DNA from: an uncultured Mycoplasmatota bacterium
GTDB lineage: Bacteria; Bacillota_I; Bacilli_A; RF39; UBA660
Assembly: GCA_947646095.1 (NCBI GenBank)
Contig: CANSFI010000005.1
Location: 6,703 to 70,702 of the forward strand
Reading direction: 5' to 3'
DNA: 64,000 nt
Shown: positions 1-64,000 of the stretch, piece by piece
How the letters are laid out: every line of letters starts with the position of its first letter
How positions within the stretch are numbered: position 1 is the stretch's first letter
The notes under the pieces: generated by a model
Databases searched by the model: none
What the model saw: only the letters and a program-made list of their open reading frames with translations
Told to the model about the DNA's origin: nothing
Program-made: the position numbers and the translations under genes

Positions 1-470
1 AATAATATTTTTAAAATATTGCTATTAATTATTTTTTTCTTTAAATATTCAATATCTCTTTTAAGTATATTTTCATGATCATAACCTAATTTTGGAAGTT
101 CATCTATTGAAAACCAGGCAGTTTCAATGTTTTTTCTCTCTTCTCTTTTTATTTCTACTGTTGTACTATCTACAAGACCTATAAAACTTGTAGCAATTAC
201 TCTATTATCGGGATCTCTATCAATGTTACTAAATGTGTAACATTGTTCAATATAAACATTTAAAAGTCCTGTTTTATCATAAACAGCATCTGTAACATTA
301 TCTTCTAATGTTTCATTGTTTTTTAATATGTTTCCTGGTAAAATCCAGTATCCTTTATAAGGCTCTGATTTTTTACGTAATAATAATACCTGTAATGTCC
401 CTTTATCGATTGTAAAAATACTTATTAAAGTCTCTACATGATTATTATATTCTTTTCCAAGACTGCTCAT
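1..470 (-). CDS. NUDIX-fold protein, NrtR-like (partial; 3' end lies beyond the window start)
   Basis: Absent from the ORF track because it runs off the window. Manual reverse translation from ATG 470..468 (SD AAAGGAG upstream) stays open to position 1: MSSLGKEYNNHVETLISIFTIDKGTLQVLLLRKKSEPYKGYWILPGN...AWFSIDELPKLGYDHENILKRDIEYL. It has a degenerate Nudix box plus an L-x-(F/Y)-DH motif, as in NrtR-type Nudix regulators. Confidence 0.55.
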   Translation of the reverse strand, partial: MSSLGKEYNNHVETLISIFTIDKGTLQVLLLRKKSEPYKGYWILPGNILKNNETLEDNVTDAVYDKTGLLNVYIEQCYTFSNIDRDPDNRVIATSFIGLVDSTTVEIKREERKNIETAWFSIDELPKLGYDHENILKRDIEYLKKKIINSNILKIL

Positions 471-876
471 TAATATTCACTCCTTTTTGTGTTTTTGATA
501 CGCGTAAACTATTTTACTATAAAAAAATTGCTTTGTCAAATCCTAATTATATTATTTTAGATTTTAATATTCGATTACCAAAACTAGATTATATTAATAT
601 AAATATATAATTAGTTACCTATATTTTATAATTAATATTATATTCTTTTCTAACACAATATTTTCCATTAGAAATAGTTTAACTTATACTCTTGTAATAT
701 TTATAGTTGCAATTAATTATTTGCTTTATTAAACATAAGGATTAAATAACTTAAATTAATAATTTATCAAAATAATTAACTCATTCTAAGTTCCTTAGAA
801 TTTATTATATATAAATTTTATTCTTAGTTTTATAGTAATTTTTAAATTTGTTTACAAAAAAACTCTTAAAAGAATT

Positions 877-1503
877 TTATCTTTTTTTCGGAGTTTCTTC
901 TATTACTATTTCAGAATTATTGCCAATTGAACCTAAAACGCTAATCCTTGTTTCTATTTCTTTTAACTCTCTTTCTATAAAGTTATTTCTATCAATTAGT
1001 TCTTTATATTCCTCATCATCAAACACTAAATCACCTTTAAGAATTCCTACTAATAATTTATCAACTTTTCGTTCGATAACAGTAGCTAGCCTTTGTTGAT
1101 CACTTGGTGAAGCATTTTTTATAGGATGATTAGAAATTTGCTTTTTTCTACATGAAGTAAAAGCACCTTTCGTGTGCATATTTTTTTCAAAATCTTCGAT
1201 TTGTTTGTTTCCAATAATTGTTGTCATAACATAATTAGATATTATCTCTTTTTTAGGATCAAAGTCGAATTTTACCATATCTAAATTCATAGGATCACCT
1301 ATTTTTAAATTATTAAATTTCAAATCTTCTCTTCCGTTAATCAAATTATATTTAACTTCAAATGGAATACCTAATTGTTTAAATTTTTTTGCTGCATAAT
1401 TTCTAAAATCATTTAATAATTGTATTTTTTTTGCTAAAATATTTTCTCTTTGTATATTAAGACTTGTTTCTGCTGTTTTAACTTCATTTGATGGTAATGT
1501 CAT
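877..1503 (-). CDS. hypothetical protein
   Basis: Long ORF. The second ATG (1503) follows SD GAGAGGTGAG at good spacing. No family recognised. Confidence 0.55.
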   Translation of the reverse strand: MTLPSNEVKTAETSLNIQRENILAKKIQLLNDFRNYAAKKFKQLGIPFEVKYNLINGREDLKFNNLKIGDPMNLDMVKFDFDPKKEIISNYVMTTIIGNKQIEDFEKNMHTKGAFTSCRKKQISNHPIKNASPSDQQRLATVIERKVDKLLVGILKGDLVFDDEEYKELIDRNNFIERELKEIETRISVLGSIGNNSEIVIEETPKKR

Positions 1504-1581
1504 AATCTCACCTCTCATATATTAACATAATTATATATCTTTTTATTATTTTTAACAAGATTAAATTTAAAAATTCTATTG

Positions 1582-3573
<1,992 letters not shown>

Positions 3574-3633
3574 CTATTTTTCTATATTATATCATGTAAT
3601 CTTAACTTTAAAGAAAAATAGTATACTAAAATA

Positions 3634-4521
3634 CTATTCCCATAATTTATTAGGATATTTTCCTTTTTCTATTAAGTTTTTAAGGGCTTGTAAAACCTTT
3701 TCTTTATCTTTCTTGTATGTTATTCCATGCCATTTAGCAGTCGTTTTTAGTATTTCAACATTAATGTTATTATTATTAATATTTTTATATATAACATCTG
3801 GTATTAAAAATTCACTATTTTTTGTATTGGTTTTATTTTCTTCAAAAAACTTTATAATATCTTTTTCTAAAATACTAAAAATTAATGGTGTAAAAATAAA
3901 CATGTTCATTGAAACTAATGTGTTTTTATCAACTAAAAATATTGAATTATCAGAAAGTGATGTACAAATTATTTTTTCACTTTGCTTTTTTACACTACTT
4001 TCAGTTATTTTTGTCAATTTGTTATTTTTTTGTTCACAGATACCTCTTTTAACAGAACCATTTTCAGTTAATGTATTTATAACTTTATATCCTACCATTG
4101 CCATACAATTATTATTATGTTTTTTCTTTAAAAATTTACTGGCTACTTTAAATGCATCTTCTCCATAAAAGTCATCAGCATTAATAACTAAAAAATCTTC
4201 TTTAACTATATCTTTACAAGATAAGATAGCATGTCCTGTTCCTAAAGGTTTAATTCTGTTTTTAAAATTAGATGGTAAATTATTGTTTTTTTGAAATGCA
4301 TAATATGTTTTTATTTTGTTTTCTATTCTTTTACCTATAGTATTTTTAAATAAGTTATAATTCTCTTCTTTTATAATAAATACAACTTTGTTAAAGCCTA
4401 CTTTAATAGCATCATATATAGAATAGTCTAATATAAATTCACCATTATCACCAAATTCTTCTACTTGTTTTAATCCACCAAATCTACTACCTATTCCAGC
4501 AGCCATAATAACTAATGTCAT
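3634..4521 (-). CDS. sugar-phosphate nucleotidyltransferase family protein
   Basis: N-terminal MAAGIGSRFGG (GxGxRF nucleotide-binding loop) and INADDFYG. Confidence 0.7.
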   Translation of the reverse strand: MTLVIMAAGIGSRFGGLKQVEEFGDNGEFILDYSIYDAIKVGFNKVVFIIKEENYNLFKNTIGKRIENKIKTYYAFQKNNNLPSNFKNRIKPLGTGHAILSCKDIVKEDFLVINADDFYGEDAFKVASKFLKKKHNNNCMAMVGYKVINTLTENGSVKRGICEQKNNKLTKITESSVKKQSEKIICTSLSDNSIFLVDKNTLVSMNMFIFTPLIFSILEKDIIKFFEENKTNTKNSEFLIPDVIYKNINNNNINVEILKTTAKWHGITYKKDKEKVLQALKNLIEKGKYPNKLWE

Positions 4522-4527
4522 AAAATA

Positions 4528-4680
4528 TTATTTACTACTTAATGAATTATAAGTAAAACCAAATATAACTAACCCTAAAAGAACTAAGGAAATCCATAAA
4601 ACTGGATTAGTATGATTTTCTATAATAAAATTCTTAAGTGGTTGTATCCAGTCGTTTAATGTATCCATAATATCTAACAT
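4528..4680 (-). CDS. small membrane protein (50 aa)
   Basis: Below the ORF-track cutoff. Manual translation gives MLDIMDTLNDWIQPLKNFIIENHTNPVLWISLVLLGLVIFGFTYNSLSSK with one TM segment. It fits tightly between pcrA and the nucleotidyltransferase gene. Confidence 0.4.
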   Translation of the reverse strand: MLDIMDTLNDWIQPLKNFIIENHTNPVLWISLVLLGLVIFGFTYNSLSSK

Positions 4681-4684
4681 ATAA

Positions 4685-6763
4685 TCACACCTTTCTAATA
4701 CTTTTATGTCCTTTCATTAGTTTCTTTATTCCAATTGGATGCTGAAACGCAATAGAAAGAACTGTTTTATCAATACCAACTATTACTCCTTGTCCAAATG
4801 TTGTATGAATAACTTTATCACCAATATTATACTCAACGGAATTATCAATCATATCATCTTTAGAAATAATAATTGTATCTTCTATTTTATCGATATCTAA
4901 ATAATCTTCGTTTATTTCTTTAATAAATCTACTTGGTGGATTAGCACTATCCATTCCATATAGGGTTCTTCTTTTAGCATTTACTAACCATAACTTTTTT
5001 TTAGCTCTAGTTACTGCTACATAACAAAGTCTTCTTTCTTCCTCAATTTCATTATTATCTTCTAGACTATTCATATGGGGAAATATACCTTCTTCAAGAC
5101 CAATAATAAATACATTATTAAATTCTAATCCTTTAGCTGAATGAACTGTCATTAATGTTACTACGTTATTATTATTCTTATGTTCCTCAATATCGGATAC
5201 TAAGGATATTTCCATTAAAAAATCCTCTAAAGATATTATACCATTTTTTTCTTCAAAATTACGAGTAATTGACTTAAATTCTTCTAAGTTTTCTAATCTA
5301 ACTTCAGCTTCTAAAGTATTTTCATTTATAAATTCTTGTTTCATTCCTGTTTTATTTAAGACTAAATCTACTAATTCAGTTAGGGATAAATTTTCCCTTT
5401 TCTCATTAATTTCTTGAATTAATTTTTTAAATTCTAATTCTTTACCACTATTTATAACTTGAAAAATACTTTTATTTTCTAATTTTGCTCTTTCTGTAAG
5501 ATTTTCTATTGTTTTATTTCCTATTCCTCTTTTTGGAACATTTATAATTCTAGTTAAACTTATATCATCATTTGGATTATATAATAAGGTTAAATATGAA
5601 ATTAAATCTTTTATTTCTTTTCTTTTATAAAAATAAAAACTTCCAACTACCTTATATGGAATATTATCTCTAAGGAGAGCTTCCTCCATATTTCTAGATT
5701 GAGCATTAGTTCTATATAGAACAGCTATTTCACTTAAATTTTCATTATCTTTTATTTTATCTATTTCACTTTTGACATAAAATGCTTCATCTTTTTCATT
5801 ACTGCATCTATGATAAGTAACTTTTAATCCTATTTCATTTTTTGTCCAAAGATTTTTATCTTTTCTCTGTTTATTGTTTTTTATTATGTCATTAGCAACA
5901 TTTAAAATGTTTTTAGTTGAACGATAATTTTCTTCTAACATTATTACTTTAGAATTTTTATAATCTTTTTCAAAGTTTAAAATATTTTTATAATTAGACC
6001 CTCTAAATGCATAAATAGATTGATCCGAATCACCTACAACACAAATATTTTCATATTTAGCAGATACTAATTTTGTTAAAATATATTGTGCTTCATTAGT
6101 GTCTTGATATTCATCTATTAATATATACTTAAATTTTTCTTGATATTCTTTTAATATTTCAGAATATTTTTTAAAAAGAATTATTGGTTCCATAAGCAAA
6201 TCATCAAAATCTAAAGAATTATTAGTTTTTAATTTTTGTTGATATCTTTGATATACTTTTAGTACTATTTGTTCATATTCACTATTTGCATATTTAGAAT
6301 ATTCATCTGGATTTAATAGTTCATTTTTAGCTCCACTTATTCTACTTTTAATTCCTTTTGGATTATATATTTTAGGATCGTAATTTAACTCTTTTAATAT
6401 TTTTTTTATTAAGGTTGTTACATCATCTGAATCTATTATTGTGAAGTTTTTACTATAACCCAATTTATCATAATGATCTTTTATAACTTTTAAACCAAAG
6501 GAATGAAAAGTTGATATTTGTATTTTATATGCTGTTAAACCTAATATATTTATAACTCTATCTTTCATTTCCTTTGCTGCTTTATTTGTAAAAGTAATTG
6601 CTAGAATAGATTCTGGATCTACACCTATTTCTGATATCAAGTAAGCTATTCTAGTAGTTAAAACTTTTGTTTTTCCACTTCCTGCTCCTGCCATAACTAA
6701 AAGGGGGCCTTCTGTTGTTTTAATTGCCTCTAATTGATTTTTGTTTAATCCTTCTAAGTTCAC
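4685..6763 (-). CDS. pcrA: ATP-dependent DNA helicase PcrA (UvrD/Rep family)
   Basis: Walker A AGAGSGKT, motif II DEYQDTN and VHSAKGLEF. The pcrA-ligA linkage is typical of Firmicutes. Confidence 0.93.
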   Translation of the reverse strand: MNLEGLNKNQLEAIKTTEGPLLVMAGAGSGKTKVLTTRIAYLISEIGVDPESILAITFTNKAAKEMKDRVINILGLTAYKIQISTFHSFGLKVIKDHYDKLGYSKNFTIIDSDDVTTLIKKILKELNYDPKIYNPKGIKSRISGAKNELLNPDEYSKYANSEYEQIVLKVYQRYQQKLKTNNSLDFDDLLMEPIILFKKYSEILKEYQEKFKYILIDEYQDTNEAQYILTKLVSAKYENICVVGDSDQSIYAFRGSNYKNILNFEKDYKNSKVIMLEENYRSTKNILNVANDIIKNNKQRKDKNLWTKNEIGLKVTYHRCSNEKDEAFYVKSEIDKIKDNENLSEIAVLYRTNAQSRNMEEALLRDNIPYKVVGSFYFYKRKEIKDLISYLTLLYNPNDDISLTRIINVPKRGIGNKTIENLTERAKLENKSIFQVINSGKELEFKKLIQEINEKRENLSLTELVDLVLNKTGMKQEFINENTLEAEVRLENLEEFKSITRNFEEKNGIISLEDFLMEISLVSDIEEHKNNNNVVTLMTVHSAKGLEFNNVFIIGLEEGIFPHMNSLEDNNEIEEERRLCYVAVTRAKKKLWLVNAKRRTLYGMDSANPPSRFIKEINEDYLDIDKIEDTIIISKDDMIDNSVEYNIGDKVIHTTFGQGVIVGIDKTVLSIAFQHPIGIKKLMKGHKSIRKV

Positions 6764-6869
6764 TTAACCACCTCTATAATATATTTCTCATAATGATATT
6801 ATATCAAAAACTATATAATATGTACTATTTTCTTTTATCATTTTATTTGTATATTCATATATTTCAAAT

Positions 6870-7148
6870 GTCTGCTATGTTCTAACAAATGTATAATCAA
6901 CTTTTAGACCAACTGCCTTTGAAGGAACATTATTATACTCTATTTCTAAAATTGGCTATTCTATTTGTAATAATTATAGTTTTAATGTATCTGTTGCAAT
7001 TCTTTTTCTTCTATATTGAGGATAAACTATATAATTTACAACGATGAATAAAATTTCATGAGAATGTTTTGTTTCGTCATCAATAATATTTAAAAAATAA
7101 TTCTTTTTTATATATCTTTCTATCAACTTTTACTAATTTTACATTCAC
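6870..7148 (-). pseudogene. decayed GNAT-type acetyltransferase
   Basis: Three short frames on the minus strand read NVKLVKVDRKIYKKELFF / IIDDETKHSHEILFIVVNYIVYPQYRRKRIATDTLKL* / ILEIEYNNVPSKAVGLKVDYTFVRT*. The (V)YPQYRRKxIAT stretch looks like GNAT motif A. Frameshifts and stops are present. Confidence 0.4.
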
Positions 7149-7293
7149 TTGATTTTATCCTTCCTTTTTATAAAGCTACCATTTATATTTTAACATAATT
7201 ATTTACTAATTAAAACTTAAATAGGAATTAGTTTCTTATTAATTGTACAGTTCAGACTAAGAAACAGAAAAAGCAGGTAGATTCCGTCATATT

Positions 7294-7806
7294 CTATCTG
7301 TTTTTTATTAATATAGGTTCATCATTTAAAAGTTTTAATAATGCATCATATAAATTTACATCATTTTTTTTATAGGTAGATATACAACTTTTTGTTACTG
7401 CATAAATAGTGGCTCCTTCTAAACTTCTAAATTTTCCTACTTTTTGTTTAATTTTTATGCTTCTTAAATCAGCTTCAGCTCTATTATTCGAAAAAGGAAC
7501 AAAAAACTTTTTTAAAAATAATAAATGATTTCTACAATACTTTATTAATCTATTAATTAAATTTATCTCTTCTTTTCTATAAGAATTTGTAGGTAAATCT
7601 CTTTTTTGTTCTTCTTTCACTTCATCTAATATTGCTAAATAACGTTTTTTGAAACTATCATATTCTGCATTATCTGAAGCATAATTGTAATACATTTTAT
7701 AATGATCATGAACAATTATCCCCTTATATTTTTTTAGAAATCCAAATTCATCTATATCTTCACTGCTTCTATGTTTGGTAATATATTTTAGTGTGTGCCA
7801 TTTACC
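7294..7806 (-). pseudogene. IS66-family transposase, C-terminal remnant (5'-truncated)
   Basis: The frame is open from 7806 with no start: GKWHTLKYITKHRSSEDIDEFGFLKKYKGIIVHDHYKMYY...PFSNNRAEADLRSIKIKQKVGKFRSLEGATIYAVTKSCISTYKK. The NNxAExxxR...FRSxxGA motif is typical of IS66-type transposase C-termini. Only about 170 codons remain. Confidence 0.6.
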
Positions 7807-7831
7807 CTAGCTATATGCCATGCCTGAAACA

Positions 7832-7862
7832 TAAAAAACTGTTGAACATATTTGTCAACAGT
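7832..7862 (-). terminator. rho-independent terminator of the ABC operon
   Basis: Minus-strand stem ACTGTTGA / TCAACAGT followed by a U-run, just downstream of the permease stop codon. Confidence 0.6.
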
Positions 7863-7872
7863 CTGATAGAAA

Positions 7873-8054
7873 TTAATTTTTTATTAGTTTTTTTTCAATG
7901 AATAAAATTACATAATACATAAAAGCTGCTACTATACATAAAATTATTGTTCCACTTATAACCAAATTCAAATTAAAGACTTGTGAACCATACATAATTA
8001 AATATCCAATACCTTCTTTTGATACTAAAAATTCTCCCATTATTACGCCAATTA
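7873..8054 (-). pseudogene. ABC transporter permease (NitT/TauT family), 3' fragment
   Basis: The part ...IGVIMGEFLVSKEGIGYLIMYGSQVFNLNLV... is the conserved C-terminal end of binding-protein-dependent permeases. It continues the 5' fragment at 41587..42193 in frame. Confidence 0.85.
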
Positions 8055-8072
8055 TAGTCATGGTGCGAAAAA
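8048..8072. repeat. left junction of the ICE: 7-bp core CCAATTA plus terminal inverted repeat
   Basis: CCAATTA at 8048-8054 is repeated at 41580-41586. GTCATGGTGCGAAAAA (8057-8072) matches the reverse complement of 41557-41572 at 14 of 16 positions. Confidence 0.75.
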
Positions 8073-8122
8073 TTGGTGTTTAAGGCATTTTTAGGACTAA
8101 ACTTATAGGAATAGGAGTTATT

Positions 8123-8761
8123 ATGGGAAAAACACTTACTTGTCCTTTCTGTAATAATAAAGATACTTTAAAAGTAGTTTATTGTTATAGGGGCTATAAA
8201 AAAAGAAATAATGATGATATTAGTAATTTAATAAAAGATGGTACAATATATAGAAATGAAAAACCTAGATTTGAAAAATATGATTTTGATGGTGAAAAGA
8301 TAACTGCATCTTTATATAATAAATATTGTCCTAATTGTGATAAATATTTTCACTCTATTGGTAAAATGGCAGTCATTGATATAGATAAAGTTACATTTAT
8401 TTATTCACTAGAAAAACAGATATTCAGATATGATTTTGATTTTTCAAATAATAATAGTGCAAAATATTCATATAAACAAAACTATATTAGTGTAGATAAA
8501 GATATTCTATTAAATGAAACAGAAAGATTTAATATACTAAAAGGTATAAAAGAATCAAAAATGAATTTTTGGAACAAAGAATATAATTATAGTGATTCAT
8601 TTAGTTATAATTGGATAATAAAATTAGAATATCATAATGGGTTAAGTGAATGCTATTATGGTTACGATCAAGTTTCTAGTAATTGGGATTTATTTATATC
8701 TGGGTTTAAAGTAATTATTTATAAATATGATAAAAATAAATTAATAGATAAAATCGTGTAA
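8123..8761 (+). CDS. hypothetical protein with putative zinc ribbon (CPFC...CPNC)
   Basis: 212-aa ORF. SD-like GGAGTT lies upstream. There are two CxxC pairs. Confidence 0.45.
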   Translation: MGKTLTCPFCNNKDTLKVVYCYRGYKKRNNDDISNLIKDGTIYRNEKPRFEKYDFDGEKITASLYNKYCPNCDKYFHSIGKMAVIDIDKVTFIYSLEKQIFRYDFDFSNNNSAKYSYKQNYISVDKDILLNETERFNILKGIKESKMNFWNKEYNYSDSFSYNWIIKLEYHNGLSECYYGYDQVSSNWDLFISGFKVIIYKYDKNKLIDKIV

Positions 8762-8816
8762 TGATTTGACAATCGTTAGTAAGGGAGTTACTATTCAAGC
8801 AACTGGAGGTCATTAC

Positions 8817-9089
8817 ATGAATACATTTGATAGAGATTATAAGGAAAAAGAGAGAAATACTATAAAATATTTCCATACTATATTATTATCAAAGTTGTTG
8901 CTTTTAAATTATGAATTTTCTAATCATGAATATAATGGTACAACTGGTGAAGATGTCTTTAAAATATTACCAAAAAAGATTAATTATAGTGAAAAAGAAA
9001 AGCAAGAAATTATTGATAATGCAATTATGCTATTAAAAATAAATGGTAAAACAGTAACAGATTTTGAAAAAATAGAATTTGAAAAATAA
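8817..9089 (+). CDS. hypothetical protein
   Basis: The ATG at 8817 is preceded by GGAGGT with a 6-nt spacer. Confidence 0.4.
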   Translation: MNTFDRDYKEKERNTIKYFHTILLSKLLLLNYEFSNHEYNGTTGEDVFKILPKKINYSEKEKQEIIDNAIMLLKINGKTVTDFEKIEFEK

Positions 9090-9183
9090 TTCTTTTTTTC
9101 ATTAACTACTATATAAATAAAAGTTAAAAAATGTTATAATATATCTAACAGAAAAATAGTAAGTTTAAAAGTGAGGATGAATT

Positions 9184-9756
9184 ATGAAAAAAAGGATTTT
9201 AATAATTTCAGGAACAATATTGATTCCATTATTTAGTTTTATAATGTATCAATTTATTAAATCTTTAGATTATAAAAATTCGTTATCTAGTTTAGAAAAA
9301 TATATATTTGTTGCTAATGAAACAACCATAAAAAATTTAGAATATGATAACAAAAATTATGTTATTTCAAGATATTACGATGATTCAAGTTCTTGGAGTC
9401 ATCTTAATATATTATTAAAAAATAATGACACCTATTATGTTTTAGAGAATATAAAAAAATGTGATACAGTTGATAATGGATCTAATTTATATGTAAAAGA
9501 TAATGTAATTTATATACATTGCATTGGTAAAGAGGGAATTATAGATAAGTATTTAATAAATGATTTTAGTGTTGAAAAAGAAACTATAAGTTTTAATTTC
9601 AAAAATACACCTAACATTAGTCAATTACATATTGGTATAGATAAAGTTGATGATGAAAACATCTACTTATCATCTCCATTTAAAGTAGATAATACAGTTA
9701 AAGATAACCCTAATGTAAAATGCTCATTTAAAGATAAAAATTGTATATATTATTAA
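9184..9756 (+). CDS. membrane-anchored or secreted hypothetical protein
   Basis: N-terminal KKRILIISGTILIPLFSFIMYQFI signal-anchor. SD GTGAGGATG lies upstream. Confidence 0.5.
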   Translation: MKKRILIISGTILIPLFSFIMYQFIKSLDYKNSLSSLEKYIFVANETTIKNLEYDNKNYVISRYYDDSSSWSHLNILLKNNDTYYVLENIKKCDTVDNGSNLYVKDNVIYIHCIGKEGIIDKYLINDFSVEKETISFNFKNTPNISQLHIGIDKVDDENIYLSSPFKVDNTVKDNPNVKCSFKDKNCIYY

Positions 9757-9766
9757 GGAATTTATT

Positions 9767-10153
9767 ATGAAAAAAAAGATATTAAAGATATTTTTAATAA
9801 TGCTAGTAATACTAACTTTTATGTTATTATTACTTATAATTTTGGGTATATTATTGTTTTTAGGAAAAGTTCAAGATTACACCTATTTGAATATAAATAA
9901 TTCCAACAAAGAAAAAATTATAAATTTGCTACAAGAACAAGAAGAAAATATGTTTTACTTGAAAGATAATATAGATCTAAATGTTTGTTATAAAAATATA
10001 AAGAGAATAGAAGTAATTTATAGATTCCCAGATGGAGAAGATTATACAATTTATTGCAAAGAAGATAAAGTTAGTTTTTCTTTAGATAATGCTAACTATA
10101 ATCTTCCTAACTATCTTAGCAAAAATGGACATTTAGGTTTTAGATTTAAATAA
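9767..10153 (+). CDS. membrane-anchored hypothetical protein
   Basis: N-terminal hydrophobic anchor ILKIFLIMLVILTFMLLLLIILGILLFL. Confidence 0.5.
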   Translation: MKKKILKIFLIMLVILTFMLLLLIILGILLFLGKVQDYTYLNINNSNKEKIINLLQEQEENMFYLKDNIDLNVCYKNIKRIEVIYRFPDGEDYTIYCKEDKVSFSLDNANYNLPNYLSKNGHLGFRFK

Positions 10154-10183
10154 TAAATTATAATATGTCGAAGAGATAAAAGG

Positions 10184-10214
10184 GATCAAAAAAAATAACC
10201 TAGTCAAAATTTAG
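10184..10214. terminator. bidirectional rho-independent terminator
   Basis: Stem AATAACCTA / TAGGTTATT flanked by an A-run and a T-run, between convergent genes. A second copy sits at about 10591-10620. Confidence 0.6.
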
Positions 10215-10215
10215 G

Positions 10216-10503
10216 TTATTTTTTCTTCTCATCTACTCTAGTAAAATTTGTTTTATGGCTAGGATTATACTCTAATAATTTAGAACTAGTCATTTTTAAT
10301 TTAGGATCAATGTTTTTATTCATCCCATCAGCAATTTTGTCTAACATATCAGTAGTTGGTTTTCTTCTACAATTTTCAAGTTGATTAATATAGACTAAAT
10401 TACTACCCACTTTTTCAGCAAATTTTTCTTGAGATAAGTTGTATTGAGATCTGTAATATTTTAAGTTCATAGAAAGTATTTTTTTACTAGACATAAATAT
10501 CAT
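10216..10503 (-). CDS. XRE-family HTH transcriptional regulator (copy 1)
   Basis: HTH YNLSQEKFAEKVGSNLVYINQLENCRRKPT. Confidence 0.75.
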   Translation of the reverse strand: MIFMSSKKILSMNLKYYRSQYNLSQEKFAEKVGSNLVYINQLENCRRKPTTDMLDKIADGMNKNIDPKLKMTSSKLLEYNPSHKTNFTRVDEKKK

Positions 10504-10612
10504 TCCTATCTCCCCATTTCCTTATTTATTTTATATAAGTGTTAAAGTAAAGTCTTTTGCACAAATGTTAATGGAATGTGGATAAAATAAAATAACCTAG
10601 TCAAAGTTTAGG

Positions 10613-10897
10613 TTATTTTTTCTTCTCATCTACTCTAGTAAAATTTGTTTTATGACTAGGATTATACTCTAATAGTTTAGAACTAGTCATTTTTAATTTG
10701 GGATCAATGTTTTTATTCATCCCATCAGCAATTTTGTCTAACATATCAGTAGTTGGCTTTCTTCTACAATTTTCAAGTTGATTAATATAGACTAAATTAC
10801 TACCCACCTTTTCAGCAAATTTTTCTTGAGATAAGTTGTATTGTTCTCTATAATATTTTAAATTCATAGAAAGTATTTTTTTACTGTTCATATTCAT
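10613..10897 (-). CDS. XRE-family HTH transcriptional regulator (copy 2)
   Basis: Identical to copy 1 over most of its length. Start chosen at MNMNSKK, after GGAGGTAAGAG. Confidence 0.75.
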   Translation of the reverse strand: MNMNSKKILSMNLKYYREQYNLSQEKFAEKVGSNLVYINQLENCRRKPTTDMLDKIADGMNKNIDPKLKMTSSKLLEYNPSHKTNFTRVDEKKK

Positions 10898-11049
10898 AGA
10901 TTCTCTTACCTCCAACTCTGCATTTATTTTATACAAGTGTTAAATGAATGTCTTTTGCACAAATGTTAATGGAAGTCGTTTACTTTATGCAAAAAATAGT
11001 GTATGATTTAATAGTTGTACAAGACTTTATAGGAAGATGAGGTGATAAA

Positions 11050-11364
11050 ATGCTAGATATTTATGATTATTTATATATAGTATGTACTACTATTATAAAA
11101 ACTATTATTATATTTATAGGTGGAGCACTTTTATATTGTTTAATTGCTTATAATCATTCTTTAGGAATATCTTGGGCAGATAATATGGGGATACCTTATG
11201 ACATGGCTTTAACAGTAACTAGTTTAGGATTCGTAAATAATGTTATGGTAGTATTTACGGTATTTGATTTAATAATCTTTGGTGTAATTATTAATCAATT
11301 AAATAAGTACAAAACTATGAATAAATTATTTAATAGTTTTAATAATTTTATGAGAATATTTTAA
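11050..11364 (+). CDS. small multi-pass membrane protein
   Basis: Three hydrophobic segments. SD GATGAGGTGA lies upstream. Confidence 0.5.
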   Translation: MLDIYDYLYIVCTTIIKTIIIFIGGALLYCLIAYNHSLGISWADNMGIPYDMALTVTSLGFVNNVMVVFTVFDLIIFGVIINQLNKYKTMNKLFNSFNNFMRIF

Positions 11365-11374
11365 GGAGGTCTTC

Positions 11375-11632
11375 ATGGATAATATTGCAGACACTATAAC
11401 AAAGGAATATAAAGTTAATGAATCAGTTTTAGTTACATATCATACTTTAAATTCTTTATATCAAAATTTCTTTTCTATGTACCCTAAAGAATTAGGTAAT
11501 AAAATAGTTGATCTAATAAATGATTTAAGAGATGAATTAATGGGAGAACAAGAAAATGACTTTAAAGGCTATGATATAAATGATTCTTTTTATGAAAGAG
11601 TTATTTATACTAAGCATAAAAAAGAGAAATGA
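11375..11632 (+). CDS. hypothetical protein
   Basis: 85-aa ORF with SD AAGGAGGT 6 nt upstream. Confidence 0.5.
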   Translation: MDNIADTITKEYKVNESVLVTYHTLNSLYQNFFSMYPKELGNKIVDLINDLRDELMGEQENDFKGYDINDSFYERVIYTKHKKEK

Positions 11633-11659
11633 AGAAGATGGAAAATTTGACTAAGGGAA

Positions 11660-11688
11660 TTGACTTTTTCCTTTTTTTGTTGTAGTAT
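11660..11688 (+). promoter_or_regulatory. sigma-A-type promoter (TTGACT-17-TAGTAT) with conserved leader
   Basis: The -35 box is at 11660-11665 and the -10 at 11683-11688. The leader ATATAAAGCAATTTCT(T)GGGGTGGT is repeated at 15300-15323. Confidence 0.5.
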
Positions 11689-11706
11689 ATAAAGCAATTT
11701 CTTGGG

Positions 11707-12609
11707 GTGGTATTTGTGTTTGAAATGTATGATTTAAGAAGTAATTTTATGTATTATAGTGATTTCTATTTATCTGCTAAAGAAAGTAGTTTTTCAGAGG
11801 CAAGTAGAAAACACAATATATCTTCTTCTAGTCTAAGTAGAAGTGTTGCAAAATTAGAAGAAATATTAAATTTAAAATTAACAAAAACTACCAATAAGGG
11901 TTTTGAATTAACACTTGATGGTGAAAGACTATATAAAAAACTAGATGAACTTTTTAGTAAAATAGATATTTTTACTGCAGATGATTTATCTGATAATTTG
12001 GAAGTTACCTTAACTATTGGTACAACAAGAAATATTGCTGATTTTGTACTAGAAAAATATTTAACTAAATTTACAGAAAAATACCCTAATGTTAAAATTC
12101 ATATTTTTACTGATAGTGCTACTAACCTTAATGACTATTTAATGAATCATAAAATAGATATTTTGATAGATTATTTACCCCATATAAATTATAGTGAAAA
12201 ATTTGATTTAGAAATTCAACCTATATCACAATATAATACTTGCTTTGCTTGTTCTAAAAATTATTATGAAAAAATTAAAGATAAAATTCACACATTAAAA
12301 GATCTATCTAGTTATACTTTAGTTATTTCTGGTAGTTCTCGTAGAAGGCAAATGTTGGATGAAATATTACAAAGTAAAAATATAGAAATTAAACCCCAAC
12401 ATTTAATGCCAGATAGTAAACTAATGGCTGATTATATTAAAGCAAATAATTTTATTGGTTATTTTATAGAAGATGAGTTAGAAGAATATAATTTAGCCAA
12501 AATAGAATTAAAGGAAGAAATGCCAAAAAACCCTATTGGTATTATATACCCAAAAAGAACAATTAATCATGTTGCTCGTGATTTTGTAACAACAGTTTTA
12601 GAAGATTGA
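11707..12609 (+). CDS. LysR-family transcriptional regulator
   Basis: N-terminal HTH SFSEASRKHNISSSSLSRSVAKLEEILNLKL plus a substrate-binding-like C-terminal domain. The exact start (GTG 11707, GTG 11716 or ATG 11725) is uncertain. Confidence 0.75.
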   Translation: MVFVFEMYDLRSNFMYYSDFYLSAKESSFSEASRKHNISSSSLSRSVAKLEEILNLKLTKTTNKGFELTLDGERLYKKLDELFSKIDIFTADDLSDNLEVTLTIGTTRNIADFVLEKYLTKFTEKYPNVKIHIFTDSATNLNDYLMNHKIDILIDYLPHINYSEKFDLEIQPISQYNTCFACSKNYYEKIKDKIHTLKDLSSYTLVISGSSRRRQMLDEILQSKNIEIKPQHLMPDSKLMADYIKANNFIGYFIEDELEEYNLAKIELKEEMPKNPIGIIYPKRTINHVARDFVTTVLED

Positions 12610-12661
12610 TAGTTTTGTCAGTCTTTTATTTATGGTAAAATAGTTTATATGGAGGCAGTAT

Positions 12662-13201
12662 ATGGTTTGTATAAAAGTTATAACAGATAAAGATTTTAAT
12701 ATTGATCCTATTTCCATAGAAAACCCTAGATTAAGATATGCATCTCGTGGAATCATTTTTAAAGATAATAAAATTGCTATATTAAATAAACAATTAAAAA
12801 ATGAATTTAAGTTAATTGGTGGTGGTATTGAAAATGATGAAGATCCACTTATTGCTTTTCAAAGGGAAGTCTATGAAGAAACTGGTTGTAAGATCAAAAT
12901 AAGAGAATGCTTAGGTACTATTGAAGAAATTAAATCACAAGATAATTTTAAACAGATTTCTTATATTTATGTTGCTGATGTAACAGATTTAGGGCAAACT
13001 CATTTTACAGAACAAGAAATTAACGAAGAATCACAACTATTATGGCTTGATATTGAAACTGCTATGAATTTAATAAAAGACTGTGAAGATAAATTAAAGC
13101 CATCCATGTATGATAGTGATAAAAGTGTTTACCATACAAAATTTATCGTTCGTAGAGATTATGAAATTTTAAAATATTATAAAGAAAATTATATGAAATA
13201 A
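12662..13201 (+). CDS. NUDIX hydrolase
   Basis: Canonical Nudix box GGGIENDEDPLIAFQREVYEETG. Confidence 0.8.
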   Translation: MVCIKVITDKDFNIDPISIENPRLRYASRGIIFKDNKIAILNKQLKNEFKLIGGGIENDEDPLIAFQREVYEETGCKIKIRECLGTIEEIKSQDNFKQISYIYVADVTDLGQTHFTEQEINEESQLLWLDIETAMNLIKDCEDKLKPSMYDSDKSVYHTKFIVRRDYEILKYYKENYMK

Positions 13202-13207
13202 ATTAGT

Positions 13208-13240
13208 TGCTCTGCATTTTTGCAAAGCACTTATTTTTTT
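13208..13240 (+). terminator. rho-independent terminator
   Basis: Stem TGCTCTGCA / TGCAAAGCA with one mismatch, followed by a T-run. Confidence 0.5.
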
Positions 13241-13320
13241 TGCTTAGCAAATTAACTTTTTTCTCTTTCAAGTTGGGACTAATTACTATATAATAGCCAT
13301 CACAAAAGGAGGAAAATTCT

Positions 13321-15045
13321 ATGAAAAATGTTGCCTTAGTTGGTATAGGACCCCATTCAAAAAGAATTTACTTACCTTACTTTAAAAAACACAAAGTAAA
13401 TCTAGCCCTAGTGATTGATCTTAATTCTCAAAAAGAAACAATTAAAAATTATTTACAAGAAAATGGTTTTAAAAATACAAGAATATTTACCATAGATGAT
13501 TTACATAAAGATGATGATTACTTACCTAATGAGATATATTCTAATCTTTTAGCAGTCTGTAATACTTTAGAAATTACCCATTTAATTATTTCAACCGAGC
13601 CAAAAGGTCATTTTATGTATTTAGAATTTGCCTTAAAAAACAATATAAATGTATTAACTGATAAACCTATTACTGTTACTAAAAATATGACATCTTTAAA
13701 ATCAATAGAAAAAGTACGAAAACAATATTATGATATTTTAGAATTAGCCAAACATTCTAAAGGGGCTTGTAAGGTTATGTGTCAAAGACAATATCATAAA
13801 GGATATGAAAAAATAAAGGAAGTTTTAACAAATACCGTAGATCAATACCAAATGCCTATCACTAATATTGATATATTCCATAGTGATGGTGCTTGGGAAA
13901 TGCCCCACGATCTGTTAAAAGAAAATCATCCTTACTGTTATGGGTATGGCAAACTTTTTCACTCTGGTTATCACTTTATAGATTTACTTAGTGATTTTAT
14001 TAAGATTAACGATTCCTTAGGTGGCAATAAAAGTATTGTTAGTGGTGAAGTCTTTTCAAAAGTATTTACCCCTAATGATGAAATAAATATTTTAAATATT
14101 GAAGATTATAAAAGACTTTTTAAAAATCAAGAAATACCTAATTATTATGAAATAAATAGTAAACCTACCTTTGATAAATTTGGAGAAAAAGATTATCATG
14201 GACTTTTAACTTTTTATAATAAAAATGGTTTTACCATTACTACTGCTAACCTTAATTTACTACATAATGGAGTTTCCAGAAGATCTTGGATCGAATCAAA
14301 AGATTTTTATAAATCAAATGGTCGCATAAGACATGAAAGAATTAACATAGAAATAGGTCATCTTTTAAATATTCAAGTACATAGTTATCAGTCAAAAGAA
14401 ATATGTGATCGTACTGATGATGAAGAACAAATTGGTGGCTTAGAACATTTTGATATATATTTCTTTAATAACCCACTTATAGATAAAGAGCCATTTAAAG
14501 AAATGCATCTTGGTGATATGTACTCTACAAAAGAGAAAAAAGAATTTCAAGGGTATAATGAATTATCAAGAGAAATATTTTTAACTAACTTTTTAAATAA
14601 TAAAGACTGTAAAGGTGATATTCGAGATCAAGCCCTAGCAATAGAAATACTTTATTCATGTGCTAAAGGTATTCATAATCACTATTACCATAAAAATAAA
14701 GTAGAAAAAATAGAAGTTCGTAACGATTATACATATAGATTTATTGCTAAAAAATTAAAAAGATATTCTAACCCAGTAGACAAAAATTTAGAAAAGATAG
14801 ATATAAAAGGAAATATTCATTATAAAGATTTATATACTTTTTATAACTTTTTAAAATTTATTCCAGAAAAAAATATTTATGAAGTATTTATCTCTTTTGA
14901 TGATACCAGAGATGTTGCAGGAAGTCTTTTAGATAAGACTTTCAAAAATAAATACTTTGCCATTTTATATTATAAAATATTAGAGTATTTGCTTGAAAAT
15001 AAAGGGATTTCTTATCTTGAACGACTAATTGAAAAAACAAACTAG
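13321..15045 (+). CDS. 574-aa protein with N-terminal Gfo/Idh/MocA-like Rossmann domain; C-terminal half unknown
   Basis: N-terminus MKNVALVGIGPHSKRIYLPYF...TDKPIT resembles NAD(P)-binding oxidoreductases. About 250 further residues have no recognisable family. Confidence 0.45.
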   Translation: MKNVALVGIGPHSKRIYLPYFKKHKVNLALVIDLNSQKETIKNYLQENGFKNTRIFTIDDLHKDDDYLPNEIYSNLLAVCNTLEITHLIISTEPKGHFMYLEFALKNNINVLTDKPITVTKNMTSLKSIEKVRKQYYDILELAKHSKGACKVMCQRQYHKGYEKIKEVLTNTVDQYQMPITNIDIFHSDGAWEMPHDLLKENHPYCYGYGKLFHSGYHFIDLLSDFIKINDSLGGNKSIVSGEVFSKVFTPNDEINILNIEDYKRLFKNQEIPNYYEINSKPTFDKFGEKDYHGLLTFYNKNGFTITTANLNLLHNGVSRRSWIESKDFYKSNGRIRHERINIEIGHLLNIQVHSYQSKEICDRTDDEEQIGGLEHFDIYFFNNPLIDKEPFKEMHLGDMYSTKEKKEFQGYNELSREIFLTNFLNNKDCKGDIRDQALAIEILYSCAKGIHNHYYHKNKVEKIEVRNDYTYRFIAKKLKRYSNPVDKNLEKIDIKGNIHYKDLYTFYNFLKFIPEKNIYEVFISFDDTRDVAGSLLDKTFKNKYFAILYYKILEYLLENKGISYLERLIEKTN

Positions 15046-15165
15046 TTTACTATTCAAATACGATTTAGTTTACTTTTTGCGTACGATTTGAATACGATTT
15101 AGTTTACTATTTAAAATCAATTTAGTTTACTTTTCAAATACGAAAAAAAGTTAATTTAGTTTATT
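15043..15165. repeat. iteron-like direct repeats: five TAGTTTA(C/T)T boxes
   Basis: TAGTTTA occurs at 15043, 15066, 15100, 15123 and 15157, with spacings of 23, 34, 23 and 34 bp. That makes about 2.2 copies of a 57-bp unit that also repeats (C/G)AATACGA. Confidence 0.8.
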
Positions 15166-15272
15166 GTTTGAAACTGTCAAGGGTGTATAATGTAGTAAAA
15201 TGAGTTATTTCTGCAAAGAGATAACTTGTTTTGATTTATTTAACAATTTTTACCATTCTTCACTAAAAAGCA

Positions 15273-15301
15273 TTGACTTTCTTTGCTTTTGATACTAAAA
15301 T
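15273..15301 (+). promoter_or_regulatory. sigma-A-type promoter (TTGACT-17-TAAAAT)
   Basis: The -35 box is at 15273-15278 and the -10 at 15296-15301. The same leader follows as after the 11660 promoter. Confidence 0.55.
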
Positions 15302-15327
15302 ATAAAGCAATTTCTGGGGTGGTTTCT

Positions 15328-15402
15328 ATGGTTATAAAAAACTTATGGAATAAATTAGTTCCAAACTATGAATTGTTAAATAAGAATCAAGAGATTTTTT
15401 AG
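15328..15402 (+). CDS. putative leader peptide (24 aa)
   Basis: ATG lies 6 nt after GGGGTGG. Product MVIKNLWNKLVPNYELLNKNQEIF. Its last codons and stop overlap the left arm of the downstream terminator hairpin. Confidence 0.35.
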   Translation: MVIKNLWNKLVPNYELLNKNQEIF

Positions 15403-15433
15403 TGGTATTTTATGCCCTTAAAATCTCTTTTTG
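15389..15433 (+). terminator. leader terminator (attenuator) upstream of the ArpU-like regulator
   Basis: Perfect 10-bp stem AAGAGATTTT (15389-15398) / AAAATCTCTT (15420-15429) plus a T-run, located between the promoter and the 15454 start. Confidence 0.6.
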
Positions 15434-15453
15434 TTTGAAAGGAGGTTACCTTA

Positions 15454-15978
15454 ATGGATGGAATTGTTACTCTAAATGAGTTAATCAATATAAGTGATTA
15501 TATTAAAAGTGCATCTGCAACAAACGAAGAATATAACGAACTTATAGATGAAAAAATATGCAATCAATATGATATTACAGATATTAAAAATAAACTTGTA
15601 GAATTGATTAATAAGTTTAAGTCTGCTAGATATTTATATGAATTTCCTATTGGTGAATCTATTAAGGTAACACCTACTTATGAAAGAGATGAGAGTTTTC
15701 ATCAAAGAAATAATGTAAGTCAAGTGGAAAAAGCCATTGAAAGAAAAGTTGATAAACAGTTATTAATGACTGATATTTATAATTCTATTATTAAGGTTAG
15801 TTATAAATTATCAAATAGTGAAGTTATATATCTTATAAATACTTTTCTTACTCATAAATCAGAAGAAAGTATTTCAGAAATACTTGGTATTTCTAAAACT
15901 TACCTACAAAAAATCAAAAAAAGTTGTTTAGTTAAAATGTGGACAGACTTACAACAATATTGTGAAACAGATGATTAA
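15454..15978 (+). CDS. ArpU / sigma-70 region-4-like transcriptional regulator
   Basis: C-terminal HTH SEESISEILGISKTYLQKIKKSCLVKMW. Its size and position match the late regulators of Gram-positive ICEs and phages. Confidence 0.5.
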   Translation: MDGIVTLNELINISDYIKSASATNEEYNELIDEKICNQYDITDIKNKLVELINKFKSARYLYEFPIGESIKVTPTYERDESFHQRNNVSQVEKAIERKVDKQLLMTDIYNSIIKVSYKLSNSEVIYLINTFLTHKSEESISEILGISKTYLQKIKKSCLVKMWTDLQQYCETDD

Positions 15979-16092
15979 TTTCATCTTTTTTTATGCCATT
16001 AAAGGAGGTGGTGCTTATGATTGTAAATAAAAAGTTCTGATGATTTGACAAACTTTACTAAAGGAGGTAGCATTTAAGTAAGGTGATGAACT

Positions 16093-16707
16093 ATGAGAAA
16101 AAAAGTTGTAATTATATTAGTTAGTATCTTTGCTTTTTCCTTGTTATCAGTAATTGGAATAAAATGTTTTCATAAGGAAGATATAAAACAAGATAGTCTT
16201 TCAAATATTGAAGAAAAATCTAGCAAGAAAAATGATAATGAAGAAAAAAGTGATATTATAACTGATAAATCTAATCAAAACGAAATTGAAAAATCTAAGG
16301 AAGAAAAAGTAACAGAACAAGAAAATAAAGCAGATAATAAGGTAGAAAGTGATGTTCCTAAAAAATCTACTACTTCATCTTCTACTACAACAAGTAATAT
16401 AAAATCAAATAATCAAAATGAAAATATCCAAAAAAATGAAAATCTGATACAAGAATCTCCAAAACAAGAAAGCCCACAACCAGTAGTACCTAGTTGTACT
16501 CCTAAAAAGTTTGATATGAACTTTGTAAGAGCAGACTTTTCATCTTTCGAATCATGTACTCAAATGGGAGATAAATATAAAGAAGTGGGATATGGATATT
16601 TTTGTGATAATTACCAAGATGATTGTGGAACAACCTATTATATGCTTACAATATATGAAAGAAATACTGGTACAGAGTATGATTTTCATACAATACAATT
16701 ACCTTAA
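16093..16707 (+). CDS. membrane-anchored low-complexity protein with Cys-containing C-terminal domain
   Basis: N-terminal TM segment, a K/E/S/N-rich linker and a conserved-looking C-terminal domain. Confidence 0.5.
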   Translation: MRKKVVIILVSIFAFSLLSVIGIKCFHKEDIKQDSLSNIEEKSSKKNDNEEKSDIITDKSNQNEIEKSKEEKVTEQENKADNKVESDVPKKSTTSSSTTTSNIKSNNQNENIQKNENLIQESPKQESPQPVVPSCTPKKFDMNFVRADFSSFESCTQMGDKYKEVGYGYFCDNYQDDCGTTYYMLTIYERNTGTEYDFHTIQLP

Positions 16708-16750
16708 ATGGTAATTTTTTTTTGTAATAAAGTAAAGGAGGAAAAGATAT

Positions 16751-19270
16751 ATGAAGAAAAAATTAAAATTTTTGCTAGCCATATTTGGACTATTAATGCT
16801 ATGTCCAAGTATCAATGTAGAAGCACAGACCTATCAAGAAACATTTAATGATAAATATATGTGGATTCCAGGAACATGGGTAAATAAAACAAAAGATGGA
16901 AATACTAAATATCAACAATTAACGATGATTGTAAGGAAAAGTGATAATCAATTTGTATATTGCATTGAACCAGGTACTCCACTTGATAATAATCAGATTT
17001 ATAATGGTCAAGATTATGACCAAGCATATGTAGCAAATATAACACAATCACAATGGAGAAGAATACAACTATTAGCATATTATGGTTATGGATATAGTGA
17101 TTCTGAAGTAAATCATACTGACCTAAAATGGTATTCAGTAACTCAATTTATGATTTGGCAAACTGTTCCTAGTGGATACGATATTTACTTTACTGATTCC
17201 TTAAATGGAAATAGAATTACTAAGTATACAAGTGAAATGGCAGAAATGGAGGCATTATTAAGTAAACATTATGCTACACCAGATTTTGGAACTACTAACT
17301 TTGAAACAATTATTGGGCAAACCTTAAAATTGACAGATAAAAGTAGTGTATTGTCAAAATATGAGGTAACATCAAATTCTTTCATTTCATCAAGCAAAAA
17401 TGGAAATGATTTATATTTAACTGCTAATGCAGTTGGAAATACTGAAATTTCCTTAACTAAAAGGGATGTTAAGTATTCTCATCCTACAATCGTATATGTA
17501 AAACCAAACACTCAAAATGTTGTTCAAGTAGGTAGTTATGATCCAATAGATACAAAAATTAATATTAATATTTTAGGTGGTAAAATTACTGCAGAAAAGT
17601 TAGATAGCAAAACTTTAAGTTATAAACCTTTAGGTGATGCAAAATTGATAGGTGCAGTTTATGGAGTATATAATGAACAAGATGTTAGAGTTGGTCAAGT
17701 AACAATAGGAAATGATAACAAAGGTACAAGCGACTACTTACCAAGTTTAGGTCGTTTTTATTTAAGAGAAGAAATTAGTGGAAAAGGATATAAAATTGAT
17801 GATTCTATGCACTGGTTTGAACTTACAAAAGATAATCTATATCCAACATTGAAAGTTTTTGAAGATGTTATTGAAGTAGATGTTGAATTATATAAAGTTT
17901 TTGCAAATAGTCAAACTGGTATTTTAACAGGAGAGCCAAATATTGAATTTGAATTTTATTTAATTTCAAGTGGAGAACTTTATACAACTGGAAAAACAAA
18001 TGAAAAAGGAAAATTAAAAGTTACACTTCCATATGGAAAATGGAGAGTTCATCAAAAAAATACAAGTTTAAATCATGAAAAGGTAGATGATTTTGAAATA
18101 ACAATAGATGAAAATACAGAAAGTCCATATTATCAATTATTATCAAATGCACCTATAACTGCAAAATTAAAAGTTTTAAAAATTGATAAAGATTCACAAA
18201 AAGTAATTATTCGTGAGGGATTAAAATTTAAAATTAAGAATTTGGATACTAATGAATATGTAAAACAAACTATTACATATCCAACTGCTCAAACAATAGA
18301 TGTTTTTGAAATGGATAAAAATGGTGTAATTATTACTCCATATGCTTTATCTAGTGGTCGTTACCAATTAGAAGAAGTAGAAAATCAAACAATAGATGGT
18401 TATCTATGGAATAATGAGCCTTTGATTTTTGAAATAGGAGAAAATAGTAACTTTATAGAAGATGAACAATATGGAACTCTTTTAGAAGTTAGATTTGCCA
18501 ATACTCAAGTTAAGGGTGAAGTTACCATTAATAAAGTTGGTGAAGAACTTGTTATTGAAAACGATTCATATCATTATGAAGAAATAAAACTTGATGGTGT
18601 TGTCTATGAACTATATGCCAATGAAGATATAATTTCTGGTGATGGAACTTTAGTTTATAAAAAAGGTTCTTTAGTTGGTACTTATGAAACTAAGGATGGT
18701 TTTTTTAAGGTATCTGATTTATTTTTGGGAAAATATTTTTTCTTAGAAAAGTCAACAGTTGACTCTCATATACTAGATACTTCTAAGCATGAATTTGAGT
18801 TAAAATATAAAGATCAATATACACCTATCATTGATTTAAGTTTTACATATAAAAATTATCTTGCTAAATCAACTTTAGAATTTACCAAAACTGACTTAGT
18901 AACTGGTGAGCCACTACCTAATACGAAGATTACTATTTTTACAAATAATGATGGTGAAGAACAAAAGAAAATCTTTGAGGGTTATACCAATGAATTTGGA
19001 AAAATTACGATTACAGATTTGTTCGTTTCAAAATTCGTATTATATGAAAGTGAAGCACCAGAAAATTACATTTTAAATACTGAGCCAATGGAATTTGAAA
19101 TTACTAAAAATGGTGAGATTATTAAAGCAGATATGACAAATGAAAAAATAGTTGAAGTTCCTAATACTGGTTTAAGTAATGTTAATTATGAAGTTATTGG
19201 TAGTTTAGTTTTAATAGTGTCTGGTGTAGGGTTAATTGGTTATGGCTTACTTAAAAAGAAAAGAAAATAA
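16751..19270 (+). CDS. cell-wall-anchored adhesin: thioester domain plus Cna-B/SpaA-type repeats and a sorting signal
   Basis: Signal peptide; the thioester-domain motifs VYCIEPG and VTQFMIWQ (TQxxxW); Cna-B-like repeats (LEFTKTDLVTGEPLPNTKITIF...YESEAPENY). The C-terminus reads VPNTG, then a hydrophobic stretch, then KKKRK. Confidence 0.75.
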   Translation: MKKKLKFLLAIFGLLMLCPSINVEAQTYQETFNDKYMWIPGTWVNKTKDGNTKYQQLTMIVRKSDNQFVYCIEPGTPLDNNQIYNGQDYDQAYVANITQSQWRRIQLLAYYGYGYSDSEVNHTDLKWYSVTQFMIWQTVPSGYDIYFTDSLNGNRITKYTSEMAEMEALLSKHYATPDFGTTNFETIIGQTLKLTDKSSVLSKYEVTSNSFISSSKNGNDLYLTANAVGNTEISLTKRDVKYSHPTIVYVKPNTQNVVQVGSYDPIDTKININILGGKITAEKLDSKTLSYKPLGDAKLIGAVYGVYNEQDVRVGQVTIGNDNKGTSDYLPSLGRFYLREEISGKGYKIDDSMHWFELTKDNLYPTLKVFEDVIEVDVELYKVFANSQTGILTGEPNIEFEFYLISSGELYTTGKTNEKGKLKVTLPYGKWRVHQKNTSLNHEKVDDFEITIDENTESPYYQLLSNAPITAKLKVLKIDKDSQKVIIREGLKFKIKNLDTNEYVKQTITYPTAQTIDVFEMDKNGVIITPYALSSGRYQLEEVENQTIDGYLWNNEPLIFEIGENSNFIEDEQYGTLLEVRFANTQVKGEVTINKVGEELVIENDSYHYEEIKLDGVVYELYANEDIISGDGTLVYKKGSLVGTYETKDGFFKVSDLFLGKYFFLEKSTVDSHILDTSKHEFELKYKDQYTPIIDLSFTYKNYLAKSTLEFTKTDLVTGEPLPNTKITIFTNNDGEEQKKIFEGYTNEFGKITITDLFVSKFVLYESEAPENYILNTEPMEFEITKNGEIIKADMTNEKIVEVPNTGLSNVNYEVIGSLVLIVSGVGLIGYGLLKKKRK

Positions 19271-19892
19271 AAAGTTTGCCATTTTAAAATATATAGGACT
19301 ATTTTTATTTATGTGTGGTCTTTTTATGTTTATTTATCATCATGCTAACACTAAATTATTAGAAGATAAAGACAATGCAAAAATTGAAACTTTTTTTAAG
19401 GAAAAAATAGTTGATAATAATGTAGAAAATACAGAAGAAAATAGTCCTAAAAAAACTACCACTTCTAACAAGGTTGATTACAATTATATAGGTGTTTTGG
19501 AAATACCATCTATCTCTTTAAAACGAGGTTTAGTAAGTCCAGATAGTCGTTATAATAATGTTAATTATAATATTCAGATTATAGAGCATTCCACTATGCC
19601 AGATGTTATAAATGGTAACTTGATACTTGCAAGTCATAATGGGGCAAGTTATATATCGTTCTTTAAAAATTTACATAAATTAAATATTAATGATATGGTG
19701 TATATTTATTATCAAGGTTATAAGTATGAATATACTTTAGATAATATTTATGATACCCCAAAAGATGGTAAGGTAGAAATTTTTAGAGATCCTAAAAAAA
19801 CTGCTTTAACTTTAATCACTTGTAAGAAAAATACCAAAGATACTCAAGTTGTATATGTTGGTTATTTAACAAATAAGGAGCAATACTCTTGA
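19236..19892 (+). CDS. sortase
   Basis: N-terminal TM segment, catalytic His context LASHNG and catalytic Cys motif TLITC. It overlaps the adhesin stop codon. Confidence 0.8.
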   Translation: MVMAYLKRKENKKFAILKYIGLFLFMCGLFMFIYHHANTKLLEDKDNAKIETFFKEKIVDNNVENTEENSPKKTTTSNKVDYNYIGVLEIPSISLKRGLVSPDSRYNNVNYNIQIIEHSTMPDVINGNLILASHNGASYISFFKNLHKLNINDMVYIYYQGYKYEYTLDNIYDTPKDGKVEIFRDPKKTALTLITCKKNTKDTQVVYVGYLTNKEQYS

Positions 19893-20146
19893 ATAACGAA
19901 TATTGTAAAATACCTAATTTAGTAAAAAATAATAAGTATATTTGTAGTAATGCTAAACTCTTGTATGGGGATATTCTTTTACTCTGTCATCAAAATGGCT
20001 ATTGTTATGCATCTAATAAGTTTCTTGCTAACAATTTAGGTTTAACTCCTAGAACTGTTACTAGACTTATTAAAGAATTAAAGGATGAAAATTTAATTAA
20101 GATTTCCTATACAGAAGAACATAATAGAAGAATATATTTAGTTTAA
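19889..20146 (+). CDS. HTH DNA-binding protein (DnaD/replication-initiator N-terminal-like)
   Basis: wHTH-like YASNKFLANNLGLTPRTVTRLIKELKDENLI. Confidence 0.5.
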   Translation: MNNEYCKIPNLVKNNKYICSNAKLLYGDILLLCHQNGYCYASNKFLANNLGLTPRTVTRLIKELKDENLIKISYTEEHNRRIYLV

Positions 20147-20290
20147 ATTTTCTACTTATATAGTCTTTAATGACTATTACCTATGGATGCTTATTACTAT
20201 TAAATATAATAAATAAAATATAAAGAAAAAATATAATAAATTTTAACTAGTTTAAATATATAACTAGTTACTAAACTAGGAGGTGTTAAA

Positions 20291-20734
20291 ATTAACAAAA
20301 ATAAAATCGAACTAATTGGTAAGATAACTAGTTTATCGTATAAAAGACAAGACATAAAGGGTAAAAAATTTATGTTTTTTGATATAGTACAAAATGATAA
20401 ATTAGATAACAATTCTTATTCTTCTAGTTTTTATAAAGTTAAATTAAATGAAGAATTATTAAATAAATATCAAGATATGATAAAAGTATCAAATAATATT
20501 TATATTGATGGTTACTTAAATTCTTATTTAAAAGATAATCAAAATATTTATTACATATTTCCTAAAGAAATTAAATTATTAGATAAAAACTATAAATTAG
20601 AAAATAATGATATACCCATGATAGATTATGATACTGATGGTGTTATGATTTGGCATGGTGTAAGGTGTGAATCAGAGCCACTATCAGAAGAAGAACAAAA
20701 AGAAATGGCAGATCTGCTTAGTGCCTACCAATAA
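20291..20734 (+). CDS. OB-fold (SSB-like) protein; probable ATT start
   Basis: The frame is open from 20264. AGGAGGTG sits 5 nt before ATT at 20291. The N-terminal extension INKNKIELIGKITSLSYKRQDIKGKKFMFFDI looks like an SSB first strand. The alternative start is ATG 20372. Confidence 0.4.
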   Translation: MNKNKIELIGKITSLSYKRQDIKGKKFMFFDIVQNDKLDNNSYSSSFYKVKLNEELLNKYQDMIKVSNNIYIDGYLNSYLKDNQNIYYIFPKEIKLLDKNYKLENNDIPMIDYDTDGVMIWHGVRCESEPLSEEEQKEMADLLSAYQ

Positions 20735-20738
20735 ACTA

Positions 20739-21515
20739 ATGCCAGATTTAAGATTTTCTAATTATACTGATTTACTTGATGGTCAGTCTATAATTTATAT
20801 TTATGGGAAAGATAAAGAACTTGCAACCCAACAATTAAGTATAGTAAATGGAATTTGTAAAAATAAAAATCTTCCAATTTCCAAAGTCTATATGGATATT
20901 GGTGGTAGCAATAGACTTGATAATAAAATTAATCTAAAAAAATTAATTAATGAGAATAAAAACAATAATATCTTGGCTTCAAGTGTTTCAAGACTTACCA
21001 GAGATACTTTCGAGTTGTTAAATTTAAAGCATCTGTGTTATAAGAAAAATCTTAATGTTTTTGATTTAACTAATGATAGATTTATTTTTGATAAAAGTTT
21101 TGAAATGTTAGAAAATTTATTTTCAAAAGGAAGTGATGAAAACTTGCAAAGAAATTTGGATATTCTTTTAGTTAAGCCCAATAAATTACCAGTTAAAAAA
21201 ACTATTAGAAATACCCTAGAAGAAAAGGAAAAACTTGTTGGTGGTGATATTCAATATACATATTTAGAAAATTGTAATGATGTTGCCATTGTCTATAATG
21301 AAAATAGCAATAAGTTAAATTTGCCTATCAATAGGGATATAGGACATAGTGTTATTTCTGGGAATTTTTTTATTGTTGGTGATGATGCTGAACTTGGTGA
21401 AGATCGTTCTTTAACAAAAAAACAAATAGACAAATATACTAATTATTTTGGAAAAATATCTATTGAAAAAATAAATAAAATGAAAGATAAAAGTTATAAT
21501 GGCTTGTCTATGTAA
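20739..21515 (+). CDS. non-catalytic resolvase-like N-terminal domain plus DUF3846-like C-terminal domain
   Basis: IIYIYGKDKELATQQ replaces the YxRxSxxxQ catalytic serine motif. The C-terminal part VGGDIQYTYLEN...LPINRD...ISGNFFIVG resembles DUF3846 of conjugative elements. Confidence 0.45.
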   Translation: MPDLRFSNYTDLLDGQSIIYIYGKDKELATQQLSIVNGICKNKNLPISKVYMDIGGSNRLDNKINLKKLINENKNNNILASSVSRLTRDTFELLNLKHLCYKKNLNVFDLTNDRFIFDKSFEMLENLFSKGSDENLQRNLDILLVKPNKLPVKKTIRNTLEEKEKLVGGDIQYTYLENCNDVAIVYNENSNKLNLPINRDIGHSVISGNFFIVGDDAELGEDRSLTKKQIDKYTNYFGKISIEKINKMKDKSYNGLSM

Positions 21516-21527
21516 GGAGGTGATTAA

Positions 21528-21878
21528 ATGATGAATCAAATGATTATAGTAGGAAGATTAACAAAAGATCCAGAACTTAAAGAACTAGAAAATGGAACAA
21601 AAGTATCTAATATTACTTTGGCTGTTCCTAGAAGTTATAAAAATGCTGATGGTGTTTATGAAACAGATTTTATTAAATGTTCTTTATGGAAAAATATTGC
21701 TGAAAATACTGCCAACTATTGCCAAAAAGGTGATTTGGTAGGTATTAAAGGTCGTGTTCAAACAAGAGAAATCGAAACTGAAAATGGTAAGCATTCTGAA
21801 ATGGAATTAGTTGCTGAAAAGGTAACATTCTTATCAAGTTCAAAAGAAAAAGAAAAATCAGATCAAGTGGATATATAG
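21528..21878 (+). CDS. ssb: single-stranded DNA-binding protein
   Basis: MNQMIIVGRLTKDPELKELENGTKVSNITLAV...DFIKCSLW...GDLVGIKGRVQTR, the classical SSB OB-fold. Confidence 0.85.
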   Translation: MMNQMIIVGRLTKDPELKELENGTKVSNITLAVPRSYKNADGVYETDFIKCSLWKNIAENTANYCQKGDLVGIKGRVQTREIETENGKHSEMELVAEKVTFLSSSKEKEKSDQVDI

Positions 21879-22028
21879 TTTATGAAATTAAAAGCAAAGA
21901 AAAAAGAGTTAAATAATCCCCACGACTAAATAACTCTGTTGTCATTATATCACAACTCTTTGCTTTTTCATATTTTAAAAGGAGGATTGATATATTGAAA
22001 ACTATTATTTATTTAAGGAGAATGTTTA

Positions 22029-22340
22029 TTGCTTAAATTCGTAGGTAATTCCCTTTCTAAGTTAGGGAACTCTATGAATTTATTAGCAATTACAAAATTA
22101 GATGGTGGTAATTATAATATTGATTCAATATTAAAAGCCATCAAAACTGTTACTGACTGGTGCTTACGAGTTGGTATAGCACTTGCAGGTGTTTCCCTAG
22201 TTATAGGTTTTGTTATGTATGCAGTAGCAGATGTAGATAAAAAACAACAAGTAAAACAAAGAATTATACAAACTATGTTTGGTATCGTTGGTATTATATT
22301 AGCAATTTCTTTAGTAAATTTAATTATCAGTTTATTTTAG
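22029..22340 (+). CDS. VirB2/TrbC-like small membrane protein of the T4SS
   Basis: TTG start 7 nt after AAGGAGA. It has two TM segments at the C-terminus. Confidence 0.45.
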   Translation: MLKFVGNSLSKLGNSMNLLAITKLDGGNYNIDSILKAIKTVTDWCLRVGIALAGVSLVIGFVMYAVADVDKKQQVKQRIIQTMFGIVGIILAISLVNLIISLF

Positions 22341-22700
22341 GTGATAATTATGTTAGAATTAAAATGTGATTTGAATAGCATAAGAGAAAAATATAGTAGT
22401 AAACAAGAGAATCAAGATAATATATATAATTATTATCATGAAATGCTTGATACTATATATGCTTATGCAGATAATATCGGTGATAAAGATTTTAGAAATA
22501 CTATACCCATTCCTAGTATTGCTTTAGCAACTGAAATTTTTGGTGAAGATTATTTAGATAATCATAAGTCAGATGATTTATATTTACTTACTGGTGAACA
22601 TACTGTATCTTTATTAAATTATAATAGTATTAGTGATTTAATAGATAATTCTATTTCCTATTTTTCAAAAGAAAAAGATAAGGACTTTGATATATGTTAA
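22341..22700 (+). CDS. hypothetical protein
   Basis: ORF that abuts the gene upstream and overlaps the one downstream within the T4SS operon. Confidence 0.45.
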   Translation: MIIMLELKCDLNSIREKYSSKQENQDNIYNYYHEMLDTIYAYADNIGDKDFRNTIPIPSIALATEIFGEDYLDNHKSDDLYLLTGEHTVSLLNYNSISDLIDNSISYFSKEKDKDFDIC

Positions 22701-24070
22701 GTGCCTTAGATTTACTTAGAAGATTAGGTTGGGCAGTCATTGATTTTATATATAATTTAATTGATACTTTATTCAATATAATTAGAGAAATTAATTTGTA
22801 TGATATAGTTGATAGTGTTTCTAATAATTCCATATTTTCTAATTTCCATTCTGGAATAATTGCTATTGCTATAACCTTACTTGCTTTATTTATAGTATGG
22901 AAGTTTGTTATGAAAATACTAGAGCCAGATGATGGTTTATCTACTAATCAAATTGTTATGGAAATTGTAAAATGTAGTGTGCTTGTGCTTATGAGTGTTT
23001 TCTTGTTTTCACAAGCCAACTCCTTTTCCATGAAACTTAGTGGTTATACTTCATCTGTATTTACTAATAATGGTATAACCATTTCTGATTCCATGCTTGG
23101 TATGTATATTACCCATTCTGATGGCTATAAAAATAGTGATGAATTTAAAAATGAAAATATAATTGATAATCTAAAAAATGATAATTTTACTAAAAAGAGA
23201 ATGTTTAATGATAAATATGTTACTTCTAAAAAGTGGATACTTCCAGATGAAAAAGATTATAAATATTCTATTAATTGGTTAATGGCTATTATTGTAGGTG
23301 GCTTTTTTTTATATGCTTTATTTTTTAGTGGCATGATGGTGGCTCGTAGACAAATAGAATTTTTGTTTTTGTTTATCATAAGCCCCATTGTTTTTGCCAC
23401 TTCAATAGGTAATAAACAAAGAAGATCTGCAGTCATAGAACAATTAGTATCTTTGATTTTACAAGGTGCAGTGGTAATGATGATAATAGGTATTACTGTA
23501 ATAGTTATGCAGTCTATAAATAGTACCACTTTCTTTGCTAATTCTAATTTTAAAGATATGGCTTTAAAATCATTAATGTTTATTGGCTGTGGTACTTTCC
23601 TACTTACTGGATCACAAGTAATCAACAGATTTATAGGTGCAAATGTATCTGCTAATTCTGGTCGTGAACAACTTATGAGTTTAATGAGTTATGGAAATGC
23701 CATGTCTAGTGCTACCCATATAGGTGGAAATGCCTTATCTGGTGCTGGTGCTTTTGGCTTAGGTGTTGGAGCATCTGCAGTTGGAAAACTTGGTGGTAAT
23801 AAAGTCGTTAATAAAGTTGGTAATGCTATTTCTAAATTTGGAAGTAACTTTAAAGATAAAAGTTCTTCTGCTAGTAACCCTATTGCTAGTAAACTGGGTA
23901 GTGGTATAGGAAATACCATTGAAAAATTTGGTGGTAAAGTTAAAAATGCCACTCCATCACATATTGGTAAAAATTTACGAAGTCATGGTCGTGAAAATAT
24001 GGGTGAAGCAGTAAGATCTATAATGCCACAAAGAAATATGTATCGTAACAGATATAGAACAAGGATGTGA
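22694..24070 (+). CDS. VirB6/TrbL-like polytopic membrane protein
   Basis: Multiple TM segments, then a Gly/Ser/Asn-rich tail. It sits upstream of the PrgI-like and VirB4 genes. Confidence 0.6.
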   Translation: MLSALDLLRRLGWAVIDFIYNLIDTLFNIIREINLYDIVDSVSNNSIFSNFHSGIIAIAITLLALFIVWKFVMKILEPDDGLSTNQIVMEIVKCSVLVLMSVFLFSQANSFSMKLSGYTSSVFTNNGITISDSMLGMYITHSDGYKNSDEFKNENIIDNLKNDNFTKKRMFNDKYVTSKKWILPDEKDYKYSINWLMAIIVGGFFLYALFFSGMMVARRQIEFLFLFIISPIVFATSIGNKQRRSAVIEQLVSLILQGAVVMMIIGITVIVMQSINSTTFFANSNFKDMALKSLMFIGCGTFLLTGSQVINRFIGANVSANSGREQLMSLMSYGNAMSSATHIGGNALSGAGAFGLGVGASAVGKLGGNKVVNKVGNAISKFGSNFKDKSSSASNPIASKLGSGIGNTIEKFGGKVKNATPSHIGKNLRSHGRENMGEAVRSIMPQRNMYRNRYRTRM

Positions 24071-24074
24071 TAGT

Positions 24075-24386
24075 TTGTATATAACAATTAAAAGTATTAA
24101 AAAAACTTTAGGTAAATATATAGAAATGACAGATTTATATTTAGGACTTCCCATGCTTATGATTTTTTTAGTATTGTTTGCCTTTACTAATTTAAAAATC
24201 GTTGCTTTAGTTTTCCTATCTATCTGTTTATTTCTTCTTATTCCTATTAATCTATCAAAGAAGAATCGTATATATAAAATTATGATTCTTCTAATAGAAT
24301 ATATTTTTAAAAATAAAAATTATTGTTTCTTTAATGAAGAAGTTAAAGAAAGCAAAATAAAACAATTCAGTAAATATTTAAAATGA
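24075..24386 (+). CDS. PrgI/VirB3-like small membrane protein
   Basis: Two TM segments, immediately upstream of VirB4. Confidence 0.5.
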   Translation: MYITIKSIKKTLGKYIEMTDLYLGLPMLMIFLVLFAFTNLKIVALVFLSICLFLLIPINLSKKNRIYKIMILLIEYIFKNKNYCFFNEEVKESKIKQFSKYLK

Positions 24387-24507
24387 AAGTGATGGTGATA
24401 ATATCGGGTTATTCCCTAAAGAGAAAAAAACAAATAAAGATAAAGTTTTAGATAAAGAAAAGAAAAAACTTGAAAAACAACAACCTAAATTTGTAATAAA
24501 AAAACGA

Positions 24508-26865
24508 ATGAAAAGTAGAATAAAAAATTCTCAAATATTTTCAAATGTTAAGTCTGTTGCAGATGATGGTTTAATAGAATTAAAAACTGGTGAAGTAGCA
24601 TCTTTAATTGAAGTTAAAGCCATAGATTTGTCTTTAACTAGTAAGTCAGAAAAGCAAAATTTCTTCTATGCTTTAAAAAGTCTTTACCAGATAAAAGGTC
24701 TTGTGTTAAAATGTTATAAATTAGATCAAAAGATTAATCTTAATAACAATAAAATTAATTTAGAAGATTTAATTTCATATTTTGAAAGTGATTTAAAAAA
24801 ACATAAATTACTTGAAGAAAGCAAAAGATTAATTGAAGAACTAGAAGATAATCACTACACTATATCTAGTGTATACTATCTAGTTGTAATTGCTAAAGAC
24901 TTAAATATATTAGAAAAACAACTTGATGAAATAGAAGATATTATTTCTAATATAACACCTAGAATCAATATGGAAGTGATAGATAATAGATTAGAAATAT
25001 ATAAGTTTTTAACTAATTTATATATGAATCAAAAATCACTTGATGATCTTATATGGAGTGATTTACCATCTTTAATATCACCCCTTAATTTACAAGAAAA
25101 GGCTAATTCATTAAAACTTGATGATAAAGATATTCAAATGGTAACAATAAAAAATATTCCACCATTCGTAGATGAATTATTTTTTGAAGAAGTCTTTAAT
25201 GTTCCAGATGTGATGGCTTGTATAAGTATTAAGGATGCTATTAGTCAAGATGAGTTAATTCGTTGGGTAAATTCACAGTATCAATTTTTACTTAGTGATC
25301 GTAACACTACTAGAAAATTAAGTGATGCTACTGAACTTGATACTCAAAAGGAAAACTTTCAACAATTAATGTTAGAAATAAAAAATGGTGATGAAAAGAT
25401 AAAAGAAGTATCTCTTACTCTTATCATTACTGGTACAAAAAAAGAAAGAGATAATACTTTTAGAGAATTAAAAAGACTTGTGGATAGATACCAGATAAAA
25501 CTTGATATTCCAAAATTAAGACAAATGGAGTGTTGGCAAAACTTTGATATTACTTCCACTTCTTTAAATGATTATTCTATCTTTTTACCTACTTTAACAT
25601 TAAGTGCAGGTTTTCCATTTACAAAAACTTATTTTAACGATTCTAAAGGTTATATGTTAGGAGTTGATTTACATACTTCACTACCTATATTCTTTGATCC
25701 ATTTACTTTAAATAATCAAAGAACTTCCCATAACCTAGCCATAGTATCATCTACTGGTGGTGGTAAAAGTTTTACCATGAAAAAAATGATTATCAATGAG
25801 TTTGCTCGTGGTACTAAAATTTTTATCTGGGATGCTGAAAATGAATATAAAAAATTAGTTGAAGCAAATGGTGGTGAATATATAGATCTCTACTCTAAAA
25901 AGGGTGGTATTATTAACCCTTTACAGATTAGATATATTCCTAGTGATGATGAAGATAAAGAAACAAAAGAAACAGATTGTCCTTTGGCTAAACATTTAGG
26001 TTTTCTGGAGGCATTCTTCAAAACTGCTTTTGAAAGCATAACAGAAAAAGAATTAGTTATGCTACTAGCAGTAGTGGAATCTTTATATAATACAAAAGGT
26101 ATATTTAAAAATACTTCCATTAATACACTACAAAGTCTAAAACCTACTGACTACCCAATTTTTAGTGAATTATATGAGTATTTACCAGTTTATAAAAAAG
26201 AATTACAAAGTAATGAGAAAAAGAAATTAATCGATCAATTAGAAATACTTGTTTCAAGATTTTTAACTGGAACTGATTCCTTTCTATTCGATGGTCATAC
26301 CAATATTGACTTATCAAATGATCTCATTGCTTTTAATTTGCAAGAATTATTATATAGTGGAAATCAAAGACTGATTAATACCCAAGTTTTAAATCTACTA
26401 ACATATTTGAATAATAGCATTGTTGCTAATAAAATTCAAAATGAAAAATCTGATAAGAAAAAACATATTAGTATTATAGTTGATGAATTCCATTTATTTA
26501 TAGATGAAAAGAATAATGAAGTATTAAAAAATTTTGGACAACTTGCTCGTAGAGTTCGTAAGTATTCTACTAATTTAATTGTGAGTACCCAAAGTGTAAA
26601 AGATTTTGTTGGTAATGCTAGTGTATTAAGACACGCTACTGCAATTTTCAATAATTGCCAGTACACTATGATAGGTATGTTAAAAGAAGATGATCTACTT
26701 GCTTACCTAGAGTTATTTAAAAATAACCCACTAACTGACACCCAAAAAGCATTTTTACTATCTGCTAAACGAGGTGAATTTCTTTTAAATGTAGATAATA
26801 AAAATAGACTTAGAGTTTGGATTCGTGCTACTGAATTAGAAAGAACTATGATGGGTGAAAATTGA
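24508..26865 (+). CDS. VirB4-family conjugative ATPase
   Basis: Walker A SSTGGGKSF, Walker B IIVDEFH, 785 aa. Confidence 0.85.
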   Translation: MKSRIKNSQIFSNVKSVADDGLIELKTGEVASLIEVKAIDLSLTSKSEKQNFFYALKSLYQIKGLVLKCYKLDQKINLNNNKINLEDLISYFESDLKKHKLLEESKRLIEELEDNHYTISSVYYLVVIAKDLNILEKQLDEIEDIISNITPRINMEVIDNRLEIYKFLTNLYMNQKSLDDLIWSDLPSLISPLNLQEKANSLKLDDKDIQMVTIKNIPPFVDELFFEEVFNVPDVMACISIKDAISQDELIRWVNSQYQFLLSDRNTTRKLSDATELDTQKENFQQLMLEIKNGDEKIKEVSLTLIITGTKKERDNTFRELKRLVDRYQIKLDIPKLRQMECWQNFDITSTSLNDYSIFLPTLTLSAGFPFTKTYFNDSKGYMLGVDLHTSLPIFFDPFTLNNQRTSHNLAIVSSTGGGKSFTMKKMIINEFARGTKIFIWDAENEYKKLVEANGGEYIDLYSKKGGIINPLQIRYIPSDDEDKETKETDCPLAKHLGFLEAFFKTAFESITEKELVMLLAVVESLYNTKGIFKNTSINTLQSLKPTDYPIFSELYEYLPVYKKELQSNEKKKLIDQLEILVSRFLTGTDSFLFDGHTNIDLSNDLIAFNLQELLYSGNQRLINTQVLNLLTYLNNSIVANKIQNEKSDKKKHISIIVDEFHLFIDEKNNEVLKNFGQLARRVRKYSTNLIVSTQSVKDFVGNASVLRHATAIFNNCQYTMIGMLKEDDLLAYLELFKNNPLTDTQKAFLLSAKRGEFLLNVDNKNRLRVWIRATELERTMMGEN

Positions 26866-27470
26866 TGAATATTCAAGATAGATTTAACAACTTATCAAGT
26901 TCTATATATAATTTTATATGTGATTATCGTAAATATTGTAAATGGTATTTTTATGATAATGAAATACCAGATTTAGATAGTTTGAAAAATAAATTAAATG
27001 ATGAAGATAAAGGCATAGATTTTATGAGTGATTTATCAGATATGTTTCGTCATTTTGTTTTGGAAAATGATTTTGCCAACACAAAGGAAGAAAAATTTTT
27101 TGATACTTTATGTTCTATATTTAAAGAATATAATATTTATCTAAATTCTTATGAAAAGGATTATAAAGTTAGTGAATTAACAGATGATCTAGTTAAATAT
27201 GTAAAGGAATCAGATCCTTATGAATATAGAAATAATTATACAAATGATGAAGATGCTTTTAAGTCCATAAAAAATTGTCTATATACTACTTCTGGAGTTG
27301 ATGCTATTAGAAATCATTTAAACTCTGATATAGAACATTATGCAACAGATAGTGATTTAACTAATAATGATATTTTAAATTATTTAAAAAATGCTAGTGA
27401 TTTATTAATTAGAGTAAATGAGTATTATAAAGAATTAACAAAAGAAAATTCAAATGAAATGGATATGTAA
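26862..27470 (+). CDS. hypothetical acidic protein
   Basis: Overlaps the VirB4 stop codon (ATGA). Confidence 0.5.
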   Translation: MMNIQDRFNNLSSSIYNFICDYRKYCKWYFYDNEIPDLDSLKNKLNDEDKGIDFMSDLSDMFRHFVLENDFANTKEEKFFDTLCSIFKEYNIYLNSYEKDYKVSELTDDLVKYVKESDPYEYRNNYTNDEDAFKSIKNCLYTTSGVDAIRNHLNSDIEHYATDSDLTNNDILNYLKNASDLLIRVNEYYKELTKENSNEMDM

Positions 27471-27473
27471 TCT

Positions 27474-28406
27474 TTGAAAAAGAAAATATTATCTATTCTT
27501 TTAGGTTCTACTGGCTTCTTAGTTATAATTGCTATTATAATTTTAGTTCCAGTATTAATGATCATGGACTTCTTTGGTGCTAATATCACAGATGGTTATA
27601 TTGAAAATAATAGTCAATATGCAGAACAATATACTAAGGTTGCTAATAAAAATATAAAAGCAAAAAATGGTTATGTTTCATTAGAAAGAATTTTATATTT
27701 TTATCTTGCTGATAACTCTTTAACTTTTGATGAAATATATACTGATAATTTAGATAAGGAATCAAAAAAATTACTTCCTATTAGTGATGTGTGTACGATT
27801 CAAAAATATAAAATTTTGGAAGTTTGTAAAAACGAAAATATATCTTCTAGTGGGCAGATAAATGAAGAACAAGCAAAACCTTTTGCTCCACCAATAGAAT
27901 TTTCTAGTTCTACCATAACTAGTTTTTTTTTCGAAGAAAGAGTTATTTATGGGGAAGCAAATGTGCATAAAGCATGGGATATTGCTAACTCTGAACAGAC
28001 ACCAGTTTATTCAACTTGTGATGGAAAAGTTGAAAGTGTTTCTTTTCCATATAGTCAAAATAAAATTGATACAAGTGATAAACAAGGTGGTAATAATATA
28101 AAAATTTCATGTGAAATAAATGACTTAAAATATGTTGTTTTTTATGGGCATCTATTTCCAAACAGTTCTAAAGTTTTAGTTGGTGATACTGTTTCAAAAG
28201 GACAAGTTATTGCTAGTGTAGGTACTACTGGTTATTCAACTGGTAATCATTTACACTATCAAGTTTCATTGGATGGTCAAGTTGTAGATGGTATGAGTTT
28301 AATAGATTTTAATTATGAATTAGATAATTCAAAACCTACATATAACCCACCATCTTTATTAGAAAATAATAATTTTAATAATTTGACACCATCCTATAAA
28401 AATTAA
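27474..28406 (+). CDS. membrane-anchored M23-family peptidoglycan hydrolase
   Basis: N-terminal TM segment and M23 metal-site motifs (HKAWDI, GYSTGNHLHYQV). Confidence 0.75.
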   Translation: MKKKILSILLGSTGFLVIIAIIILVPVLMIMDFFGANITDGYIENNSQYAEQYTKVANKNIKAKNGYVSLERILYFYLADNSLTFDEIYTDNLDKESKKLLPISDVCTIQKYKILEVCKNENISSSGQINEEQAKPFAPPIEFSSSTITSFFFEERVIYGEANVHKAWDIANSEQTPVYSTCDGKVESVSFPYSQNKIDTSDKQGGNNIKISCEINDLKYVVFYGHLFPNSSKVLVGDTVSKGQVIASVGTTGYSTGNHLHYQVSLDGQVVDGMSLIDFNYELDNSKPTYNPPSLLENNNFNNLTPSYKN

Positions 28407-28421
28407 CAAAAATAAAAATTT

Positions 28422-28637
28422 AGGATGATAAGCCATATAAAAAAAGCCCCTAAAAATAAGGAATAAAAAAGGTATTAACCTTTATATCAACCTACAAAGT
28501 AGGATGAATTTTGCAAGTGCAAAATCAGTCTTACACAACACTAAACCCTTATGAAATAAGGAAAAATTTGGTGGTGGTGTGTAAGTTTCTTATCCTGCTT
28601 TTTTATATACTGCCATGTTTTAGGGGCTTATCATCCT
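28422..28637. other. ~215-nt nested inverted-repeat structure (candidate oriT, ssDNA promoter, ssi or ncRNA)
   Basis: The outer helix pairs AGGATGATAAGCC[12-nt bulge]CCCCTAAAA (28422-28455) with TTTTAGGGGCTTATCATCCT (28618-28637). The inner helix pairs 28530-28541 with 28574-28585 at 11 of 12 positions. The apical hairpin is CCTTAT-GAA-ATAAGG (28547-28561). Side hairpins lie at 28491-28503 and 28509-28524. Confidence 0.6.
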
Positions 28638-28656
28638 ATCAAGATAAGGAGGACAA

Positions 28657-28821
28657 ATGAGAAGATTTGATTTTTGGTTACCTATTGATTTATTTAATAG
28701 GATTAAATTAATGGCTCAATTCTATGGAATCCATATATCAAAAATGATGGTACAACTTTTAGAAATGGGCTATATAGATATGTTAAAAGGAGGTTATGAT
28801 AATGAAGTTATCAATAAATAA
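28657..28821 (+). CDS. small ribbon-helix-helix-like protein (54 aa)
   Basis: Below the ORF-track cutoff. AAGGAGGA sits 6 nt upstream. Product MRRFDFWLPIDLFNRIKLMAQFYGIHISKMMVQLLEMGYIDMLKGGYDNEVINK. Confidence 0.45.
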   Translation: MRRFDFWLPIDLFNRIKLMAQFYGIHISKMMVQLLEMGYIDMLKGGYDNEVINK

Positions 28822-29251
28822 ATTAATTGCAAATGATATAATAAATTATGGTATGGATCAAATAATGGAAATGGAAGATGGCAATGGTGCTAACTACATT
28901 GTTTCACTTGATACATACTTAAAAGATTTTGATGAAGATACTAAAAAATATATTTTGGAAAATTTAGATAAAATAATTGAAGATATAGAAGCAAGTGAAT
29001 GTGTACTTGATTTAGAAGTAGAGAAAGAAAAAAATAATGTAGATTTAAACATGATTTTTTATTGGGAAAATTTACTTACAGAAGTGGATAAAAAAATCGA
29101 TGCTACTGCTAAAAGTTTAGGTATAGAAATGGACTTGAAAGATATTAAGGAAATGTCTGCTGATATTTTGGATGATGATGAATTTAATGATGATTTAATA
29201 AACAAAATAAAATACTTTGCTAATGATCATGAACAGGAGTTAAACTATTAA
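28796..29251 (+). CDS. highly acidic hypothetical protein
   Basis: By my count, 39 Asp/Glu against 15 Lys and no Arg in 151 aa. SD AAAGGAGG lies upstream. Confidence 0.5.
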   Translation: MIMKLSINKLIANDIINYGMDQIMEMEDGNGANYIVSLDTYLKDFDEDTKKYILENLDKIIEDIEASECVLDLEVEKEKNNVDLNMIFYWENLLTEVDKKIDATAKSLGIEMDLKDIKEMSADILDDDEFNDDLINKIKYFANDHEQELNY

Positions 29252-29652
29252 TGAAAGTTCGATTATATACTGATAATGAAATCAAAATATTAAAACAAAG
29301 TATTTTTGTCAGAAATATAAAATATAAAAGAGAAATAGAATATGATCCAATTTTTAAATTATGGACTATCATGTTGAGATATGATATGCCAGAACTATCT
29401 GCAAGGGAAATTTTTGCTCGTGGTGGTTTTGACATAAATATTCTTCATAAAAAATTACCCCAAAGAAGAATTAAAGACTGGGTAGATAATTATAAAAAAT
29501 TTGGTATCAGATATTTCTTACCAGAAGATGAGTATTACCAAAGTATTACTTATATTAAAAATAATGAAGTTGTCTATGATTCTATGAAAATGCAACTTTT
29601 AGATTATGTTCTAAAAAGACTAAAGGAAATAGATTTTAATGACAATAGATAA
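29251..29652 (+). CDS. HTH-domain protein
   Basis: ORF whose start abuts the upstream gene (TAATG) and whose 3' end overlaps the next gene; transposase-OrfA-like HTH region SAREIFARGGFD. Confidence 0.45.
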   Translation: MKVRLYTDNEIKILKQSIFVRNIKYKREIEYDPIFKLWTIMLRYDMPELSAREIFARGGFDINILHKKLPQRRIKDWVDNYKKFGIRYFLPEDEYYQSITYIKNNEVVYDSMKMQLLDYVLKRLKEIDFNDNR

Positions 29653-29956
29653 GCATATTTATTTTACCAATGAAGAATATGCTCGTATAAAAGAATATGC
29701 TTGTAAAAATAGTTTATCTTTTTCTAAAGCAGTATGTAGTTTATGCATCTCTGCTTTAAATGGTACAGAGATTTTAGATAGAATTAATAAGTTAGAAAAA
29801 AGTATTGAATATATTATCAAAAAGCAACAAGTTCTTCATTTGTTGGAAGAACAAATATATTCAGATATGGACTTTGAAAATGTTTCAGATCCTAAAAAAA
29901 GTAAACCTTTAAATGAATTTAATAAAAGGATAAGAAACAATTTTATAAATGACTAA
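29639..29956 (+). CDS. MobC-like relaxosome accessory protein
   Basis: FTNEEYARIKEYACKNSLSFSKAVCSL is a ribbon-helix-helix mobilisation-protein pattern. It lies directly upstream of the relaxase. Confidence 0.55.
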   Translation: MTIDKHIYFTNEEYARIKEYACKNSLSFSKAVCSLCISALNGTEILDRINKLEKSIEYIIKKQQVLHLLEEQIYSDMDFENVSDPKKSKPLNEFNKRIRNNFIND

Positions 29957-31256
29957 AAGTCCTAAGGTGATTTTTAATTCTATCTTTACCTTTGCACTTA
30001 ATAACCCAGATAGTAAATATAGAAATCATAATAAATCTATTAAAAGGGTTACTGATATGTATGACTACTATACTAATGAAGAAAAACGAGCTATGTCTAT
30101 GCATGATTATTATACTGGTAAATTAACGAAAGAAAAAACTATGAACTTAGTGATGGAAAATGGGCATTTTGCAAGTGAATCAGAAGTTGAAAGAAGAAAA
30201 AAGTTATCAGTTAAATATTTAGAAAATTCTAATCTGTGGCAAGGTGTGTTATCATTTAATAATGATTATATAAATGAGAATATTGATATACATAAACTGG
30301 AGCAAGAACTCGCTACTAATATATTACCTAAGTTCTTTAAAAAATGTGGTTTTAAAGATACCAAGAAAATGTTTTATCAATTATCACTTCATACTGATAC
30401 TGATAACTTACACTTTCATTTTTCATTTATGGAAAAGCAACCTAATTATATTTATTCTAAAAATAAAGTTGGTTATAGAAGAGCTGGTGAACTATCACAA
30501 GTTGAAATAGATTTTTTAAAAAATCAAGTAATACATACCATTGAAAAAGAAAAAATTTATACCCCTTTATTAAAAGAAACTAATAAAGATATAGGAGAAT
30601 TGAAAAAATATTTTAGCCCAAAAGAAAAAAATTATCTTTTAAGAAATAAAAAAGATTTACTTTTGGAAGAAAAAATATTAAAATTAGGTCAACTTCTTTA
30701 TCATGAAAGAATTGGTAAAGATACTAAAATTAAGTATGGATCTATTAAGAATAAAGAGATTATTAATCTTACTAGAGAAATAAAAAGTTACATTTTTTCT
30801 AACTCTAATTCTGATTTTAAATTAGAATATGATAATTTTAAGGGATCACTAAAAAATATCAATACATATTTTCATAAAATTAATGAAGATAATAATATCA
30901 AGAATATCAATGTTGATACTTCCTTAACTGATTCAAAAAATAAATATATAGACAATTATATCTATAATGCTATTGTCAATTATGCTGATTATCATTACAA
31001 GAAAGAATCTAAGACTTCTAATAAGATTAAAGAAAATGATATTATACAAGAGATAATATTAAAACACTATTTAAAAAATAAAAAACAAACTAGAAAAAAT
31101 ATATTAAAAAATTATTTATCTAATTCTAACCCTAGACAAAAATTTAAGAATAAATCTGATATTGAAACTGCTATAAAAAATATCAATGATGAAATGGAAG
31201 AAGCCCAAAAAGAGTTTAGTAAGTTATTCCAAAATGATAAGGAAAATGCTATATGA
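29949..31256 (+). CDS. relaxase / mobilisation nuclease
   Basis: Histidine-triad motif HTDTDNLHFHFS (HxDx3xHxH), N-terminal Tyr-containing region, 435 aa. Confidence 0.7.
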   Translation: MTKSPKVIFNSIFTFALNNPDSKYRNHNKSIKRVTDMYDYYTNEEKRAMSMHDYYTGKLTKEKTMNLVMENGHFASESEVERRKKLSVKYLENSNLWQGVLSFNNDYINENIDIHKLEQELATNILPKFFKKCGFKDTKKMFYQLSLHTDTDNLHFHFSFMEKQPNYIYSKNKVGYRRAGELSQVEIDFLKNQVIHTIEKEKIYTPLLKETNKDIGELKKYFSPKEKNYLLRNKKDLLLEEKILKLGQLLYHERIGKDTKIKYGSIKNKEIINLTREIKSYIFSNSNSDFKLEYDNFKGSLKNINTYFHKINEDNNIKNINVDTSLTDSKNKYIDNYIYNAIVNYADYHYKKESKTSNKIKENDIIQEIILKHYLKNKKQTRKNILKNYLSNSNPRQKFKNKSDIETAIKNINDEMEEAQKEFSKLFQNDKENAI

Positions 31257-32236
31257 AAGATATAATTATGAATAACATTATATCTGATATGGGTAAATAT
31301 ATTAATAACTATCAACTAGAAAAGTTGAAACAAGTTATAAATCATTATTTTTATAGCATTGAAGTTGTAAATGAAAGTAATAATATAAAAGAAATCAATT
31401 TAGATTATAATAATTTATTTCTTTCATCTAAAAAATTAGAGGGTTGTTCTTCAAGAACTGTTGAATATTATAGTAAAACAGTTGATGATATGTTATCTCA
31501 AATAAATAAAAATATTAAATTAATAGATACAAATGATATTAGAAATTATTTGTCTAACTATCAAAATATTCATAATTGCAGTAATGTAACAATAGATAAT
31601 ATAAGAAGAATTTTGTCTAGTTTCTTCTCATGGTTAGAAAATGAAGATTATATTTTAAAAAGTCCAATAAGAAGAATCCATAAAATAAAAACTCAAGTTA
31701 CTGTTAAAGAAACTTATAGTGATGAAATATTAGAAAAATTAAGAGATGGATGTCATAATATAAGAGATTTAGCCATGATAGACTTTCTATCTTCTACTGG
31801 TGTTAGAGTTGGTGAACTTGTTAATTTAGATATTTCTGATATTGATTTTGTTAATCAGTCTTGTATAGTTTTAGGTAAAGGCAATAAAGAACGAGAAGTA
31901 TATTTTGATGCAAGAGCAAAACTTCATCTTTTAAAATATCTTGAAAGTAGAAAAGATAATAATTCTGCATTGTTCGTTTCACTGATCAAGCCATATCATA
32001 GACTTAATATTTCTGGTGTAGAAATAAGATTAAGATCTTTAGGAAAAAATCTTAATATATCAAAAGTTCATCCCCATAAATTTAGAAGAACATTAGCAAC
32101 AAGAGCCATAGATAAAGGTATGCCTATTGAACAAGTACAGAAATTATTAGGTCATACTAAAATTGATACTACCATGCATTATGCTATGGTAAGTCAGACA
32201 AATGTAAAAGTTTCTCATCATAAATATATTTGTTAG
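31253..32236 (+). CDS. tyrosine recombinase (XerC/XerD / phage-integrase family)
   Basis: C-terminal catalytic motifs TGVRVGEL, HPHKFRRTLAT and LLGHTKIDTTMHY. There is an ATGA overlap with the relaxase stop codon. Confidence 0.85.
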   Translation: MKDIIMNNIISDMGKYINNYQLEKLKQVINHYFYSIEVVNESNNIKEINLDYNNLFLSSKKLEGCSSRTVEYYSKTVDDMLSQINKNIKLIDTNDIRNYLSNYQNIHNCSNVTIDNIRRILSSFFSWLENEDYILKSPIRRIHKIKTQVTVKETYSDEILEKLRDGCHNIRDLAMIDFLSSTGVRVGELVNLDISDIDFVNQSCIVLGKGNKEREVYFDARAKLHLLKYLESRKDNNSALFVSLIKPYHRLNISGVEIRLRSLGKNLNISKVHPHKFRRTLATRAIDKGMPIEQVQKLLGHTKIDTTMHYAMVSQTNVKVSHHKYIC

Positions 32237-32245
32237 AGATAGGTA

Positions 32246-32274
32246 TTGCAAAAAATGTCAAAAAATGTTATTAT
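32246..32274 (+). promoter_or_regulatory. sigma-A-type promoter (TTGCAA-17-TATTAT)
   Basis: The -35 box is at 32246-32251 and the -10 at 32269-32274, with TGT just upstream. No ORF follows before the 32455 terminator. Confidence 0.45.
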
Positions 32275-32454
32275 ACAGTTGTAGTAAAAAGATTATTACT
32301 GTTAAACCATTTTACTTTACCATGACATTACTTCACTTCTGAATAAATGTAGTTGGTAAAAACTGAAATAGTTGCTAGTATAGGACTATTTTTTTTGTTG
32401 AAAAAATGCTATAATTAAATCAGCAAACTATTATAAAAATAGTAATTTACCAAA

Positions 32455-32482
32455 AAGATTGTCAGTAATGACAGTCTTTTTT
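32455..32482 (+). terminator. rho-independent terminator
   Basis: Stem AAGATTGTCA / TGACAGTCTT (one G-U pair), a 4-nt loop and a T-run. Confidence 0.6.
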
Positions 32483-32577
32483 GTACGACAGGCAGTTATA
32501 CAAATAAATTAGTTCAGTGCAACTAATCTATTTTTTTATTATATATTTTTTTATTATATATTGACTTTTAACGATAA

Positions 32578-32611
32578 CTACTATAAAATATAGTGGTGTA
32601 GTTTATAGTAG
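32578..32611. promoter_or_regulatory. palindromic operator candidate upstream of the VOC-PadR-tet operon
   Basis: Perfect 10-bp inverted repeat CTACTATAAA (32578-32587) / TTTATAGTAG (32602-32611), ending 19 nt before the VOC start. Confidence 0.45.
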
Positions 32612-32630
32612 AAAGGAGGACATTAAATAT

Positions 32631-32981
32631 ATGAAAAATTATGACAATTATTTTCTTCCTGTAGATAATATGGAAGAAGCAAAAAGATACTATGAGGAAA
32701 TATTGGGGTTAAAAAAGAAATTTGATTTCTCTGATAAGGGAATGGTTGCTTATAATATTGGAAATGAAGAACCTGCAATAATTTTAAAAGACAAAAATAA
32801 ATTTGAGAATTTAAAGCCTACAATATGGTTTGAAGTAGAAGATGTTGCAATCTTCTATAAAGAAATGTTGAATAATGATATAAAATTTTTGAGTGAGCCT
32901 TTTAAAATTGGAACTGGTAATGCAGTCGAGTTTGAAGATCCATTTGGAAATAGACTTGGCGTTACAGATTATATTAAGTAA
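32631..32981 (+). CDS. VOC (glyoxalase/bleomycin-resistance/dioxygenase) family protein
   Basis: 116 aa with the paired beta-alpha-beta-beta-beta pattern. It ends ...AVEFEDPFGNRLGV. Confidence 0.65.
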   Translation: MKNYDNYFLPVDNMEEAKRYYEEILGLKKKFDFSDKGMVAYNIGNEEPAIILKDKNKFENLKPTIWFEVEDVAIFYKEMLNNDIKFLSEPFKIGTGNAVEFEDPFGNRLGVTDYIK

Positions 32982-32993
32982 GGAGTAGAGATT

Positions 32994-33521
32994 ATGTCAA
33001 ATATAGATTTGGTATTATTAGGACTTATTAAACAAAAATCACAAAGTGCTTATGATATTAAAAAAAATATAGAATATCGTAATATACCAAGATGGGTAAA
33101 AATTAGTGAACAGTCTATTTATAAGAAAGTATTACAATTAGAATCAAAAGAATATATTGTTAGCCATAAAGAGAAAGAGGGAAATATGCCAGATAAAGCA
33201 ATATATACTATTACTAACAAAGGTAATGATTATTTTAATAAACTTATGAATGATATTTCAAATTCTGATGTTAGTCTATATTTGGATTTTAATGTTATTA
33301 TCACGAATTTAGATTTAGTAGATGATGAACAAAAACAGATTCTTGTTTCTAATATAAAATCAAAGATATTAGAATTAAAAGAATTACTAAATGAAAGACG
33401 TTCTCATAGACAACATATTCCTAATGTTGGAAAACAAATGTTCAAACAACAATTAGCATTAGTAGAAACATTAGAAAAGTGGATAATTGATTTTGAGAAT
33501 AGTTTAAAAGAACAAAATTAG
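32994..33521 (+). CDS. PadR-family transcriptional regulator
   Basis: wHTH LVLLGLIKQKSQSAYDIKKNIEYRNIPRWVKISEQSIYKKVLQLESKEYI. Confidence 0.75.
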   Translation: MSNIDLVLLGLIKQKSQSAYDIKKNIEYRNIPRWVKISEQSIYKKVLQLESKEYIVSHKEKEGNMPDKAIYTITNKGNDYFNKLMNDISNSDVSLYLDFNVIITNLDLVDDEQKQILVSNIKSKILELKELLNERRSHRQHIPNVGKQMFKQQLALVETLEKWIIDFENSLKEQN

Positions 33522-33570
33522 CAAATATTGATTTTAAGTTAAAAGATAAATTTGTAGGGAGGGAAATTCC

Positions 33571-35493
33571 ATGAAAATAATCAACATTGGTATTCTTGCT
33601 CATGTAGATGCAGGAAAGACGACCTTAACGGAAAGTCTGCTTTATACAAGTGGAGCAATTTTAGAATTAGGCAGTGTAGATAAGGGAACAACAAGGACAG
33701 ATACTATGTTTTTAGAACGTCAGCGTGGAATCACAATTCAGGCAGCAGTTACTTCTTTTAATTGGAATGACTACAAAATCAATATTGTAGATACTCCTGG
33801 ACATACAGATTTTATAACAGAAGTGTATCGTTCCTTATCTGTTCTTGATGGAGCAATTTTAGTAATTTCTGCTAAAGATGGTGTACAAGCACAAACCCGA
33901 ATACTATTCCATGCACTTCAAAAAATGAATATACCAACAATTATTTTTATAAATAAAATAGATCAGGATGGAATTAACTTAAATAATATTTATCAAAATA
34001 TCAAAGAAAAACTTTCAAATGATATTATTGTTATGCAAAATGTAACATTAACTCCAGAAATATCAATTAAAAATATCATTGATTTAGATGATTGGGATCC
34101 TGTAATTTCCAAAAATGATAAACTTTTAGAAAAATATATTGTAGGAGAAAAATTGACTATACAAGAATTAATGTATGAAGAATATAGGTGTGTTAAAAAA
34201 GGTTCGTTGTTTCCTATATACCATGGAAGTGCTAGAAATAATATAGGGACTCAACAACTTATCGAAGCTATTTCAAATCTTTTTTGTTCTGAAATGAATG
34301 AGAATGATTCAGAACTATGTGGAAGAGTTTTTAAAATTGAATATACAGACCATAAGCAAAGATTAGTTTATTTGCGTCTTTATAGTGGAACATTACACTT
34401 ACGAGATACAATTATGTTGCCAGAAAAAAAGAAAATGAAACTTACAGAAATATATATTCCTTCAAATGGGGAAATGATACAGACAAAAATAGTTTGTTCT
34501 GGAGATATTTTTATTATACCTAACAATACATTAAGATTGAACGATATTATAGGAAATGAAAAGATTTTGCCATGCAATGTATGGAATGACAAGACTGTAC
34601 CAATACTACGAACAAGAATTGAACCGATAAAAATAGAAGAGAGAGAAAAATTATTGGATGCTCTTACAGAAATTGCAGATACTGATCCTCTTTTACGTTA
34701 TTATGTTGATACGATAACACATGAAATCATCATTTCTTTTTTAGGAACAGTGCAGTTAGAAGTTATCTGTTCTCTGTTGATTGAAAAATATCACATAAAC
34801 ATAAGAATCGAAGATCCAACCGTAATTTATTTGGAAAAGCCATTACAAAAGGCAGATTATACTATTCATATTGAAGTACCACCAAATCCATTTTGGGCAT
34901 CAATTGGATTATCAATAACTCCACTTCCAATTGGCACTGGAATACAGTACGAAAGCAAAGTTTCACTCGGTTATTTAAATCAAAGTTTTCAAAATGCAGT
35001 AAGAGAAGGTATTAATTATGGACTGGAGCAAGGATTGTATGGTTGGAAAGTGACAGATTGTAAAATATGTTTTGAATATGGTGTTTATTATAGCCCTGTT
35101 AGTACTCCCTCGGATTTTCGCTTTCTTGCCCCAATTGTACTTGAACAAACATTGAAAAAAGCGGGAACGCAATTATTAGAGCCATATCTTTCGTTTATAC
35201 TTTTTACACCAGAGGGATACTTTTCTCGTGCATATAAAGATGCACAAAAACATTGTGCAATAATTGAAACAAGTCAATCAAAAAATGATGAAGTTATTTT
35301 TACAGGACATATTCCTGTACGTTGTATTAATGAATATCGTAATACTTTAACTCTATATACAAATGGGCAAGCAGTTTTTTTGACAGAATTAAAAGATTAT
35401 CAAATTGCTACTTGTGAACCAGTTATTCAATCACGTAGACCAAATAATCGAATAGATAAAGTACGCCATATGTTTAATAAAAAAGAAAATTAA
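33571..35493 (+). CDS. tet: tetracycline-resistance ribosomal protection protein (Tet(M)/Tet(O)/Tet(44) family)
   Basis: 640 aa. EF-G-like GTPase motifs [14 protein letters not shown] and NKID. It is clearly collinear with Tet(M) as I remember it, with high identity at the N- and C-termini and a more divergent middle. The class cannot be assigned without an alignment. Confidence 0.9.
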
Positions 35494-35524
35494 GTTACTA
35501 TTCACTAAAATTACAATTAATCGA

Positions 35525-35557
35525 GCAGATCAAAATTTAATGATCTGTTTTTTTATA
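35525..35557 (+). terminator. rho-independent terminator after tet
   Basis: Stem CAGATC / GATCTG followed by a T-run. Confidence 0.55.
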
Positions 35558-35579
35558 CAATAAATTAAGTAAAGGAGGA

Positions 35580-35831
35580 ATGTTTATAAATAAAATTGGA
35601 AATTTATTGAAACAAGAAAGAATAAAAAGAAAAATGTCTTTAAGAACACTATCAGAATTATCTAGCATTTCTATTTCTACTTTAAGTAAATTAGAAAATG
35701 ATAAGATAAAAAATGTTAATAGTTTTTTTTTATATAGATTAAGTAAAATTTTAAAAATAGATTATGAATATTTAACTAGGCAAAGATGGGATATACTTCC
35801 CACCTTTTTATTTGAAAGGAAACCTAGTTAA
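35580..35831 (+). CDS. XRE-family HTH regulator
   Basis: MSLRTLSELSSISISTLSKLENDK. Its stop overlaps the methyltransferase start (TAATG). Confidence 0.65.
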   Translation: MFINKIGNLLKQERIKRKMSLRTLSELSSISISTLSKLENDKIKNVNSFFLYRLSKILKIDYEYLTRQRWDILPTFLFERKPS

Positions 35832-36541
35832 TGGAAGTAAACAAAATATATAATGAAGATTGTCTAGTTGGTCTAAAAAAAATACCAGATAACTCTATTG
35901 ATCTAGTTTTAATTGATCCACCTTATGATATTTGTACTGCAGGTGGTAAAAAAGGAAATGATAAACTCTCTCATGACATTATGAAGTTAGAAAAAGAACT
36001 AATTGATAATAATTTAGTTAGCAGTTTTGATATTAAAGTTTTAGATGAAATTGTTAGAGTTATGAAAGGAATTAATATTTATATTTGGTGTAATGCTAGA
36101 CAAATTCCAATGTATATAAAATATTTTAATTTACAACTTCAATGTAAGTTAGAAGTTGTTATCTGGGGTAAAACGAATCCTATACCCCTTTTTAGTAATA
36201 AATACATGAACGACAAAGAATATTGTTTGTACTTTAGAAAAGATGGCTATTGTAAGCCAAAAAGTTATGAAGATGCTAAAAGTATATACATATCTAAGGC
36301 AAATGTAGAAGATAAAAAGAAATATCAACACCCTACCATAAAACCTTTAGAACTAATAAGAAGATTAATTAGGAATAGTTCTAAAGAAAATGATTTAGTT
36401 TTAGACTGCTTTTTAGGTAGTGGTACAACTGCAGTTGCTTGTATTTTAGAAAATAGAAAATACATAGGGTTTGAAATAAACAAAAAATACTTTGATATTG
36501 CTAATAAAAGAATATTAGAAACAAAAAAGGATGGTGATTAA
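35831..36541 (+). CDS. DNA methyltransferase (N6-adenine/N4-cytosine, beta class), orphan
   Basis: Catalytic DPPY (LIDPPYD) is N-terminal and the SAM-binding FLGSGTTAVA is C-terminal. No adjacent restriction endonuclease is recognisable. Confidence 0.8.
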   Translation: MEVNKIYNEDCLVGLKKIPDNSIDLVLIDPPYDICTAGGKKGNDKLSHDIMKLEKELIDNNLVSSFDIKVLDEIVRVMKGINIYIWCNARQIPMYIKYFNLQLQCKLEVVIWGKTNPIPLFSNKYMNDKEYCLYFRKDGYCKPKSYEDAKSIYISKANVEDKKKYQHPTIKPLELIRRLIRNSSKENDLVLDCFLGSGTTAVACILENRKYIGFEINKKYFDIANKRILETKKDGD

Positions 36542-37396
36542 ATGGGATATCAAGAAAGTGTTATAAAAGTTAAAAAAACATATCAAAATGAATTAATAGA
36601 ACAAATTATAAATAGTGATCGTGAGCAATATATTTTTTGTGATCCATATTTTATAGTTGAAGTTAAAAAAGATATAAATAGATATAATTTTGAAAAAGAT
36701 GATAAATTAATCTATGTTTGTGGTGAAAGAGATGGGCAACGAAGTTTTGAAGATTTTATAGATAACTCTGATAATCAGATAAAATTAGAGCCCAACATAG
36801 AAAATAGAATTTATCCAATTGAAGATATACAAGATTTATCATTATTTAATATTATTTCTGAAATGGATAATGGATGTGGTGAAGATGAATATTTTAAAGT
36901 TACTGGAATAGATAAATATATTGAAAATCAAAAAGAAAAGTCTATAAATAAATATGATGAAGTAAAAAATAGACATCAGAAAAGAGTAAATGATTTTCCA
37001 CTAGGTTTTGCTTTTAGTAATGAGCAATTTAAAGATATGATGGAAAAATGGGGTTTGGAAGAAAATGATACAGATAAAATACTCTCTATTGGTGGTGGAG
37101 GTTTTATAAGAAAAACTGATTTAGAAGAATACAATAAAATGTGGGATGAAATTAGAAAAGAAAATAAAGAATTAATAGAATCAGATAAAACTGGTGATGG
37201 TTATATCAAGGATATGTTTGTAAGTGAACTTGAAAATCATGAATATTGTATTACTTATGATATAGAAGATACTTTAGATGCTTTGGAACTTTCTTATGAA
37301 CAAGTTATGAGTAGCCCTAATTTAAAACATGGGCTTGAACTTGCTAAGAAAGAAATCATAGAAAAGGAAAATGAACAAGACTATGACATTGAATAA
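36542..37396 (+). CDS. hypothetical acidic protein
   Basis: 284-aa ORF that abuts the methyltransferase gene. Confidence 0.5.
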   Translation: MGYQESVIKVKKTYQNELIEQIINSDREQYIFCDPYFIVEVKKDINRYNFEKDDKLIYVCGERDGQRSFEDFIDNSDNQIKLEPNIENRIYPIEDIQDLSLFNIISEMDNGCGEDEYFKVTGIDKYIENQKEKSINKYDEVKNRHQKRVNDFPLGFAFSNEQFKDMMEKWGLEENDTDKILSIGGGGFIRKTDLEEYNKMWDEIRKENKELIESDKTGDGYIKDMFVSELENHEYCITYDIEDTLDALELSYEQVMSSPNLKHGLELAKKEIIEKENEQDYDIE

Positions 37397-37736
37397 AGAA
37401 GAATTATTAGAATTTAAAACTACTAATGATGGTAAATTTCTATATACTAGAATTAATGATTTTATGGACTATGTTTACCAAAATGACTTGTACGAATATA
37501 CAGATGATATTTATGATGATAATGGTATTAGAGATATTATAAGAAATGATATTGATAAATCTGGTTGGGAAAGAATTAAATATATGTTACAAAATGTAGA
37601 AAATATTAAATGTGATTATTTAATTAAAGATAACTATGGTAATTTTAATAATATAACGAATAATGATATAAATACTATCATTGATAATATTGTCTATGAC
37701 TTAGATAAAAAATTAGGTGATTCTTATGAAATTTAA
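37371..37736 (+). CDS. hypothetical acidic protein
   Basis: 121-aa ORF overlapping the previous gene. Confidence 0.45.
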   Translation: MNKTMTLNKEELLEFKTTNDGKFLYTRINDFMDYVYQNDLYEYTDDIYDDNGIRDIIRNDIDKSGWERIKYMLQNVENIKCDYLIKDNYGNFNNITNNDINTIIDNIVYDLDKKLGDSYEI

Positions 37737-37905
37737 AGAATTACTTTCAAAATTTCTATGGTTTCATAAAAAGTTTTGGGGGCATAGATATGTTGTTATT
37801 GAAAATGACAAAGTTATTAAATATTTACTTATTTATCATAAAAGAATTTATGTATTAAATAAGGAGGATTATGCTTTATAGCAATAATCTAGTAAGGGGT
37901 TTACA

Positions 37906-39933
37906 ATGAGTTTGCCCCTTATTATTTTATTGTTAGTTTTAATTGTTTTCATTATTTGCTTTATTTATATAGAGCCAGTAATTTCAAAACACAAAATTAA
38001 AAATAATAATGAGTATGGATCTGCAAGATTTTCTAGTGAATCAGAAATAAATAAACATTTTGTAAAAGAAAAAATCTCTAATATTCATGATGTTGGTTTT
38101 CCAGTTTATTATGACAAAAATATAAATCATGTATGGTTTGATAAAGAAACACCCCATTATGTTTATTTGGGATCTAGTGGATCTGGTAAGTCTGTTACTT
38201 GTGTTATAAATATGGTGAGTTTTATTGCTAATGCCAAAAAGCCACGAAGTGTATTTGTTACAGATCCTAAGGGTGAAATTTACCATACAACTTCTAAAAT
38301 GCTATATGATAAAGGATATAAAGTTTTAACAATAGATTTTAGGCATCCAGAATTATCAAATCATATAAATATTTTAGAGCCAGTCATCTGTGAATATGAA
38401 AAATATATAAAATATGAAAATCTAGTTAATACTGCTACTAATGAAAATGAAAGACTAGATTATCAAAATAAATCTATTTCTAGTTATGCTGAAACTAATA
38501 GACTAATTACTTCTCTAGCATCCATGATTACCTATGATAAATCACAAGGTAAAGATCCATTCTGGAACAATAGTGCTAAAAACTTACTGGAGGGTTTAAT
38601 TGGTTTTTTCTTAGAAGAATATAAAGATGGTAAAATTAATCGTGAACAAATTACTATGACTTCTATTCGTAAGTTTCAAAACTCTACAATGGAAGAAAAA
38701 AATTCTAAGAAGTTTAAATCATATATAGAACAAAAACCTTATGGAACTAAATCAAAAGATAGTCTAGTTCCTATTTTATCATCTAGTGAAAATACTTATA
38801 AGTCTATTACTAGTGTTTTCTCTGAAAAAATGGCTATATTTGATGATGTCAATGTTGCTAATGTTACTAGTAAGTCAGATTTTGACTTTGATATTTTGGG
38901 TAAGGAAAAGTCTGCTTTGTTTGTTATAGTTCCAGATGAAGATAAAGTTTACTATTCCTTAGTTACTATCATATTAGGTCTTTTGTATAAGGAATTAGTA
39001 AAACTTGCTAATGCTAATGAAAATAAAAAATGTCCTATTGAAATTGACTGGATATGTGATGAATTTTCTAATTGTCCACCACTAGTAGAGCCAAGTATCG
39101 AATCCATAATTTCAGTTGCTCGTTCTCGTGGGTTAAGGTATCATTTGTTTATACAAAGTTTAAGTCAACTTGATAATGTTTATGGTAAAGAAGTAGCCCA
39201 GATTATTCTTGATAATGCTGGTCTGCAATACCTTAAAACGAATACCATGTCAACTGCTGAGGCAGTTTCAAAAATGCTAGGAAAAAAATCTATTGAAAGT
39301 AACTCTATAAGCCAGTCTATTAGTTTAACTAATTATAATGGAAATAAATCTACTTCTTTAATTGCTCGTGATCTTTTAACACCAGATGAAGTAAAAAATC
39401 TTCATCACAAAACTATAATTTTTCCTACTATTGGACATCCAATTTTTAGGGATACTGTTATTTATAAAAAATTATCATGTTATTCTAGTGGTGAACTGGA
39501 AAGAAAAATGATACCACTAGTGGATTTAAGTAGTACTTATTTTACTGTTGAAGATATTAAGACTAAATATGATAGACTATTTAGAAATAGAAATGATAAA
39601 TCTATCTATAAAGAAGAATTATTAGAATTAGATAAATTTAGGGAAGAAGAAAAAGAAAAATTAAAAAATATAATTGAAATCGTACAAGATCAACTTAAAG
39701 ATAAAATTTCTTTATTTGAATTTAAAGAAAATAATAATAGAACTTATGCTAGTTTTGAATTATCTAAGCCACTAAATACAAAAGAACTAACCTTTATTAA
39801 AGGTAAGATAAATAAGGAAGTATTTCATTTAGAAATAGATAATGGTAATAATACTAAGTCTACCATTGAAATACATTTGAAAAACCCTTTAGAAAAAGAC
39901 TTGACTTTAGAGAAAGGAAATAAAAATGTCTAG
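37906..39933 (+). CDS. VirD4/TraG-type conjugative coupling protein
   Basis: N-terminal TM segment, Walker A GSSGSGKSV, Walker B-like WICDEFSN, 675 aa. Confidence 0.85.
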   Translation: MSLPLIILLLVLIVFIICFIYIEPVISKHKIKNNNEYGSARFSSESEINKHFVKEKISNIHDVGFPVYYDKNINHVWFDKETPHYVYLGSSGSGKSVTCVINMVSFIANAKKPRSVFVTDPKGEIYHTTSKMLYDKGYKVLTIDFRHPELSNHINILEPVICEYEKYIKYENLVNTATNENERLDYQNKSISSYAETNRLITSLASMITYDKSQGKDPFWNNSAKNLLEGLIGFFLEEYKDGKINREQITMTSIRKFQNSTMEEKNSKKFKSYIEQKPYGTKSKDSLVPILSSSENTYKSITSVFSEKMAIFDDVNVANVTSKSDFDFDILGKEKSALFVIVPDEDKVYYSLVTIILGLLYKELVKLANANENKKCPIEIDWICDEFSNCPPLVEPSIESIISVARSRGLRYHLFIQSLSQLDNVYGKEVAQIILDNAGLQYLKTNTMSTAEAVSKMLGKKSIESNSISQSISLTNYNGNKSTSLIARDLLTPDEVKNLHHKTIIFPTIGHPIFRDTVIYKKLSCYSSGELERKMIPLVDLSSTYFTVEDIKTKYDRLFRNRNDKSIYKEELLELDKFREEEKEKLKNIIEIVQDQLKDKISLFEFKENNNRTYASFELSKPLNTKELTFIKGKINKEVFHLEIDNGNNTKSTIEIHLKNPLEKDLTLEKGNKNV

Positions 39934-40099
39934 TTCTTATTCTTTAAACGAAGTAATAAACTTTACTAAAGGTGATTCAATGACTGAAAATATAGAAATT
40001 TTTAACTTTGATGCCAAAGGAAATAAAATTGATCCCAAAGAATTAAAAGTAAAAGACAAAGTAATCTATGAGATTATTAAAAAATATATTAAATTGTAA
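39926..40099 (+). CDS. small protein (57 aa) upstream of the serine recombinase; possible TnpW-like or RDF candidate
   Basis: Below the ORF-track cutoff. The ATG overlaps the T4CP stop codon. Product MSSSYSLNEVINFTKGDSMTENIEIFNFDAKGNKIDPKELKVKDKVIYEIIKKYIKL. Confidence 0.35.
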   Translation: MSSSYSLNEVINFTKGDSMTENIEIFNFDAKGNKIDPKELKVKDKVIYEIIKKYIKL

Positions 40100-40192
40100 C
40101 ATGATTTTACTTTTTGTAGAAATCATGCTAGGATGGATTCGTAAGTTTATAGTTCTAAAAAATGCCTTTAAAATGGAAATGGAGGAATACTT

Positions 40193-41539
40193 ATAAAGGC
40201 AGGACTATATGCTAGGGTTTCTACTGACACACAACTAGAGGGTTATTCAATAGATGCACAAAAAGAATTTCTTTTAAATTATGCTAAAAGTAAGGAATTT
40301 ACAGAATACGAATATTATGTTGATGGTGGATATAGTGGAAAGGACTTAAATAGACCTGCAATTCAAAAGTTGATACAAGATGCAAAAGATCATAAGATAG
40401 ATACTGTTATAGTTTTTAAACTTGATAGAATCTCTCGTAGTCAAAAAGATACTTTATATTTAATTGAAGAAGTATTTAATAAATATAATGTTGGGTTTAT
40501 ATCAATGAAAGAAAATTTTGACACTACAAGTCCTTTTGGAAAAGCCATGATAGGAGTTCTATCTGTCTTTGCACAACTTGAAAGAGAAACTATCCTAGAA
40601 AGAACACGAATAGGGATCAAAAAAAGAGCCGAATCTGGTTTATGGAGAGGTGGAGGAAAAATACCTTTTCCTTATAGATATGATAAGGAACAAGGAATAC
40701 TTATACCTATACCAGAACAAGTAGAAGTTTTAAATAAAATGATTTCAATGTATTTGAGTGGAAAAAGTTTTAATAACATAGGTGAAGTAGTAAATATGGA
40801 TGAACGAATGGTTGAAAGAAGACTATTATCTATCACCAATACTGGTGTTATTCCTTATAAAGGTGAAATATATGAGGGGCAACACGAAGCAGTCGTATCT
40901 AAAGAATTATACGAAGAAATATTAAGAGTAAATAAATTAAGAAGTAGAGAAAAATATGATAAGCATTATCTTTTATCTGGTAAAGTTGTTTGTGGGCATT
41001 GTGGTGCAAAATATCGTTACCAAAAATGGGGAAAAAGACTTGTTATGTATTGCAATTCTCAACAATCAAGTAGAAAAAGATATGTTAAAGATCCTAACTG
41101 TAAAAATAAAAGATGGGATACTTTTGAAATTGAACATATTGTGTTGGAACAGTTATTTTCTATGAGTTTAGATGAAAATTTATTTAAAGAAACTTTTAAT
41201 ATAGCAACAGTAAATGTTATAAATGAATTAAAAGAAAGACTAGACAAAATAAACAAACAGATTAGTAACCTAATAAGTTTTATATCAGAGGGTATAGCAG
41301 TAGAAGAAACTAGAAAAAAAATAAAAGAATTAGAAAATGAAAGAGAAAGTATAAATGCTAAAATTGAAAATAGTGAACAAAGAGAAAGAGCAAACAAAGT
41401 TGCTTTTGAAACTGTAAAAAGTATTAGTTCTACATGGAACTGTATGACTTTTGAAGAACAAAGAAGTATTATAGAACACCTAATCGATCGTGTTGAAATT
41501 GATAACAATAAGATTAGTATTTTCTATAAAATATATTAA
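40193..41539 (+). CDS. large serine recombinase (ICE integrase); 5' end irregular
   Basis: The catalytic region LYARVSTDTQLEGYSIDAQ lies upstream of the track ORF (40370). The frame is open from 40172 but has no ATG, GTG or TTG before 40370. GGAGG (40181-40185) sits 7 nt before ATA at 40193. LDRISRS, recombinase and zinc-ribbon (CGHCG...CNS) domains and a coiled-coil are present. Confidence 0.75.
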   Translation: MKAGLYARVSTDTQLEGYSIDAQKEFLLNYAKSKEFTEYEYYVDGGYSGKDLNRPAIQKLIQDAKDHKIDTVIVFKLDRISRSQKDTLYLIEEVFNKYNVGFISMKENFDTTSPFGKAMIGVLSVFAQLERETILERTRIGIKKRAESGLWRGGGKIPFPYRYDKEQGILIPIPEQVEVLNKMISMYLSGKSFNNIGEVVNMDERMVERRLLSITNTGVIPYKGEIYEGQHEAVVSKELYEEILRVNKLRSREKYDKHYLLSGKVVCGHCGAKYRYQKWGKRLVMYCNSQQSSRKRYVKDPNCKNKRWDTFEIEHIVLEQLFSMSLDENLFKETFNIATVNVINELKERLDKINKQISNLISFISEGIAVEETRKKIKELENERESINAKIENSEQRERANKVAFETVKSISSTWNCMTFEEQRSIIEHLIDRVEIDNNKISIFYKIY

Positions 41540-41556
41540 AATTTTTTTAACTAGTT

Positions 41557-41586
41557 TTTTTCACACCATGTCATTAAGTCCAATTA
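41557..41586. repeat. right junction of the ICE: terminal inverted repeat plus 7-bp core CCAATTA
   Basis: TTTTTCACACCATGTC (41557-41572) is the inverted partner of 8057-8072. The core is at 41580-41586. Confidence 0.75.
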
Positions 41587-42193
41587 AAGACATACTTATA
41601 TTTATTTTTAAAGTACTTATAATAGCTGGAAAAGTACTTGGAAGAATCAATTTTAAATAAGTTTGAGTTTTTGTAGCTTTAAATGATTTCATTAATTTTA
41701 TTTTAATAGGATCTACCTCTATAAATCCTTGATAAGCATTTATAATGGTAATAATAACTGATATAAGTAATGCCATTATTATAATAGATTTCATACCAGC
41801 TCCTGCCCAAATAATAATGATTGGTCCTAATGCAACTTTAGGAAGACTATTTAAAATAGTCAAATAAGGATCTAAAACTTTAGATATAAATTTATTCCAC
41901 CATAAAATAGTTGCTATTATTATTCCTATAAAAGTCCCTAAAACAAAACTTATTAAAGTTTCATATATTGTTATCCAAATATGATTATATAAGTTATTAG
42001 AATTATGTAAATCTACAATAGTATTTATAACTTCTTTAGGACTAGAACTTATAAAAGTATTTATTAATCCTTTGTCGGCTAAAAATTGCCAGATTAAAAC
42101 AAAAACTATTATTATTGATATTTGTGTAAATCTTATCCAAAAATTATTTTTCTTAATTTTATTTAAATATCTTTTATGTTCTAAACTATACAT
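41561..42193 (-). pseudogene. ABC transporter permease (NitT/TauT family), 5' fragment
   Basis: Host part is 41587..42193; the last five codons (LNDMV) and the stop come from the ICE end. Sequence ...PKVALGPIIIIWAGAG...LKINISMSLIG| continues at 8054. Confidence 0.85.
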
Positions 42194-42932
42194 GAAAATC
42201 TATTTCCTTCCATATTAAATCGTAATAATAACTGAATTCTTTTGCTTTTCTATTATTAATTGGATTAGATTTTTTTGTAAGATTAATATCAAATATTTTC
42301 TTTATTTTAGATGGCCTTTTAGATAGTACTATTACTCTATCAGCCATCGAAATAGCTTCAGATAAATCATGAGTTACCATAATAGCACTCTTCTTTTCTT
42401 TTTTTATGATACTATATACATCATCTGAAACAGCTAATCTAGTTTGATAATCTAAGGCACTAAATGGTTCATCTAATAGTAAAATATCAGGCTTAGTTGC
42501 TAAAGTTCTAATAAGAGCACATCTTTGTCTCATTCCTCCTGATAAATTTTCTGGATAACTATTTATAAATTCTTTTAGTCCATATGTTTCAAGCAGTTTT
42601 AAAACATAGTCTTTATTTTTTTTATTTAATGTTTTATTAATTTCTAATCCTATTAAACAATTGTCTAAAATTGTTCGATAATTAAATAATGAATCATCTT
42701 GTAACATATATCCTAGTTTTAAATTTTCTTCTTTAATTATCTCACCATCTGATTTTTCTTCAAGACCACTTAAAATAGACAATATTGTAGATTTACCACA
42801 TCCACTAGGTCCAACTATAGCTACAAATTCTCCTCTACGTAATTCAAAAGAAAAGTTATCAACAGCTAAAGTTTCATCTCTTTTAGTGTGATAAGCTTTT
42901 TTTAGGTTGTTTATTTTTAATATTTCTTTCAT
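42186..42932 (-). CDS. ABC transporter ATP-binding protein (NitT/TauT family)
   Basis: Walker A GPSGCGKST, signature LSGGMRQR, Walker B LLLDEPFSALD. Confidence 0.9.
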   Translation of the reverse strand: MKEILKINNLKKAYHTKRDETLAVDNFSFELRRGEFVAIVGPSGCGKSTILSILSGLEEKSDGEIIKEENLKLGYMLQDDSLFNYRTILDNCLIGLEINKTLNKKNKDYVLKLLETYGLKEFINSYPENLSGGMRQRCALIRTLATKPDILLLDEPFSALDYQTRLAVSDDVYSIIKKEKKSAIMVTHDLSEAISMADRVIVLSKRPSKIKKIFDINLTKKSNPINNRKAKEFSYYYDLIWKEIDFHV

Positions 42933-43345
42933 TATTTTTTTGAATATGTATTATTTACTAATTCACTAAATGGAGCTGATTTTTCTAGTTCCCCAGCACT
43001 TTCCATTATTTTTTGAATATGGTTAAAATTTTCTTCTTCAATATATGTTGTTTCAAACCAAGAGTCTATATCTCTATAACGTTTAACTATTTTTGTTAGA
43101 TCATTTAAAGATGTATCTGGAAAATAGTCTAATATTATTTCTGCTACTTCTTCATCACTATGATTATGTACATAATCTAAACCTTTTTGAATTGCTTTAG
43201 TGAATCCTTTTATTACTTCAGGATTATTTTCAATATAACTTTTTCTAGCATTATAAGCTGTATATGGAACTACTCCACCAAGTTCTCCAATAGAAGCTAC
43301 CACATATCCTAGTTCTTGTTTTTCTACTTGTAATGCATTTGGTTC
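42932..43345 (-). pseudogene. ABC substrate-binding protein (NMT1/THI5-like), 3' fragment
   Basis: The frame is open upstream of the GTG called in the track: ...(E)PNALQVEKQELGYVVASIGELGGVVPYTAYNARKSYIENNPE... It joins the middle fragment at the GTTC core. Confidence 0.8.
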
Positions 43346-43464
43346 TCTTAGTGCGAGAATAAGAAGTCACTAATATTGTTCAAAATAAATTTCCATATAA
43401 AACACTGCTAGGTTCTAGGAAAACTAGAACTTTTTTAGTATAATTTATATAGAGGTGACTAGCT

Positions 43465-44319
43465 ATGATAGATTTATTTTATGAATATACTGAAGATAAT
43501 TTACGTTTGCAAGGAACATACTTTGATTCAGGTAAACTAGATTGTTGTGTTTTATTTATTCATGGACAAGCACAAAGTGTTGTAGATAACTATTTCGCAT
43601 ATGTTTTAGGAAAACATCTTTCTAATAATGGAATTAGTTTTTTATATAGCCATAATCGTGGTTACTCTTATATAAACTGTATGAGTAAAAAAGATGGTAG
43701 TTTAGAAATAAATGGAGCTACTTTTGAAATATTTGAAGATTGTTTAAAAGATATTGAGATTTGGATAAAAAAAGTAAAAAGATTGGGATACAGAAAAATT
43801 ATTTTAATGGGACACAGTTTAGGGTGCAACAAAGCGTTATACTACTTATCAAAAAATAAAGATGATGTACAAGGTCTTATTTTAGCTTCGGCACCCGATA
43901 TGGTTGGTATTACAAAAAAGGAAGAAAGCAAGTTTGATAATTTATTAAGTGAAGCAGAAAGCAATGTAAAAAATAATAATCCTAGGAAGTTACTAAATAC
44001 ATTAATTGGTGGGACTGATTATATAAGCTCTGCAACTTTTATAAACGAATCTTTAGAAAATAGTAATATTGATAATTTTCCTATTGAAAGAAATCCAGAA
44101 ATCTTTGAGCAACTATCTGCTATTAATATACCAATTCTATCTTTTGCTGGAAGTAATGAATATCCAACATATTTAAAGCAATATTTATTAAAAGAAAAGG
44201 CAATTAATTGTAATAATTTTGAATATCAAATTATAGATAATACAAATCATTTTTATAATAATAAAGAAGAAGAAATTTCTAAAATACTTTTAAAATGGAT
44301 AAATAGAAATATTAAATAA
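43465..44319 (+). CDS. alpha/beta hydrolase
   Basis: Oxyanion-hole motif FIHGQ and nucleophile elbow GHSLG. Confidence 0.65.
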   Translation: MIDLFYEYTEDNLRLQGTYFDSGKLDCCVLFIHGQAQSVVDNYFAYVLGKHLSNNGISFLYSHNRGYSYINCMSKKDGSLEINGATFEIFEDCLKDIEIWIKKVKRLGYRKIILMGHSLGCNKALYYLSKNKDDVQGLILASAPDMVGITKKEESKFDNLLSEAESNVKNNNPRKLLNTLIGGTDYISSATFINESLENSNIDNFPIERNPEIFEQLSAINIPILSFAGSNEYPTYLKQYLLKEKAINCNNFEYQIIDNTNHFYNNKEEEISKILLKWINRNIK

Positions 44320-44334
44320 GATTAGGGGGATTCA

Positions 44335-45320
44335 ATGAAAAACAATATTATTATATATGTATCAAAAGATGGTAATGTTAAAGTTGATGTTAATATTCAA
44401 AATGAAGATATATGGATGAGTCAAGATGTAATGGCCAATCTTTATGATACAACTAAACAAAATATTAGTTATCATCTAAGCAATATTTTTAAAGAAGAGG
44501 AACTTAATAAAAATTCAACTGTCAAGGATTTCTTGACAGTTCAAAATGAAGGTAATAGAAAAGTTAAAAGAAATATAGAACACTATAATTTAGATGCCAT
44601 TATTGCAGTTGGATATAGAATCAATTCTAAAAAGGCGACAGAATTTAGAATTTGGGCAACTAAAGTTTTAAGAGAATATATGATTAAAGGTTTTGCTTTA
44701 AATGATGAGAGATTAAAAAATAATGGTGAAAGTCCATACTTTGAGGAATTACTTGCTAGAATTCGTGACATTAGATCTTCAGAGAAAATTTTTTGGAGAA
44801 AGGTATTGGATATTTATGCAACTTCAATTGATTACAATCCTAAAGATAAATTATCAATAGACTTTTTTAAAACTGTACAAAACAAAATGCATTATGCTAC
44901 CCATGGCAACACAGCAGCCGAGGTAATATTTACACGAGTTGATTCTAATAAAGAAAATTTAGGTCTCACTAATTTTAAAGGTAATTATCCAACAAAAAGT
45001 GAAACTGAGATAGCTAAAAACTATTTAACTGAAGAGGAATTAAATATTTTAAATAGAATGGTATCAGCCTACTTAAATGTTGCAGAAATTAATGCACTAG
45101 ATAGACATCCAATGACTATGCAAGATTGATAAGTGAATTAGATTCATTTCTAAAAATGACTAGAAAAGATATTTTAAGTGGTTCAGGCACCATATCTCAT
45201 GAACAAGCATTAAAAAAAGCACATGCAGAATATGACAAATATATGCAAAAACATTTAACTACTGCCGAACAAGACTATTTAGATGTATTAAATAAAGAAA
45301 TTGAAGAAATTGATAAATAA
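44335..45320 (+). pseudogene. RhuM-family protein, frameshifted
   Basis: The RhuM-like core is YNLDAIIAVGYRINSKKATEFRIWATKVLREYMIKGF. The frame breaks at CAAGATTGATAAG (about 45121-45133). One missing G (GAT TGG ATA) would fuse the 264-aa and 64-aa ORFs as ...MQDWISELDSFL... Confidence 0.65.
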
Positions 45321-45336
45321 GATTTGGAGGTAAAAT

Positions 45337-46674
45337 ATGTCAGAGGAATTTTTAAAAGAAATAGGACGATTGAATGAATTAAATAATAAACTATTAAATG
45401 ATTTAGATTTAGAAATGGCTAACAAAATAAAAAAGATAAGACAGCTTTATGAACCTAGTAAAAAAGATTTGAATACTTTATTCTCACTATATAAGATGGT
45501 ATTAGATACCTATAAGAAAAACAATTCATTGTATAAATTGAATGTATTAAAATATACTGATTTAAATGAAGTATCAAATATATTAGAAAATTATGGATAT
45601 TTAATACCAGAAATATCAAATGATGATACTAGTGATAAAAATATAATTTCAAATAGTAGCACTGAGCCAGAACAAACAATTATAAAAGATGATTTACCAA
45701 TAACTAGTAGCGTACAAAATGTATCATCAGATTTTCAAACTGAAAATCCATCTGAAGAAGTTGAAGATATATTTGTAGAACAAAAGAATCCATTTAATTC
45801 AAATGGTCCAGTGTATGCCTTTACAAATGAGGCATTAAACCAATATATGAAAAACTACGACTTTGAAGGAAAGAGTGTCCTTGCTTCTCTTGGTAGTGGT
45901 GATTTTGCTCTTAATGCATATTTACTAGGTGCAAGTGAAGTTGAAACATTTGATATAAATCAATTTACTTATTATTTTTATCAACTAAAGAAAGCATTAA
46001 TAATAAAATATGATTTTGAGGATTCTTGTAATTTAGTTAGGAATCCACTAGAAATATTTGAAAAAATTAGTGAATATAAACAGTTTTTAGATTATGAAAG
46101 TGTATTATTTTTTGAACATTTATTAACAGTTTACAAAGATGATATGGAAGAATTATTAAAAAAAGTATTTATTGATAAAGTTGGAGAGCAAAAACATCAA
46201 TGGAATGAAAGTAATACATTTGATACTACTGAAGAATTACTTTTAATTGCTCAATATAAAAATTATTATTTACAATCAAAAGAAAACTATACTAAATTAA
46301 AAAAGCGACTATTAGAGCAATTTAATGACAAGTTTTACTTTGCTAATTTGTATGAATTTACTCCTCAAAAAAAATATGATATTGTATATCTAAGTAATAT
46401 TGGAGATTATTCTAAAAATGAGGAAGAATTTAAAGAATTTGTTGCACAACTAAAAGAAAGAATATTAAATGAAAATGGAATTATTATAGTAGTTTCCGTT
46501 ACAAATCAAATTATGATGAATTCTGATTCTGCTGAAAGAATTAAAATGGATTGGGAAGATATGAGAAGATTCAATAGATTAAATGAAGGAAAGGCCTATT
46601 TGCCTATTTCTAATTTAGGCATTCAAAATGTTTATACAACATATCCCCATCAAACTAAAAAACATGGTTTATAA
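45337..46674 (+). CDS. hypothetical protein with C-terminal SAM-methyltransferase-fold / DUF3419-like region
   Basis: SVLASLGSGDFALNAYLLGASEVETFDIN resembles a class-I SAM-binding motif. The N-terminal half is coiled-coil and low-complexity. Confidence 0.4.
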   Translation: MSEEFLKEIGRLNELNNKLLNDLDLEMANKIKKIRQLYEPSKKDLNTLFSLYKMVLDTYKKNNSLYKLNVLKYTDLNEVSNILENYGYLIPEISNDDTSDKNIISNSSTEPEQTIIKDDLPITSSVQNVSSDFQTENPSEEVEDIFVEQKNPFNSNGPVYAFTNEALNQYMKNYDFEGKSVLASLGSGDFALNAYLLGASEVETFDINQFTYYFYQLKKALIIKYDFEDSCNLVRNPLEIFEKISEYKQFLDYESVLFFEHLLTVYKDDMEELLKKVFIDKVGEQKHQWNESNTFDTTEELLLIAQYKNYYLQSKENYTKLKKRLLEQFNDKFYFANLYEFTPQKKYDIVYLSNIGDYSKNEEEFKEFVAQLKERILNENGIIIVVSVTNQIMMNSDSAERIKMDWEDMRRFNRLNEGKAYLPISNLGIQNVYTTYPHQTKKHGL

Positions 46675-46744
46675 AATTTAAGATTTTTGACTTAATTTAA
46701 AAGAAATGAATGATTAATATTATCGTTCGTTTAAAAAATGTCCG

Positions 46745-46832
46745 TTGCATGTCCTAAAAAAATGTGTTAAAATGGTAGTATAGGATAATTGTAAGAAAGA
46801 CTAAATTTAGAGAGATTTTATCTCTCTTTTTT
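46745..46832 (+). ncRNA. candidate small RNA or attenuated leader (promoter plus terminator, ~55-60 nt)
   Basis: TTGCAT (46745-46750), a 17-nt spacer and TAAAAT (46768-46773) with TGT upstream. Perfect 8-bp hairpin AGAGAGAT/ATCTCTCT (46809-46827) plus a T-run. No ORF lies between them. Confidence 0.3.
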
Positions 46833-47007
46833 GTGTTCTATTTTTATTATTCTATCAGAAAGGAGCGTGAAATATGAATGAAATATATCTAAACTGTCGG
46901 AGACTATAATGGGTCTTAGGGACTTTTTCCTAACAAAAAAAGGGTGTGATAACACCATGCTTGATATATTAAAATTATACTATATGTCATAAGACGGAGA
47001 TGATAAT

Positions 47008-47544
47008 TTGAAAAATAAATGGATGTATAGAGATGATGTAGAAAGGAAATTAGGAGTATCAAAAAAACAATTAAATCGTGCTATTAAAGTAATGGAAAAA
47101 TATCATTATTTTGAAAATTGGATTTGGTATAGATTAGGGCCAACTAAAGATTTAATTGTTCTTTTTAATTTAGAATTTGTTGAATGGTTAAAAGAAGTAT
47201 ATTTTAATAAAGATGGATTTTTCTTAGATAGAGAAATTCATTTTTTAAATGCAAGAATTTTAGATATGGAAAATGAATTAGACATTTCTCATTTTGAGAA
47301 GGTTTATTTATGTCTAAATGTAAAGGAACTTCAAGAATATTTTAGTAAAAGTAATAGCTCTATTTTAAAAGCAATTGAAAGAATGAACAAAAAAATAGAT
47401 TGCAAATGCTATAAAGATGGAAAATTGTATATTACTCCTACGGGAGTTAAATGGTTAGATCAAAAATATTATCGAAAATCTTATCTTAAGGTATTATTAA
47501 GCTATAAAAAAATATTAAATAAAAAGGAGAATAAAAATGACTAA
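47008..47544 (+). CDS. hypothetical DNA-binding-like protein
   Basis: TTG start after GGAGATGA. HTH-like LGVSKKQLNRAIKVMEKY. Confidence 0.45.
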   Translation: MKNKWMYRDDVERKLGVSKKQLNRAIKVMEKYHYFENWIWYRLGPTKDLIVLFNLEFVEWLKEVYFNKDGFFLDREIHFLNARILDMENELDISHFEKVYLCLNVKELQEYFSKSNSSILKAIERMNKKIDCKCYKDGKLYITPTGVKWLDQKYYRKSYLKVLLSYKKILNKKENKND

Positions 47545-47932
47545 AGTAGATAGAAGAAAGAAAATAAATATTATGTTAAATGATGAAGAAAGAAGAATAA
47601 TTACAGAAAAAGCAATAGAGTATGGATTTGGTCCACATCTTGCCGCTTATGTTAGAAATGCTTGTATTTATGAATCTTTATATAAAGAAGATATTGAAGG
47701 TAAAAATGAAATAATTAAAATAATGAGTGATTATATTAGTGTTGTTAATAGAATTCAATATGAACAAGGATTGTTAACTAAAAAGATTCTGTTAAGTGAA
47801 GGAGATATACAAATGATTAAAGAAAACAATACTCTTCTTCATAATGAAATAAGAAAATTAATTAAGACAATTGAAAATACATTAACAATTAAACGTGTAA
47901 AAGAGACTAAGCAGAAACTAGAAATAGACTAG
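47537..47932 (+). CDS. MobC-like ribbon-helix-helix protein
   Basis: KINIMLNDEERRIITEKAIEYGFGPHLAAYVRNACI. Confidence 0.5.
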   Translation: MTKVDRRKKINIMLNDEERRIITEKAIEYGFGPHLAAYVRNACIYESLYKEDIEGKNEIIKIMSDYISVVNRIQYEQGLLTKKILLSEGDIQMIKENNTLLHNEIRKLIKTIENTLTIKRVKETKQKLEID

Positions 47933-47945
47933 TTTCTGCTTTTTC
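47911..47945 (+). terminator. rho-independent terminator
   Basis: Perfect 11-bp stem GCAGAAACTAG / CTAGTTTCTGC plus a T-run. Confidence 0.7.
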
Positions 47946-47998
47946 TTAAAGTATTATTTTACAATTTTTCTCATAGTTTTAAATAAAGGAGATGAGTT

Positions 47999-48196
47999 AT
48001 GGATTCAGAGGATATTATGAGAAGTAAAGAAGTAAAATATAAGAATAAAGAAATACTTTTAGAAGTGGCTCTTTCCTTAAATAAAAAGTTGTTTGATGAA
48101 AATAAAATATCATATAAAATGTTTAAATATACAGAAGAAAATATCTTAAAAGAATTAAAAATTTGTAATGTAAGTGGTGCTAATGCTATTTCATGA
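47999..48196 (+). CDS. small protein upstream of the serine recombinase
   Basis: 65-aa ORF after AAAGGAG. It occupies the same position as the small ORFs upstream of the other two LSR genes. Confidence 0.4.
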   Translation: MDSEDIMRSKEVKYKNKEILLEVALSLNKKLFDENKISYKMFKYTEENILKELKICNVSGANAIS

Positions 48197-48233
48197 AAAT
48201 ATGTTATAATGTCGTTAGAAAGGAGAAGAAGAG

Positions 48234-49943
48234 TTGGATTTATATACTGTTCGAAAGCAGTTAAATATGGGAATGCCACTTACAAGTATAAAACTTAGAG
48301 TAACAGATTATGCAAGAGTATCAACAGATCATTTAGAGCAAAAGAAATCTCTTCAAAATCAAGTGGAACATTTTGAACAATATATAAAACAAAATCCAAA
48401 TTGGACTTATATTAAAGGTTATGTAGATGATGGAATAACTGGTACAAGTGATATTAAAAGAGATAACTTTATGAAAATGATTGAAGATGCTAGAAGTGGT
48501 AAATTTGATTTAATTGTTACCAAAGAAATTTCTAGATTTTCAAGAAATACTCTTGATAGTATTAAATATACGAGAGAGCTTTTATCCTATGGAGTGGCTG
48601 TTTTGTTTGTAAATGATAATATTAATACAGCTATGCCCGATTCTGAGCTACGACTTACTATAATGGCTTCTATGGCTCAAGATGAAATAAGACGTTTATC
48701 AGAACGTGTTAAATTTGGTATGAATCGTGCAATAGAACGTGGAGAAATACTTGGTAATGATATGCTCTATGGTTATAAAAAAGATAAGGATACAGGTGTA
48801 CTTAATATTATAGAGAATGAAGCAAAAATAGTCAGGAGAATATATGAACTCTATGCTGTTGAAGAATTATCTCTATCTAAAATTTCAAAAACATTAAATA
48901 GTGAAGGTCTAAAAACTTGTCAAAAGAAAAAATGGTGTATTTCTACAATTTCTAGGATGATAGAAAACCCTAAATATAAAGGATATTATTGTGCTAGAAA
49001 ATCAGAAATAATAGATTATATGACTAAAAAGATAAAATATTTTGAAAAAGATGATTGGGTTATTTATGAAGATAAATCAAGAATACCACCAATTGTTAAT
49101 GAAGATTTGTGGAAAAGAGCTAATACTCGTTTAATGACAAGAAAAAAAGCATTTGTGATGAGAAAAAAAGATAAAAGTATTTATAAAAATAGATACTTAT
49201 ATAGTGCTAAAATTTATTGTGCAGAGCATAATACAGTCTTTCATAGAAGAGAGTTTAGAAAAAATAAAAAAGATATTACTTGGGTTTGCTCAGAATACTT
49301 AAAAAATGGTAAAACTACTTGTGATTCACCTAATATTAGAGAATCAGAGTTAGATTCAATTTTTAAAGATTTAATATCTAAACTACAAATTGATTCAAAT
49401 GAAGTTATTGATACTCTAATGAATTATTATAAACATTTAGAAGTTGATAATGGAATTGATGAAGAAATTAAATGTTTAGAAAAAGAAATAAATAGTCTTT
49501 ATGTTAAGAAGGATAAGATATTAGAGTTAAGTATCCAGGGCGGTTTATCTAACGAGGAGTTTTATGAAAGAAATAATTTATTTAATGATAAAATAAATAT
49601 GCTCACTAAAGAGTTAAAACATTTTAAAGAAGATAAAGAAAATTTAAAAGGAACAACTGATAAAACTAAAGAACTTCAAGAACTTTTAAATTTCAAAGTT
49701 AATTCTAAATCTACTATAACTAAAATAATTAGTTCACTATTAGATCATATTGTCGTATCTAAAATAAATAATGATAAAAATAACATGGAATTAAATATAT
49801 TTTTATCTTACAAAGAAAGTGATGAAAATAAAAAACTACAACCAATTTTAAGAAGTAGTTATGAATTTAAAAGAGGATATGACACACAAGGAACTAAAAG
49901 ATATAAAGTCTATTACCAAGTGAATTGTTATTTTTGTCTATAA
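48234..49943 (+). CDS. large serine recombinase (element A)
   Basis: DYARVSTDHLEQKKSLQNQ, ISRFSRNT, a recombinase domain, a Cys-containing zinc-ribbon region and a coiled-coil. The start may be TTG 48234 or ATG 48267. Confidence 0.85.
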   Translation: MDLYTVRKQLNMGMPLTSIKLRVTDYARVSTDHLEQKKSLQNQVEHFEQYIKQNPNWTYIKGYVDDGITGTSDIKRDNFMKMIEDARSGKFDLIVTKEISRFSRNTLDSIKYTRELLSYGVAVLFVNDNINTAMPDSELRLTIMASMAQDEIRRLSERVKFGMNRAIERGEILGNDMLYGYKKDKDTGVLNIIENEAKIVRRIYELYAVEELSLSKISKTLNSEGLKTCQKKKWCISTISRMIENPKYKGYYCARKSEIIDYMTKKIKYFEKDDWVIYEDKSRIPPIVNEDLWKRANTRLMTRKKAFVMRKKDKSIYKNRYLYSAKIYCAEHNTVFHRREFRKNKKDITWVCSEYLKNGKTTCDSPNIRESELDSIFKDLISKLQIDSNEVIDTLMNYYKHLEVDNGIDEEIKCLEKEINSLYVKKDKILELSIQGGLSNEEFYERNNLFNDKINMLTKELKHFKEDKENLKGTTDKTKELQELLNFKVNSKSTITKIISSLLDHIVVSKINNDKNNMELNIFLSYKESDENKKLQPILRSSYEFKRGYDTQGTKRYKVYYQVNCYFCL

Positions 49944-49990
49944 ATTAGACTTATAATTTTTCACTTGGAGACTTCATTCCCTTACACTAA

Positions 49991-50142
49991 GTTCAAATAA
50001 TGTAACAAAGTCTCCTGTTCCTCCTACAAATGCTCCTTGCATAGCAGCAAATGCAATACTAGTATCAATAACTAAATCTTGCTTAGGGTCAATACCATTT
50101 TCTTTTAATGCCCATTCTAATGTCATTTCTGGCATTCCACCT
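49991..50142 (-). pseudogene. ABC substrate-binding protein, middle fragment between elements A and B
   Basis: Manual reverse translation gives GGMPEMTLEWALKENGIDPKQDLVIDTSIAFAAMQGAFVGGTGDFVTLFE. It bridges ...GGRKG (62647..) and PNALQVEK... (..43341). Confidence 0.85.
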
Positions 50143-50165
50143 CATCGGATACCAAACTTATAATG
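50139..50165. repeat. left junction of element B: core ACCT plus terminal inverted repeat
   Basis: ACCT is at 50139-50142 and again at 62643-62646. CATCGGATACCAAACTTATAATG (50143-50165) matches the reverse complement of 62621-62642 at about 18 of 22 positions. Confidence 0.75.
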
Positions 50166-50235
50166 TAAAAAATGCTTATAAAATAAGGGAAAGGTAAAAC
50201 ACATTAACAATAGTTTTTATAAAAATGGTGGAAAA

Positions 50236-51036
50236 ATGGCAAAAAGTAAGTTAGGTATGTCTAGTTTTGATATAGACATCAAGTTTAAGAATAAAGAGGA
50301 AGCACGAAGATATGCGAAAAGAGTACTAGAAAAAATAAGGTATATATGTAATAAAAAGAATTGGTCGGCTACAGCAATGGTATGTATTAGTAATACAAAA
50401 GGTAATAGCACTTATGTACATTATGAACATAATGGAAAGGTTGGTCGTCCTAAAAGGGTAAAAGAAATACACCCTCATAAAAGCAATATAGAGGTCGGTT
50501 GGCACTTACATATTATTATGGCATCAAAACCTTATCATTCATTTAGAGATGAATTAAAAGCATACTTTGATAAGAATTGGTTGGGTTGGAAGAAAAATGT
50601 TAACTTTGATATTACTAAACTATATGGGAAAGGAACATATAAAAAGAATACTAATATTAAAAAAGCGGAATATTTTATTAACCAAGAAGATGAAACATTG
50701 TTTTGTACTTACAATAGTAAAGAGGAGATAGTTATTCCAAAAGGTTATACTTTGAAAGATTTACATAATGCTTATATAAATATGATGACAGCAAGAAGAT
50801 ATGCTAGAACTTATGGAAATGAAAAAAGATTAGCATTAGAAGAAGAATATTATAAGATTGCAGACTTTTATTGGAACATAACAAAGGAACAAGATAAAAA
50901 AATGGTTGATAAGTTTATGAAACAAGCACAGTTAATTAAGATACAAGATAACTACGATATGAGGGAGAAAAATAATAAAGTACAGGAAAATATGAGTTTA
51001 CGCCGAAGAATTGTGGAAGAAAATAGCCCATTTTAA
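50236..51036 (+). CDS. HUH / Y1-transposase-like (IS200/IS605 TnpA-fold) domain protein with C-terminal extension
   Basis: GWHLHIIMASKPYHSFRDELKAYF is an H-u-H motif in the TnpA_IS200 context. KKAEYFINQ resembles the catalytic YIxxQ helix. Confidence 0.35.
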   Translation: MAKSKLGMSSFDIDIKFKNKEEARRYAKRVLEKIRYICNKKNWSATAMVCISNTKGNSTYVHYEHNGKVGRPKRVKEIHPHKSNIEVGWHLHIIMASKPYHSFRDELKAYFDKNWLGWKKNVNFDITKLYGKGTYKKNTNIKKAEYFINQEDETLFCTYNSKEEIVIPKGYTLKDLHNAYINMMTARRYARTYGNEKRLALEEEYYKIADFYWNITKEQDKKMVDKFMKQAQLIKIQDNYDMREKNNKVQENMSLRRRIVEENSPF

Positions 51037-51098
51037 AAGAAATTAAGTAAAAAGTATTAGTAATTATTACCCTCATATAATATACACATATATAATAC

Positions 51099-51181
51099 TA
51101 TATTGATATTAGAATGATATATAGAATAGGACTAGATTAAGAAGATATAAAGTAATATGAGGTGTATATATTGATATTAGA
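51099..51181. repeat. 15-bp perfect direct repeat TATATTGATATTAGA x2
   Basis: Copies at 51099-51113 and 51167-51181, in the intergenic region between convergent genes. Confidence 0.7.
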
Positions 51182-51278
51182 TTTAGGGGTAAAGATAATA
51201 TTGTTAGAAATGAATAACAGTATAGTTCAAGGTAAAATAAAAATGCCATACATTTAAATCATATATAGCATTACAAGT

Positions 51279-51608
51279 TTAATTATCCTTTAAACCATCA
51301 ATGTAGCCCTCTACTTTTGCTTTATTAGTAGTAGATAATGAATTGATTTTATTTAGTAAGATAAAATCGGTATTGGAAATATTATTAGGTTTTACATCAT
51401 CAATAGGCATATTGTATTTAGTTCTACAAAGTAAATAATCAATAGAAGTATTGTAGTAGTTAGCAAGTTTAATAAGCATATCGGAACTTGGAAATACTCT
51501 ACCTGTCTCATAAGAAGATATAGTTTCTTGGGTAATATTTAAATCCATAGCCACTTTTGTTTGTAGTAAGTTTTTAGAGTTTCGTATTTGCTTTAAATTA
51601 TTTTCCAT
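51279..51608 (-). CDS. XRE-family HTH regulator
   Basis: LLQTKVAMDLNITQETISSYETGRVFPS. Confidence 0.75.
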   Translation of the reverse strand: MENNLKQIRNSKNLLQTKVAMDLNITQETISSYETGRVFPSSDMLIKLANYYNTSIDYLLCRTKYNMPIDDVKPNNISNTDFILLNKINSLSTTNKAKVEGYIDGLKDN

Positions 51609-51730
51609 ATATATCGCCCTCCTCTATATATAATTGTAAAGATATTAAAAATTAGTGATAGCAATATTAGTTATATTTATATGTCTTAAATTATATAAAA
51701 TGTGTTATAATGATATTGGTGATTTTATAT

Positions 51731-52633
51731 ATGGAACTTGGAAAATTAGAAAAAATAGAATTAAGAGAAGTTTGGAGGCACGAAGCATTGGATTTTACAA
51801 GGTGGTTAGCTAGAAAAGAAAATATTGCTTTGCTAAGTAAAGAGGTAGGCATTGATATTGAGGTTATAGAAACAGAAATGAGTGTTGGAAGGTATAATGT
51901 TGATATTTATGCAAGAGATACAGAAAGTAATAAAAGAATAGTTATTGAAAACCAATTAGAAAATACTAACCACGACCATTTAGGGAAAATGTTAGTATAT
52001 GCTGCTGGTTTAGATGCCGATATTGCTATATGGGTAGTAAAAGATGTGAATGAAGAACATAGACAAGCAGTTGAATGGTTAAACGATAATAGTTTTGAAA
52101 AGATAAATATATTTTTAGTAAAAGTGGAATTGTGGCAAATAGATAATTCTCCTATTGCTCCTAAGTTTCAAGTAATATGTGAACCTAATAATTGGGCGAA
52201 AGTATTAAAACAGCAATCAAAAGATAATATAAGCGATTTAGAATTAAAACAAATGGAATATTGGCAAGGGTTTGTTGATTATGCAAAAAGTAAAGATAAA
52301 ACATATATTAGTCAACGACCATCAATTTATAATTGGTATGTTATTCGTATTGGCTCAAGCGATTATAAAATTAAATTAGTTCATAGTGTTAATAGCGATA
52401 TGATAAGGTGTCAATTAGAAATATTTAATGATGATATTTATAAAAAGTTGGAACAATATAAAAATGAAATAGATAGTAAGATAAATGGCTTAGAGTGGGA
52501 ATATTTAGAAGATAGAAAAGTTAATAGGATTAGTTGCAGTAATAATAGTAAAGATAATGATAGTTCCTATGTATGGTTGTTAGATATGGTTGATAGATTT
52601 AAAGAGGTATTTCTAGAATATTTGTATAAGTAA
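51731..52633 (+). CDS. PD-(D/E)XK-like nuclease-fold / DUF4268-type protein
   Basis: ELREVWRHEALDFTRWL...VDIYARD...IVIENQLENTNHDHLGKMLVYAAG...IWVV..EHRQAVEWLN matches my memory of the DUF4268 family. ATG 51731 follows GGTGA. Confidence 0.5.
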   Translation: MELGKLEKIELREVWRHEALDFTRWLARKENIALLSKEVGIDIEVIETEMSVGRYNVDIYARDTESNKRIVIENQLENTNHDHLGKMLVYAAGLDADIAIWVVKDVNEEHRQAVEWLNDNSFEKINIFLVKVELWQIDNSPIAPKFQVICEPNNWAKVLKQQSKDNISDLELKQMEYWQGFVDYAKSKDKTYISQRPSIYNWYVIRIGSSDYKIKLVHSVNSDMIRCQLEIFNDDIYKKLEQYKNEIDSKINGLEWEYLEDRKVNRISCSNNSKDNDSSYVWLLDMVDRFKEVFLEYLYK

Positions 52634-52765
52634 GTTTAACGGCGATATTAGGTAAGTTTGGTAGAAATAATATAAATATATTGAGTTAACGAAAAAATAG
52701 TAATAATGCTGAGATAATCGGGAAATAAAGAGGAATAAGTTTTGAAATAGAAAGAGGTATAAGAA

Positions 52766-53368
52766 ATGCAAGATTTATTTTATATGTTATTAGGGGTTGC
52801 AGTTGTAGTATTACCTATTTACTTAATTGTTAAAGCAGTTAAGAATAGAGGTAATAAAGATAAGGTAGTTAAAGATAACTCTATTAAACAAAAAGAGGTA
52901 AAACAAGAAGTAGTTAAAGAAAAGAAAGTAAAAGTGTTGAAATTAAAAGATATTAAACATATTGAGGGTATAAGCAGTTTGCGAGAAGAACAAGATTGTG
53001 CTTTAAATGTAGATGATGAGGTATTAACTGTTATATCGGAAATTGGTAATTTTAATATATCATTAGATAGAATTGTAAATGCAGGTTTAATGAGTAAAAA
53101 GGAAATGGATACTAAAAACAAAAATGTATTTGCAAGATCGTTGGTTGGTGGTATGGTTGGCTTAGGTGCATTAGGAGCAATATCAGGGATAGGTCAAAAA
53201 GTAAAGAATTATTACAATTACTTTTTAGTAATAATTTATAAGGATAAAAACAGCGAAGAAATGAAATCACTTGTATTTGGCTTAGGTAAATATGATGGTA
53301 TGGGTCAGTTGTTTGTAAATAAATTAACGAAAAGATTAAGTACTGAAAAAGTAAACATTGATTTATAG
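52766..53368 (+). CDS. membrane protein with N-terminal TM segment, Lys-rich linker and glycine-zipper segment
   Basis: TM segment LLGVAVVVLPIYLIV and glycine zipper LVGGMVGLGALGAISGIG. It has its own terminator. Confidence 0.5.
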   Translation: MQDLFYMLLGVAVVVLPIYLIVKAVKNRGNKDKVVKDNSIKQKEVKQEVVKEKKVKVLKLKDIKHIEGISSLREEQDCALNVDDEVLTVISEIGNFNISLDRIVNAGLMSKKEMDTKNKNVFARSLVGGMVGLGALGAISGIGQKVKNYYNYFLVIIYKDKNSEEMKSLVFGLGKYDGMGQLFVNKLTKRLSTEKVNIDL

Positions 53369-53385
53369 CAGTATATAGTAGTTCT

Positions 53386-53435
53386 AAGGTAATTTGATAT
53401 AGTTTTGTATAGATTATATTGAATTACCTTTTTTA
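53386..53435 (+). terminator. rho-independent terminator (long loop)
   Basis: Stem AAGGTAATT / AATTACCTT plus a T-run. Confidence 0.45.
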
Positions 53436-53503
53436 ATGAAATATACGAGGAATAAGTAGGTTTTTATAGAGATTTAATATATAATTAAGTTAGGTGGTAT
53501 GCT

Positions 53504-54013
53504 ATGGGGAGTTTAAATATAGTAAGTGGAAACATATTAGAGCATTTAAAAGATAAAGATTTAATAGTAAATAGTGCTAATCAATATATGATTTATGGTA
53601 GTGGTGTCTGTGGTACTATATATAAGAATGCGAATAAAGAATTGTTAAAAGATTATTGTAAACAGCATTATAGAGAGTATATGAACGTAAATGAGGTAAG
53701 AATAACACCTGGTTTTGATTTGGGGATAGATATATTACATATTTACTGCCCTAAGTATTATGAAATGAAATCTCCCCTACAAGATTTATTAGAAAGTTAT
53801 AATAATATATTCCTTTCGGCGAAAAAGAAAAGTTATAAAAGTATTGTGTCAGTTAGTTTAGGTACTGGGGTACACGGTTATAAACATAATGATATAGCAA
53901 AAGATATAGTTGTTAGATTAAATGAATTAGTAAAAGAATACGATATTGATTTTACATTGGTATTGCCAAGTGAAGAAACAAAGGAAATATATAGTAGTTT
54001 TCTAGAAGAATAA
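53504..54013 (+). CDS. macro-domain protein
   Basis: Macro motifs VNSANQYMIYGSGVCGTI, ITPGFDLGIDILHIYCP and SVSLGTGVHGY. Confidence 0.75.
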   Translation: MGSLNIVSGNILEHLKDKDLIVNSANQYMIYGSGVCGTIYKNANKELLKDYCKQHYREYMNVNEVRITPGFDLGIDILHIYCPKYYEMKSPLQDLLESYNNIFLSAKKKSYKSIVSVSLGTGVHGYKHNDIAKDIVVRLNELVKEYDIDFTLVLPSEETKEIYSSFLEE

Positions 54014-54048
54014 GGGTTTTTATAGTATAATATTTATTGGTGGTACTT

Positions 54049-55539
54049 ATGTTAGAAAGTATAGATATAGCATTAGCAAATATTTTATATGATGAAATAA
54101 ATGATTATAATTTTTCAAAGTTATATACAGATATATATAGTAACTACGATGAGAGATTAAAATACATTTTTTCTTATTTACATCAAAATCTTAATGAACT
54201 TATAAATTTTATGAATGATAAGAGTAAATCAAATAGTCATTATAATGCGAATGAAAGTCGAGAATTATTATTTATTATAGAAACTATCCAAGAATTACAA
54301 GCAATGCTTAAAAATACTAATTTGGATTTCAGTTTGAATGGGGATTATGAAAGGTTTTTAGAATATTCCGAGACATTTCTATCATCATCAGGTGGTAGTG
54401 AAATTCCAAATGATTATAAAAGATTTACAATAATTAAATATGAACCTATTTTTAGAATGAATAATGATGTAATTATAACGAACAACATAGGCATTACTAA
54501 TTTTAAAACTAAATTAATTGGTAATGGTGCTTATGCCAATGTTCTTTTATATACTGATGAATTTTATAACGAAAAATTTGCTATAAAGAGATTAAAAAAT
54601 AATGTTAGCGATAAAGAAAAAGTAAGATTTAAAAATGAATTTGAAATAATGAGTAAAATAAAACATCCTTATATATTAAAAGTTTATACTTACAACGAGA
54701 AAGATAATAGTTATATAATGGAATATTGTGATTTTACATTAAGAAAATATATTGAAGTAAATAATAATAAATCGGAATTTGATACTAAAAAGCGAAAAAA
54801 AATAGCAATACAATTTTTGATAGCACTAAATTATTTGCATTCTAAAAAAATTTTACATAGGGATATTAGTTATAATAATGTTTTGATAAAATTATATGAT
54901 AATGATATTTTGCTACTGAAATTGTCGGATTTCGGGTTGGTTAAAGACTTGGACTTAGAATTAACAAGAACCGAATCTGAGATTAGAGGAACTTTAATTG
55001 ATGATACATTGACTAGTTTTAAAGATTATAATGTAAAAAATGAAATATATAGTGTTGGTATGATTCTTTACTTTATTTTTACAGGAAGAACGCACCTAAA
55101 AGCCGATGATAGTAATATTTATAATATAGTTTCTAAATGTATAGATAGAGATTTACAAAAAAGATATAATAATATAAATGAAATTATTATAGATGTACAA
55201 AAAATTGGAAATATTGAAAGTAATATAAATGAGATTAGTACTGATTTTATAAGTGAAAAAGCAAAAAAAATATTATTTAGTTGTATTGATAAGGATGGCT
55301 TTATGTACACAGAAAATTCAAAGTATCAACAAGAATTTATTTGTGGTACATTGAAATTAAATTTTGGTGAAATATCTATAAGAGAAAAAGCCGAATGGAT
55401 TAGTGCCATAGAAGAATTAGAGAAAAAAGGTTATATAGTTGGTCATAAAGAAAATTCTAGTTTTTATGATGATGATTTTGATAATACTTATGAAGTTATG
55501 AAAAAAGGATTTGATTATTATGATAAACATAATAATTAA
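54049..55539 (+). CDS. Ser/Thr protein-kinase-domain protein with unknown N- and C-terminal domains
   Basis: G-loop GNGAYANV, catalytic Lys in FAIKRL, HRDISYNNVL and SDFGL. ATG 54049 follows GGTGG. Confidence 0.75.
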   Translation: MLESIDIALANILYDEINDYNFSKLYTDIYSNYDERLKYIFSYLHQNLNELINFMNDKSKSNSHYNANESRELLFIIETIQELQAMLKNTNLDFSLNGDYERFLEYSETFLSSSGGSEIPNDYKRFTIIKYEPIFRMNNDVIITNNIGITNFKTKLIGNGAYANVLLYTDEFYNEKFAIKRLKNNVSDKEKVRFKNEFEIMSKIKHPYILKVYTYNEKDNSYIMEYCDFTLRKYIEVNNNKSEFDTKKRKKIAIQFLIALNYLHSKKILHRDISYNNVLIKLYDNDILLLKLSDFGLVKDLDLELTRTESEIRGTLIDDTLTSFKDYNVKNEIYSVGMILYFIFTGRTHLKADDSNIYNIVSKCIDRDLQKRYNNINEIIIDVQKIGNIESNINEISTDFISEKAKKILFSCIDKDGFMYTENSKYQQEFICGTLKLNFGEISIREKAEWISAIEELEKKGYIVGHKENSSFYDDDFDNTYEVMKKGFDYYDKHNN

Positions 55540-55562
55540 TAAATAGATATGCGAGGTATAAG

Positions 55563-58088
55563 ATGGGATATATTAAAGCAAATTATGAATTAGCAACAAT
55601 GTATAAACAAATAATTGAAGAAAAAAAGAAATTTGGTAAATATCATAAAACAATATTTCATTTACATACTCCTGCTTCCCACGATTTTAGATTATTAAAT
55701 CATTTTAAATATACAAATTATTATAAAGAGTGTAGCGATGATGAAATATATAGTTATGCTAAAAGTGAATTGCCGATGTTAGACAGATTTAATTTTGATT
55801 TTGAAAATAATGATGATATAAAAATGTTTAATTCAAAGAAAGAATTTTTAGCATATTTATTAATTGCAAAGAAATTGGCTGACAATGATATTGAAGTAGT
55901 TTTAGTAACAGACCATAACAATATGAACGGTTATCAAAAATTGCTACAAGCAATTAAAATTTTAAACAATACAATAAAACAAAATACATATACAGAACTT
56001 ATTATGGGAATAGAAATTAGTTGTGCTGATAAAAATCACGTTGTTGGTATTTTTAGTGATAAGGATATTAATATAAATAAAAAAATTAATCAATGGTTAA
56101 AAGAATATATAATGAGCGAAGAAGAAGGAACATATTTAACCAGTTTGGAAGTTATTAAACAAATTGATGAATGGAAAGGAATTCCCTACATTGCTCACTT
56201 TGATAATTCGGATTTTTTTAAAGATTCTAAATTTTTAAATATTGCTTATAAGAAAAAGTTATTTAGTTTAGAAAATTTATGCGTTATTGGTCTTGCTAAT
56301 AAAGAAAATTTAGCAAAAATTTCAAATAGAATAAAAGATTATTCTGATAAAGATTTTTGCTATGTTATAGATGATGATTCACATTCATTAGAAGAAATAG
56401 GAAAAAATAGTTTTTGGTTAAAAGGAAATAATAGAAATTATAATATGGTTATAAGTGCTTTAAGAGATTATAATATTTGTATAGAGTATAATATTCCAAG
56501 AGTTCCACAAAAATATATTAAAGGATTAGTTATTAGAAACAATGGAAAAGGTTTCTTAAAAGGTAAAGATAATAAAGATTTTTGTATATCATTTTCAGAA
56601 TATTTAAATTGTTTTATCGGTGGAAGGGGCACAGGGAAAAGCACTATTATTAATATTATTGAATATACTATTCAGCAAGTGGTAAAAAATGAAAAAATGC
56701 TAGATTTAATTTGTAAGTATAGTTCTATTTGGTTACTTTTTCAAATAAATAATAGGGAATATATGATACAATTATATAATCCACAAAAAGAATATGAAGA
56801 CGACAGTATTTTAAAATGTTTTAGTCCATATAGCCAAAAATATAATTATAAATACAAATTTTATAATGAGCAAATAAAACAATTTTTATTAGAAAGATGC
56901 ATTACAGTTTATGAACTTAAAGAAAGTAAAGGAATTTTATACAGTAAACCAGTTAATAATAAAAGAAAGTATTTAGATGATGTATTTAGCACAGCATATT
57001 CTATAAATGAATTAGTTGAAACTTAAAATAGTAATGAAATAAATGACTATATTTACAATACCTTATTTAAAAATAAAATATTATCATCTGTAAAAAATAC
57101 TATACGCATTAAGTCGATTAATGGATTAAAGAAAAAATTACAAGAAGTTTCTAGCATTAAGGATTTAAGAAAAAAACAAGTAGAAGAAGTTGTAACTAAA
57201 TTTAATGATAGCCAAAAAGGAATATTACAAATTATTTATAAACAAGAAGAAAATAATTTAAATGTTTTGAATATAAAGGAATTGATTTCAAGAAAATATC
57301 CTATAAAGGATAATTATTATTATAAAAAGAAAAACATTTCTACTTTAAGCATAGTAGATTATTTAGAAGCTCTTAATGATAAACTTGGATTGGAGAAAAT
57401 GTTATTATTATTTATTAACAATAGTTATGAAGAATTAGAAAAGACTATGTCTATTAAAACTTTTTTAGAGGAAAAAAATCAAAAATTAATTGATAAGCAA
57501 ATTGAATTTATCAAAGATGATGAATTACTGAAGATTGTAGAATCTATTGTTAAAGATATTATAAATAACGATAATATTCCTACTATAGTTGATAGTTTAA
57601 GAAAATATATAAAAGAAATTGAAAGTTTTGATTTAGAATTCAATATAAATAATAAAGAGCAAAAAGACCAAAAAGTAATATATAAGAGTGTTAGGGAGCT
57701 TTCCCTAGGACAAAAGGTTGTTGCTATGCTGTCATTTGTTTTAGGATTTAGCGATTTTTCTGGTGATTATAGTCCTTTAGTTATAGACCAGCCAGAAGAT
57801 AATTTAGATAATCAATACATTTATAAAAATTTAGTACAAAAATTAAAGGAAATAAAATCAAAAAGACAAATAATTATTGCAACCCATAATGCTACTATTG
57901 TTACAAATGCTAAAGCTGAGCAAGTAATCATAATGGAATCTGATAATATTAATGGTTGGATAAAAACAACTGGATATCCAAATGAAAAAAATATAAAAAC
58001 ACATATTATTAACTATCTTGAGGGTGGAATAGAATCTTTCAAGCATAAGTATTTTATTTATAAAGAAGTAATAGATTATGAAAAATAA
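55563..58088 (+). pseudogene. PHP-domain plus ABC/SMC-like ATPase protein (Ppl-like), interrupted by one in-frame TAA
   Basis: PHP motifs FHLHTPASHD, VTDHNNM, GIEIS and IAHF. Walker A GGRGTGKST, signature-like SLGQKV, Walker [12 protein letters not shown], then ATHN. ORFs 55563..57026 and 57267..58088 share a frame, and the 240 nt between them has no further stop. Confidence 0.7.
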
Positions 58089-58116
58089 ATTTATGTTTAA
58101 AAAAGTATAGGTTTAT

Positions 58117-58152
58117 AAAGATTTAATTTGATTATGAATTAAGTCTTTTTTT
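58117..58152 (+). terminator. rho-independent terminator of the macro-kinase-PHP/ATPase operon
   Basis: 12-bp stem AAAGATTTAATT / AATTAAGTCTTT (one G-U pair) plus a T-run. Confidence 0.6.
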
Positions 58153-58280
58153 ATATTGTTAAGAGTTGTTTATTTGTTTTTTAAATATTTGGAAAGTTTT
58201 ACGACATTTTTAAAGAGAACGGCTCGTATCTTTTTTGAAAGTCATATATTATATATTTTATGGTAAGGAGGTGTCATAAA

Positions 58281-58511
58281 ATGAGAGAAGAAATATTAAG
58301 ACAAATAATTGTAGCAGTATGCGATGGATTTGTTGATACACTATTAACTGGTATTGAAGAATATGAAAAAGATTTTCCCTATACTATTGCCTGTGCTAAT
58401 TTTATAAGTGAGTTAAAAAGCAAAAATATATTAGTTAATTTTTATTCAATATTTGATAGTCATATTGTTGATATGATATTTAGAGAAACAAGTAATTATT
58501 TGGTGAGGTAG
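58281..58511 (+). CDS. hypothetical protein
   Basis: ATG lies 7 nt after AAGGAGGTG. Confidence 0.45.
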   Translation: MREEILRQIIVAVCDGFVDTLLTGIEEYEKDFPYTIACANFISELKSKNILVNFYSIFDSHIVDMIFRETSNYLVR

Positions 58512-58520
58512 GTTTAAAAT

Positions 58521-59123
58521 ATGGAAAGTAAAACTTTTGGCTATGGTAGAGTTAGTAGCAAAGAACAAAACGAGGAAAGACAATTAGTAGCGTTTAGAGA
58601 ATATGGAATTGATGAAAGAGATATTTATATTGATAAGCAAAGCGGTAAAGATTTTAATAGAGAAAATTATATTACATTAAAGCATATATTAAGAGAAAAC
58701 GATTTATTAGTTATTAAGAGTATAGATAGATTAGGAAGAAATTACTCACAGATTATTGAGGAGTGGCAAGATATTACTAAAAATATTAAAGCAGATATAG
58801 TTGTTATTGATATGCCCCTACTTGATACTAGGAAGAATAAAGATTTATTAGGTACATTTATTAGTGATTTAGTATTACAAATATTAAGTTATGTCGCCGA
58901 GCAAGAAAGAACATTTATAAAGCAAAGACAAAGCGAGGGAATTGATATAGCATTAAAAAATGGTACTAAAAGTGGAAAGCCTTTTGGCAGACCCAAAATT
59001 GAAAAACCACAAAATTTTGACATTGTGGTTAGTAAATGGAAAAATAAAGAAATTAAAAGTAAAGAGGCAATGGAATTACTAGGGCTAAAACCTAATACCT
59101 TTTATAATATGGTTAATTCTTAG
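58521..59123 (+). CDS. small serine recombinase (resolvase/invertase)
   Basis: GYGRVSSKEQNEERQ, SIDRLGRN and a C-terminal HTH. 200 aa. Confidence 0.85.
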   Translation: MESKTFGYGRVSSKEQNEERQLVAFREYGIDERDIYIDKQSGKDFNRENYITLKHILRENDLLVIKSIDRLGRNYSQIIEEWQDITKNIKADIVVIDMPLLDTRKNKDLLGTFISDLVLQILSYVAEQERTFIKQRQSEGIDIALKNGTKSGKPFGRPKIEKPQNFDIVVSKWKNKEIKSKEAMELLGLKPNTFYNMVNS

Positions 59124-60115
59124 TATGCCTTCTTTTTTTTGTCTTTAGATAAATACCATTCAATTAACTTTTTTTCATTATTTCTAAATTTACCTTTTGC
59201 TATTTTTTTGTCTTTACGGTATTCTTCTCTTTCTTCTTCTGAAGTATAATTATTATAATATTGGGAATCAATTCTATTTTCTAATATTACAATAGGTTTT
59301 TTATCGTAATTTTTCTTTTGCTCTTTTTGAACAATTTTTCTACAGTAAGGACAATTAAGACAACTTGCGTGAGTATCAACAAAAAAGTTACCACAATTAA
59401 AACAAGTAAATAATTTATAGTCATAGTTTGTAGAAAAAATAATATTAAGAAATGAATATACCAATTCAAGTTCGTTTTTACAAAAAGAAGAATAGGTAAT
59501 TATCATATCAGCATTACTCTCCTTTTGGTTTAGAAATTCTTGATTAAAATCTTTACTGTTAAATTTTATCATCTTATATTTTAATTTGATATTATCAGTT
59601 TTACTATCTTTTTTTATAGAATAACTATCATAGAATAACTTTGAAAGTTGTACTTGGCTATTACTAATACTTCTCTTTTTATCATCATCAAAGCTCGAAT
59701 AATAATTTTGTAATTTTATTATATCTTTATATCTAATATTTGATTTATTAATTTTATCAGCAAGTCTTGTTTCAATGCTTTTTTGTATAGGGTTAATTTT
59801 TATGCTAGAGGTAAATAGAAAATAATTCCATACATCGGAATTTATATAATTTTTTTTAGTTAATGTTAGACTGAATGAGAAAATAGTATCTACTATTTCT
59901 TTTGTTCTTTTTGTTATATTAGAAAAGATACCATTAGAAAAAGGAACATCTACAATAAAAATGCCTTCCTGTGTATCATAATATTCATATTTTATTTCAA
60001 ATTTAGGAATAATATTTTTTTCTTCTTCAGAATAACTGATTTGAATAAAAGGACATATTATTTTAGTTTTAATGTCATAGCATTCTTTATAAAGTAATTG
60101 CATATATACCTCCAT
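59120..60115 (-). CDS. hypothetical protein with C-terminal Cys4 zinc ribbon
   Basis: CFNCGNFF...CLNCPYC. It converges on the resolvase gene with a 4-nt overlap. Confidence 0.5.
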   Translation of the reverse strand: MEVYMQLLYKECYDIKTKIICPFIQISYSEEEKNIIPKFEIKYEYYDTQEGIFIVDVPFSNGIFSNITKRTKEIVDTIFSFSLTLTKKNYINSDVWNYFLFTSSIKINPIQKSIETRLADKINKSNIRYKDIIKLQNYYSSFDDDKKRSISNSQVQLSKLFYDSYSIKKDSKTDNIKLKYKMIKFNSKDFNQEFLNQKESNADMIITYSSFCKNELELVYSFLNIIFSTNYDYKLFTCFNCGNFFVDTHASCLNCPYCRKIVQKEQKKNYDKKPIVILENRIDSQYYNNYTSEEEREEYRKDKKIAKGKFRNNEKKLIEWYLSKDKKKKAY

Positions 60116-60274
60116 AAAATACCGAAATTAAAATCACAAAATAAGTTCGGAAAGTTAGTTTCATTTTATCATATAATCACCTAAAATGGAATTAGTCAAA
60201 GAGAAATTGTAAAAATTTGAAAGTCGACTAAAGATTTCCTTTGATGTAAAAATTACGAAAGAGAGGAAAAAAAT

Positions 60275-60781
60275 ATGTCAAAGAAATTAAAAACAAAAAT
60301 TAAAGAAAGGGTTGTGTTATATGTTTATTATGATGAATGTGAAATAGATTTTGCTTGTGAGAAAGAAAAAATGCTTAGAAAACTTTGCAAGGATAAAAAT
60401 TATGATATTGTTGGTATTTTTAGGAGTCCATATTATTCAGATTTAGAAGGGTTAAGTCCAGATATTAAAACAGTAATGGAAGATGCAAAAAATGAAAAAT
60501 TTGATAGATTCTTATGTTATTCATTAAGAGAAATATCTGATAATGCTGAATTGCAAACAGTAATAGCAAATATTATAGGATTTTGTGGAGTTCCAGTTGA
60601 AACTATAATTGAGGGGAAAATGGATGATGATTTTTTCTTCGCCATATCATTATTTGAAAATTATAATCATAAAGAGGAACTACAAACTAGTAAAAATCCT
60701 TATAAAGCTAGAATAATGTGCGATTTAAATGCTTACCAAATTGAAAAAAGCAATAATGAAATTAAAGGTTTACCATTTTAA
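60275..60781 (+). CDS. non-catalytic resolvase-like domain protein
   Basis: VVLYVYYDECEIDFACEKEK replaces the YxRxS motif, but the overall pattern matches a resolvase N-terminal domain (..DIVGIF...KFDRFLCYSLREISDN). Confidence 0.4.
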   Translation: MSKKLKTKIKERVVLYVYYDECEIDFACEKEKMLRKLCKDKNYDIVGIFRSPYYSDLEGLSPDIKTVMEDAKNEKFDRFLCYSLREISDNAELQTVIANIIGFCGVPVETIIEGKMDDDFFFAISLFENYNHKEELQTSKNPYKARIMCDLNAYQIEKSNNEIKGLPF

Positions 60782-60834
60782 GTCTATAAGTATTATAGAT
60801 TTAATAAAATCATACATTTAACTAGGTGGTATAA

Positions 60835-60939
60835 ATGAAAATAGTTAATGTTTTCGATGATAATGGGAAAACACTACAAGATATTATAGAGCAGTTTCTT
60901 ATTGATTACTGTTTGGAGATTGGTTCTTTCAAAAAATAA
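60835..60939 (+). CDS. small TnpW-like protein (34 aa)
   Basis: Below the ORF-track cutoff. AGGTGG sits 5 nt upstream. Product MKIVNVFDDNGKTLQDIIEQFLIDYCLEIGSFKK. It lies directly upstream of the LSR gene. Confidence 0.35.
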   Translation: MKIVNVFDDNGKTLQDIIEQFLIDYCLEIGSFKK

Positions 60940-60987
60940 TACTATAATATAATTGTTAATGTGTTTTACCAAGAAAGGAGTGGAAAT

Positions 60988-62550
60988 TTGAAAGGTAAGA
61001 CATATAAAACCGCTTTGTATATTAGATTATCTCGAGATGATGGCGATAATATGGAAAGTGAAAGCATTAAAAATCAAAGAGATTTGTTGCAAATGTTCTT
61101 AGAGCAAACAGAAGAAAAACTTTTGTATGTAGATGAATATGTTGATGATGGCTATACCGGTTCTAATTTTAACAGACCTGCTTGGCAAAAACTATTAACA
61201 GATATTGATAGTGGAAAGATAAATACAATTATTACAAAAGATTTATCTCGTATGGGTAGAGACTATATCTCTATGGGGGAATATATTGAAAGAATATTCC
61301 CCGAACGAGGTATAAGATATATTGCTTTAAATGATGACATAGATACATTTTATGAAACACCAGGGTTAGAATTTTTACAATTCAAGTTAATGTTTAATGA
61401 TTACTATTTAAAAGATACATCAAAAAAGATTAGAAAAATAGTAAAAGCGAAAAAAGAAAAAGGACAATTTCTAGGGTGGAAAGCAGTATATGGTTATAAA
61501 AAAGATCCTAATGATAAACATAAAATAATTGTAGATGAGGAAGTTAGACCTATTATTGAAAGAATGTTTAACCTAGTAATAGAGGGTAAAAGTCCAAGAC
61601 AAATAGCAAATATATTCTCTGATGAGCATATTCCAACACCTAGTGTTTATGCTAATCTAAATAGAGGTATGAAATCCACAGCATATGAATTATGGTGTCC
61701 TAGAACTATTGAAGAAATGCTTACCAATGAAACATATATAGGAAATCTTACACAAGGAAGAAGAAGAAAATTAAACTATAAATCTAAGAAAGAAATTAGA
61801 ACCCCTAAGGAAGAATGGATTATAACTGAAAATACCCACGAACCAATTATTGATAAAAAGGTATTTAACACAGTGCAAGACTTATTAAAAAAGAATAAGA
61901 ATAAACCAACTGGCAATAATATTCAATTACTTTCTGGCTTTATGGTATGTAAAGAATGCGGACACGCAATAGGAATAAATAAAAGTAGCGATGGCAAAAG
62001 AAAATATTGTTGTTGTACTTATTATATTTCACATAGTAAATATGGCTTATGTACTCCACATAGTTGTAATTATGATAAATTGGAAAATGCTATATTAGAA
62101 GAAATTAAAAAAATGTGTACTGAATATGTAGATAGTAGTACATTTAAGGACAAAGTAGATGAAGCGAAGAAGAAAAATGATATTAGAGTTAAACTACAAA
62201 AAGAAATCAACATATTAGATAGAAAAGTTAGTAGTAATCTATCCTATATTGATAAAGTATATGAAGACAAGTTAAAAGGCGACATTGATATAGAAATGTT
62301 TAATCGTTTAACTATCAAATATAAAGAAGAAATAGAACAATGGAAAAGCAAGAAATCAGAGTTTGAATTAGAACTTAATAATATTGATAAAGAAGATACT
62401 AATAAGGAAAAAGAAGAAATACTAAAAAAGATAAACGAATATTTATCTTTTGAAAAACCAAATAGAAATTTATTAGTTAATCTAATTGATAAGATACTTA
62501 TTAGTGAAGATAAAACAGTAGAAATACATTATAAATTTAAACTGGCATAA
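60988..62550 (+). CDS. large serine recombinase (element B)
   Basis: ALYIRLSRDDGDNMESESIKNQ, DLSRMGRD, recombinase and zinc-ribbon (CKECGH...CC) domains and a coiled-coil. TTG 60988 lies about 7 nt after the AGGAG core of AAAGGAGTGG. Confidence 0.85.
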   Translation: MKGKTYKTALYIRLSRDDGDNMESESIKNQRDLLQMFLEQTEEKLLYVDEYVDDGYTGSNFNRPAWQKLLTDIDSGKINTIITKDLSRMGRDYISMGEYIERIFPERGIRYIALNDDIDTFYETPGLEFLQFKLMFNDYYLKDTSKKIRKIVKAKKEKGQFLGWKAVYGYKKDPNDKHKIIVDEEVRPIIERMFNLVIEGKSPRQIANIFSDEHIPTPSVYANLNRGMKSTAYELWCPRTIEEMLTNETYIGNLTQGRRRKLNYKSKKEIRTPKEEWIITENTHEPIIDKKVFNTVQDLLKKNKNKPTGNNIQLLSGFMVCKECGHAIGINKSSDGKRKYCCCTYYISHSKYGLCTPHSCNYDKLENAILEEIKKMCTEYVDSSTFKDKVDEAKKKNDIRVKLQKEINILDRKVSSNLSYIDKVYEDKLKGDIDIEMFNRLTIKYKEEIEQWKSKKSEFELELNNIDKEDTNKEKEEILKKINEYLSFEKPNRNLLVNLIDKILISEDKTVEIHYKFKLA

Positions 62551-62620
62551 TATTATAAGTTTTAAATCCGAGGGGCTTTTCGGCAGTAGAACTTATGATA
62601 TTTTTTTTAATAAAATTTTT

Positions 62621-62646
62621 ATCATAAGTTTACCATCCGATGACCT
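62621..62646. repeat. right junction of element B: terminal inverted repeat plus core ACCT
   Basis: ATCATAAGTTTACCATCCGATG (62621-62642), then ACCT (62643-62646). Confidence 0.75.
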
Positions 62647-63080
62647 TTTCTACCACCAATAACATATTTTCCTTTTAAATCTTCTAGTTTAAAATTATCA
62701 TATTTTTTTCTAGATACTAGAAAGCTACCATCTCTTTTTGTAAGTCCTGAAAAATTTACTAAATAATCCTTTTCTCCTTGATTATAAACATAAATTGTTG
62801 CTTCACTTCCACAAAAACCGATTTGAACATCATCTGAAAGTACTGCAGCTGTTACCTTATCTGCTCCAGGTACTAACATAATTTCAACATCTAAACCCTC
62901 TTTTTCAAAATATCCTAATGCGTCTGCCACATATTGTGGAGCATAAAATACACTATGAGTTACCTCAGCTACTTTAACTTTCTTTAAATTACTATCTTCT
63001 TTATTAAATTTAATTAATATAAAACCTACAATTAATAAAACTAAAACAATAATAGGAATAATTATCTTTTTCAAATTCAT
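62622..63080 (-). pseudogene. ABC substrate-binding protein (NMT1/THI5-like), 5' fragment
   Basis: Signal-anchor, then ...VTHSVFYAPQYVADALGYFEKEGLDVE...GKYVIGGRKG|. The host part is 62643..63080; the last six codons (HRMVNL) and the stop come from element B. Confidence 0.85.
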
Positions 63081-63176
63081 TCTCCTTTCTTTAATCTAGT
63101 TTATTATATTCATATAATCGATAAAGGTGATTTTAAATAATTATAAAAAAACTATAGAATATCTATAGAATTTATT

Positions 63177-64000
63177 TTAAACTAATTCATCATTTGATTT
63201 AGCATTTATATCTAAATCTGATGTTTTTCCTAATTTATAAGCATAATACCCAGCAGCCCCAATCATAGCTGCGTTATCAGTACAATACCTAACTGGAGGA
63301 ATGCTTAAATTGATGTTATTTTGTTCACATAATTTTTCAAGCTTTTCTCTTAATCCCTTATTAGCAGCTACTCCACCTGCTACAATTAAATTATCAACAT
63401 TATATTCTTTTAAAGCTTTTAGTGTTTTTTTAGTTAAGATATCGACTACTCTTGTTTGAAAAGAACAAGCTAAGTTTTTATTATCTATTTCTTTACCACG
63501 TTGTTTTTCATTATGAACTAAATTAATAACAGCACTCTTTAGTCCACTAAAACTAAAATTATAGCTATAGTCATCTAAAGGCAATGGTAATGTGTATAGG
63601 TCTTTTCCTTCATGGGCTAAAACGTCAACTAATGGTCCTCCTGGATATTTAAGTCCCATAACACGTGCAACTTTATCATAAGCTTCTCCAACGGCATCAT
63701 CTAAAGTACCACCAATTTTTTTAAAACTATAATCCTCTTTCATATAAACTAATTCGGTGTGTCCTCCACTTACTACAAGTGCTATAAGAGGAAATCTCAT
63801 GGGTTTAAATAAGTTATTAGCATATATATGTCCTGCTATGTGATGAACAGGTACCAATGGCTTATTATAAATAAAAGCTAATGTTTTTGCTGCTTGTAAT
63901 CCTACTAATAATGAACCAATTAAACCAGGACCATAAGTAACGGCTATAAGGTCGATATCATTCATTGTTAAAGTAGATTTATTTAAAACTTCTTCAATTA
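63177..64000 (-). CDS. tsaD: tRNA N6-adenosine threonylcarbamoyltransferase TsaD (partial; 5' end beyond window)
   Basis: [23 protein letters not shown] and the C-terminal CTDNAAMIG. The frame stays open upstream of the track Met to position 64000 ([16 protein letters not shown]). Confidence 0.9.

Follow-up and report, generated by a model that had tools for sequence, protein, structure and literature searches.

The transporter operon and its three insertions

The window, by which we mean the whole 64,000-nucleotide stretch of DNA that was analysed, carries an SBP-ATPase-permease operon on its minus strand. The earlier note had described this operon as cut at three sites, once in the permease gene and twice in the SBP gene, and we confirmed this to the base, with the two SBP crossover points lying 148 bp apart. 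The operon fragments and a neighbouring transposase remnant are as follows.

62643-63080, minus: SBP N-terminal part, residues 1-146, ending in the core ACCT at 62643-62646
49991-50142, minus: SBP middle fragment, between the cores GTTC (49991-49994) and ACCT (50139-50142)
42932-43345, minus: SBP C-terminal part, from the core GTTC at 43342-43345 to the stop codon
42186-42932, minus: ABC ATPase, 248 aa, intact
41580-42193, minus: permease N-terminal part, residues 1 to about 205, ending in the core CCAATTA at 41580-41586
7873-8054, minus: permease C-terminal part, from the core CCAATTA at 8048-8054 to the stop codon
7294-7695, minus: IS66-family transposase remnant

The inserted elements, A to C, and their main genes are listed below.

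8055-41586, plus: element A, 33.5-kb integrative conjugative element (ICE)
22694-24070: element A, conjugation transmembrane protein
24508-26865: element A, VirB4-like ATPase
29949-31256: element A, MobL relaxase
31253-32236: element A, tyrosine recombinase
33571-35493: element A, tet ribosomal-protection gene
37906-39933: element A, VirD4 coupling protein
40193-41539, plus: LSR-A, 448 aa, with a TP901-1/A118-like N-terminal domain
43346-49994, plus: element B, 6.65 kb, non-conjugative LSR island
48234-49943, plus: LSR-B, 569 aa
50143-62646, plus: element C, 12.5 kb, non-conjugative LSR island
55563-57026 and 57267-58088: element C, Ppl-like PHP-ATPase gene, split
58521-59123: element C, small resolvase
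60275-60781: element C, degenerate resolvase
60961-62550, plus: LSR-C, 529-aa ORF (homologues about 520 aa), with a TnpX-like catalytic domain

When 8055-41586, 43346-49994 and 50143-62646 were taken out, the full SBP-ATPase-permease operon was regained. Joined at the cores, the SBP was 331 aa long and matched Pfam NMT1 over its full length, and the permease was 262 aa long and matched positions 1-182 of the 184 of BPD_transp_1. The reconstruction corresponded to the uninterrupted orthologues of related species and was nucleotide-exact at all three junctions in the closest of them, L001, to which the fragments showed 85-89% amino acid identity (flanking pcrA and tsaD, 83%). We looked for frameshifts and nonsense mutations in the operon fragments of the window and saw none; the ORF of the SBP N-terminal part extends into element C as far as 62622. 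The transporter is best explained as a predicted NitT/TauT-type ABC importer operon in an uncultured low-GC gut lineage of Bacilli/Mycoplasmatota. Neither chance nor an artefact of assembly accounts for the insertions, since L001 is continuous across all three reconstructed junctions; an artefact is further contradicted by the recurrence of the B/C arrangement in independent assemblies at 98.9-99.9% identity.

Downstream of the operon and outside all three elements lies the IS66 remnant, which is also present in the conspecific contig L089. The earlier note had placed this remnant there together with a decayed GNAT gene. The first is supported weakly, by a match to Pfam DDE_Tnp_IS66 (E=1.7e-6), while for the second a motif-level resemblance with in-frame stops was seen and a Pfam match was not.

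Between its att sites element A encodes MobL, T4SS-DNA_transf/TraG-D_C, TraG P-loop/AAA_10 and Peptidase_M23 proteins, a membrane protein and an LSR, as expected of an ICE. The conjugation membrane protein matched the pLS20_p028 and mycoplasma-ICE families below their curated cutoffs, and further genes encode LysR, NUDIX, a SpaA/TED adhesin with a sortase, SSB, an M23 peptidase, PadR, an N6 methyltransferase and DUF7659. Contigs from other samples carry the ICE at 99.8-100% identity over the common right-hand ~6 kb (window 35508-41594), and four of them have different host flanks, indicating recent transfer. Judged by its gene content and these copies, element A is an ICE in current circulation, and its tet ribosomal-protection gene is divergent. 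True tandem accretion of A-type elements was found in L108 and L111.

Element B carries an alpha/beta hydrolase, RhuM (PDC-S05) and a DUF3419 methyltransferase-like protein, followed by a conserved right-hand module of a 178-aa ORF, a NikA-like 131-aa ORF, a 65-aa ORF and the LSR. The cargo of element C includes PDC-S11/DUF4268, a Macro-domain protein and an Stk-like Ser/Thr kinase, and both B and C have candidate defence genes among their cargo. A relaxase, a coupling protein and a VirB4 homologue were not found in either element, where only B gave a weak, sub-threshold NikA-like match. Elements B and C are therefore best regarded as LSR-borne genomic islands, not ICEs, and are possibly mobilisable.

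Recombinases, cores and crossover points

[quoted passage not shown] The same Pfam search did not detect a DUF4368 domain in them. The N-terminal domains matched those of TP901-1, TnpX and a Clostridioides conjugative-transposon recombinase, and the catalytic serine motifs read from the translations were YARVSTD in LSR-A and LSR-B and YIRLSRD in LSR-C. Pairwise identity among the three was 24-28%, and the claim that they are clearly different enzymes, of about 448, 569 and about 520 aa, held with the lengths listed above. LSR-A has no ATG, GTG or TTG start; an ATA codon, located 7-8 nt past GGAGG and conserved in relatives, appears to be its start codon.

The plus-strand cores are CCAATTA (8048/41580), GTTC (43342/49991) and ACCT (50139/62643), of 7, 4 and 4 bp, differing just as the earlier note had reported, and the terminal inverted repeats likewise differ, each element having an attP-like dyad of its own. 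Each attL/attR pair shares a short core only, and the attP reconstructions are dyads about a non-palindromic centre. That of attP-C is perfect, ATCCGATGA-CC-TCATCGGAT, that of attP-B is CACTAAG-TTCT-CTTAGTG, and that of attP-A is CACCATG...CATGGTG, centred on CC. ICE copies in four host backgrounds were identical as far as ...AAGTCC and then diverged at once, which places the crossover of A at CC, so that its crossover dinucleotide is probably the CC inside CCAATTA. The corresponding dinucleotides would be TC inside GTTC for B and CC inside ACCT for C. Each encoded LSR presumably catalyses its own attP x attB reaction.

The common layout that had been claimed, with the LSR gene last on the plus strand, reading toward the right junction and antiparallel to the operon, was found in all three elements of the window, where 41 bp (A), 48 bp (B) and 93 bp (C) separate the LSR stop codon from the right core. 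It is not universal: in L094 and L129 the gene order of the element does not end with the LSR-C relative. In all five site/clade cases examined, the recombinase gene was convergent on the 5' fragment of the host gene.

The state of these genes bears on whether the locus is a graveyard, as the earlier note had offered as one reading, that is, whether the insertions are old and immobile and persist because the locus was already dead. Part of this stood, in that some material has decayed: the Ppl-like gene is split, RhuM is frameshifted in the window relative to a 328-aa conspecific version, one resolvase is degenerate and IS66 is left as a remnant. Element B is also present in every conspecific contig that reaches its site. 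The immobility did not stand, however, as none of the three LSR ORFs is broken and each att pair keeps both its arms intact, the ICE copies are near-identical across samples and hosts, and the LSR-B protein is unchanged on 41 contigs and belongs with over 120 clusters of 86-96% identity from a variety of hosts. We therefore consider old, immobile insertions unlikely as an account of the locus. The intact genes and sites of B and C are what would point to their present activity.

Empty sites, independence and site fidelity

Related genomes were searched for intact operons, as the earlier note had proposed. The SBP was contiguous in all 80 species-level relatives, the whole operon was intact in 51 of them, and uninterrupted attB sequences were found at the predicted positions, with L001 uninterrupted at all three sites. 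Within the species, site A is empty in L087 and L089, the former also showing element B in place, and in L081, L084, L085 and L088 it holds a different element, whose LSR is 79.5% nucleotide-identical over 459 bp. We searched for an empty B or C site within the same species and did not find one.

These data also address the idea that A, B, C and the intervening fragments moved or were acquired as one composite element. All of them lie within 55 kb in one orientation, and B and C occur together in two further conspecific assemblies, as such an origin would predict. However, site A varies among conspecific contigs while B is present in all that reach it; L101, L103 and L104 carry B without C, their SBP N-terminal fragments being 198-203 aa long; and the ICE occurs in other hosts, the SBP C-terminal end being next to the ATPase in L113. 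In addition, the intervening fragments are host operon sequence, collinear with uninterrupted orthologues. The independent occurrence of the three elements refutes the composite, which we regard as scarcely conceivable; compared across contigs, the elements are mutually independent. Neither outcome that the earlier note had named as speaking against it, shared fragment boundaries without flanking elements or a composite moving as a unit, was observed: empty sites exist and the elements occur separately.

Nor is it probable that the insertions form a regulatory switch, in which conditional excision rebuilds the operon, a behaviour known from active lysogeny and from developmentally excised elements. 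Precise LSR excision would give back all three genes exactly, and the undecayed fragments are about as conserved relative to L001 as pcrA and tsaD. Such a switch would nevertheless depend on the simultaneous occurrence of three separate excisions, a recombination directionality factor was not found, and site A is merely polymorphic among strains, making this reading very improbable.

When the att sites of relatives were compared, the gene hit and the nucleotide position within it were the same for every examined relative of a given LSR. In 7 other species, LSR-A relatives (51-76% identity) lie antiparallel to the operon at permease residues 205-216 (~207). For LSR-C, all five relatives looked up (66-87% identity) lie at SBP residue ~146, abutting a 148-155-aa SBP N-terminal fragment, and both LSR-B relatives looked up lie at SBP residue ~196 in two further host backgrounds, with right junctions at the same position. 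Each LSR thus behaves as a single-target enzyme, in contrast to the multi-targeting transposase LSRs of the TndX/TnpX kind (7 species and 3 ICE copies for A, 5/5 for C and 2/2 for B, a small sample). Two further insertion sites were found in the ATPase, at residues ~137 and ~197. At the former, about 10 species have the gene interrupted behind LSGGMRQRV, with a conserved element arm, an inverted copy of which is present at the far junction in L073; the window ATPase reads RQRC where relatives read RQRV, the position at which this fourth LSR element family inserts. At the latter, in L104, the cut gene adjoins a 499-aa LSR. These results support the view, voiced in the earlier note, that the operon is an integration hotspot.

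The sites are also conserved. In 30-nt conservation windows across 27 intact orthologous operons, the att sites ranked at the 97.5th (C), 95.8th (A) and 86.8th (B) percentiles, and the 32-nt attB-C stretch was identical in a distant-species orthologue whose SBP is only 54% identical. The window was picked after the fact, and the comparisons cover the LSR targets of this operon. Several sites were occupied together in L100, L094, L104 and L129. A second interruption was found in 4 of 5 SBP-interrupted genomes and in 17 of 72 SBP-intact ones (Fisher p=0.018, in a small, non-independent sample). In that sample, once one site was filled, the others were filled more often than expected.

Another reading that had been raised is repeated selection for loss of the transporter, which might be harmful, for instance as a phage receptor or through import of a toxic compound, so that inactivating insertions accumulate. 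Among about 72 evaluable species, at least 17 have an interrupted ATPase or permease gene despite an intact SBP, and several genomes carry two or three interruptions, which would fit. One inactivating insertion would suffice, though, and selection for loss does not account for three. A full-length conserved operon is kept in 51 of 80 species, the resolved junctions all fall on a small set of exact att positions that have recombinase-type arms, and the fragments carry no frameshifts or nonsense mutations. Such selection is not needed and is weakly contradicted by these data; we hold it to be improbable.

The reading we favour, and consider very likely, is that three mobile elements, each with its own LSR, integrated independently at three cognate attB sites of one operon. 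Integration would have proceeded by conservative attP x attB recombination, each LSR recognising ~30-40 bp of unusually conserved coding sequence and exchanging strands at the central dinucleotide, which would leave each element between hybrid sites with only a short core in common. Across the lineage the operon would offer at least five such sites, one recombinase clade per site, used by conjugative elements, at least one prophage and small islands. Co-occupancy may follow from the independence of the sites and the dispensability of the operon, further insertions after the first bringing no added cost. The operon is, as far as the compared genomes indicate, a regular landing site for mobile elements in related gut bacteria. 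In this reduced-genome gut lineage, at least five unrelated clades would each have come to recognise a conserved stretch of their own within the one 2.5-kb operon.

Whether the operon is a selected landing pad and not merely a tolerated target is a further matter, and we think selection rather doubtful. If it were true, inactivation of the transporter might benefit the elements, perhaps through the loss of a receptor or uptake route; alternatively, a "first hit opens the door" effect could concentrate mobile DNA at one sacrificial locus in small genomes.

Significance and comparison with known systems

Three new recombinase/attP/attB sets, or arguably five, are resolved here to the base, and natural empty sites exist for them; such sets are raw material for serine-integrase mining toward genome engineering. 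In an uncultured small-genome gut lineage, much mobile DNA, including a tet-bearing ICE and candidate-defence islands, appears to enter via one conserved operon. The operon could serve as a practical marker to find and type mobile elements in metagenomes of this group, and the locus allows the idea that a disrupted gene draws in more insertions to be tested in nature.

The three elements resemble phage A118 in comK, TP901-1 and SPbeta in spsM in their Resolvase, Recombinase and zinc-ribbon architecture, a conserved coding-sequence target, a very short attL/attR core, an imperfect-dyad attP and an integrase gene at one end. They differ in that the targets, two positions of an NMT1-type SBP gene and a permease gene, are new here, LSR-A is apparently ATA-started, and the three LSRs, known here from sequence, have low identity to characterised enzymes. 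Going by the sequence, excision could in principle restore the genes exactly, the outcome known from skin and SPbeta in spsM. Element A is like the Firmicute/Mollicute-type serine-integrase ICEs in having VirB4-like and VirD4 ATPases, MobL, a cell-wall hydrolase, an adhesin with a sortase, a membrane protein and an LSR, but its tet gene is only about 70% identical to tet(O/32/O) and a variable cargo slot adjoins its internal tyrosine recombinase. Several recombinase-borne elements at one locus are also known from SCC composite islands at rlmH (orfX) and from tandem ICE-island accretion at one attB, whereas those of the window occupy three separate sites and have three unrelated recombinases.

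In their preprint, Durrant et al. reported that in many cases one gene cluster is targeted by LSRs with only a distant relationship to each other, and an ATP-dependent protease family was the target of 12.4% of predicted site-specific integrases (10.1101/2021.11.05.467528). We searched the literature and found no description of this operon or lineage. Convergence of distantly related LSRs on one gene is already documented, and the present locus is a clean, well-resolved example of that tendency, not a new mechanism. Unlike in the cases of Durrant et al., the clades here use separate, non-overlapping sites in one 2.5-kb operon, so several can be occupied together.

The interrupted transporter operon

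The G+C content was about 25% across the window, and the host genes ligA, a nucleotidyltransferase gene, pcrA, the transporter operon and tsaD were on the minus strand, every one. The ABC importer operon of three genes (SBP, ATPase and permease), located between pcrA and tsaD, was found in pieces, separated by three elements that each encode a large serine recombinase (LSR).

Pieces of the operon, inserted elements and selected genes (window positions)
7873-8054, minus strand, permease C-terminal part
8055-41586, plus strand, element A, 33.5 kb
33571-35493, tet ribosomal-protection gene of element A, TetM/W/O/S family (NCBIfam 1231 bits, cutoff 1100 bits)
end of element A, plus strand, LSR-A, 448 aa, stop 41 bp short of the right core
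41580-42193, minus strand, permease N-terminal part
42186-42932, minus strand, ATPase, intact
42932-43345, minus strand, SBP C-terminal part
43346-49994, plus strand, element B, 6.65 kb
end of element B, plus strand, LSR-B, 569 aa, stop 48 bp short of the right core
49991-50142, minus strand, SBP middle piece, 152 bp
50143-62646, plus strand, element C, 12.5 kb
end of element C, plus strand, LSR-C, 529 aa, stop 93 bp short of the right core
62643-63080, minus strand, SBP N-terminal part

When the pieces were joined at the short repeated cores, the SBP came to 331 aa with a Pfam NMT1 match from end to end, and the permease to 262 aa with a BPD_transp_1 match over positions 1-182 of 184. The plus-strand cores were those read by the earlier note (CCAATTA, GTTC and ACCT), and the crossover points of the two SBP sites measured 148 bp apart, as it had claimed. 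NCBIfam gave only sub-threshold SsuA/Tau/Sao-type matches for the SBP and ATPase and no substrate assignment, and an Rfam scan of the window at gathering thresholds found no riboswitch or other RNA family, and thus no clue to the substrate. A tRNA scan of the window was negative, which excludes a tRNA-linked hotspot. In the closest relative, L001, the place of the window's IS66 remnant and possible decayed GNAT gene (6764-7872) is taken by a Fic-domain gene (5590-6540, motif HPFREGNGRAQREF), indicating that the permease-pcrA stretch is variable too.

The reconstructed SBP was scanned against one genome per species and 80 loci were kept, out of 288 or more that bear the SBP, all from uncultured gut 'Bacilli/Tenericutes/Mollicutes' MAGs. 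NCBI places the named members among these relatives in Mycoplasmatota incertae sedis; we take the lineage to be the GTDB order RF39. The SBP was contiguous in 80 of 80 loci, these representatives being SBP-intact through the way they were chosen. A search for intact operons in related genomes had been proposed, and uninterrupted orthologues were indeed found: L001 (SBP identity 89%) has the gene order of the window, tsaD-SBP-ATPase-permease-pcrA, and all three reconstructed junctions read through there exactly as predicted. Furthermore, the arrangement of element B, middle fragment and element C recurs at 98.9-99.9% identity in independent assemblies of the same species with identical junctions, which rules out an assembly chimera. 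Collectively, these data established that the three-element interruption is real and no assembly artefact. Metagenome scans for conspecific empty sites gave no match for site B (exact 40-mer) and a single match for site C (exact 32-mer), in a distant species with an SBP 54% identical and thus informative on conservation only. The whole operon was intact in 51 of the 80 representatives. Inserts of 0.7-6 kb between SBP and ATPase in some relatives were rejected as further LSR sites, as they hold only assorted non-recombinase genes; in two loci (L002 and L003) the 1-6 kb stretch encodes glycosyltransferase-like proteins and collagen-like proteins with GPTGPTG repeats, and no recombinase.

The three elements and their recombinases

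The LSR genes are intact, and each closes its element on the plus strand, antiparallel to the operon, as had been described. Their predicted sizes of about 448, 569 and about 520 aa also held (homologues of the 529-aa LSR-C have about 520 aa), and with mutual identities of 24-28% the three are clearly different. The N-terminal domain of LSR-A resembles TP901-1, that of LSR-B a Clostridioides conjugative-transposon recombinase, and that of LSR-C is TnpX-like.

Element A is an integrative conjugative element (ICE). It carries a VirB4-like ATPase, an M23 hydrolase, a MobL relaxase, a VirD4 coupling protein and a conjugation membrane protein with pLS20/mycoplasma-ICE family matches below curated cutoffs, together with a SpaA/thioester adhesin and its sortase, SSB, a DNA methylase and an internal tyrosine recombinase. 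A Resolvase-DUF3846 fusion (20667-21515) adds a small serine recombinase gene. The tet gene has a G+C content about as low as that of the host; it may represent an unnamed tet class, since it shares only about 70% identity with tet(O/32/O), the named gene closest to it. ICE copies in contigs of other samples were 99.8-100% identical over the right-hand ~6 kb. Such copies (L108, L109, L111, L112 and L114) differ only in the block 32449-35507, directly downstream of the tyrosine recombinase gene (31253-32236), which holds PadR and tet in the window and elsewhere a hydrolase, an ABC2/histidine-kinase set, a reverse transcriptase or a Big_14 protein, and which looks like a swappable cargo slot. 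LSR-A has no ATG, GTG or TTG start; at 40170-40200 a GGAGG is followed after 7-8 nt by ATA AAR GCN GGA, and gene callers shorten the protein to 389-424 aa. Because the Shine-Dalgarno and ATA arrangement is kept in LSR-A relatives of other species (L024, L048, L015 and L066), a pseudogene lacking a start codon was ruled out. The arrangement suggests a conserved non-canonical ATA start, which possibly keeps LSR-A expression low.

Element B has no conjugation genes. Its cargo consists of a hydrolase, a RhuM/PDC-S05 protein and a DUF3419 methyltransferase-like protein, followed by a conserved right-hand module of a 178-aa ORF, a NikA-like ORF, a small ORF and the LSR. The RhuM/PDC-S05 gene (44335-45320) is split into ORFs of 264 and 64 aa and is one 328-aa gene in conspecific contigs (L081, 7612-8598); the split is a recent frameshift. 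Besides its candidate defence genes (PDC-S11, a Macro-domain protein, an Stk-like kinase and a split Ppl-like PHP-ATPase), element C has two small genes of the resolvase type. One of them (200 aa, 58521-59123) is conserved together with the adjoining genes in C-type elements from other hosts (L091-L093). Two adjacent ORFs at 55563-58088 match positions 38-310 (N-terminal part) and 772-889 (C-terminal end) of the 894-residue PADLOC Ppl model, and this Ppl-like defence gene is broken or has lost its middle. Between the LSR-C stop and the real right junction (62553-62642), a ~70-bp segment that follows a degenerate first core looks like P'-type and P-type arms placed back to back. The segment, present in L091 and absent in L093, may be what remains of a second tandem C-type element reduced to its ends. 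An IMG/VR scan with LSR-C found relatives at 30-38% only and no close phage copy there.

The earlier note had also offered a graveyard as a reading of the locus. Only the decayed cargo (split Ppl, frameshifted RhuM and the IS66 remnant) fits that reading; LSRs and att sites, however, are intact, and the near identity of the ICE copies across samples speaks against it.

Host genes flanking the elements (1-7700 and 63177-64000) are on the minus strand with negative GC skew, whereas within 8055-62646 nearly all element genes are on the plus strand with positive skew. Some 52 kb of mobile DNA therefore runs against the orientation of the neighbouring host genes, probably head-on to replication.

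Integration sites across hosts

Reconstruction of attP by swapping arms gave the expected dyad symmetry with a non-palindromic centre: ATCCGATGA-CC-TCATCGGAT, a perfect dyad, for C; CACTAAG-TTCT-CTTAGTG for B; and for A a 34-nt dyad, CACCATG...CATGGTG, with CC at its centre. The crossover at site A was fixed empirically, as ICE copies in four host backgrounds are identical through ...CATTAAGTCC and diverge from the next base. When 27 intact orthologous operons were aligned and conservation was scored in 30-nt windows, the core-centred windows ranked at the 97.5th (C), 95.8th (A) and 86.8th (B) percentiles. Over 32 nt across attB-C, the distant orthologue at L116 6033-6064 (JGI contig Ga0265293_10005704) is identical to the window although its SBP is only 54% identical, pointing to extreme local nucleotide conservation at this site. 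Site-specific integrases usually target conserved sequence, which gives maximal host range, and the att sites fit this pattern.

The elements were found to occur independently of one another. Site A is empty in conspecific contigs L087 and L089, with element B in place in L087; four others (L081, L084, L085 and L088) hold a different element there, with Ank, AAA and LRR genes and an LSR of 79.5% nucleotide identity over 459 bp. B-type elements of other hosts adjoin a 198-203-aa SBP N-terminal fragment, so that site C is empty in those hosts. Other hosts have the ICE as well, and L113 has the C-terminal end of the SBP next to the ATPase. These findings refute the reading of A, B and C as one composite element, which the earlier note had named among its own refuting cases.

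Relatives of LSR-A (51-76% identity) lie antiparallel at permease residues 205-216 in 7 of the 80 representatives. For LSR-C, more than 100 clusters were found at 66-97% identity, and all five relatives looked up (87, 78, 77, 74 and 66%) adjoin a 148-155-aa SBP N-terminal fragment in different host contexts, one in a prophage with holin and GH25 lysin. For LSR-B (more than 120 clusters at 86-96%), both relatives looked up occupy one and the same SBP position, in two host backgrounds, and differ in cargo: one carries group II introns with RhuM, the other ABC exporters. Judging from these junctions, each LSR clade has its own cognate site in the operon.

Two further sites were found in the ATPase. 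In about 10 of the 80 representatives the gene is cut directly after LSGGMRQRV (core AGAGTTG, residue ~137); the conserved element arm TATGAATGTAGTATAGACAC follows the cut, with an inverted copy at the far junction in L073, and in L031 a 546-aa LSR lies antiparallel 1.2 kb away. In L104-L107 the cut at residue ~197 is directly against a 499-aa LSR. Together with sites A, B and C, this makes at least five distinct LSR att sites across the lineage. At all five sites examined the recombinase is convergent with the 5' fragment of the host gene. At 42510-42530 the window and L001 have RQRC (AGATGTG and AGATGCG), whereas genomes with the fourth element family have RQRV (AGAGTTG), a change that may make the ATPase of the window species a poor target for that family.

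Multiple occupancy was common in other genomes, being observed in L100 (B, C and ATPase-137), in L094 and L129 (C and ATPase-137) and in L104 (B and ATPase-197). With the window left out, a second interruption was present in 4 of 5 genomes with an interrupted SBP, compared with an interruption in 17 of 72 whose SBP is intact (Fisher p=0.018). These counts agree with further hits being cost-free after the first one, but are suggestive only, since the sample is small and not independent.

Operon fate and known systems

The earlier note's hotspot reading was borne out, with the at least five att sites and each LSR clade at its own site across hosts. The data do not call for its alternative, repeated selection for loss of the transporter: the operon is retained in most species, interruptions with resolved junctions are specific to att sites, and the fragments are free of frameshifts and 85-89% identical in amino acids to L001, about as conserved as pcrA and tsaD (83%). 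A reversible switch, in which the elements excise to rebuild the operon, has no support and would require three coordinated excisions. Broken in a quarter of species, the operon is evidently dispensable, and small genomes may offer few loci both conserved and dispensable, a possible reason for the use of this one.

The sequence features (domains, catalytic serine, short core, dyad attP, empty attB and site fidelity across hosts) are those of serine integrases, and the mechanism would be that of A118, TP901-1 and SPbeta. Tandem pile-ups of SCC elements and ICEs at one site are known. Distantly related LSRs are reported to converge commonly on a shared target gene (preprint 10.1101/2021.11.05.467528). 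Particular to this operon are several non-overlapping sites within 2.5 kb, filled simultaneously, in an uncultured reduced-genome lineage. As neither this operon nor this lineage was found described as an LSR target in literature searches, the multi-site operon is a well-resolved new case of already documented LSR convergence.

Follow-up and report, generated by a model that had tools for sequence, protein, structure and literature searches.

Macrodomain, Hanks-type kinase and PHP-ATPase genes are probably separate defence-type cargo of a large serine recombinase element

The window analyzed here is a stretch of DNA of 64,000 nucleotides, and the following features were found in and around the unit formed by the macro, kinase and ATPase genes.

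49974-50135 and 62622-63080, minus strand: host-gene fragments flanking the element
50136..62621, no strand assigned: integrative element of approximately 12.5 kb, interrupting an NMT1-family ABC substrate-binding gene
51710..52633, plus strand: gene for a DUF4268 protein (Pfam DUF4268, 4.4e-20)
52766..53368, plus strand: gene for a 200-aa predicted membrane protein, usually 5' of the macro gene in this element family
53386..53435, plus strand: intrinsic terminator (hairpin and U-run) at the end of the 200-aa gene
53504-54013, plus strand: MacroD-type macro gene, ORF of 169 aa
54037/54049-55539, plus strand: Hanks kinase gene, 496 aa from the ATG at 54049
55563-58088, plus strand: PHP+ABC-ATPase gene, 841 codons interrupted by one stop
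57024-57026, plus strand: in-frame TAA at codon 488, TCA (Ser488) in the copies L030 and L031
58117..58152, plus strand: intrinsic terminator (hairpin and U7) at the end of the macro-kinase-ATPase unit

The initial annotation placed the three genes between two terminators with gaps of at most 35 nt. The coordinates and both hairpins were confirmed, and the spacers were measured as 35 nt between the macro and kinase genes and 23 nt between the kinase and ATPase genes, with the kinase starting at ATG 54049. This codon, and not 54037, is most likely the start; a GGTGGT ribosome-binding site lies 6 nt 5' of it, and the kinase read from it is the database protein P0001. Upon folding, the first hairpin (53386-53430) showed a 20-bp stem of -18.9 kcal/mol (z = -6.0) followed by a U-run, and none of 200 shuffled sequences folded as well, while the second (58117-58148) showed a 13-bp stem of -9.6 kcal/mol (z = -2.3) followed by U7. 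A consensus terminator scan called no terminators because it demands at least three G-C pairs, and both hairpins were recovered by folding. No fold was found by the same analysis in either intergenic spacer, and terminators only flank the three genes, with none between them. The promoter and ribosome-binding region of the unit sits 3' of the first terminator, and in a related element lacking the macro gene (L031) the terminator hairpin and leader are retained 5' of the kinase gene. The macro, kinase and PHP-ATPase genes are probably co-transcribed.

The location of the unit on an integrative element was supported by the host-gene fragments on both sides, by the large serine recombinase and by the recurrence of the backbone. 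The element is arranged in the order 266-aa protein, XRE regulator (minus strand, confirming the earlier assignment), cargo region, 83-aa gene, small resolvase (58521-59123), 331-aa protein (minus strand), 168-aa protein and large serine recombinase (60961-62550). The same backbone was found in the same insertion gene in L009, L015 and L218. The DUF4268 neighbor was likewise confirmed, and it matched the PADLOC PDC-S11 model over its full length (2.1e-102, 340.7 bits), making it a candidate single-gene defense and a further cargo module of the element. The 200-aa protein, of which 92-98% identical copies adjoin the macro gene upstream in L019-L029, matched PHROG 17658 (1.1e-15). Its description as a glycine-zipper protein was upheld in part: larger relatives in L003 and L015 carry PF27000 PH_gly_zipper and the window protein is weakly similar to the PH_gly_zipper proteins of L015/L016, but the window copy itself has no Pfam match.

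The macro-domain assignment of the first gene was borne out by a Pfam Macro match of 1.6e-16 (60.7 bits, cutoff 22). The closest solved relative was the Oceanobacillus MacroD-type macrodomain 5lcc (1e-12), and the VNSAN, GSGV and SLGTGVHGY motifs align with its ADP-ribose-binding loops. The protein scored 20.8 bits on NCBIfam DarG, against a cutoff of 250. Homologs with 71-91% identity occupy the same position in the same serine-recombinase element family (L019-L029, L213-L217), and neither the kinase nor the ATPase gene was present at any of the 16 sampled loci of these relatives. L031 has lost the macro ORF through a clean deletion between short GGTAT repeats, and all that is left of it in L003/L004 is a decayed 3' remnant; the kinase is intact in each. 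An obligate neutralizer of the kinase should not be lost in this way, and the proposed role of the macro protein as antitoxin or reverser in a coupled system was not sustained. These findings show that the macro gene is common in the element family and is not a specific partner of the kinase or the ATPase.

The second gene was verified as a kinase (Pfam Pkinase 3.1e-36) with a complete core; residues G158, G160, K180, E197, HRD 270-272, N277 and DFG 294-296 are invariant in the family. The protein consists of an N-terminal helical domain (residues 1 to approximately 150), the kinase core (approximately 155-390) and a C-terminal domain of approximately 95 aa. The AF2 model had a pLDDT of 86.8, and its kinase domain matched Staphylococcus aureus Stk1/PknB. 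The best PADLOC matches were mad6 (3.9e-36), Stk2 (2.7e-31) and PD-T4-6 (3.2e-30). The N-terminal domain is conserved and was modeled with a pLDDT of 90 and a pTM of 0.83; searches of PDB and BFVD with the model gave no match at E<0.5, and no sequence relatives of the domain were detected either. When searched alone, it did not match the PADLOC Stk2 model, the Stk2 score coming from the kinase core. The kinase is a predicted Stk2-like single-gene module, with the likeness to Stk2 residing in the kinase core.

At 43 of the 45 genome loci of kinase relatives, neither the macro nor the PHP-ATPase gene was found. No orthologous neighbor recurred across lineages among the flanking ORFs (three genes on either side), and no Pfam family was seen more than twice among the 77 immediate neighbors, which include Type ISP, MmeI and Mrr restriction genes, T4SS coupling proteins and a resolvase. 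The kinase family is solitary on approximately 100 plasmids (62 from Campylobacter, 28 from Lactococcus), and a member is also present on a Bacillus phage.

The third gene of the window gave weak PHP (7.6e-4) and AAA_15/SMC_N/AAA_21 matches in Pfam. Its intact 841-aa homolog P0121, which is 94% identical, scored 901.6 bits on NF045781 'Spaf_1101 family AAA-like ATPase' of NCBIfam (cutoff 475) and fell below the cutoffs of TrlF (221.8 versus 350) and Ppl_antiphage (150.3 versus 1000). Across the aligned family members, no variation was seen at the metal ligands of the PHP domain (H33, H35, D41, H118, E151, H159, H212, D272 and H274), in Walker A, in the ABC signature LSLGQK, in Walker B or in the H-loop. 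The PHP plus ABC/SMC-type ATPase assignment thus stands, and so does the suggested likeness to Ppl, since the architecture is the same and the PADLOC Ppl model matches both ends of the protein. By profile and alignment, the third gene is a member of the Spaf_1101 family, a distant relative of Ppl with Ppl-like architecture.

In the window this gene forms a single frame of 843 codons (55563-58091) whose only in-frame stop is the TAA at codon 488, which separates Walker A from the half of the ATPase carrying the signature and Walker B. A read error as the source of the TAA was rejected because more than one assembly has the truncated products (487 aa and 273 aa); the TAA is a real mutation. No excess of non-synonymous change was found 3' of the stop, indicating that the nonsense event is recent, and an intact copy lies in the identical element context in L218. 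The PHP-ATPase gene of the window is a pseudogene inactivated by the TCA to TAA change, and at this locus only the macro, kinase and upstream PDC-S11 genes can still function.

The initial annotation proposed a single coupled defense system made up of the three genes, with the macro protein as antitoxin, reverser or regulator of an effector. The single transcription unit between terminators, with its tight packing, and the intact triad of closely related elements from several metagenome assemblies (L009/L010/L012, L030, L218) favor such a system and speak against stacked cargo. In contrast, the search for a conserved neighborhood found the triad only in almost identical copies of this element, each of the three proteins there having at least 87% identity to its counterpart in the window. 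Besides the loss of the macro gene beside intact kinases and its occurrence without the other two, Spaf_1101 genes stand alone at 78-79% identity, the window keeps intact macro and kinase genes beside a pseudogene ATPase, and the operon contains no ADP-ribosyltransferase for the macro protein to oppose. Related elements show four other arrangements: DUF4268, 200-aa gene, macro, then nothing, a 143-aa gene or two reverse genes, then 76-aa gene and resolvase; glycine-zipper gene, 78-aa gene and Spaf_1101 alone (L015/L016); XRE, kinase and Spaf_1101 with the macro gene deleted (L031); and glycine-zipper gene, macro remnant and kinase (L003/L004). Since the genes occur without each other in related DNA, they are better read as separate stacked cargo; this independent assortment largely refutes the three-gene system, which we consider highly improbable. 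Some functional interplay among the three genes may exist in this lineage.

A two-gene module of kinase and Spaf_1101, in which, for example, the kinase senses or regulates the nuclease-ATPase, inserted 3' of an unrelated macro gene, was also considered. Wherever an element has the two genes, L031 included, they are adjacent with a gap of 12-23 nt. Where the pair is missing, the slot between the macro and 76-aa genes contains nothing or different cargo, consistent with both genes having been acquired together. However, a 79% identical Spaf_1101 lies without the kinase in the same element family (L015/L016) and a 78% identical one stands alone elsewhere (L017). No kinase or macro gene was found near any of 25 strong Spaf_1101 loci or at any of the 134 related loci in total, around which a Hanks kinase was looked for within 6 kb, and the PHP-ATPase was present at 0 of 43 other kinase loci. 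The solitary plasmid-borne kinases and the intact kinase beside the pseudogenized ATPase also argue against a pair, which we regard as unlikely.

Taken together, the locus is likely the cargo slot of a large-serine-recombinase element of approximately 12.5 kb, holding stacked, independent and mostly single-gene defense-type modules (PDC-S11/DUF4268, macro, Stk2-like kinase and Ppl-like ATPase, the last a pseudogene in the window), which would be read from one promoter, and not an obligate three-component system. The macro protein would act as a MacroD-type ADP-ribose hydrolase, most likely stripping ADP-ribose marks in favor of the element or the host, one example being resistance to an ADP-ribosyltransferase-based attack in the manner of the orphan phage macrodomains reported to counter DarT (PMC11825919, PMC11481870). 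The N-terminal helical domain of the kinase is a likely sensor of an infection cue; once activated, the kinase may phosphorylate a broad range of host proteins and bring about growth arrest or abortive infection. Spaf_1101 may work like Ppl, with a PHP 3'-5' exonuclease gated by the nucleotide-binding ATPase, and would attack invading DNA ends.

The defense context suggested by the initial annotation is plausible, given the PDC-S11 neighbor and the kinase matches to the Stk2, PD-T4-6 and mad6 models. The profile matches behind the defense assignments do not reach the curated thresholds of Ppl, DarG and MADS. Alternatively, the genes could serve the life cycle of the element or host physiology: the macro protein could deacetylate O-acetyl-ADP-ribose, the kinase could have a regulatory function and the PHP-ATPase could take part in repair or segregation. 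Defense roles of these exact families are predicted from profile matches, the NCBI names are generic ('protein kinase family protein', 'chromosome segregation protein SMC'), and TrlF, a related PHP-ATPase, is part of a Photorhabdus temperature-restriction operon. Some kinase relatives of approximately 50% identity lie within polysaccharide-synthesis clusters, which would also suit non-defense roles. On the other hand, the genes, the macro gene excepted, occupy the variable cargo slot and not the conserved backbone, they are found in many phyla on plasmids, prophages and integrative elements, restriction genes are abundant among their neighbors, and they match PADLOC defense models. Their fast turnover by deletion, decay and nonsense mutation is typical of defense cargo, and non-defense roles therefore appear quite improbable.

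The stacked-cargo reading was compared with known systems. Ppl of Escherichia coli is a single-gene system with an NTP-inhibited ssDNA 3'-5' exonuclease that senses 3'-OH ends (PMC12904381). Like Ppl, the protein here combines an N-terminal PHP domain, whose metal ligands are conserved, with an ABC/SMC-type ATPase interrupted by a long insertion, and is encoded by a single gene on mobile elements; it differs in belonging to NF045781 (150 bits on Ppl_antiphage against a cutoff of 1000), in its middle region of approximately 400 residues, which does not align to Ppl, and in the nonsense codon of the window copy. Stk2, also a single-gene system, kills through phosphorylation of host proteins once a phage protein has activated it (PMC6532042), and it is located in SCCmec, a cassette moved by Ccr recombinases (PMC11470126). 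The kinase here shares with Stk2/PD-T4-6 a soluble, single-gene Hanks architecture without PASTA or transmembrane segments, approximately 130-150 residues before the core, an extra C-terminal region and carriage on an element moved by serine recombinases. In contrast to Stk2, its N-terminal domain lacks both an Stk2-model and a structural match, and its family is far wider (Actinomycetota, Saccharimonadales, Campylobacter and Lactococcus plasmids).

Resemblance to MADS extends to the mad6 match of the kinase core and to mad3 matches of the ATPase (1.6e-12 for the C-terminal part in the window, 7.4e-14 for intact P0121), whereas the NCBIfam scores were 62.8 bits for MADS6 (cutoff 460) and 16.7 for MADS3 (cutoff 420) and the operon has no methyltransferase or other mad genes; by these scores the resemblance is at the domain level only. 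As in DarTG and orphan phage macrodomains, the macro protein is a small stand-alone macrodomain on a mobile element, weakly similar to the DarG macro domain (PADLOC 5.9e-5), but no DarT or other ADP-ribosyltransferase adjoins it and its best solved relative, 5lcc, is a MacroD-type/O-acetyl-ADP-ribose hydrolase and not a DNA ADP-ribosyl glycohydrolase. The element differs from SCC/SCCmec in its recombinases, in its insertion site (NMT1-family substrate-binding gene versus rlmH), in its backbone of 266-aa protein, XRE, 76-aa gene and small resolvase, and in its host, an uncultured low-GC Bacillota. Both are nevertheless small serine-recombinase-mobilized elements that insert in tandem at a fixed chromosomal gene and carry interchangeable defense cargo including a kinase (PMC11470126).

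Three co-directional open reading frames (ORFs), separated by spacers of at most 35 nt and enclosed by two terminators, were found as the initial annotation had described:

53504-54013, macro ORF, 169 aa, co-directional with the kinase and ATPase ORFs
54049-55539, kinase ORF, 496 aa from an ATG (the mechanical ORF start is a TTG at 54037)
55563-58088, ATPase frame, 841 codons with a single in-frame TAA at codon 488 (57024-57026)

Macro and kinase are 35 nt apart and kinase and ATPase 23 nt, and neither spacer showed structure on folding. Upstream of the operon, folding gave a hairpin with a 20-bp stem (53386-53430; -18.9 kcal/mol, z = -6.0) and a U-run after it; downstream, it gave one with a 13-bp stem (58117-58148; -9.6 kcal/mol, z = -2.3) and U7 after it. 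A consensus terminator scan missed both, since it needs three or more G-C pairs and the DNA is approximately 25% G+C; folding was used in its place. With unstructured internal spacers and terminators on both flanks, a single transcription unit is plausible. The macro-kinase spacer (54014-54048) also contains a perfect TATAAT box at approximately 54026-54031, which is kept in the close sister elements L030 and L031 and at the related locus L003, and which, judged by its sequence, could serve as an internal promoter for expression of the kinase without macro.

The operon lies in one of two different large-serine-recombinase elements inserted at two sites in a host gene of the NMT1 family:

42932-43303, minus strand, piece of the NMT1-family ABC substrate-binding gene
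~43304-49973, element 1, with an alpha/beta hydrolase, RhuM, a DUF3419-like protein and a recombinase at 48234-49943
49974-50135, minus strand, piece of the NMT1-family gene
~50136-62621, element 2, carrying the triad; in order, a 266-aa protein, XRE (minus strand), DUF4268, a 200-aa membrane protein, macro, kinase, Spaf_1101 ATPase, an 83-aa gene, a small resolvase, a 331-aa gene (minus strand), a 168-aa gene and a large serine recombinase
62622-63080, minus strand, piece of the NMT1-family gene

The element 2 backbone was present in the same insertion gene on several metagenome and MAG contigs, and a megablast of the 4.8-kb region against plasmid and phage collections gave no matches. Both the DUF4268 protein and the XRE regulator, cited earlier as a defence context, belong to element 2. 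The DUF4268 protein (51710-52633) matched PADLOC PDC-S11 over its full length (340 bits, 2.1e-102) and thus appears to be a further candidate defence-type module in the cargo. The first gene of the element (266 aa, 50236-51036) had no Pfam, NCBIfam, PADLOC or PHROG match; it encodes an H-x-H-like motif, WHLHII, which might mark an HUH-type Rep or relaxase. A further mobile region lies upstream at 29949-41539, where translations read by eye contain a 435-aa relaxase-like protein, a tyrosine recombinase, a DNA methyltransferase, a tet(M)/TetP-type ribosomal-protection GTPase (33571-35493), a VirD4-like coupling protein (37906-39933) and a 5'-truncated serine recombinase (40370-41539).

The macro gene matched Pfam Macro at 1.6e-16 (60.7 bits against a cutoff of 22), and its closest solved relative was the Oceanobacillus MacroD-type macrodomain 5lcc (1e-12). 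In the alignment with 5lcc, the ADP-ribose-binding loops VNSAN, GSGV and SLGTGVHGY agree with the NxxN, GxGV and GTGxxG patterns, and the protein is a macrodomain of MacroD type with ADP-ribose-binding loops. The same alignment places Cys and Tyr where MacroD1/YmdB have their proposed catalytic Asp and His.

The second gene gave a Pkinase match of 3.1e-36, and its core residues G158/G160, K180, E197, H270-R271-D272, N277 and D294-F295-G296 were conserved in 68 relatives; it is a complete Hanks kinase whose core, like that of Stk2, is catalytically complete. An AlphaFold (AF2) model (pLDDT 86.8) returned, at full length, kinase domains only, with S. aureus Stk1/PknB at the top. The N-terminal domain (150 residues) is strongly conserved across the family and was modelled with pLDDT 90 and pTM 0.83; a fold search with this model gave no match in PDB (best E 1.2) or BFVD (best E 0.6), and the domain, described at first as of unknown kind, is thus without detectable relatives. 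Kinase loci from a one-genome-per-species scan numbered 45 and were found in Bacillota, Actinomycetota, Saccharimonadales, Bacteroidota and others. The N-domain plus kinase protein was also a solitary gene on approximately 100 plasmids (62 from Campylobacter, mostly conjugative, and 28 from Lactococcus) and in a Bacillus phage. These plasmid and phage relatives are annotated just as 'protein kinase family protein', and in the three records examined (L210, Lactococcus cremoris pF27A; L211, a Campylobacter jejuni plasmid; L212, Bacillus phage PHBA67-T) a gene for a small serine recombinase or invertase was adjacent to it or close by. Relatives at 49-60% identity (L002, L005-L007) always had a conserved 424-425-aa protein without Pfam match upstream, and lay within a polysaccharide/glycan biosynthesis cluster (ABC2 transporter, glycosyltransferases, acyltransferases), which is unexpected for a defence kinase.

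P0121, an intact 841-aa database homologue 94% identical to the third gene, scored 901.6 bits against NCBIfam NF045781, 'Spaf_1101 family AAA-like ATPase' (cutoff 475; positions 2-835 of 836), a match that places the gene in this family. The Pfam PHP match (7.6e-4) was below the gathering score; the PHP ligands H33, H35, D41, H118, E151, H159, H212, D272 and H274 were invariant in 15 family members, as were all ABC-ATPase motifs in the family alignment. The macro domain with intact ADP-ribose-binding signature, the kinase core (glycine loop, HRD..N, DFG) and the PHP plus ABC/SMC-type ATPase of about 841 codons, as initially assigned, are all borne out by these searches. Against solved structures the PHP-ATPase sequence gave weak Rad50 matches only, so no Ppl-like structure was detectable by sequence search, and the literature search for 'Spaf_1101' found the S. 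parasanguinis genome paper alone.

Compared with two sister elements, codon 488 has gone from TCA (serine) to TAA by one C>A substitution, which deprives the window copy of an uninterrupted frame over both ATPase halves. Synonymous and non-synonymous differences were similar on both sides of the TAA, which points to a recent inactivation. Truncated products of 487 aa and 273 aa are on record from more than one assembly, ruling out a sequencing error, and L218, a locus sharing the element backbone, has the identical gene order with an intact 841-aa ATPase gene. The window copy is a true pseudogene.

For each gene in turn, the surroundings of its relatives were compared. Relatives of macro, 84-91% identical (Romboutsia and others) or 71% identical, had the same element backbone and the same position. 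At 16 of 16 loci the macro gene occurred without the kinase and without the PHP-ATPase, preceded by a gene for a 200-214-aa membrane protein and followed by a 76-aa gene and the resolvase. Spaf_1101 relatives at 78-79% identity (L015-L018) had neither kinase nor macro, the single-gene arrangement of Ppl; the 79% copy (L015/L016) lies in the same element family after glycine-zipper and 78-aa genes, and the 78% copy (L017) in an unrelated context. When metagenome and viral contigs were scanned with the family alignment, 134 related PHP/ABC ATPase loci were obtained (25 of them strong Spaf_1101), and a Hanks kinase or this macro was found within 6 kb at none of the 134. Among the 45 kinase loci, the ATPase was present only in the near-identical elements L030 and L031, and macro in L030 only. 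Neighbour clustering detected no conserved kinase partner, and no Pfam family appeared more than twice among 77 immediate kinase neighbours, with no Macro and no PHP; these neighbours include Type ISP, MmeI and Mrr restriction genes, T4SS coupling proteins and a resolvase. The triad was confined to loci whose macro, kinase and ATPase each share 87% identity or more with those of the window, and the other sampled loci had one gene without the others, or, in L031, kinase and ATPase with macro gone.

These findings indicate that the region is most likely a cargo slot in which independent modules are stacked. The initial annotation had proposed that macro, kinase and ATPase form one undescribed defence system; if true, this would be a new defence architecture joining ADP-ribose removal, phosphorylation and a nuclease-ATPase. 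Despite the tight operon, such an integrated triad is highly improbable, given that none of the divergent homologues sampled keeps the neighbourhood and that adjacency across divergent homologues and unrelated backbones, as looked for in multi-gene systems generally, was not observed. Wherever an element carries both kinase and ATPase the two are adjacent, which lends some support to a two-gene module; solitary copies of each, one of them within this element family, make such a module unlikely. It also seems improbable that the genes have a non-defence role, which fits poorly to their mobile, patchy and fast-decaying distribution. Independent genes stacked in a cargo slot are thus the ordinary case to which the evidence points, and packing alone is therefore a poor criterion for a new multi-gene system.

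Natural deletions bear on the role of macro, thought at first to be an antitoxin or reverser. L031, with a kinase and an ATPase 92% identical to those of the window, has lost the macro ORF cleanly and keeps both other genes intact behind the same leader; the upstream terminator, leader and ribosome-binding site are joined to the last ~15 macro codons over a short GGTAT repeat. L003/L004, whose kinase is 91% identical, retain no more of macro than its final 74 codons, and the phosphate-binding loop in this remnant has G->D and G->V substitutions. An intact kinase can thus be kept without macro, and this speaks against macro as an antitoxin or obligate partner. The deletions also indicate that the promoter before macro probably drives the downstream genes. 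A weaker form of the initial idea, in which macro modulates the kinase transcribed with it, might hold for this single lineage.

The macro gene recurs at 71-95% identity, in 293 protein clusters, in ~10-13-kb serine-recombinase elements. Every sampled macro locus (L019-L029, L213-L217 and the window) has the order ~200-aa membrane-protein gene, macro, variable slot, 76-aa gene, small resolvase; the slot contains nothing, a 143-aa gene, two reverse-strand genes, or kinase and ATPase. Two further readings are offered tentatively, as doubtful though possible. One is that macro belongs, as a near-constant gene, to an undescribed ~10-13-kb serine-recombinase element family of gut Bacillota; it would serve the element itself in counter-defence or regulation, and directly behind it would lie a dedicated hotspot for the capture of interchangeable defence genes. 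The other is that the kinase represents a large unrecognised single-gene defence family, distinct from Stk2, with a sensor N-domain without detectable relatives, on Campylobacter pTet-type and Lactococcus dairy plasmids. The analysis outlines a family of serine-recombinase elements in which a macrodomain gene recurs and cargo is swapped in at one site, flags a widespread plasmid- and element-borne kinase family with a structurally unmatched, uncharacterised N-domain, and allows Spaf_1101 to be put forward as a candidate defence of Gram-positive bacteria, Ppl-like and encoded by one gene.

The observations concern anatomy and assortment pattern, and the mechanisms suggested for all three genes follow family resemblance. 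Ppl is an NTP-inhibited 3'-5' ssDNA exonuclease (PMC12904381), and by analogy an intact Spaf_1101 would degrade incoming DNA from 3' ends. The Ppl link made at the outset stands for the PHP metal ligands and ATPase architecture, but not for sequence membership: P0121 scored 150.3 bits against the NCBIfam Ppl_antiphage equivalog (cutoff 1000), with the termini alone aligning, and PADLOC Ppl gave 111 bits with partial coverage. With ligands and ABC motifs kept and this score below cutoff, the third gene has Ppl architecture without being a Ppl orthologue. TrlF was below its NCBIfam cutoff as well, and its literature, just a Photorhabdus temperature-restriction operon, was little informative.

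In the single-gene Stk2 system a phage protein activates the kinase, which kills via phosphorylation of host proteins (PMC6532042). By analogy the kinase would stay inactive until its N-domain senses an infection cue, and once activated would phosphorylate many host proteins, leading to growth stop. It shares the complete Hanks core with Stk2, and PADLOC Stk2 aligned to residues 43-414 of the full-length protein; the N-domain (1-150) or C-terminal part (391-496) alone gave no Stk2 match at E<=0.01.

DarTG was ruled out for macro by the missing DarT partner and the weak NCBIfam DarG score (20.8 bits, cutoff 250), the closest solved structure being of MacroD type; domain searches of the operon and neighbours detected no ART domain. 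Orphan phage macrodomains are reported to counter DarT (PMC11825919, PMC11481870), and most plausibly macro would, like these, strip ADP-ribose marks to the element's advantage. MADS, suggested by mad6, mad3 and mad8 matches, was ruled out by the NCBIfam cutoffs (MADS6 62.8 bits versus 460, MADS3 16.7 versus 420) and missing partner genes, with no methyltransferase in the element 2 cargo, and no named multi-gene system matched the triad. Each gene is instead a member or relative of a known kind: a MacroD-type macrodomain, an Stk2/PD-T4-6-like kinase and a Ppl-like PHP-ATPase named Spaf_1101 by NCBI. Stk2 itself sits in SCCmec, a cassette moved by Ccr recombinases (PMC11470126), and the arrangement described here, with defence cargo stacked on a small integrative element, is a familiar one.
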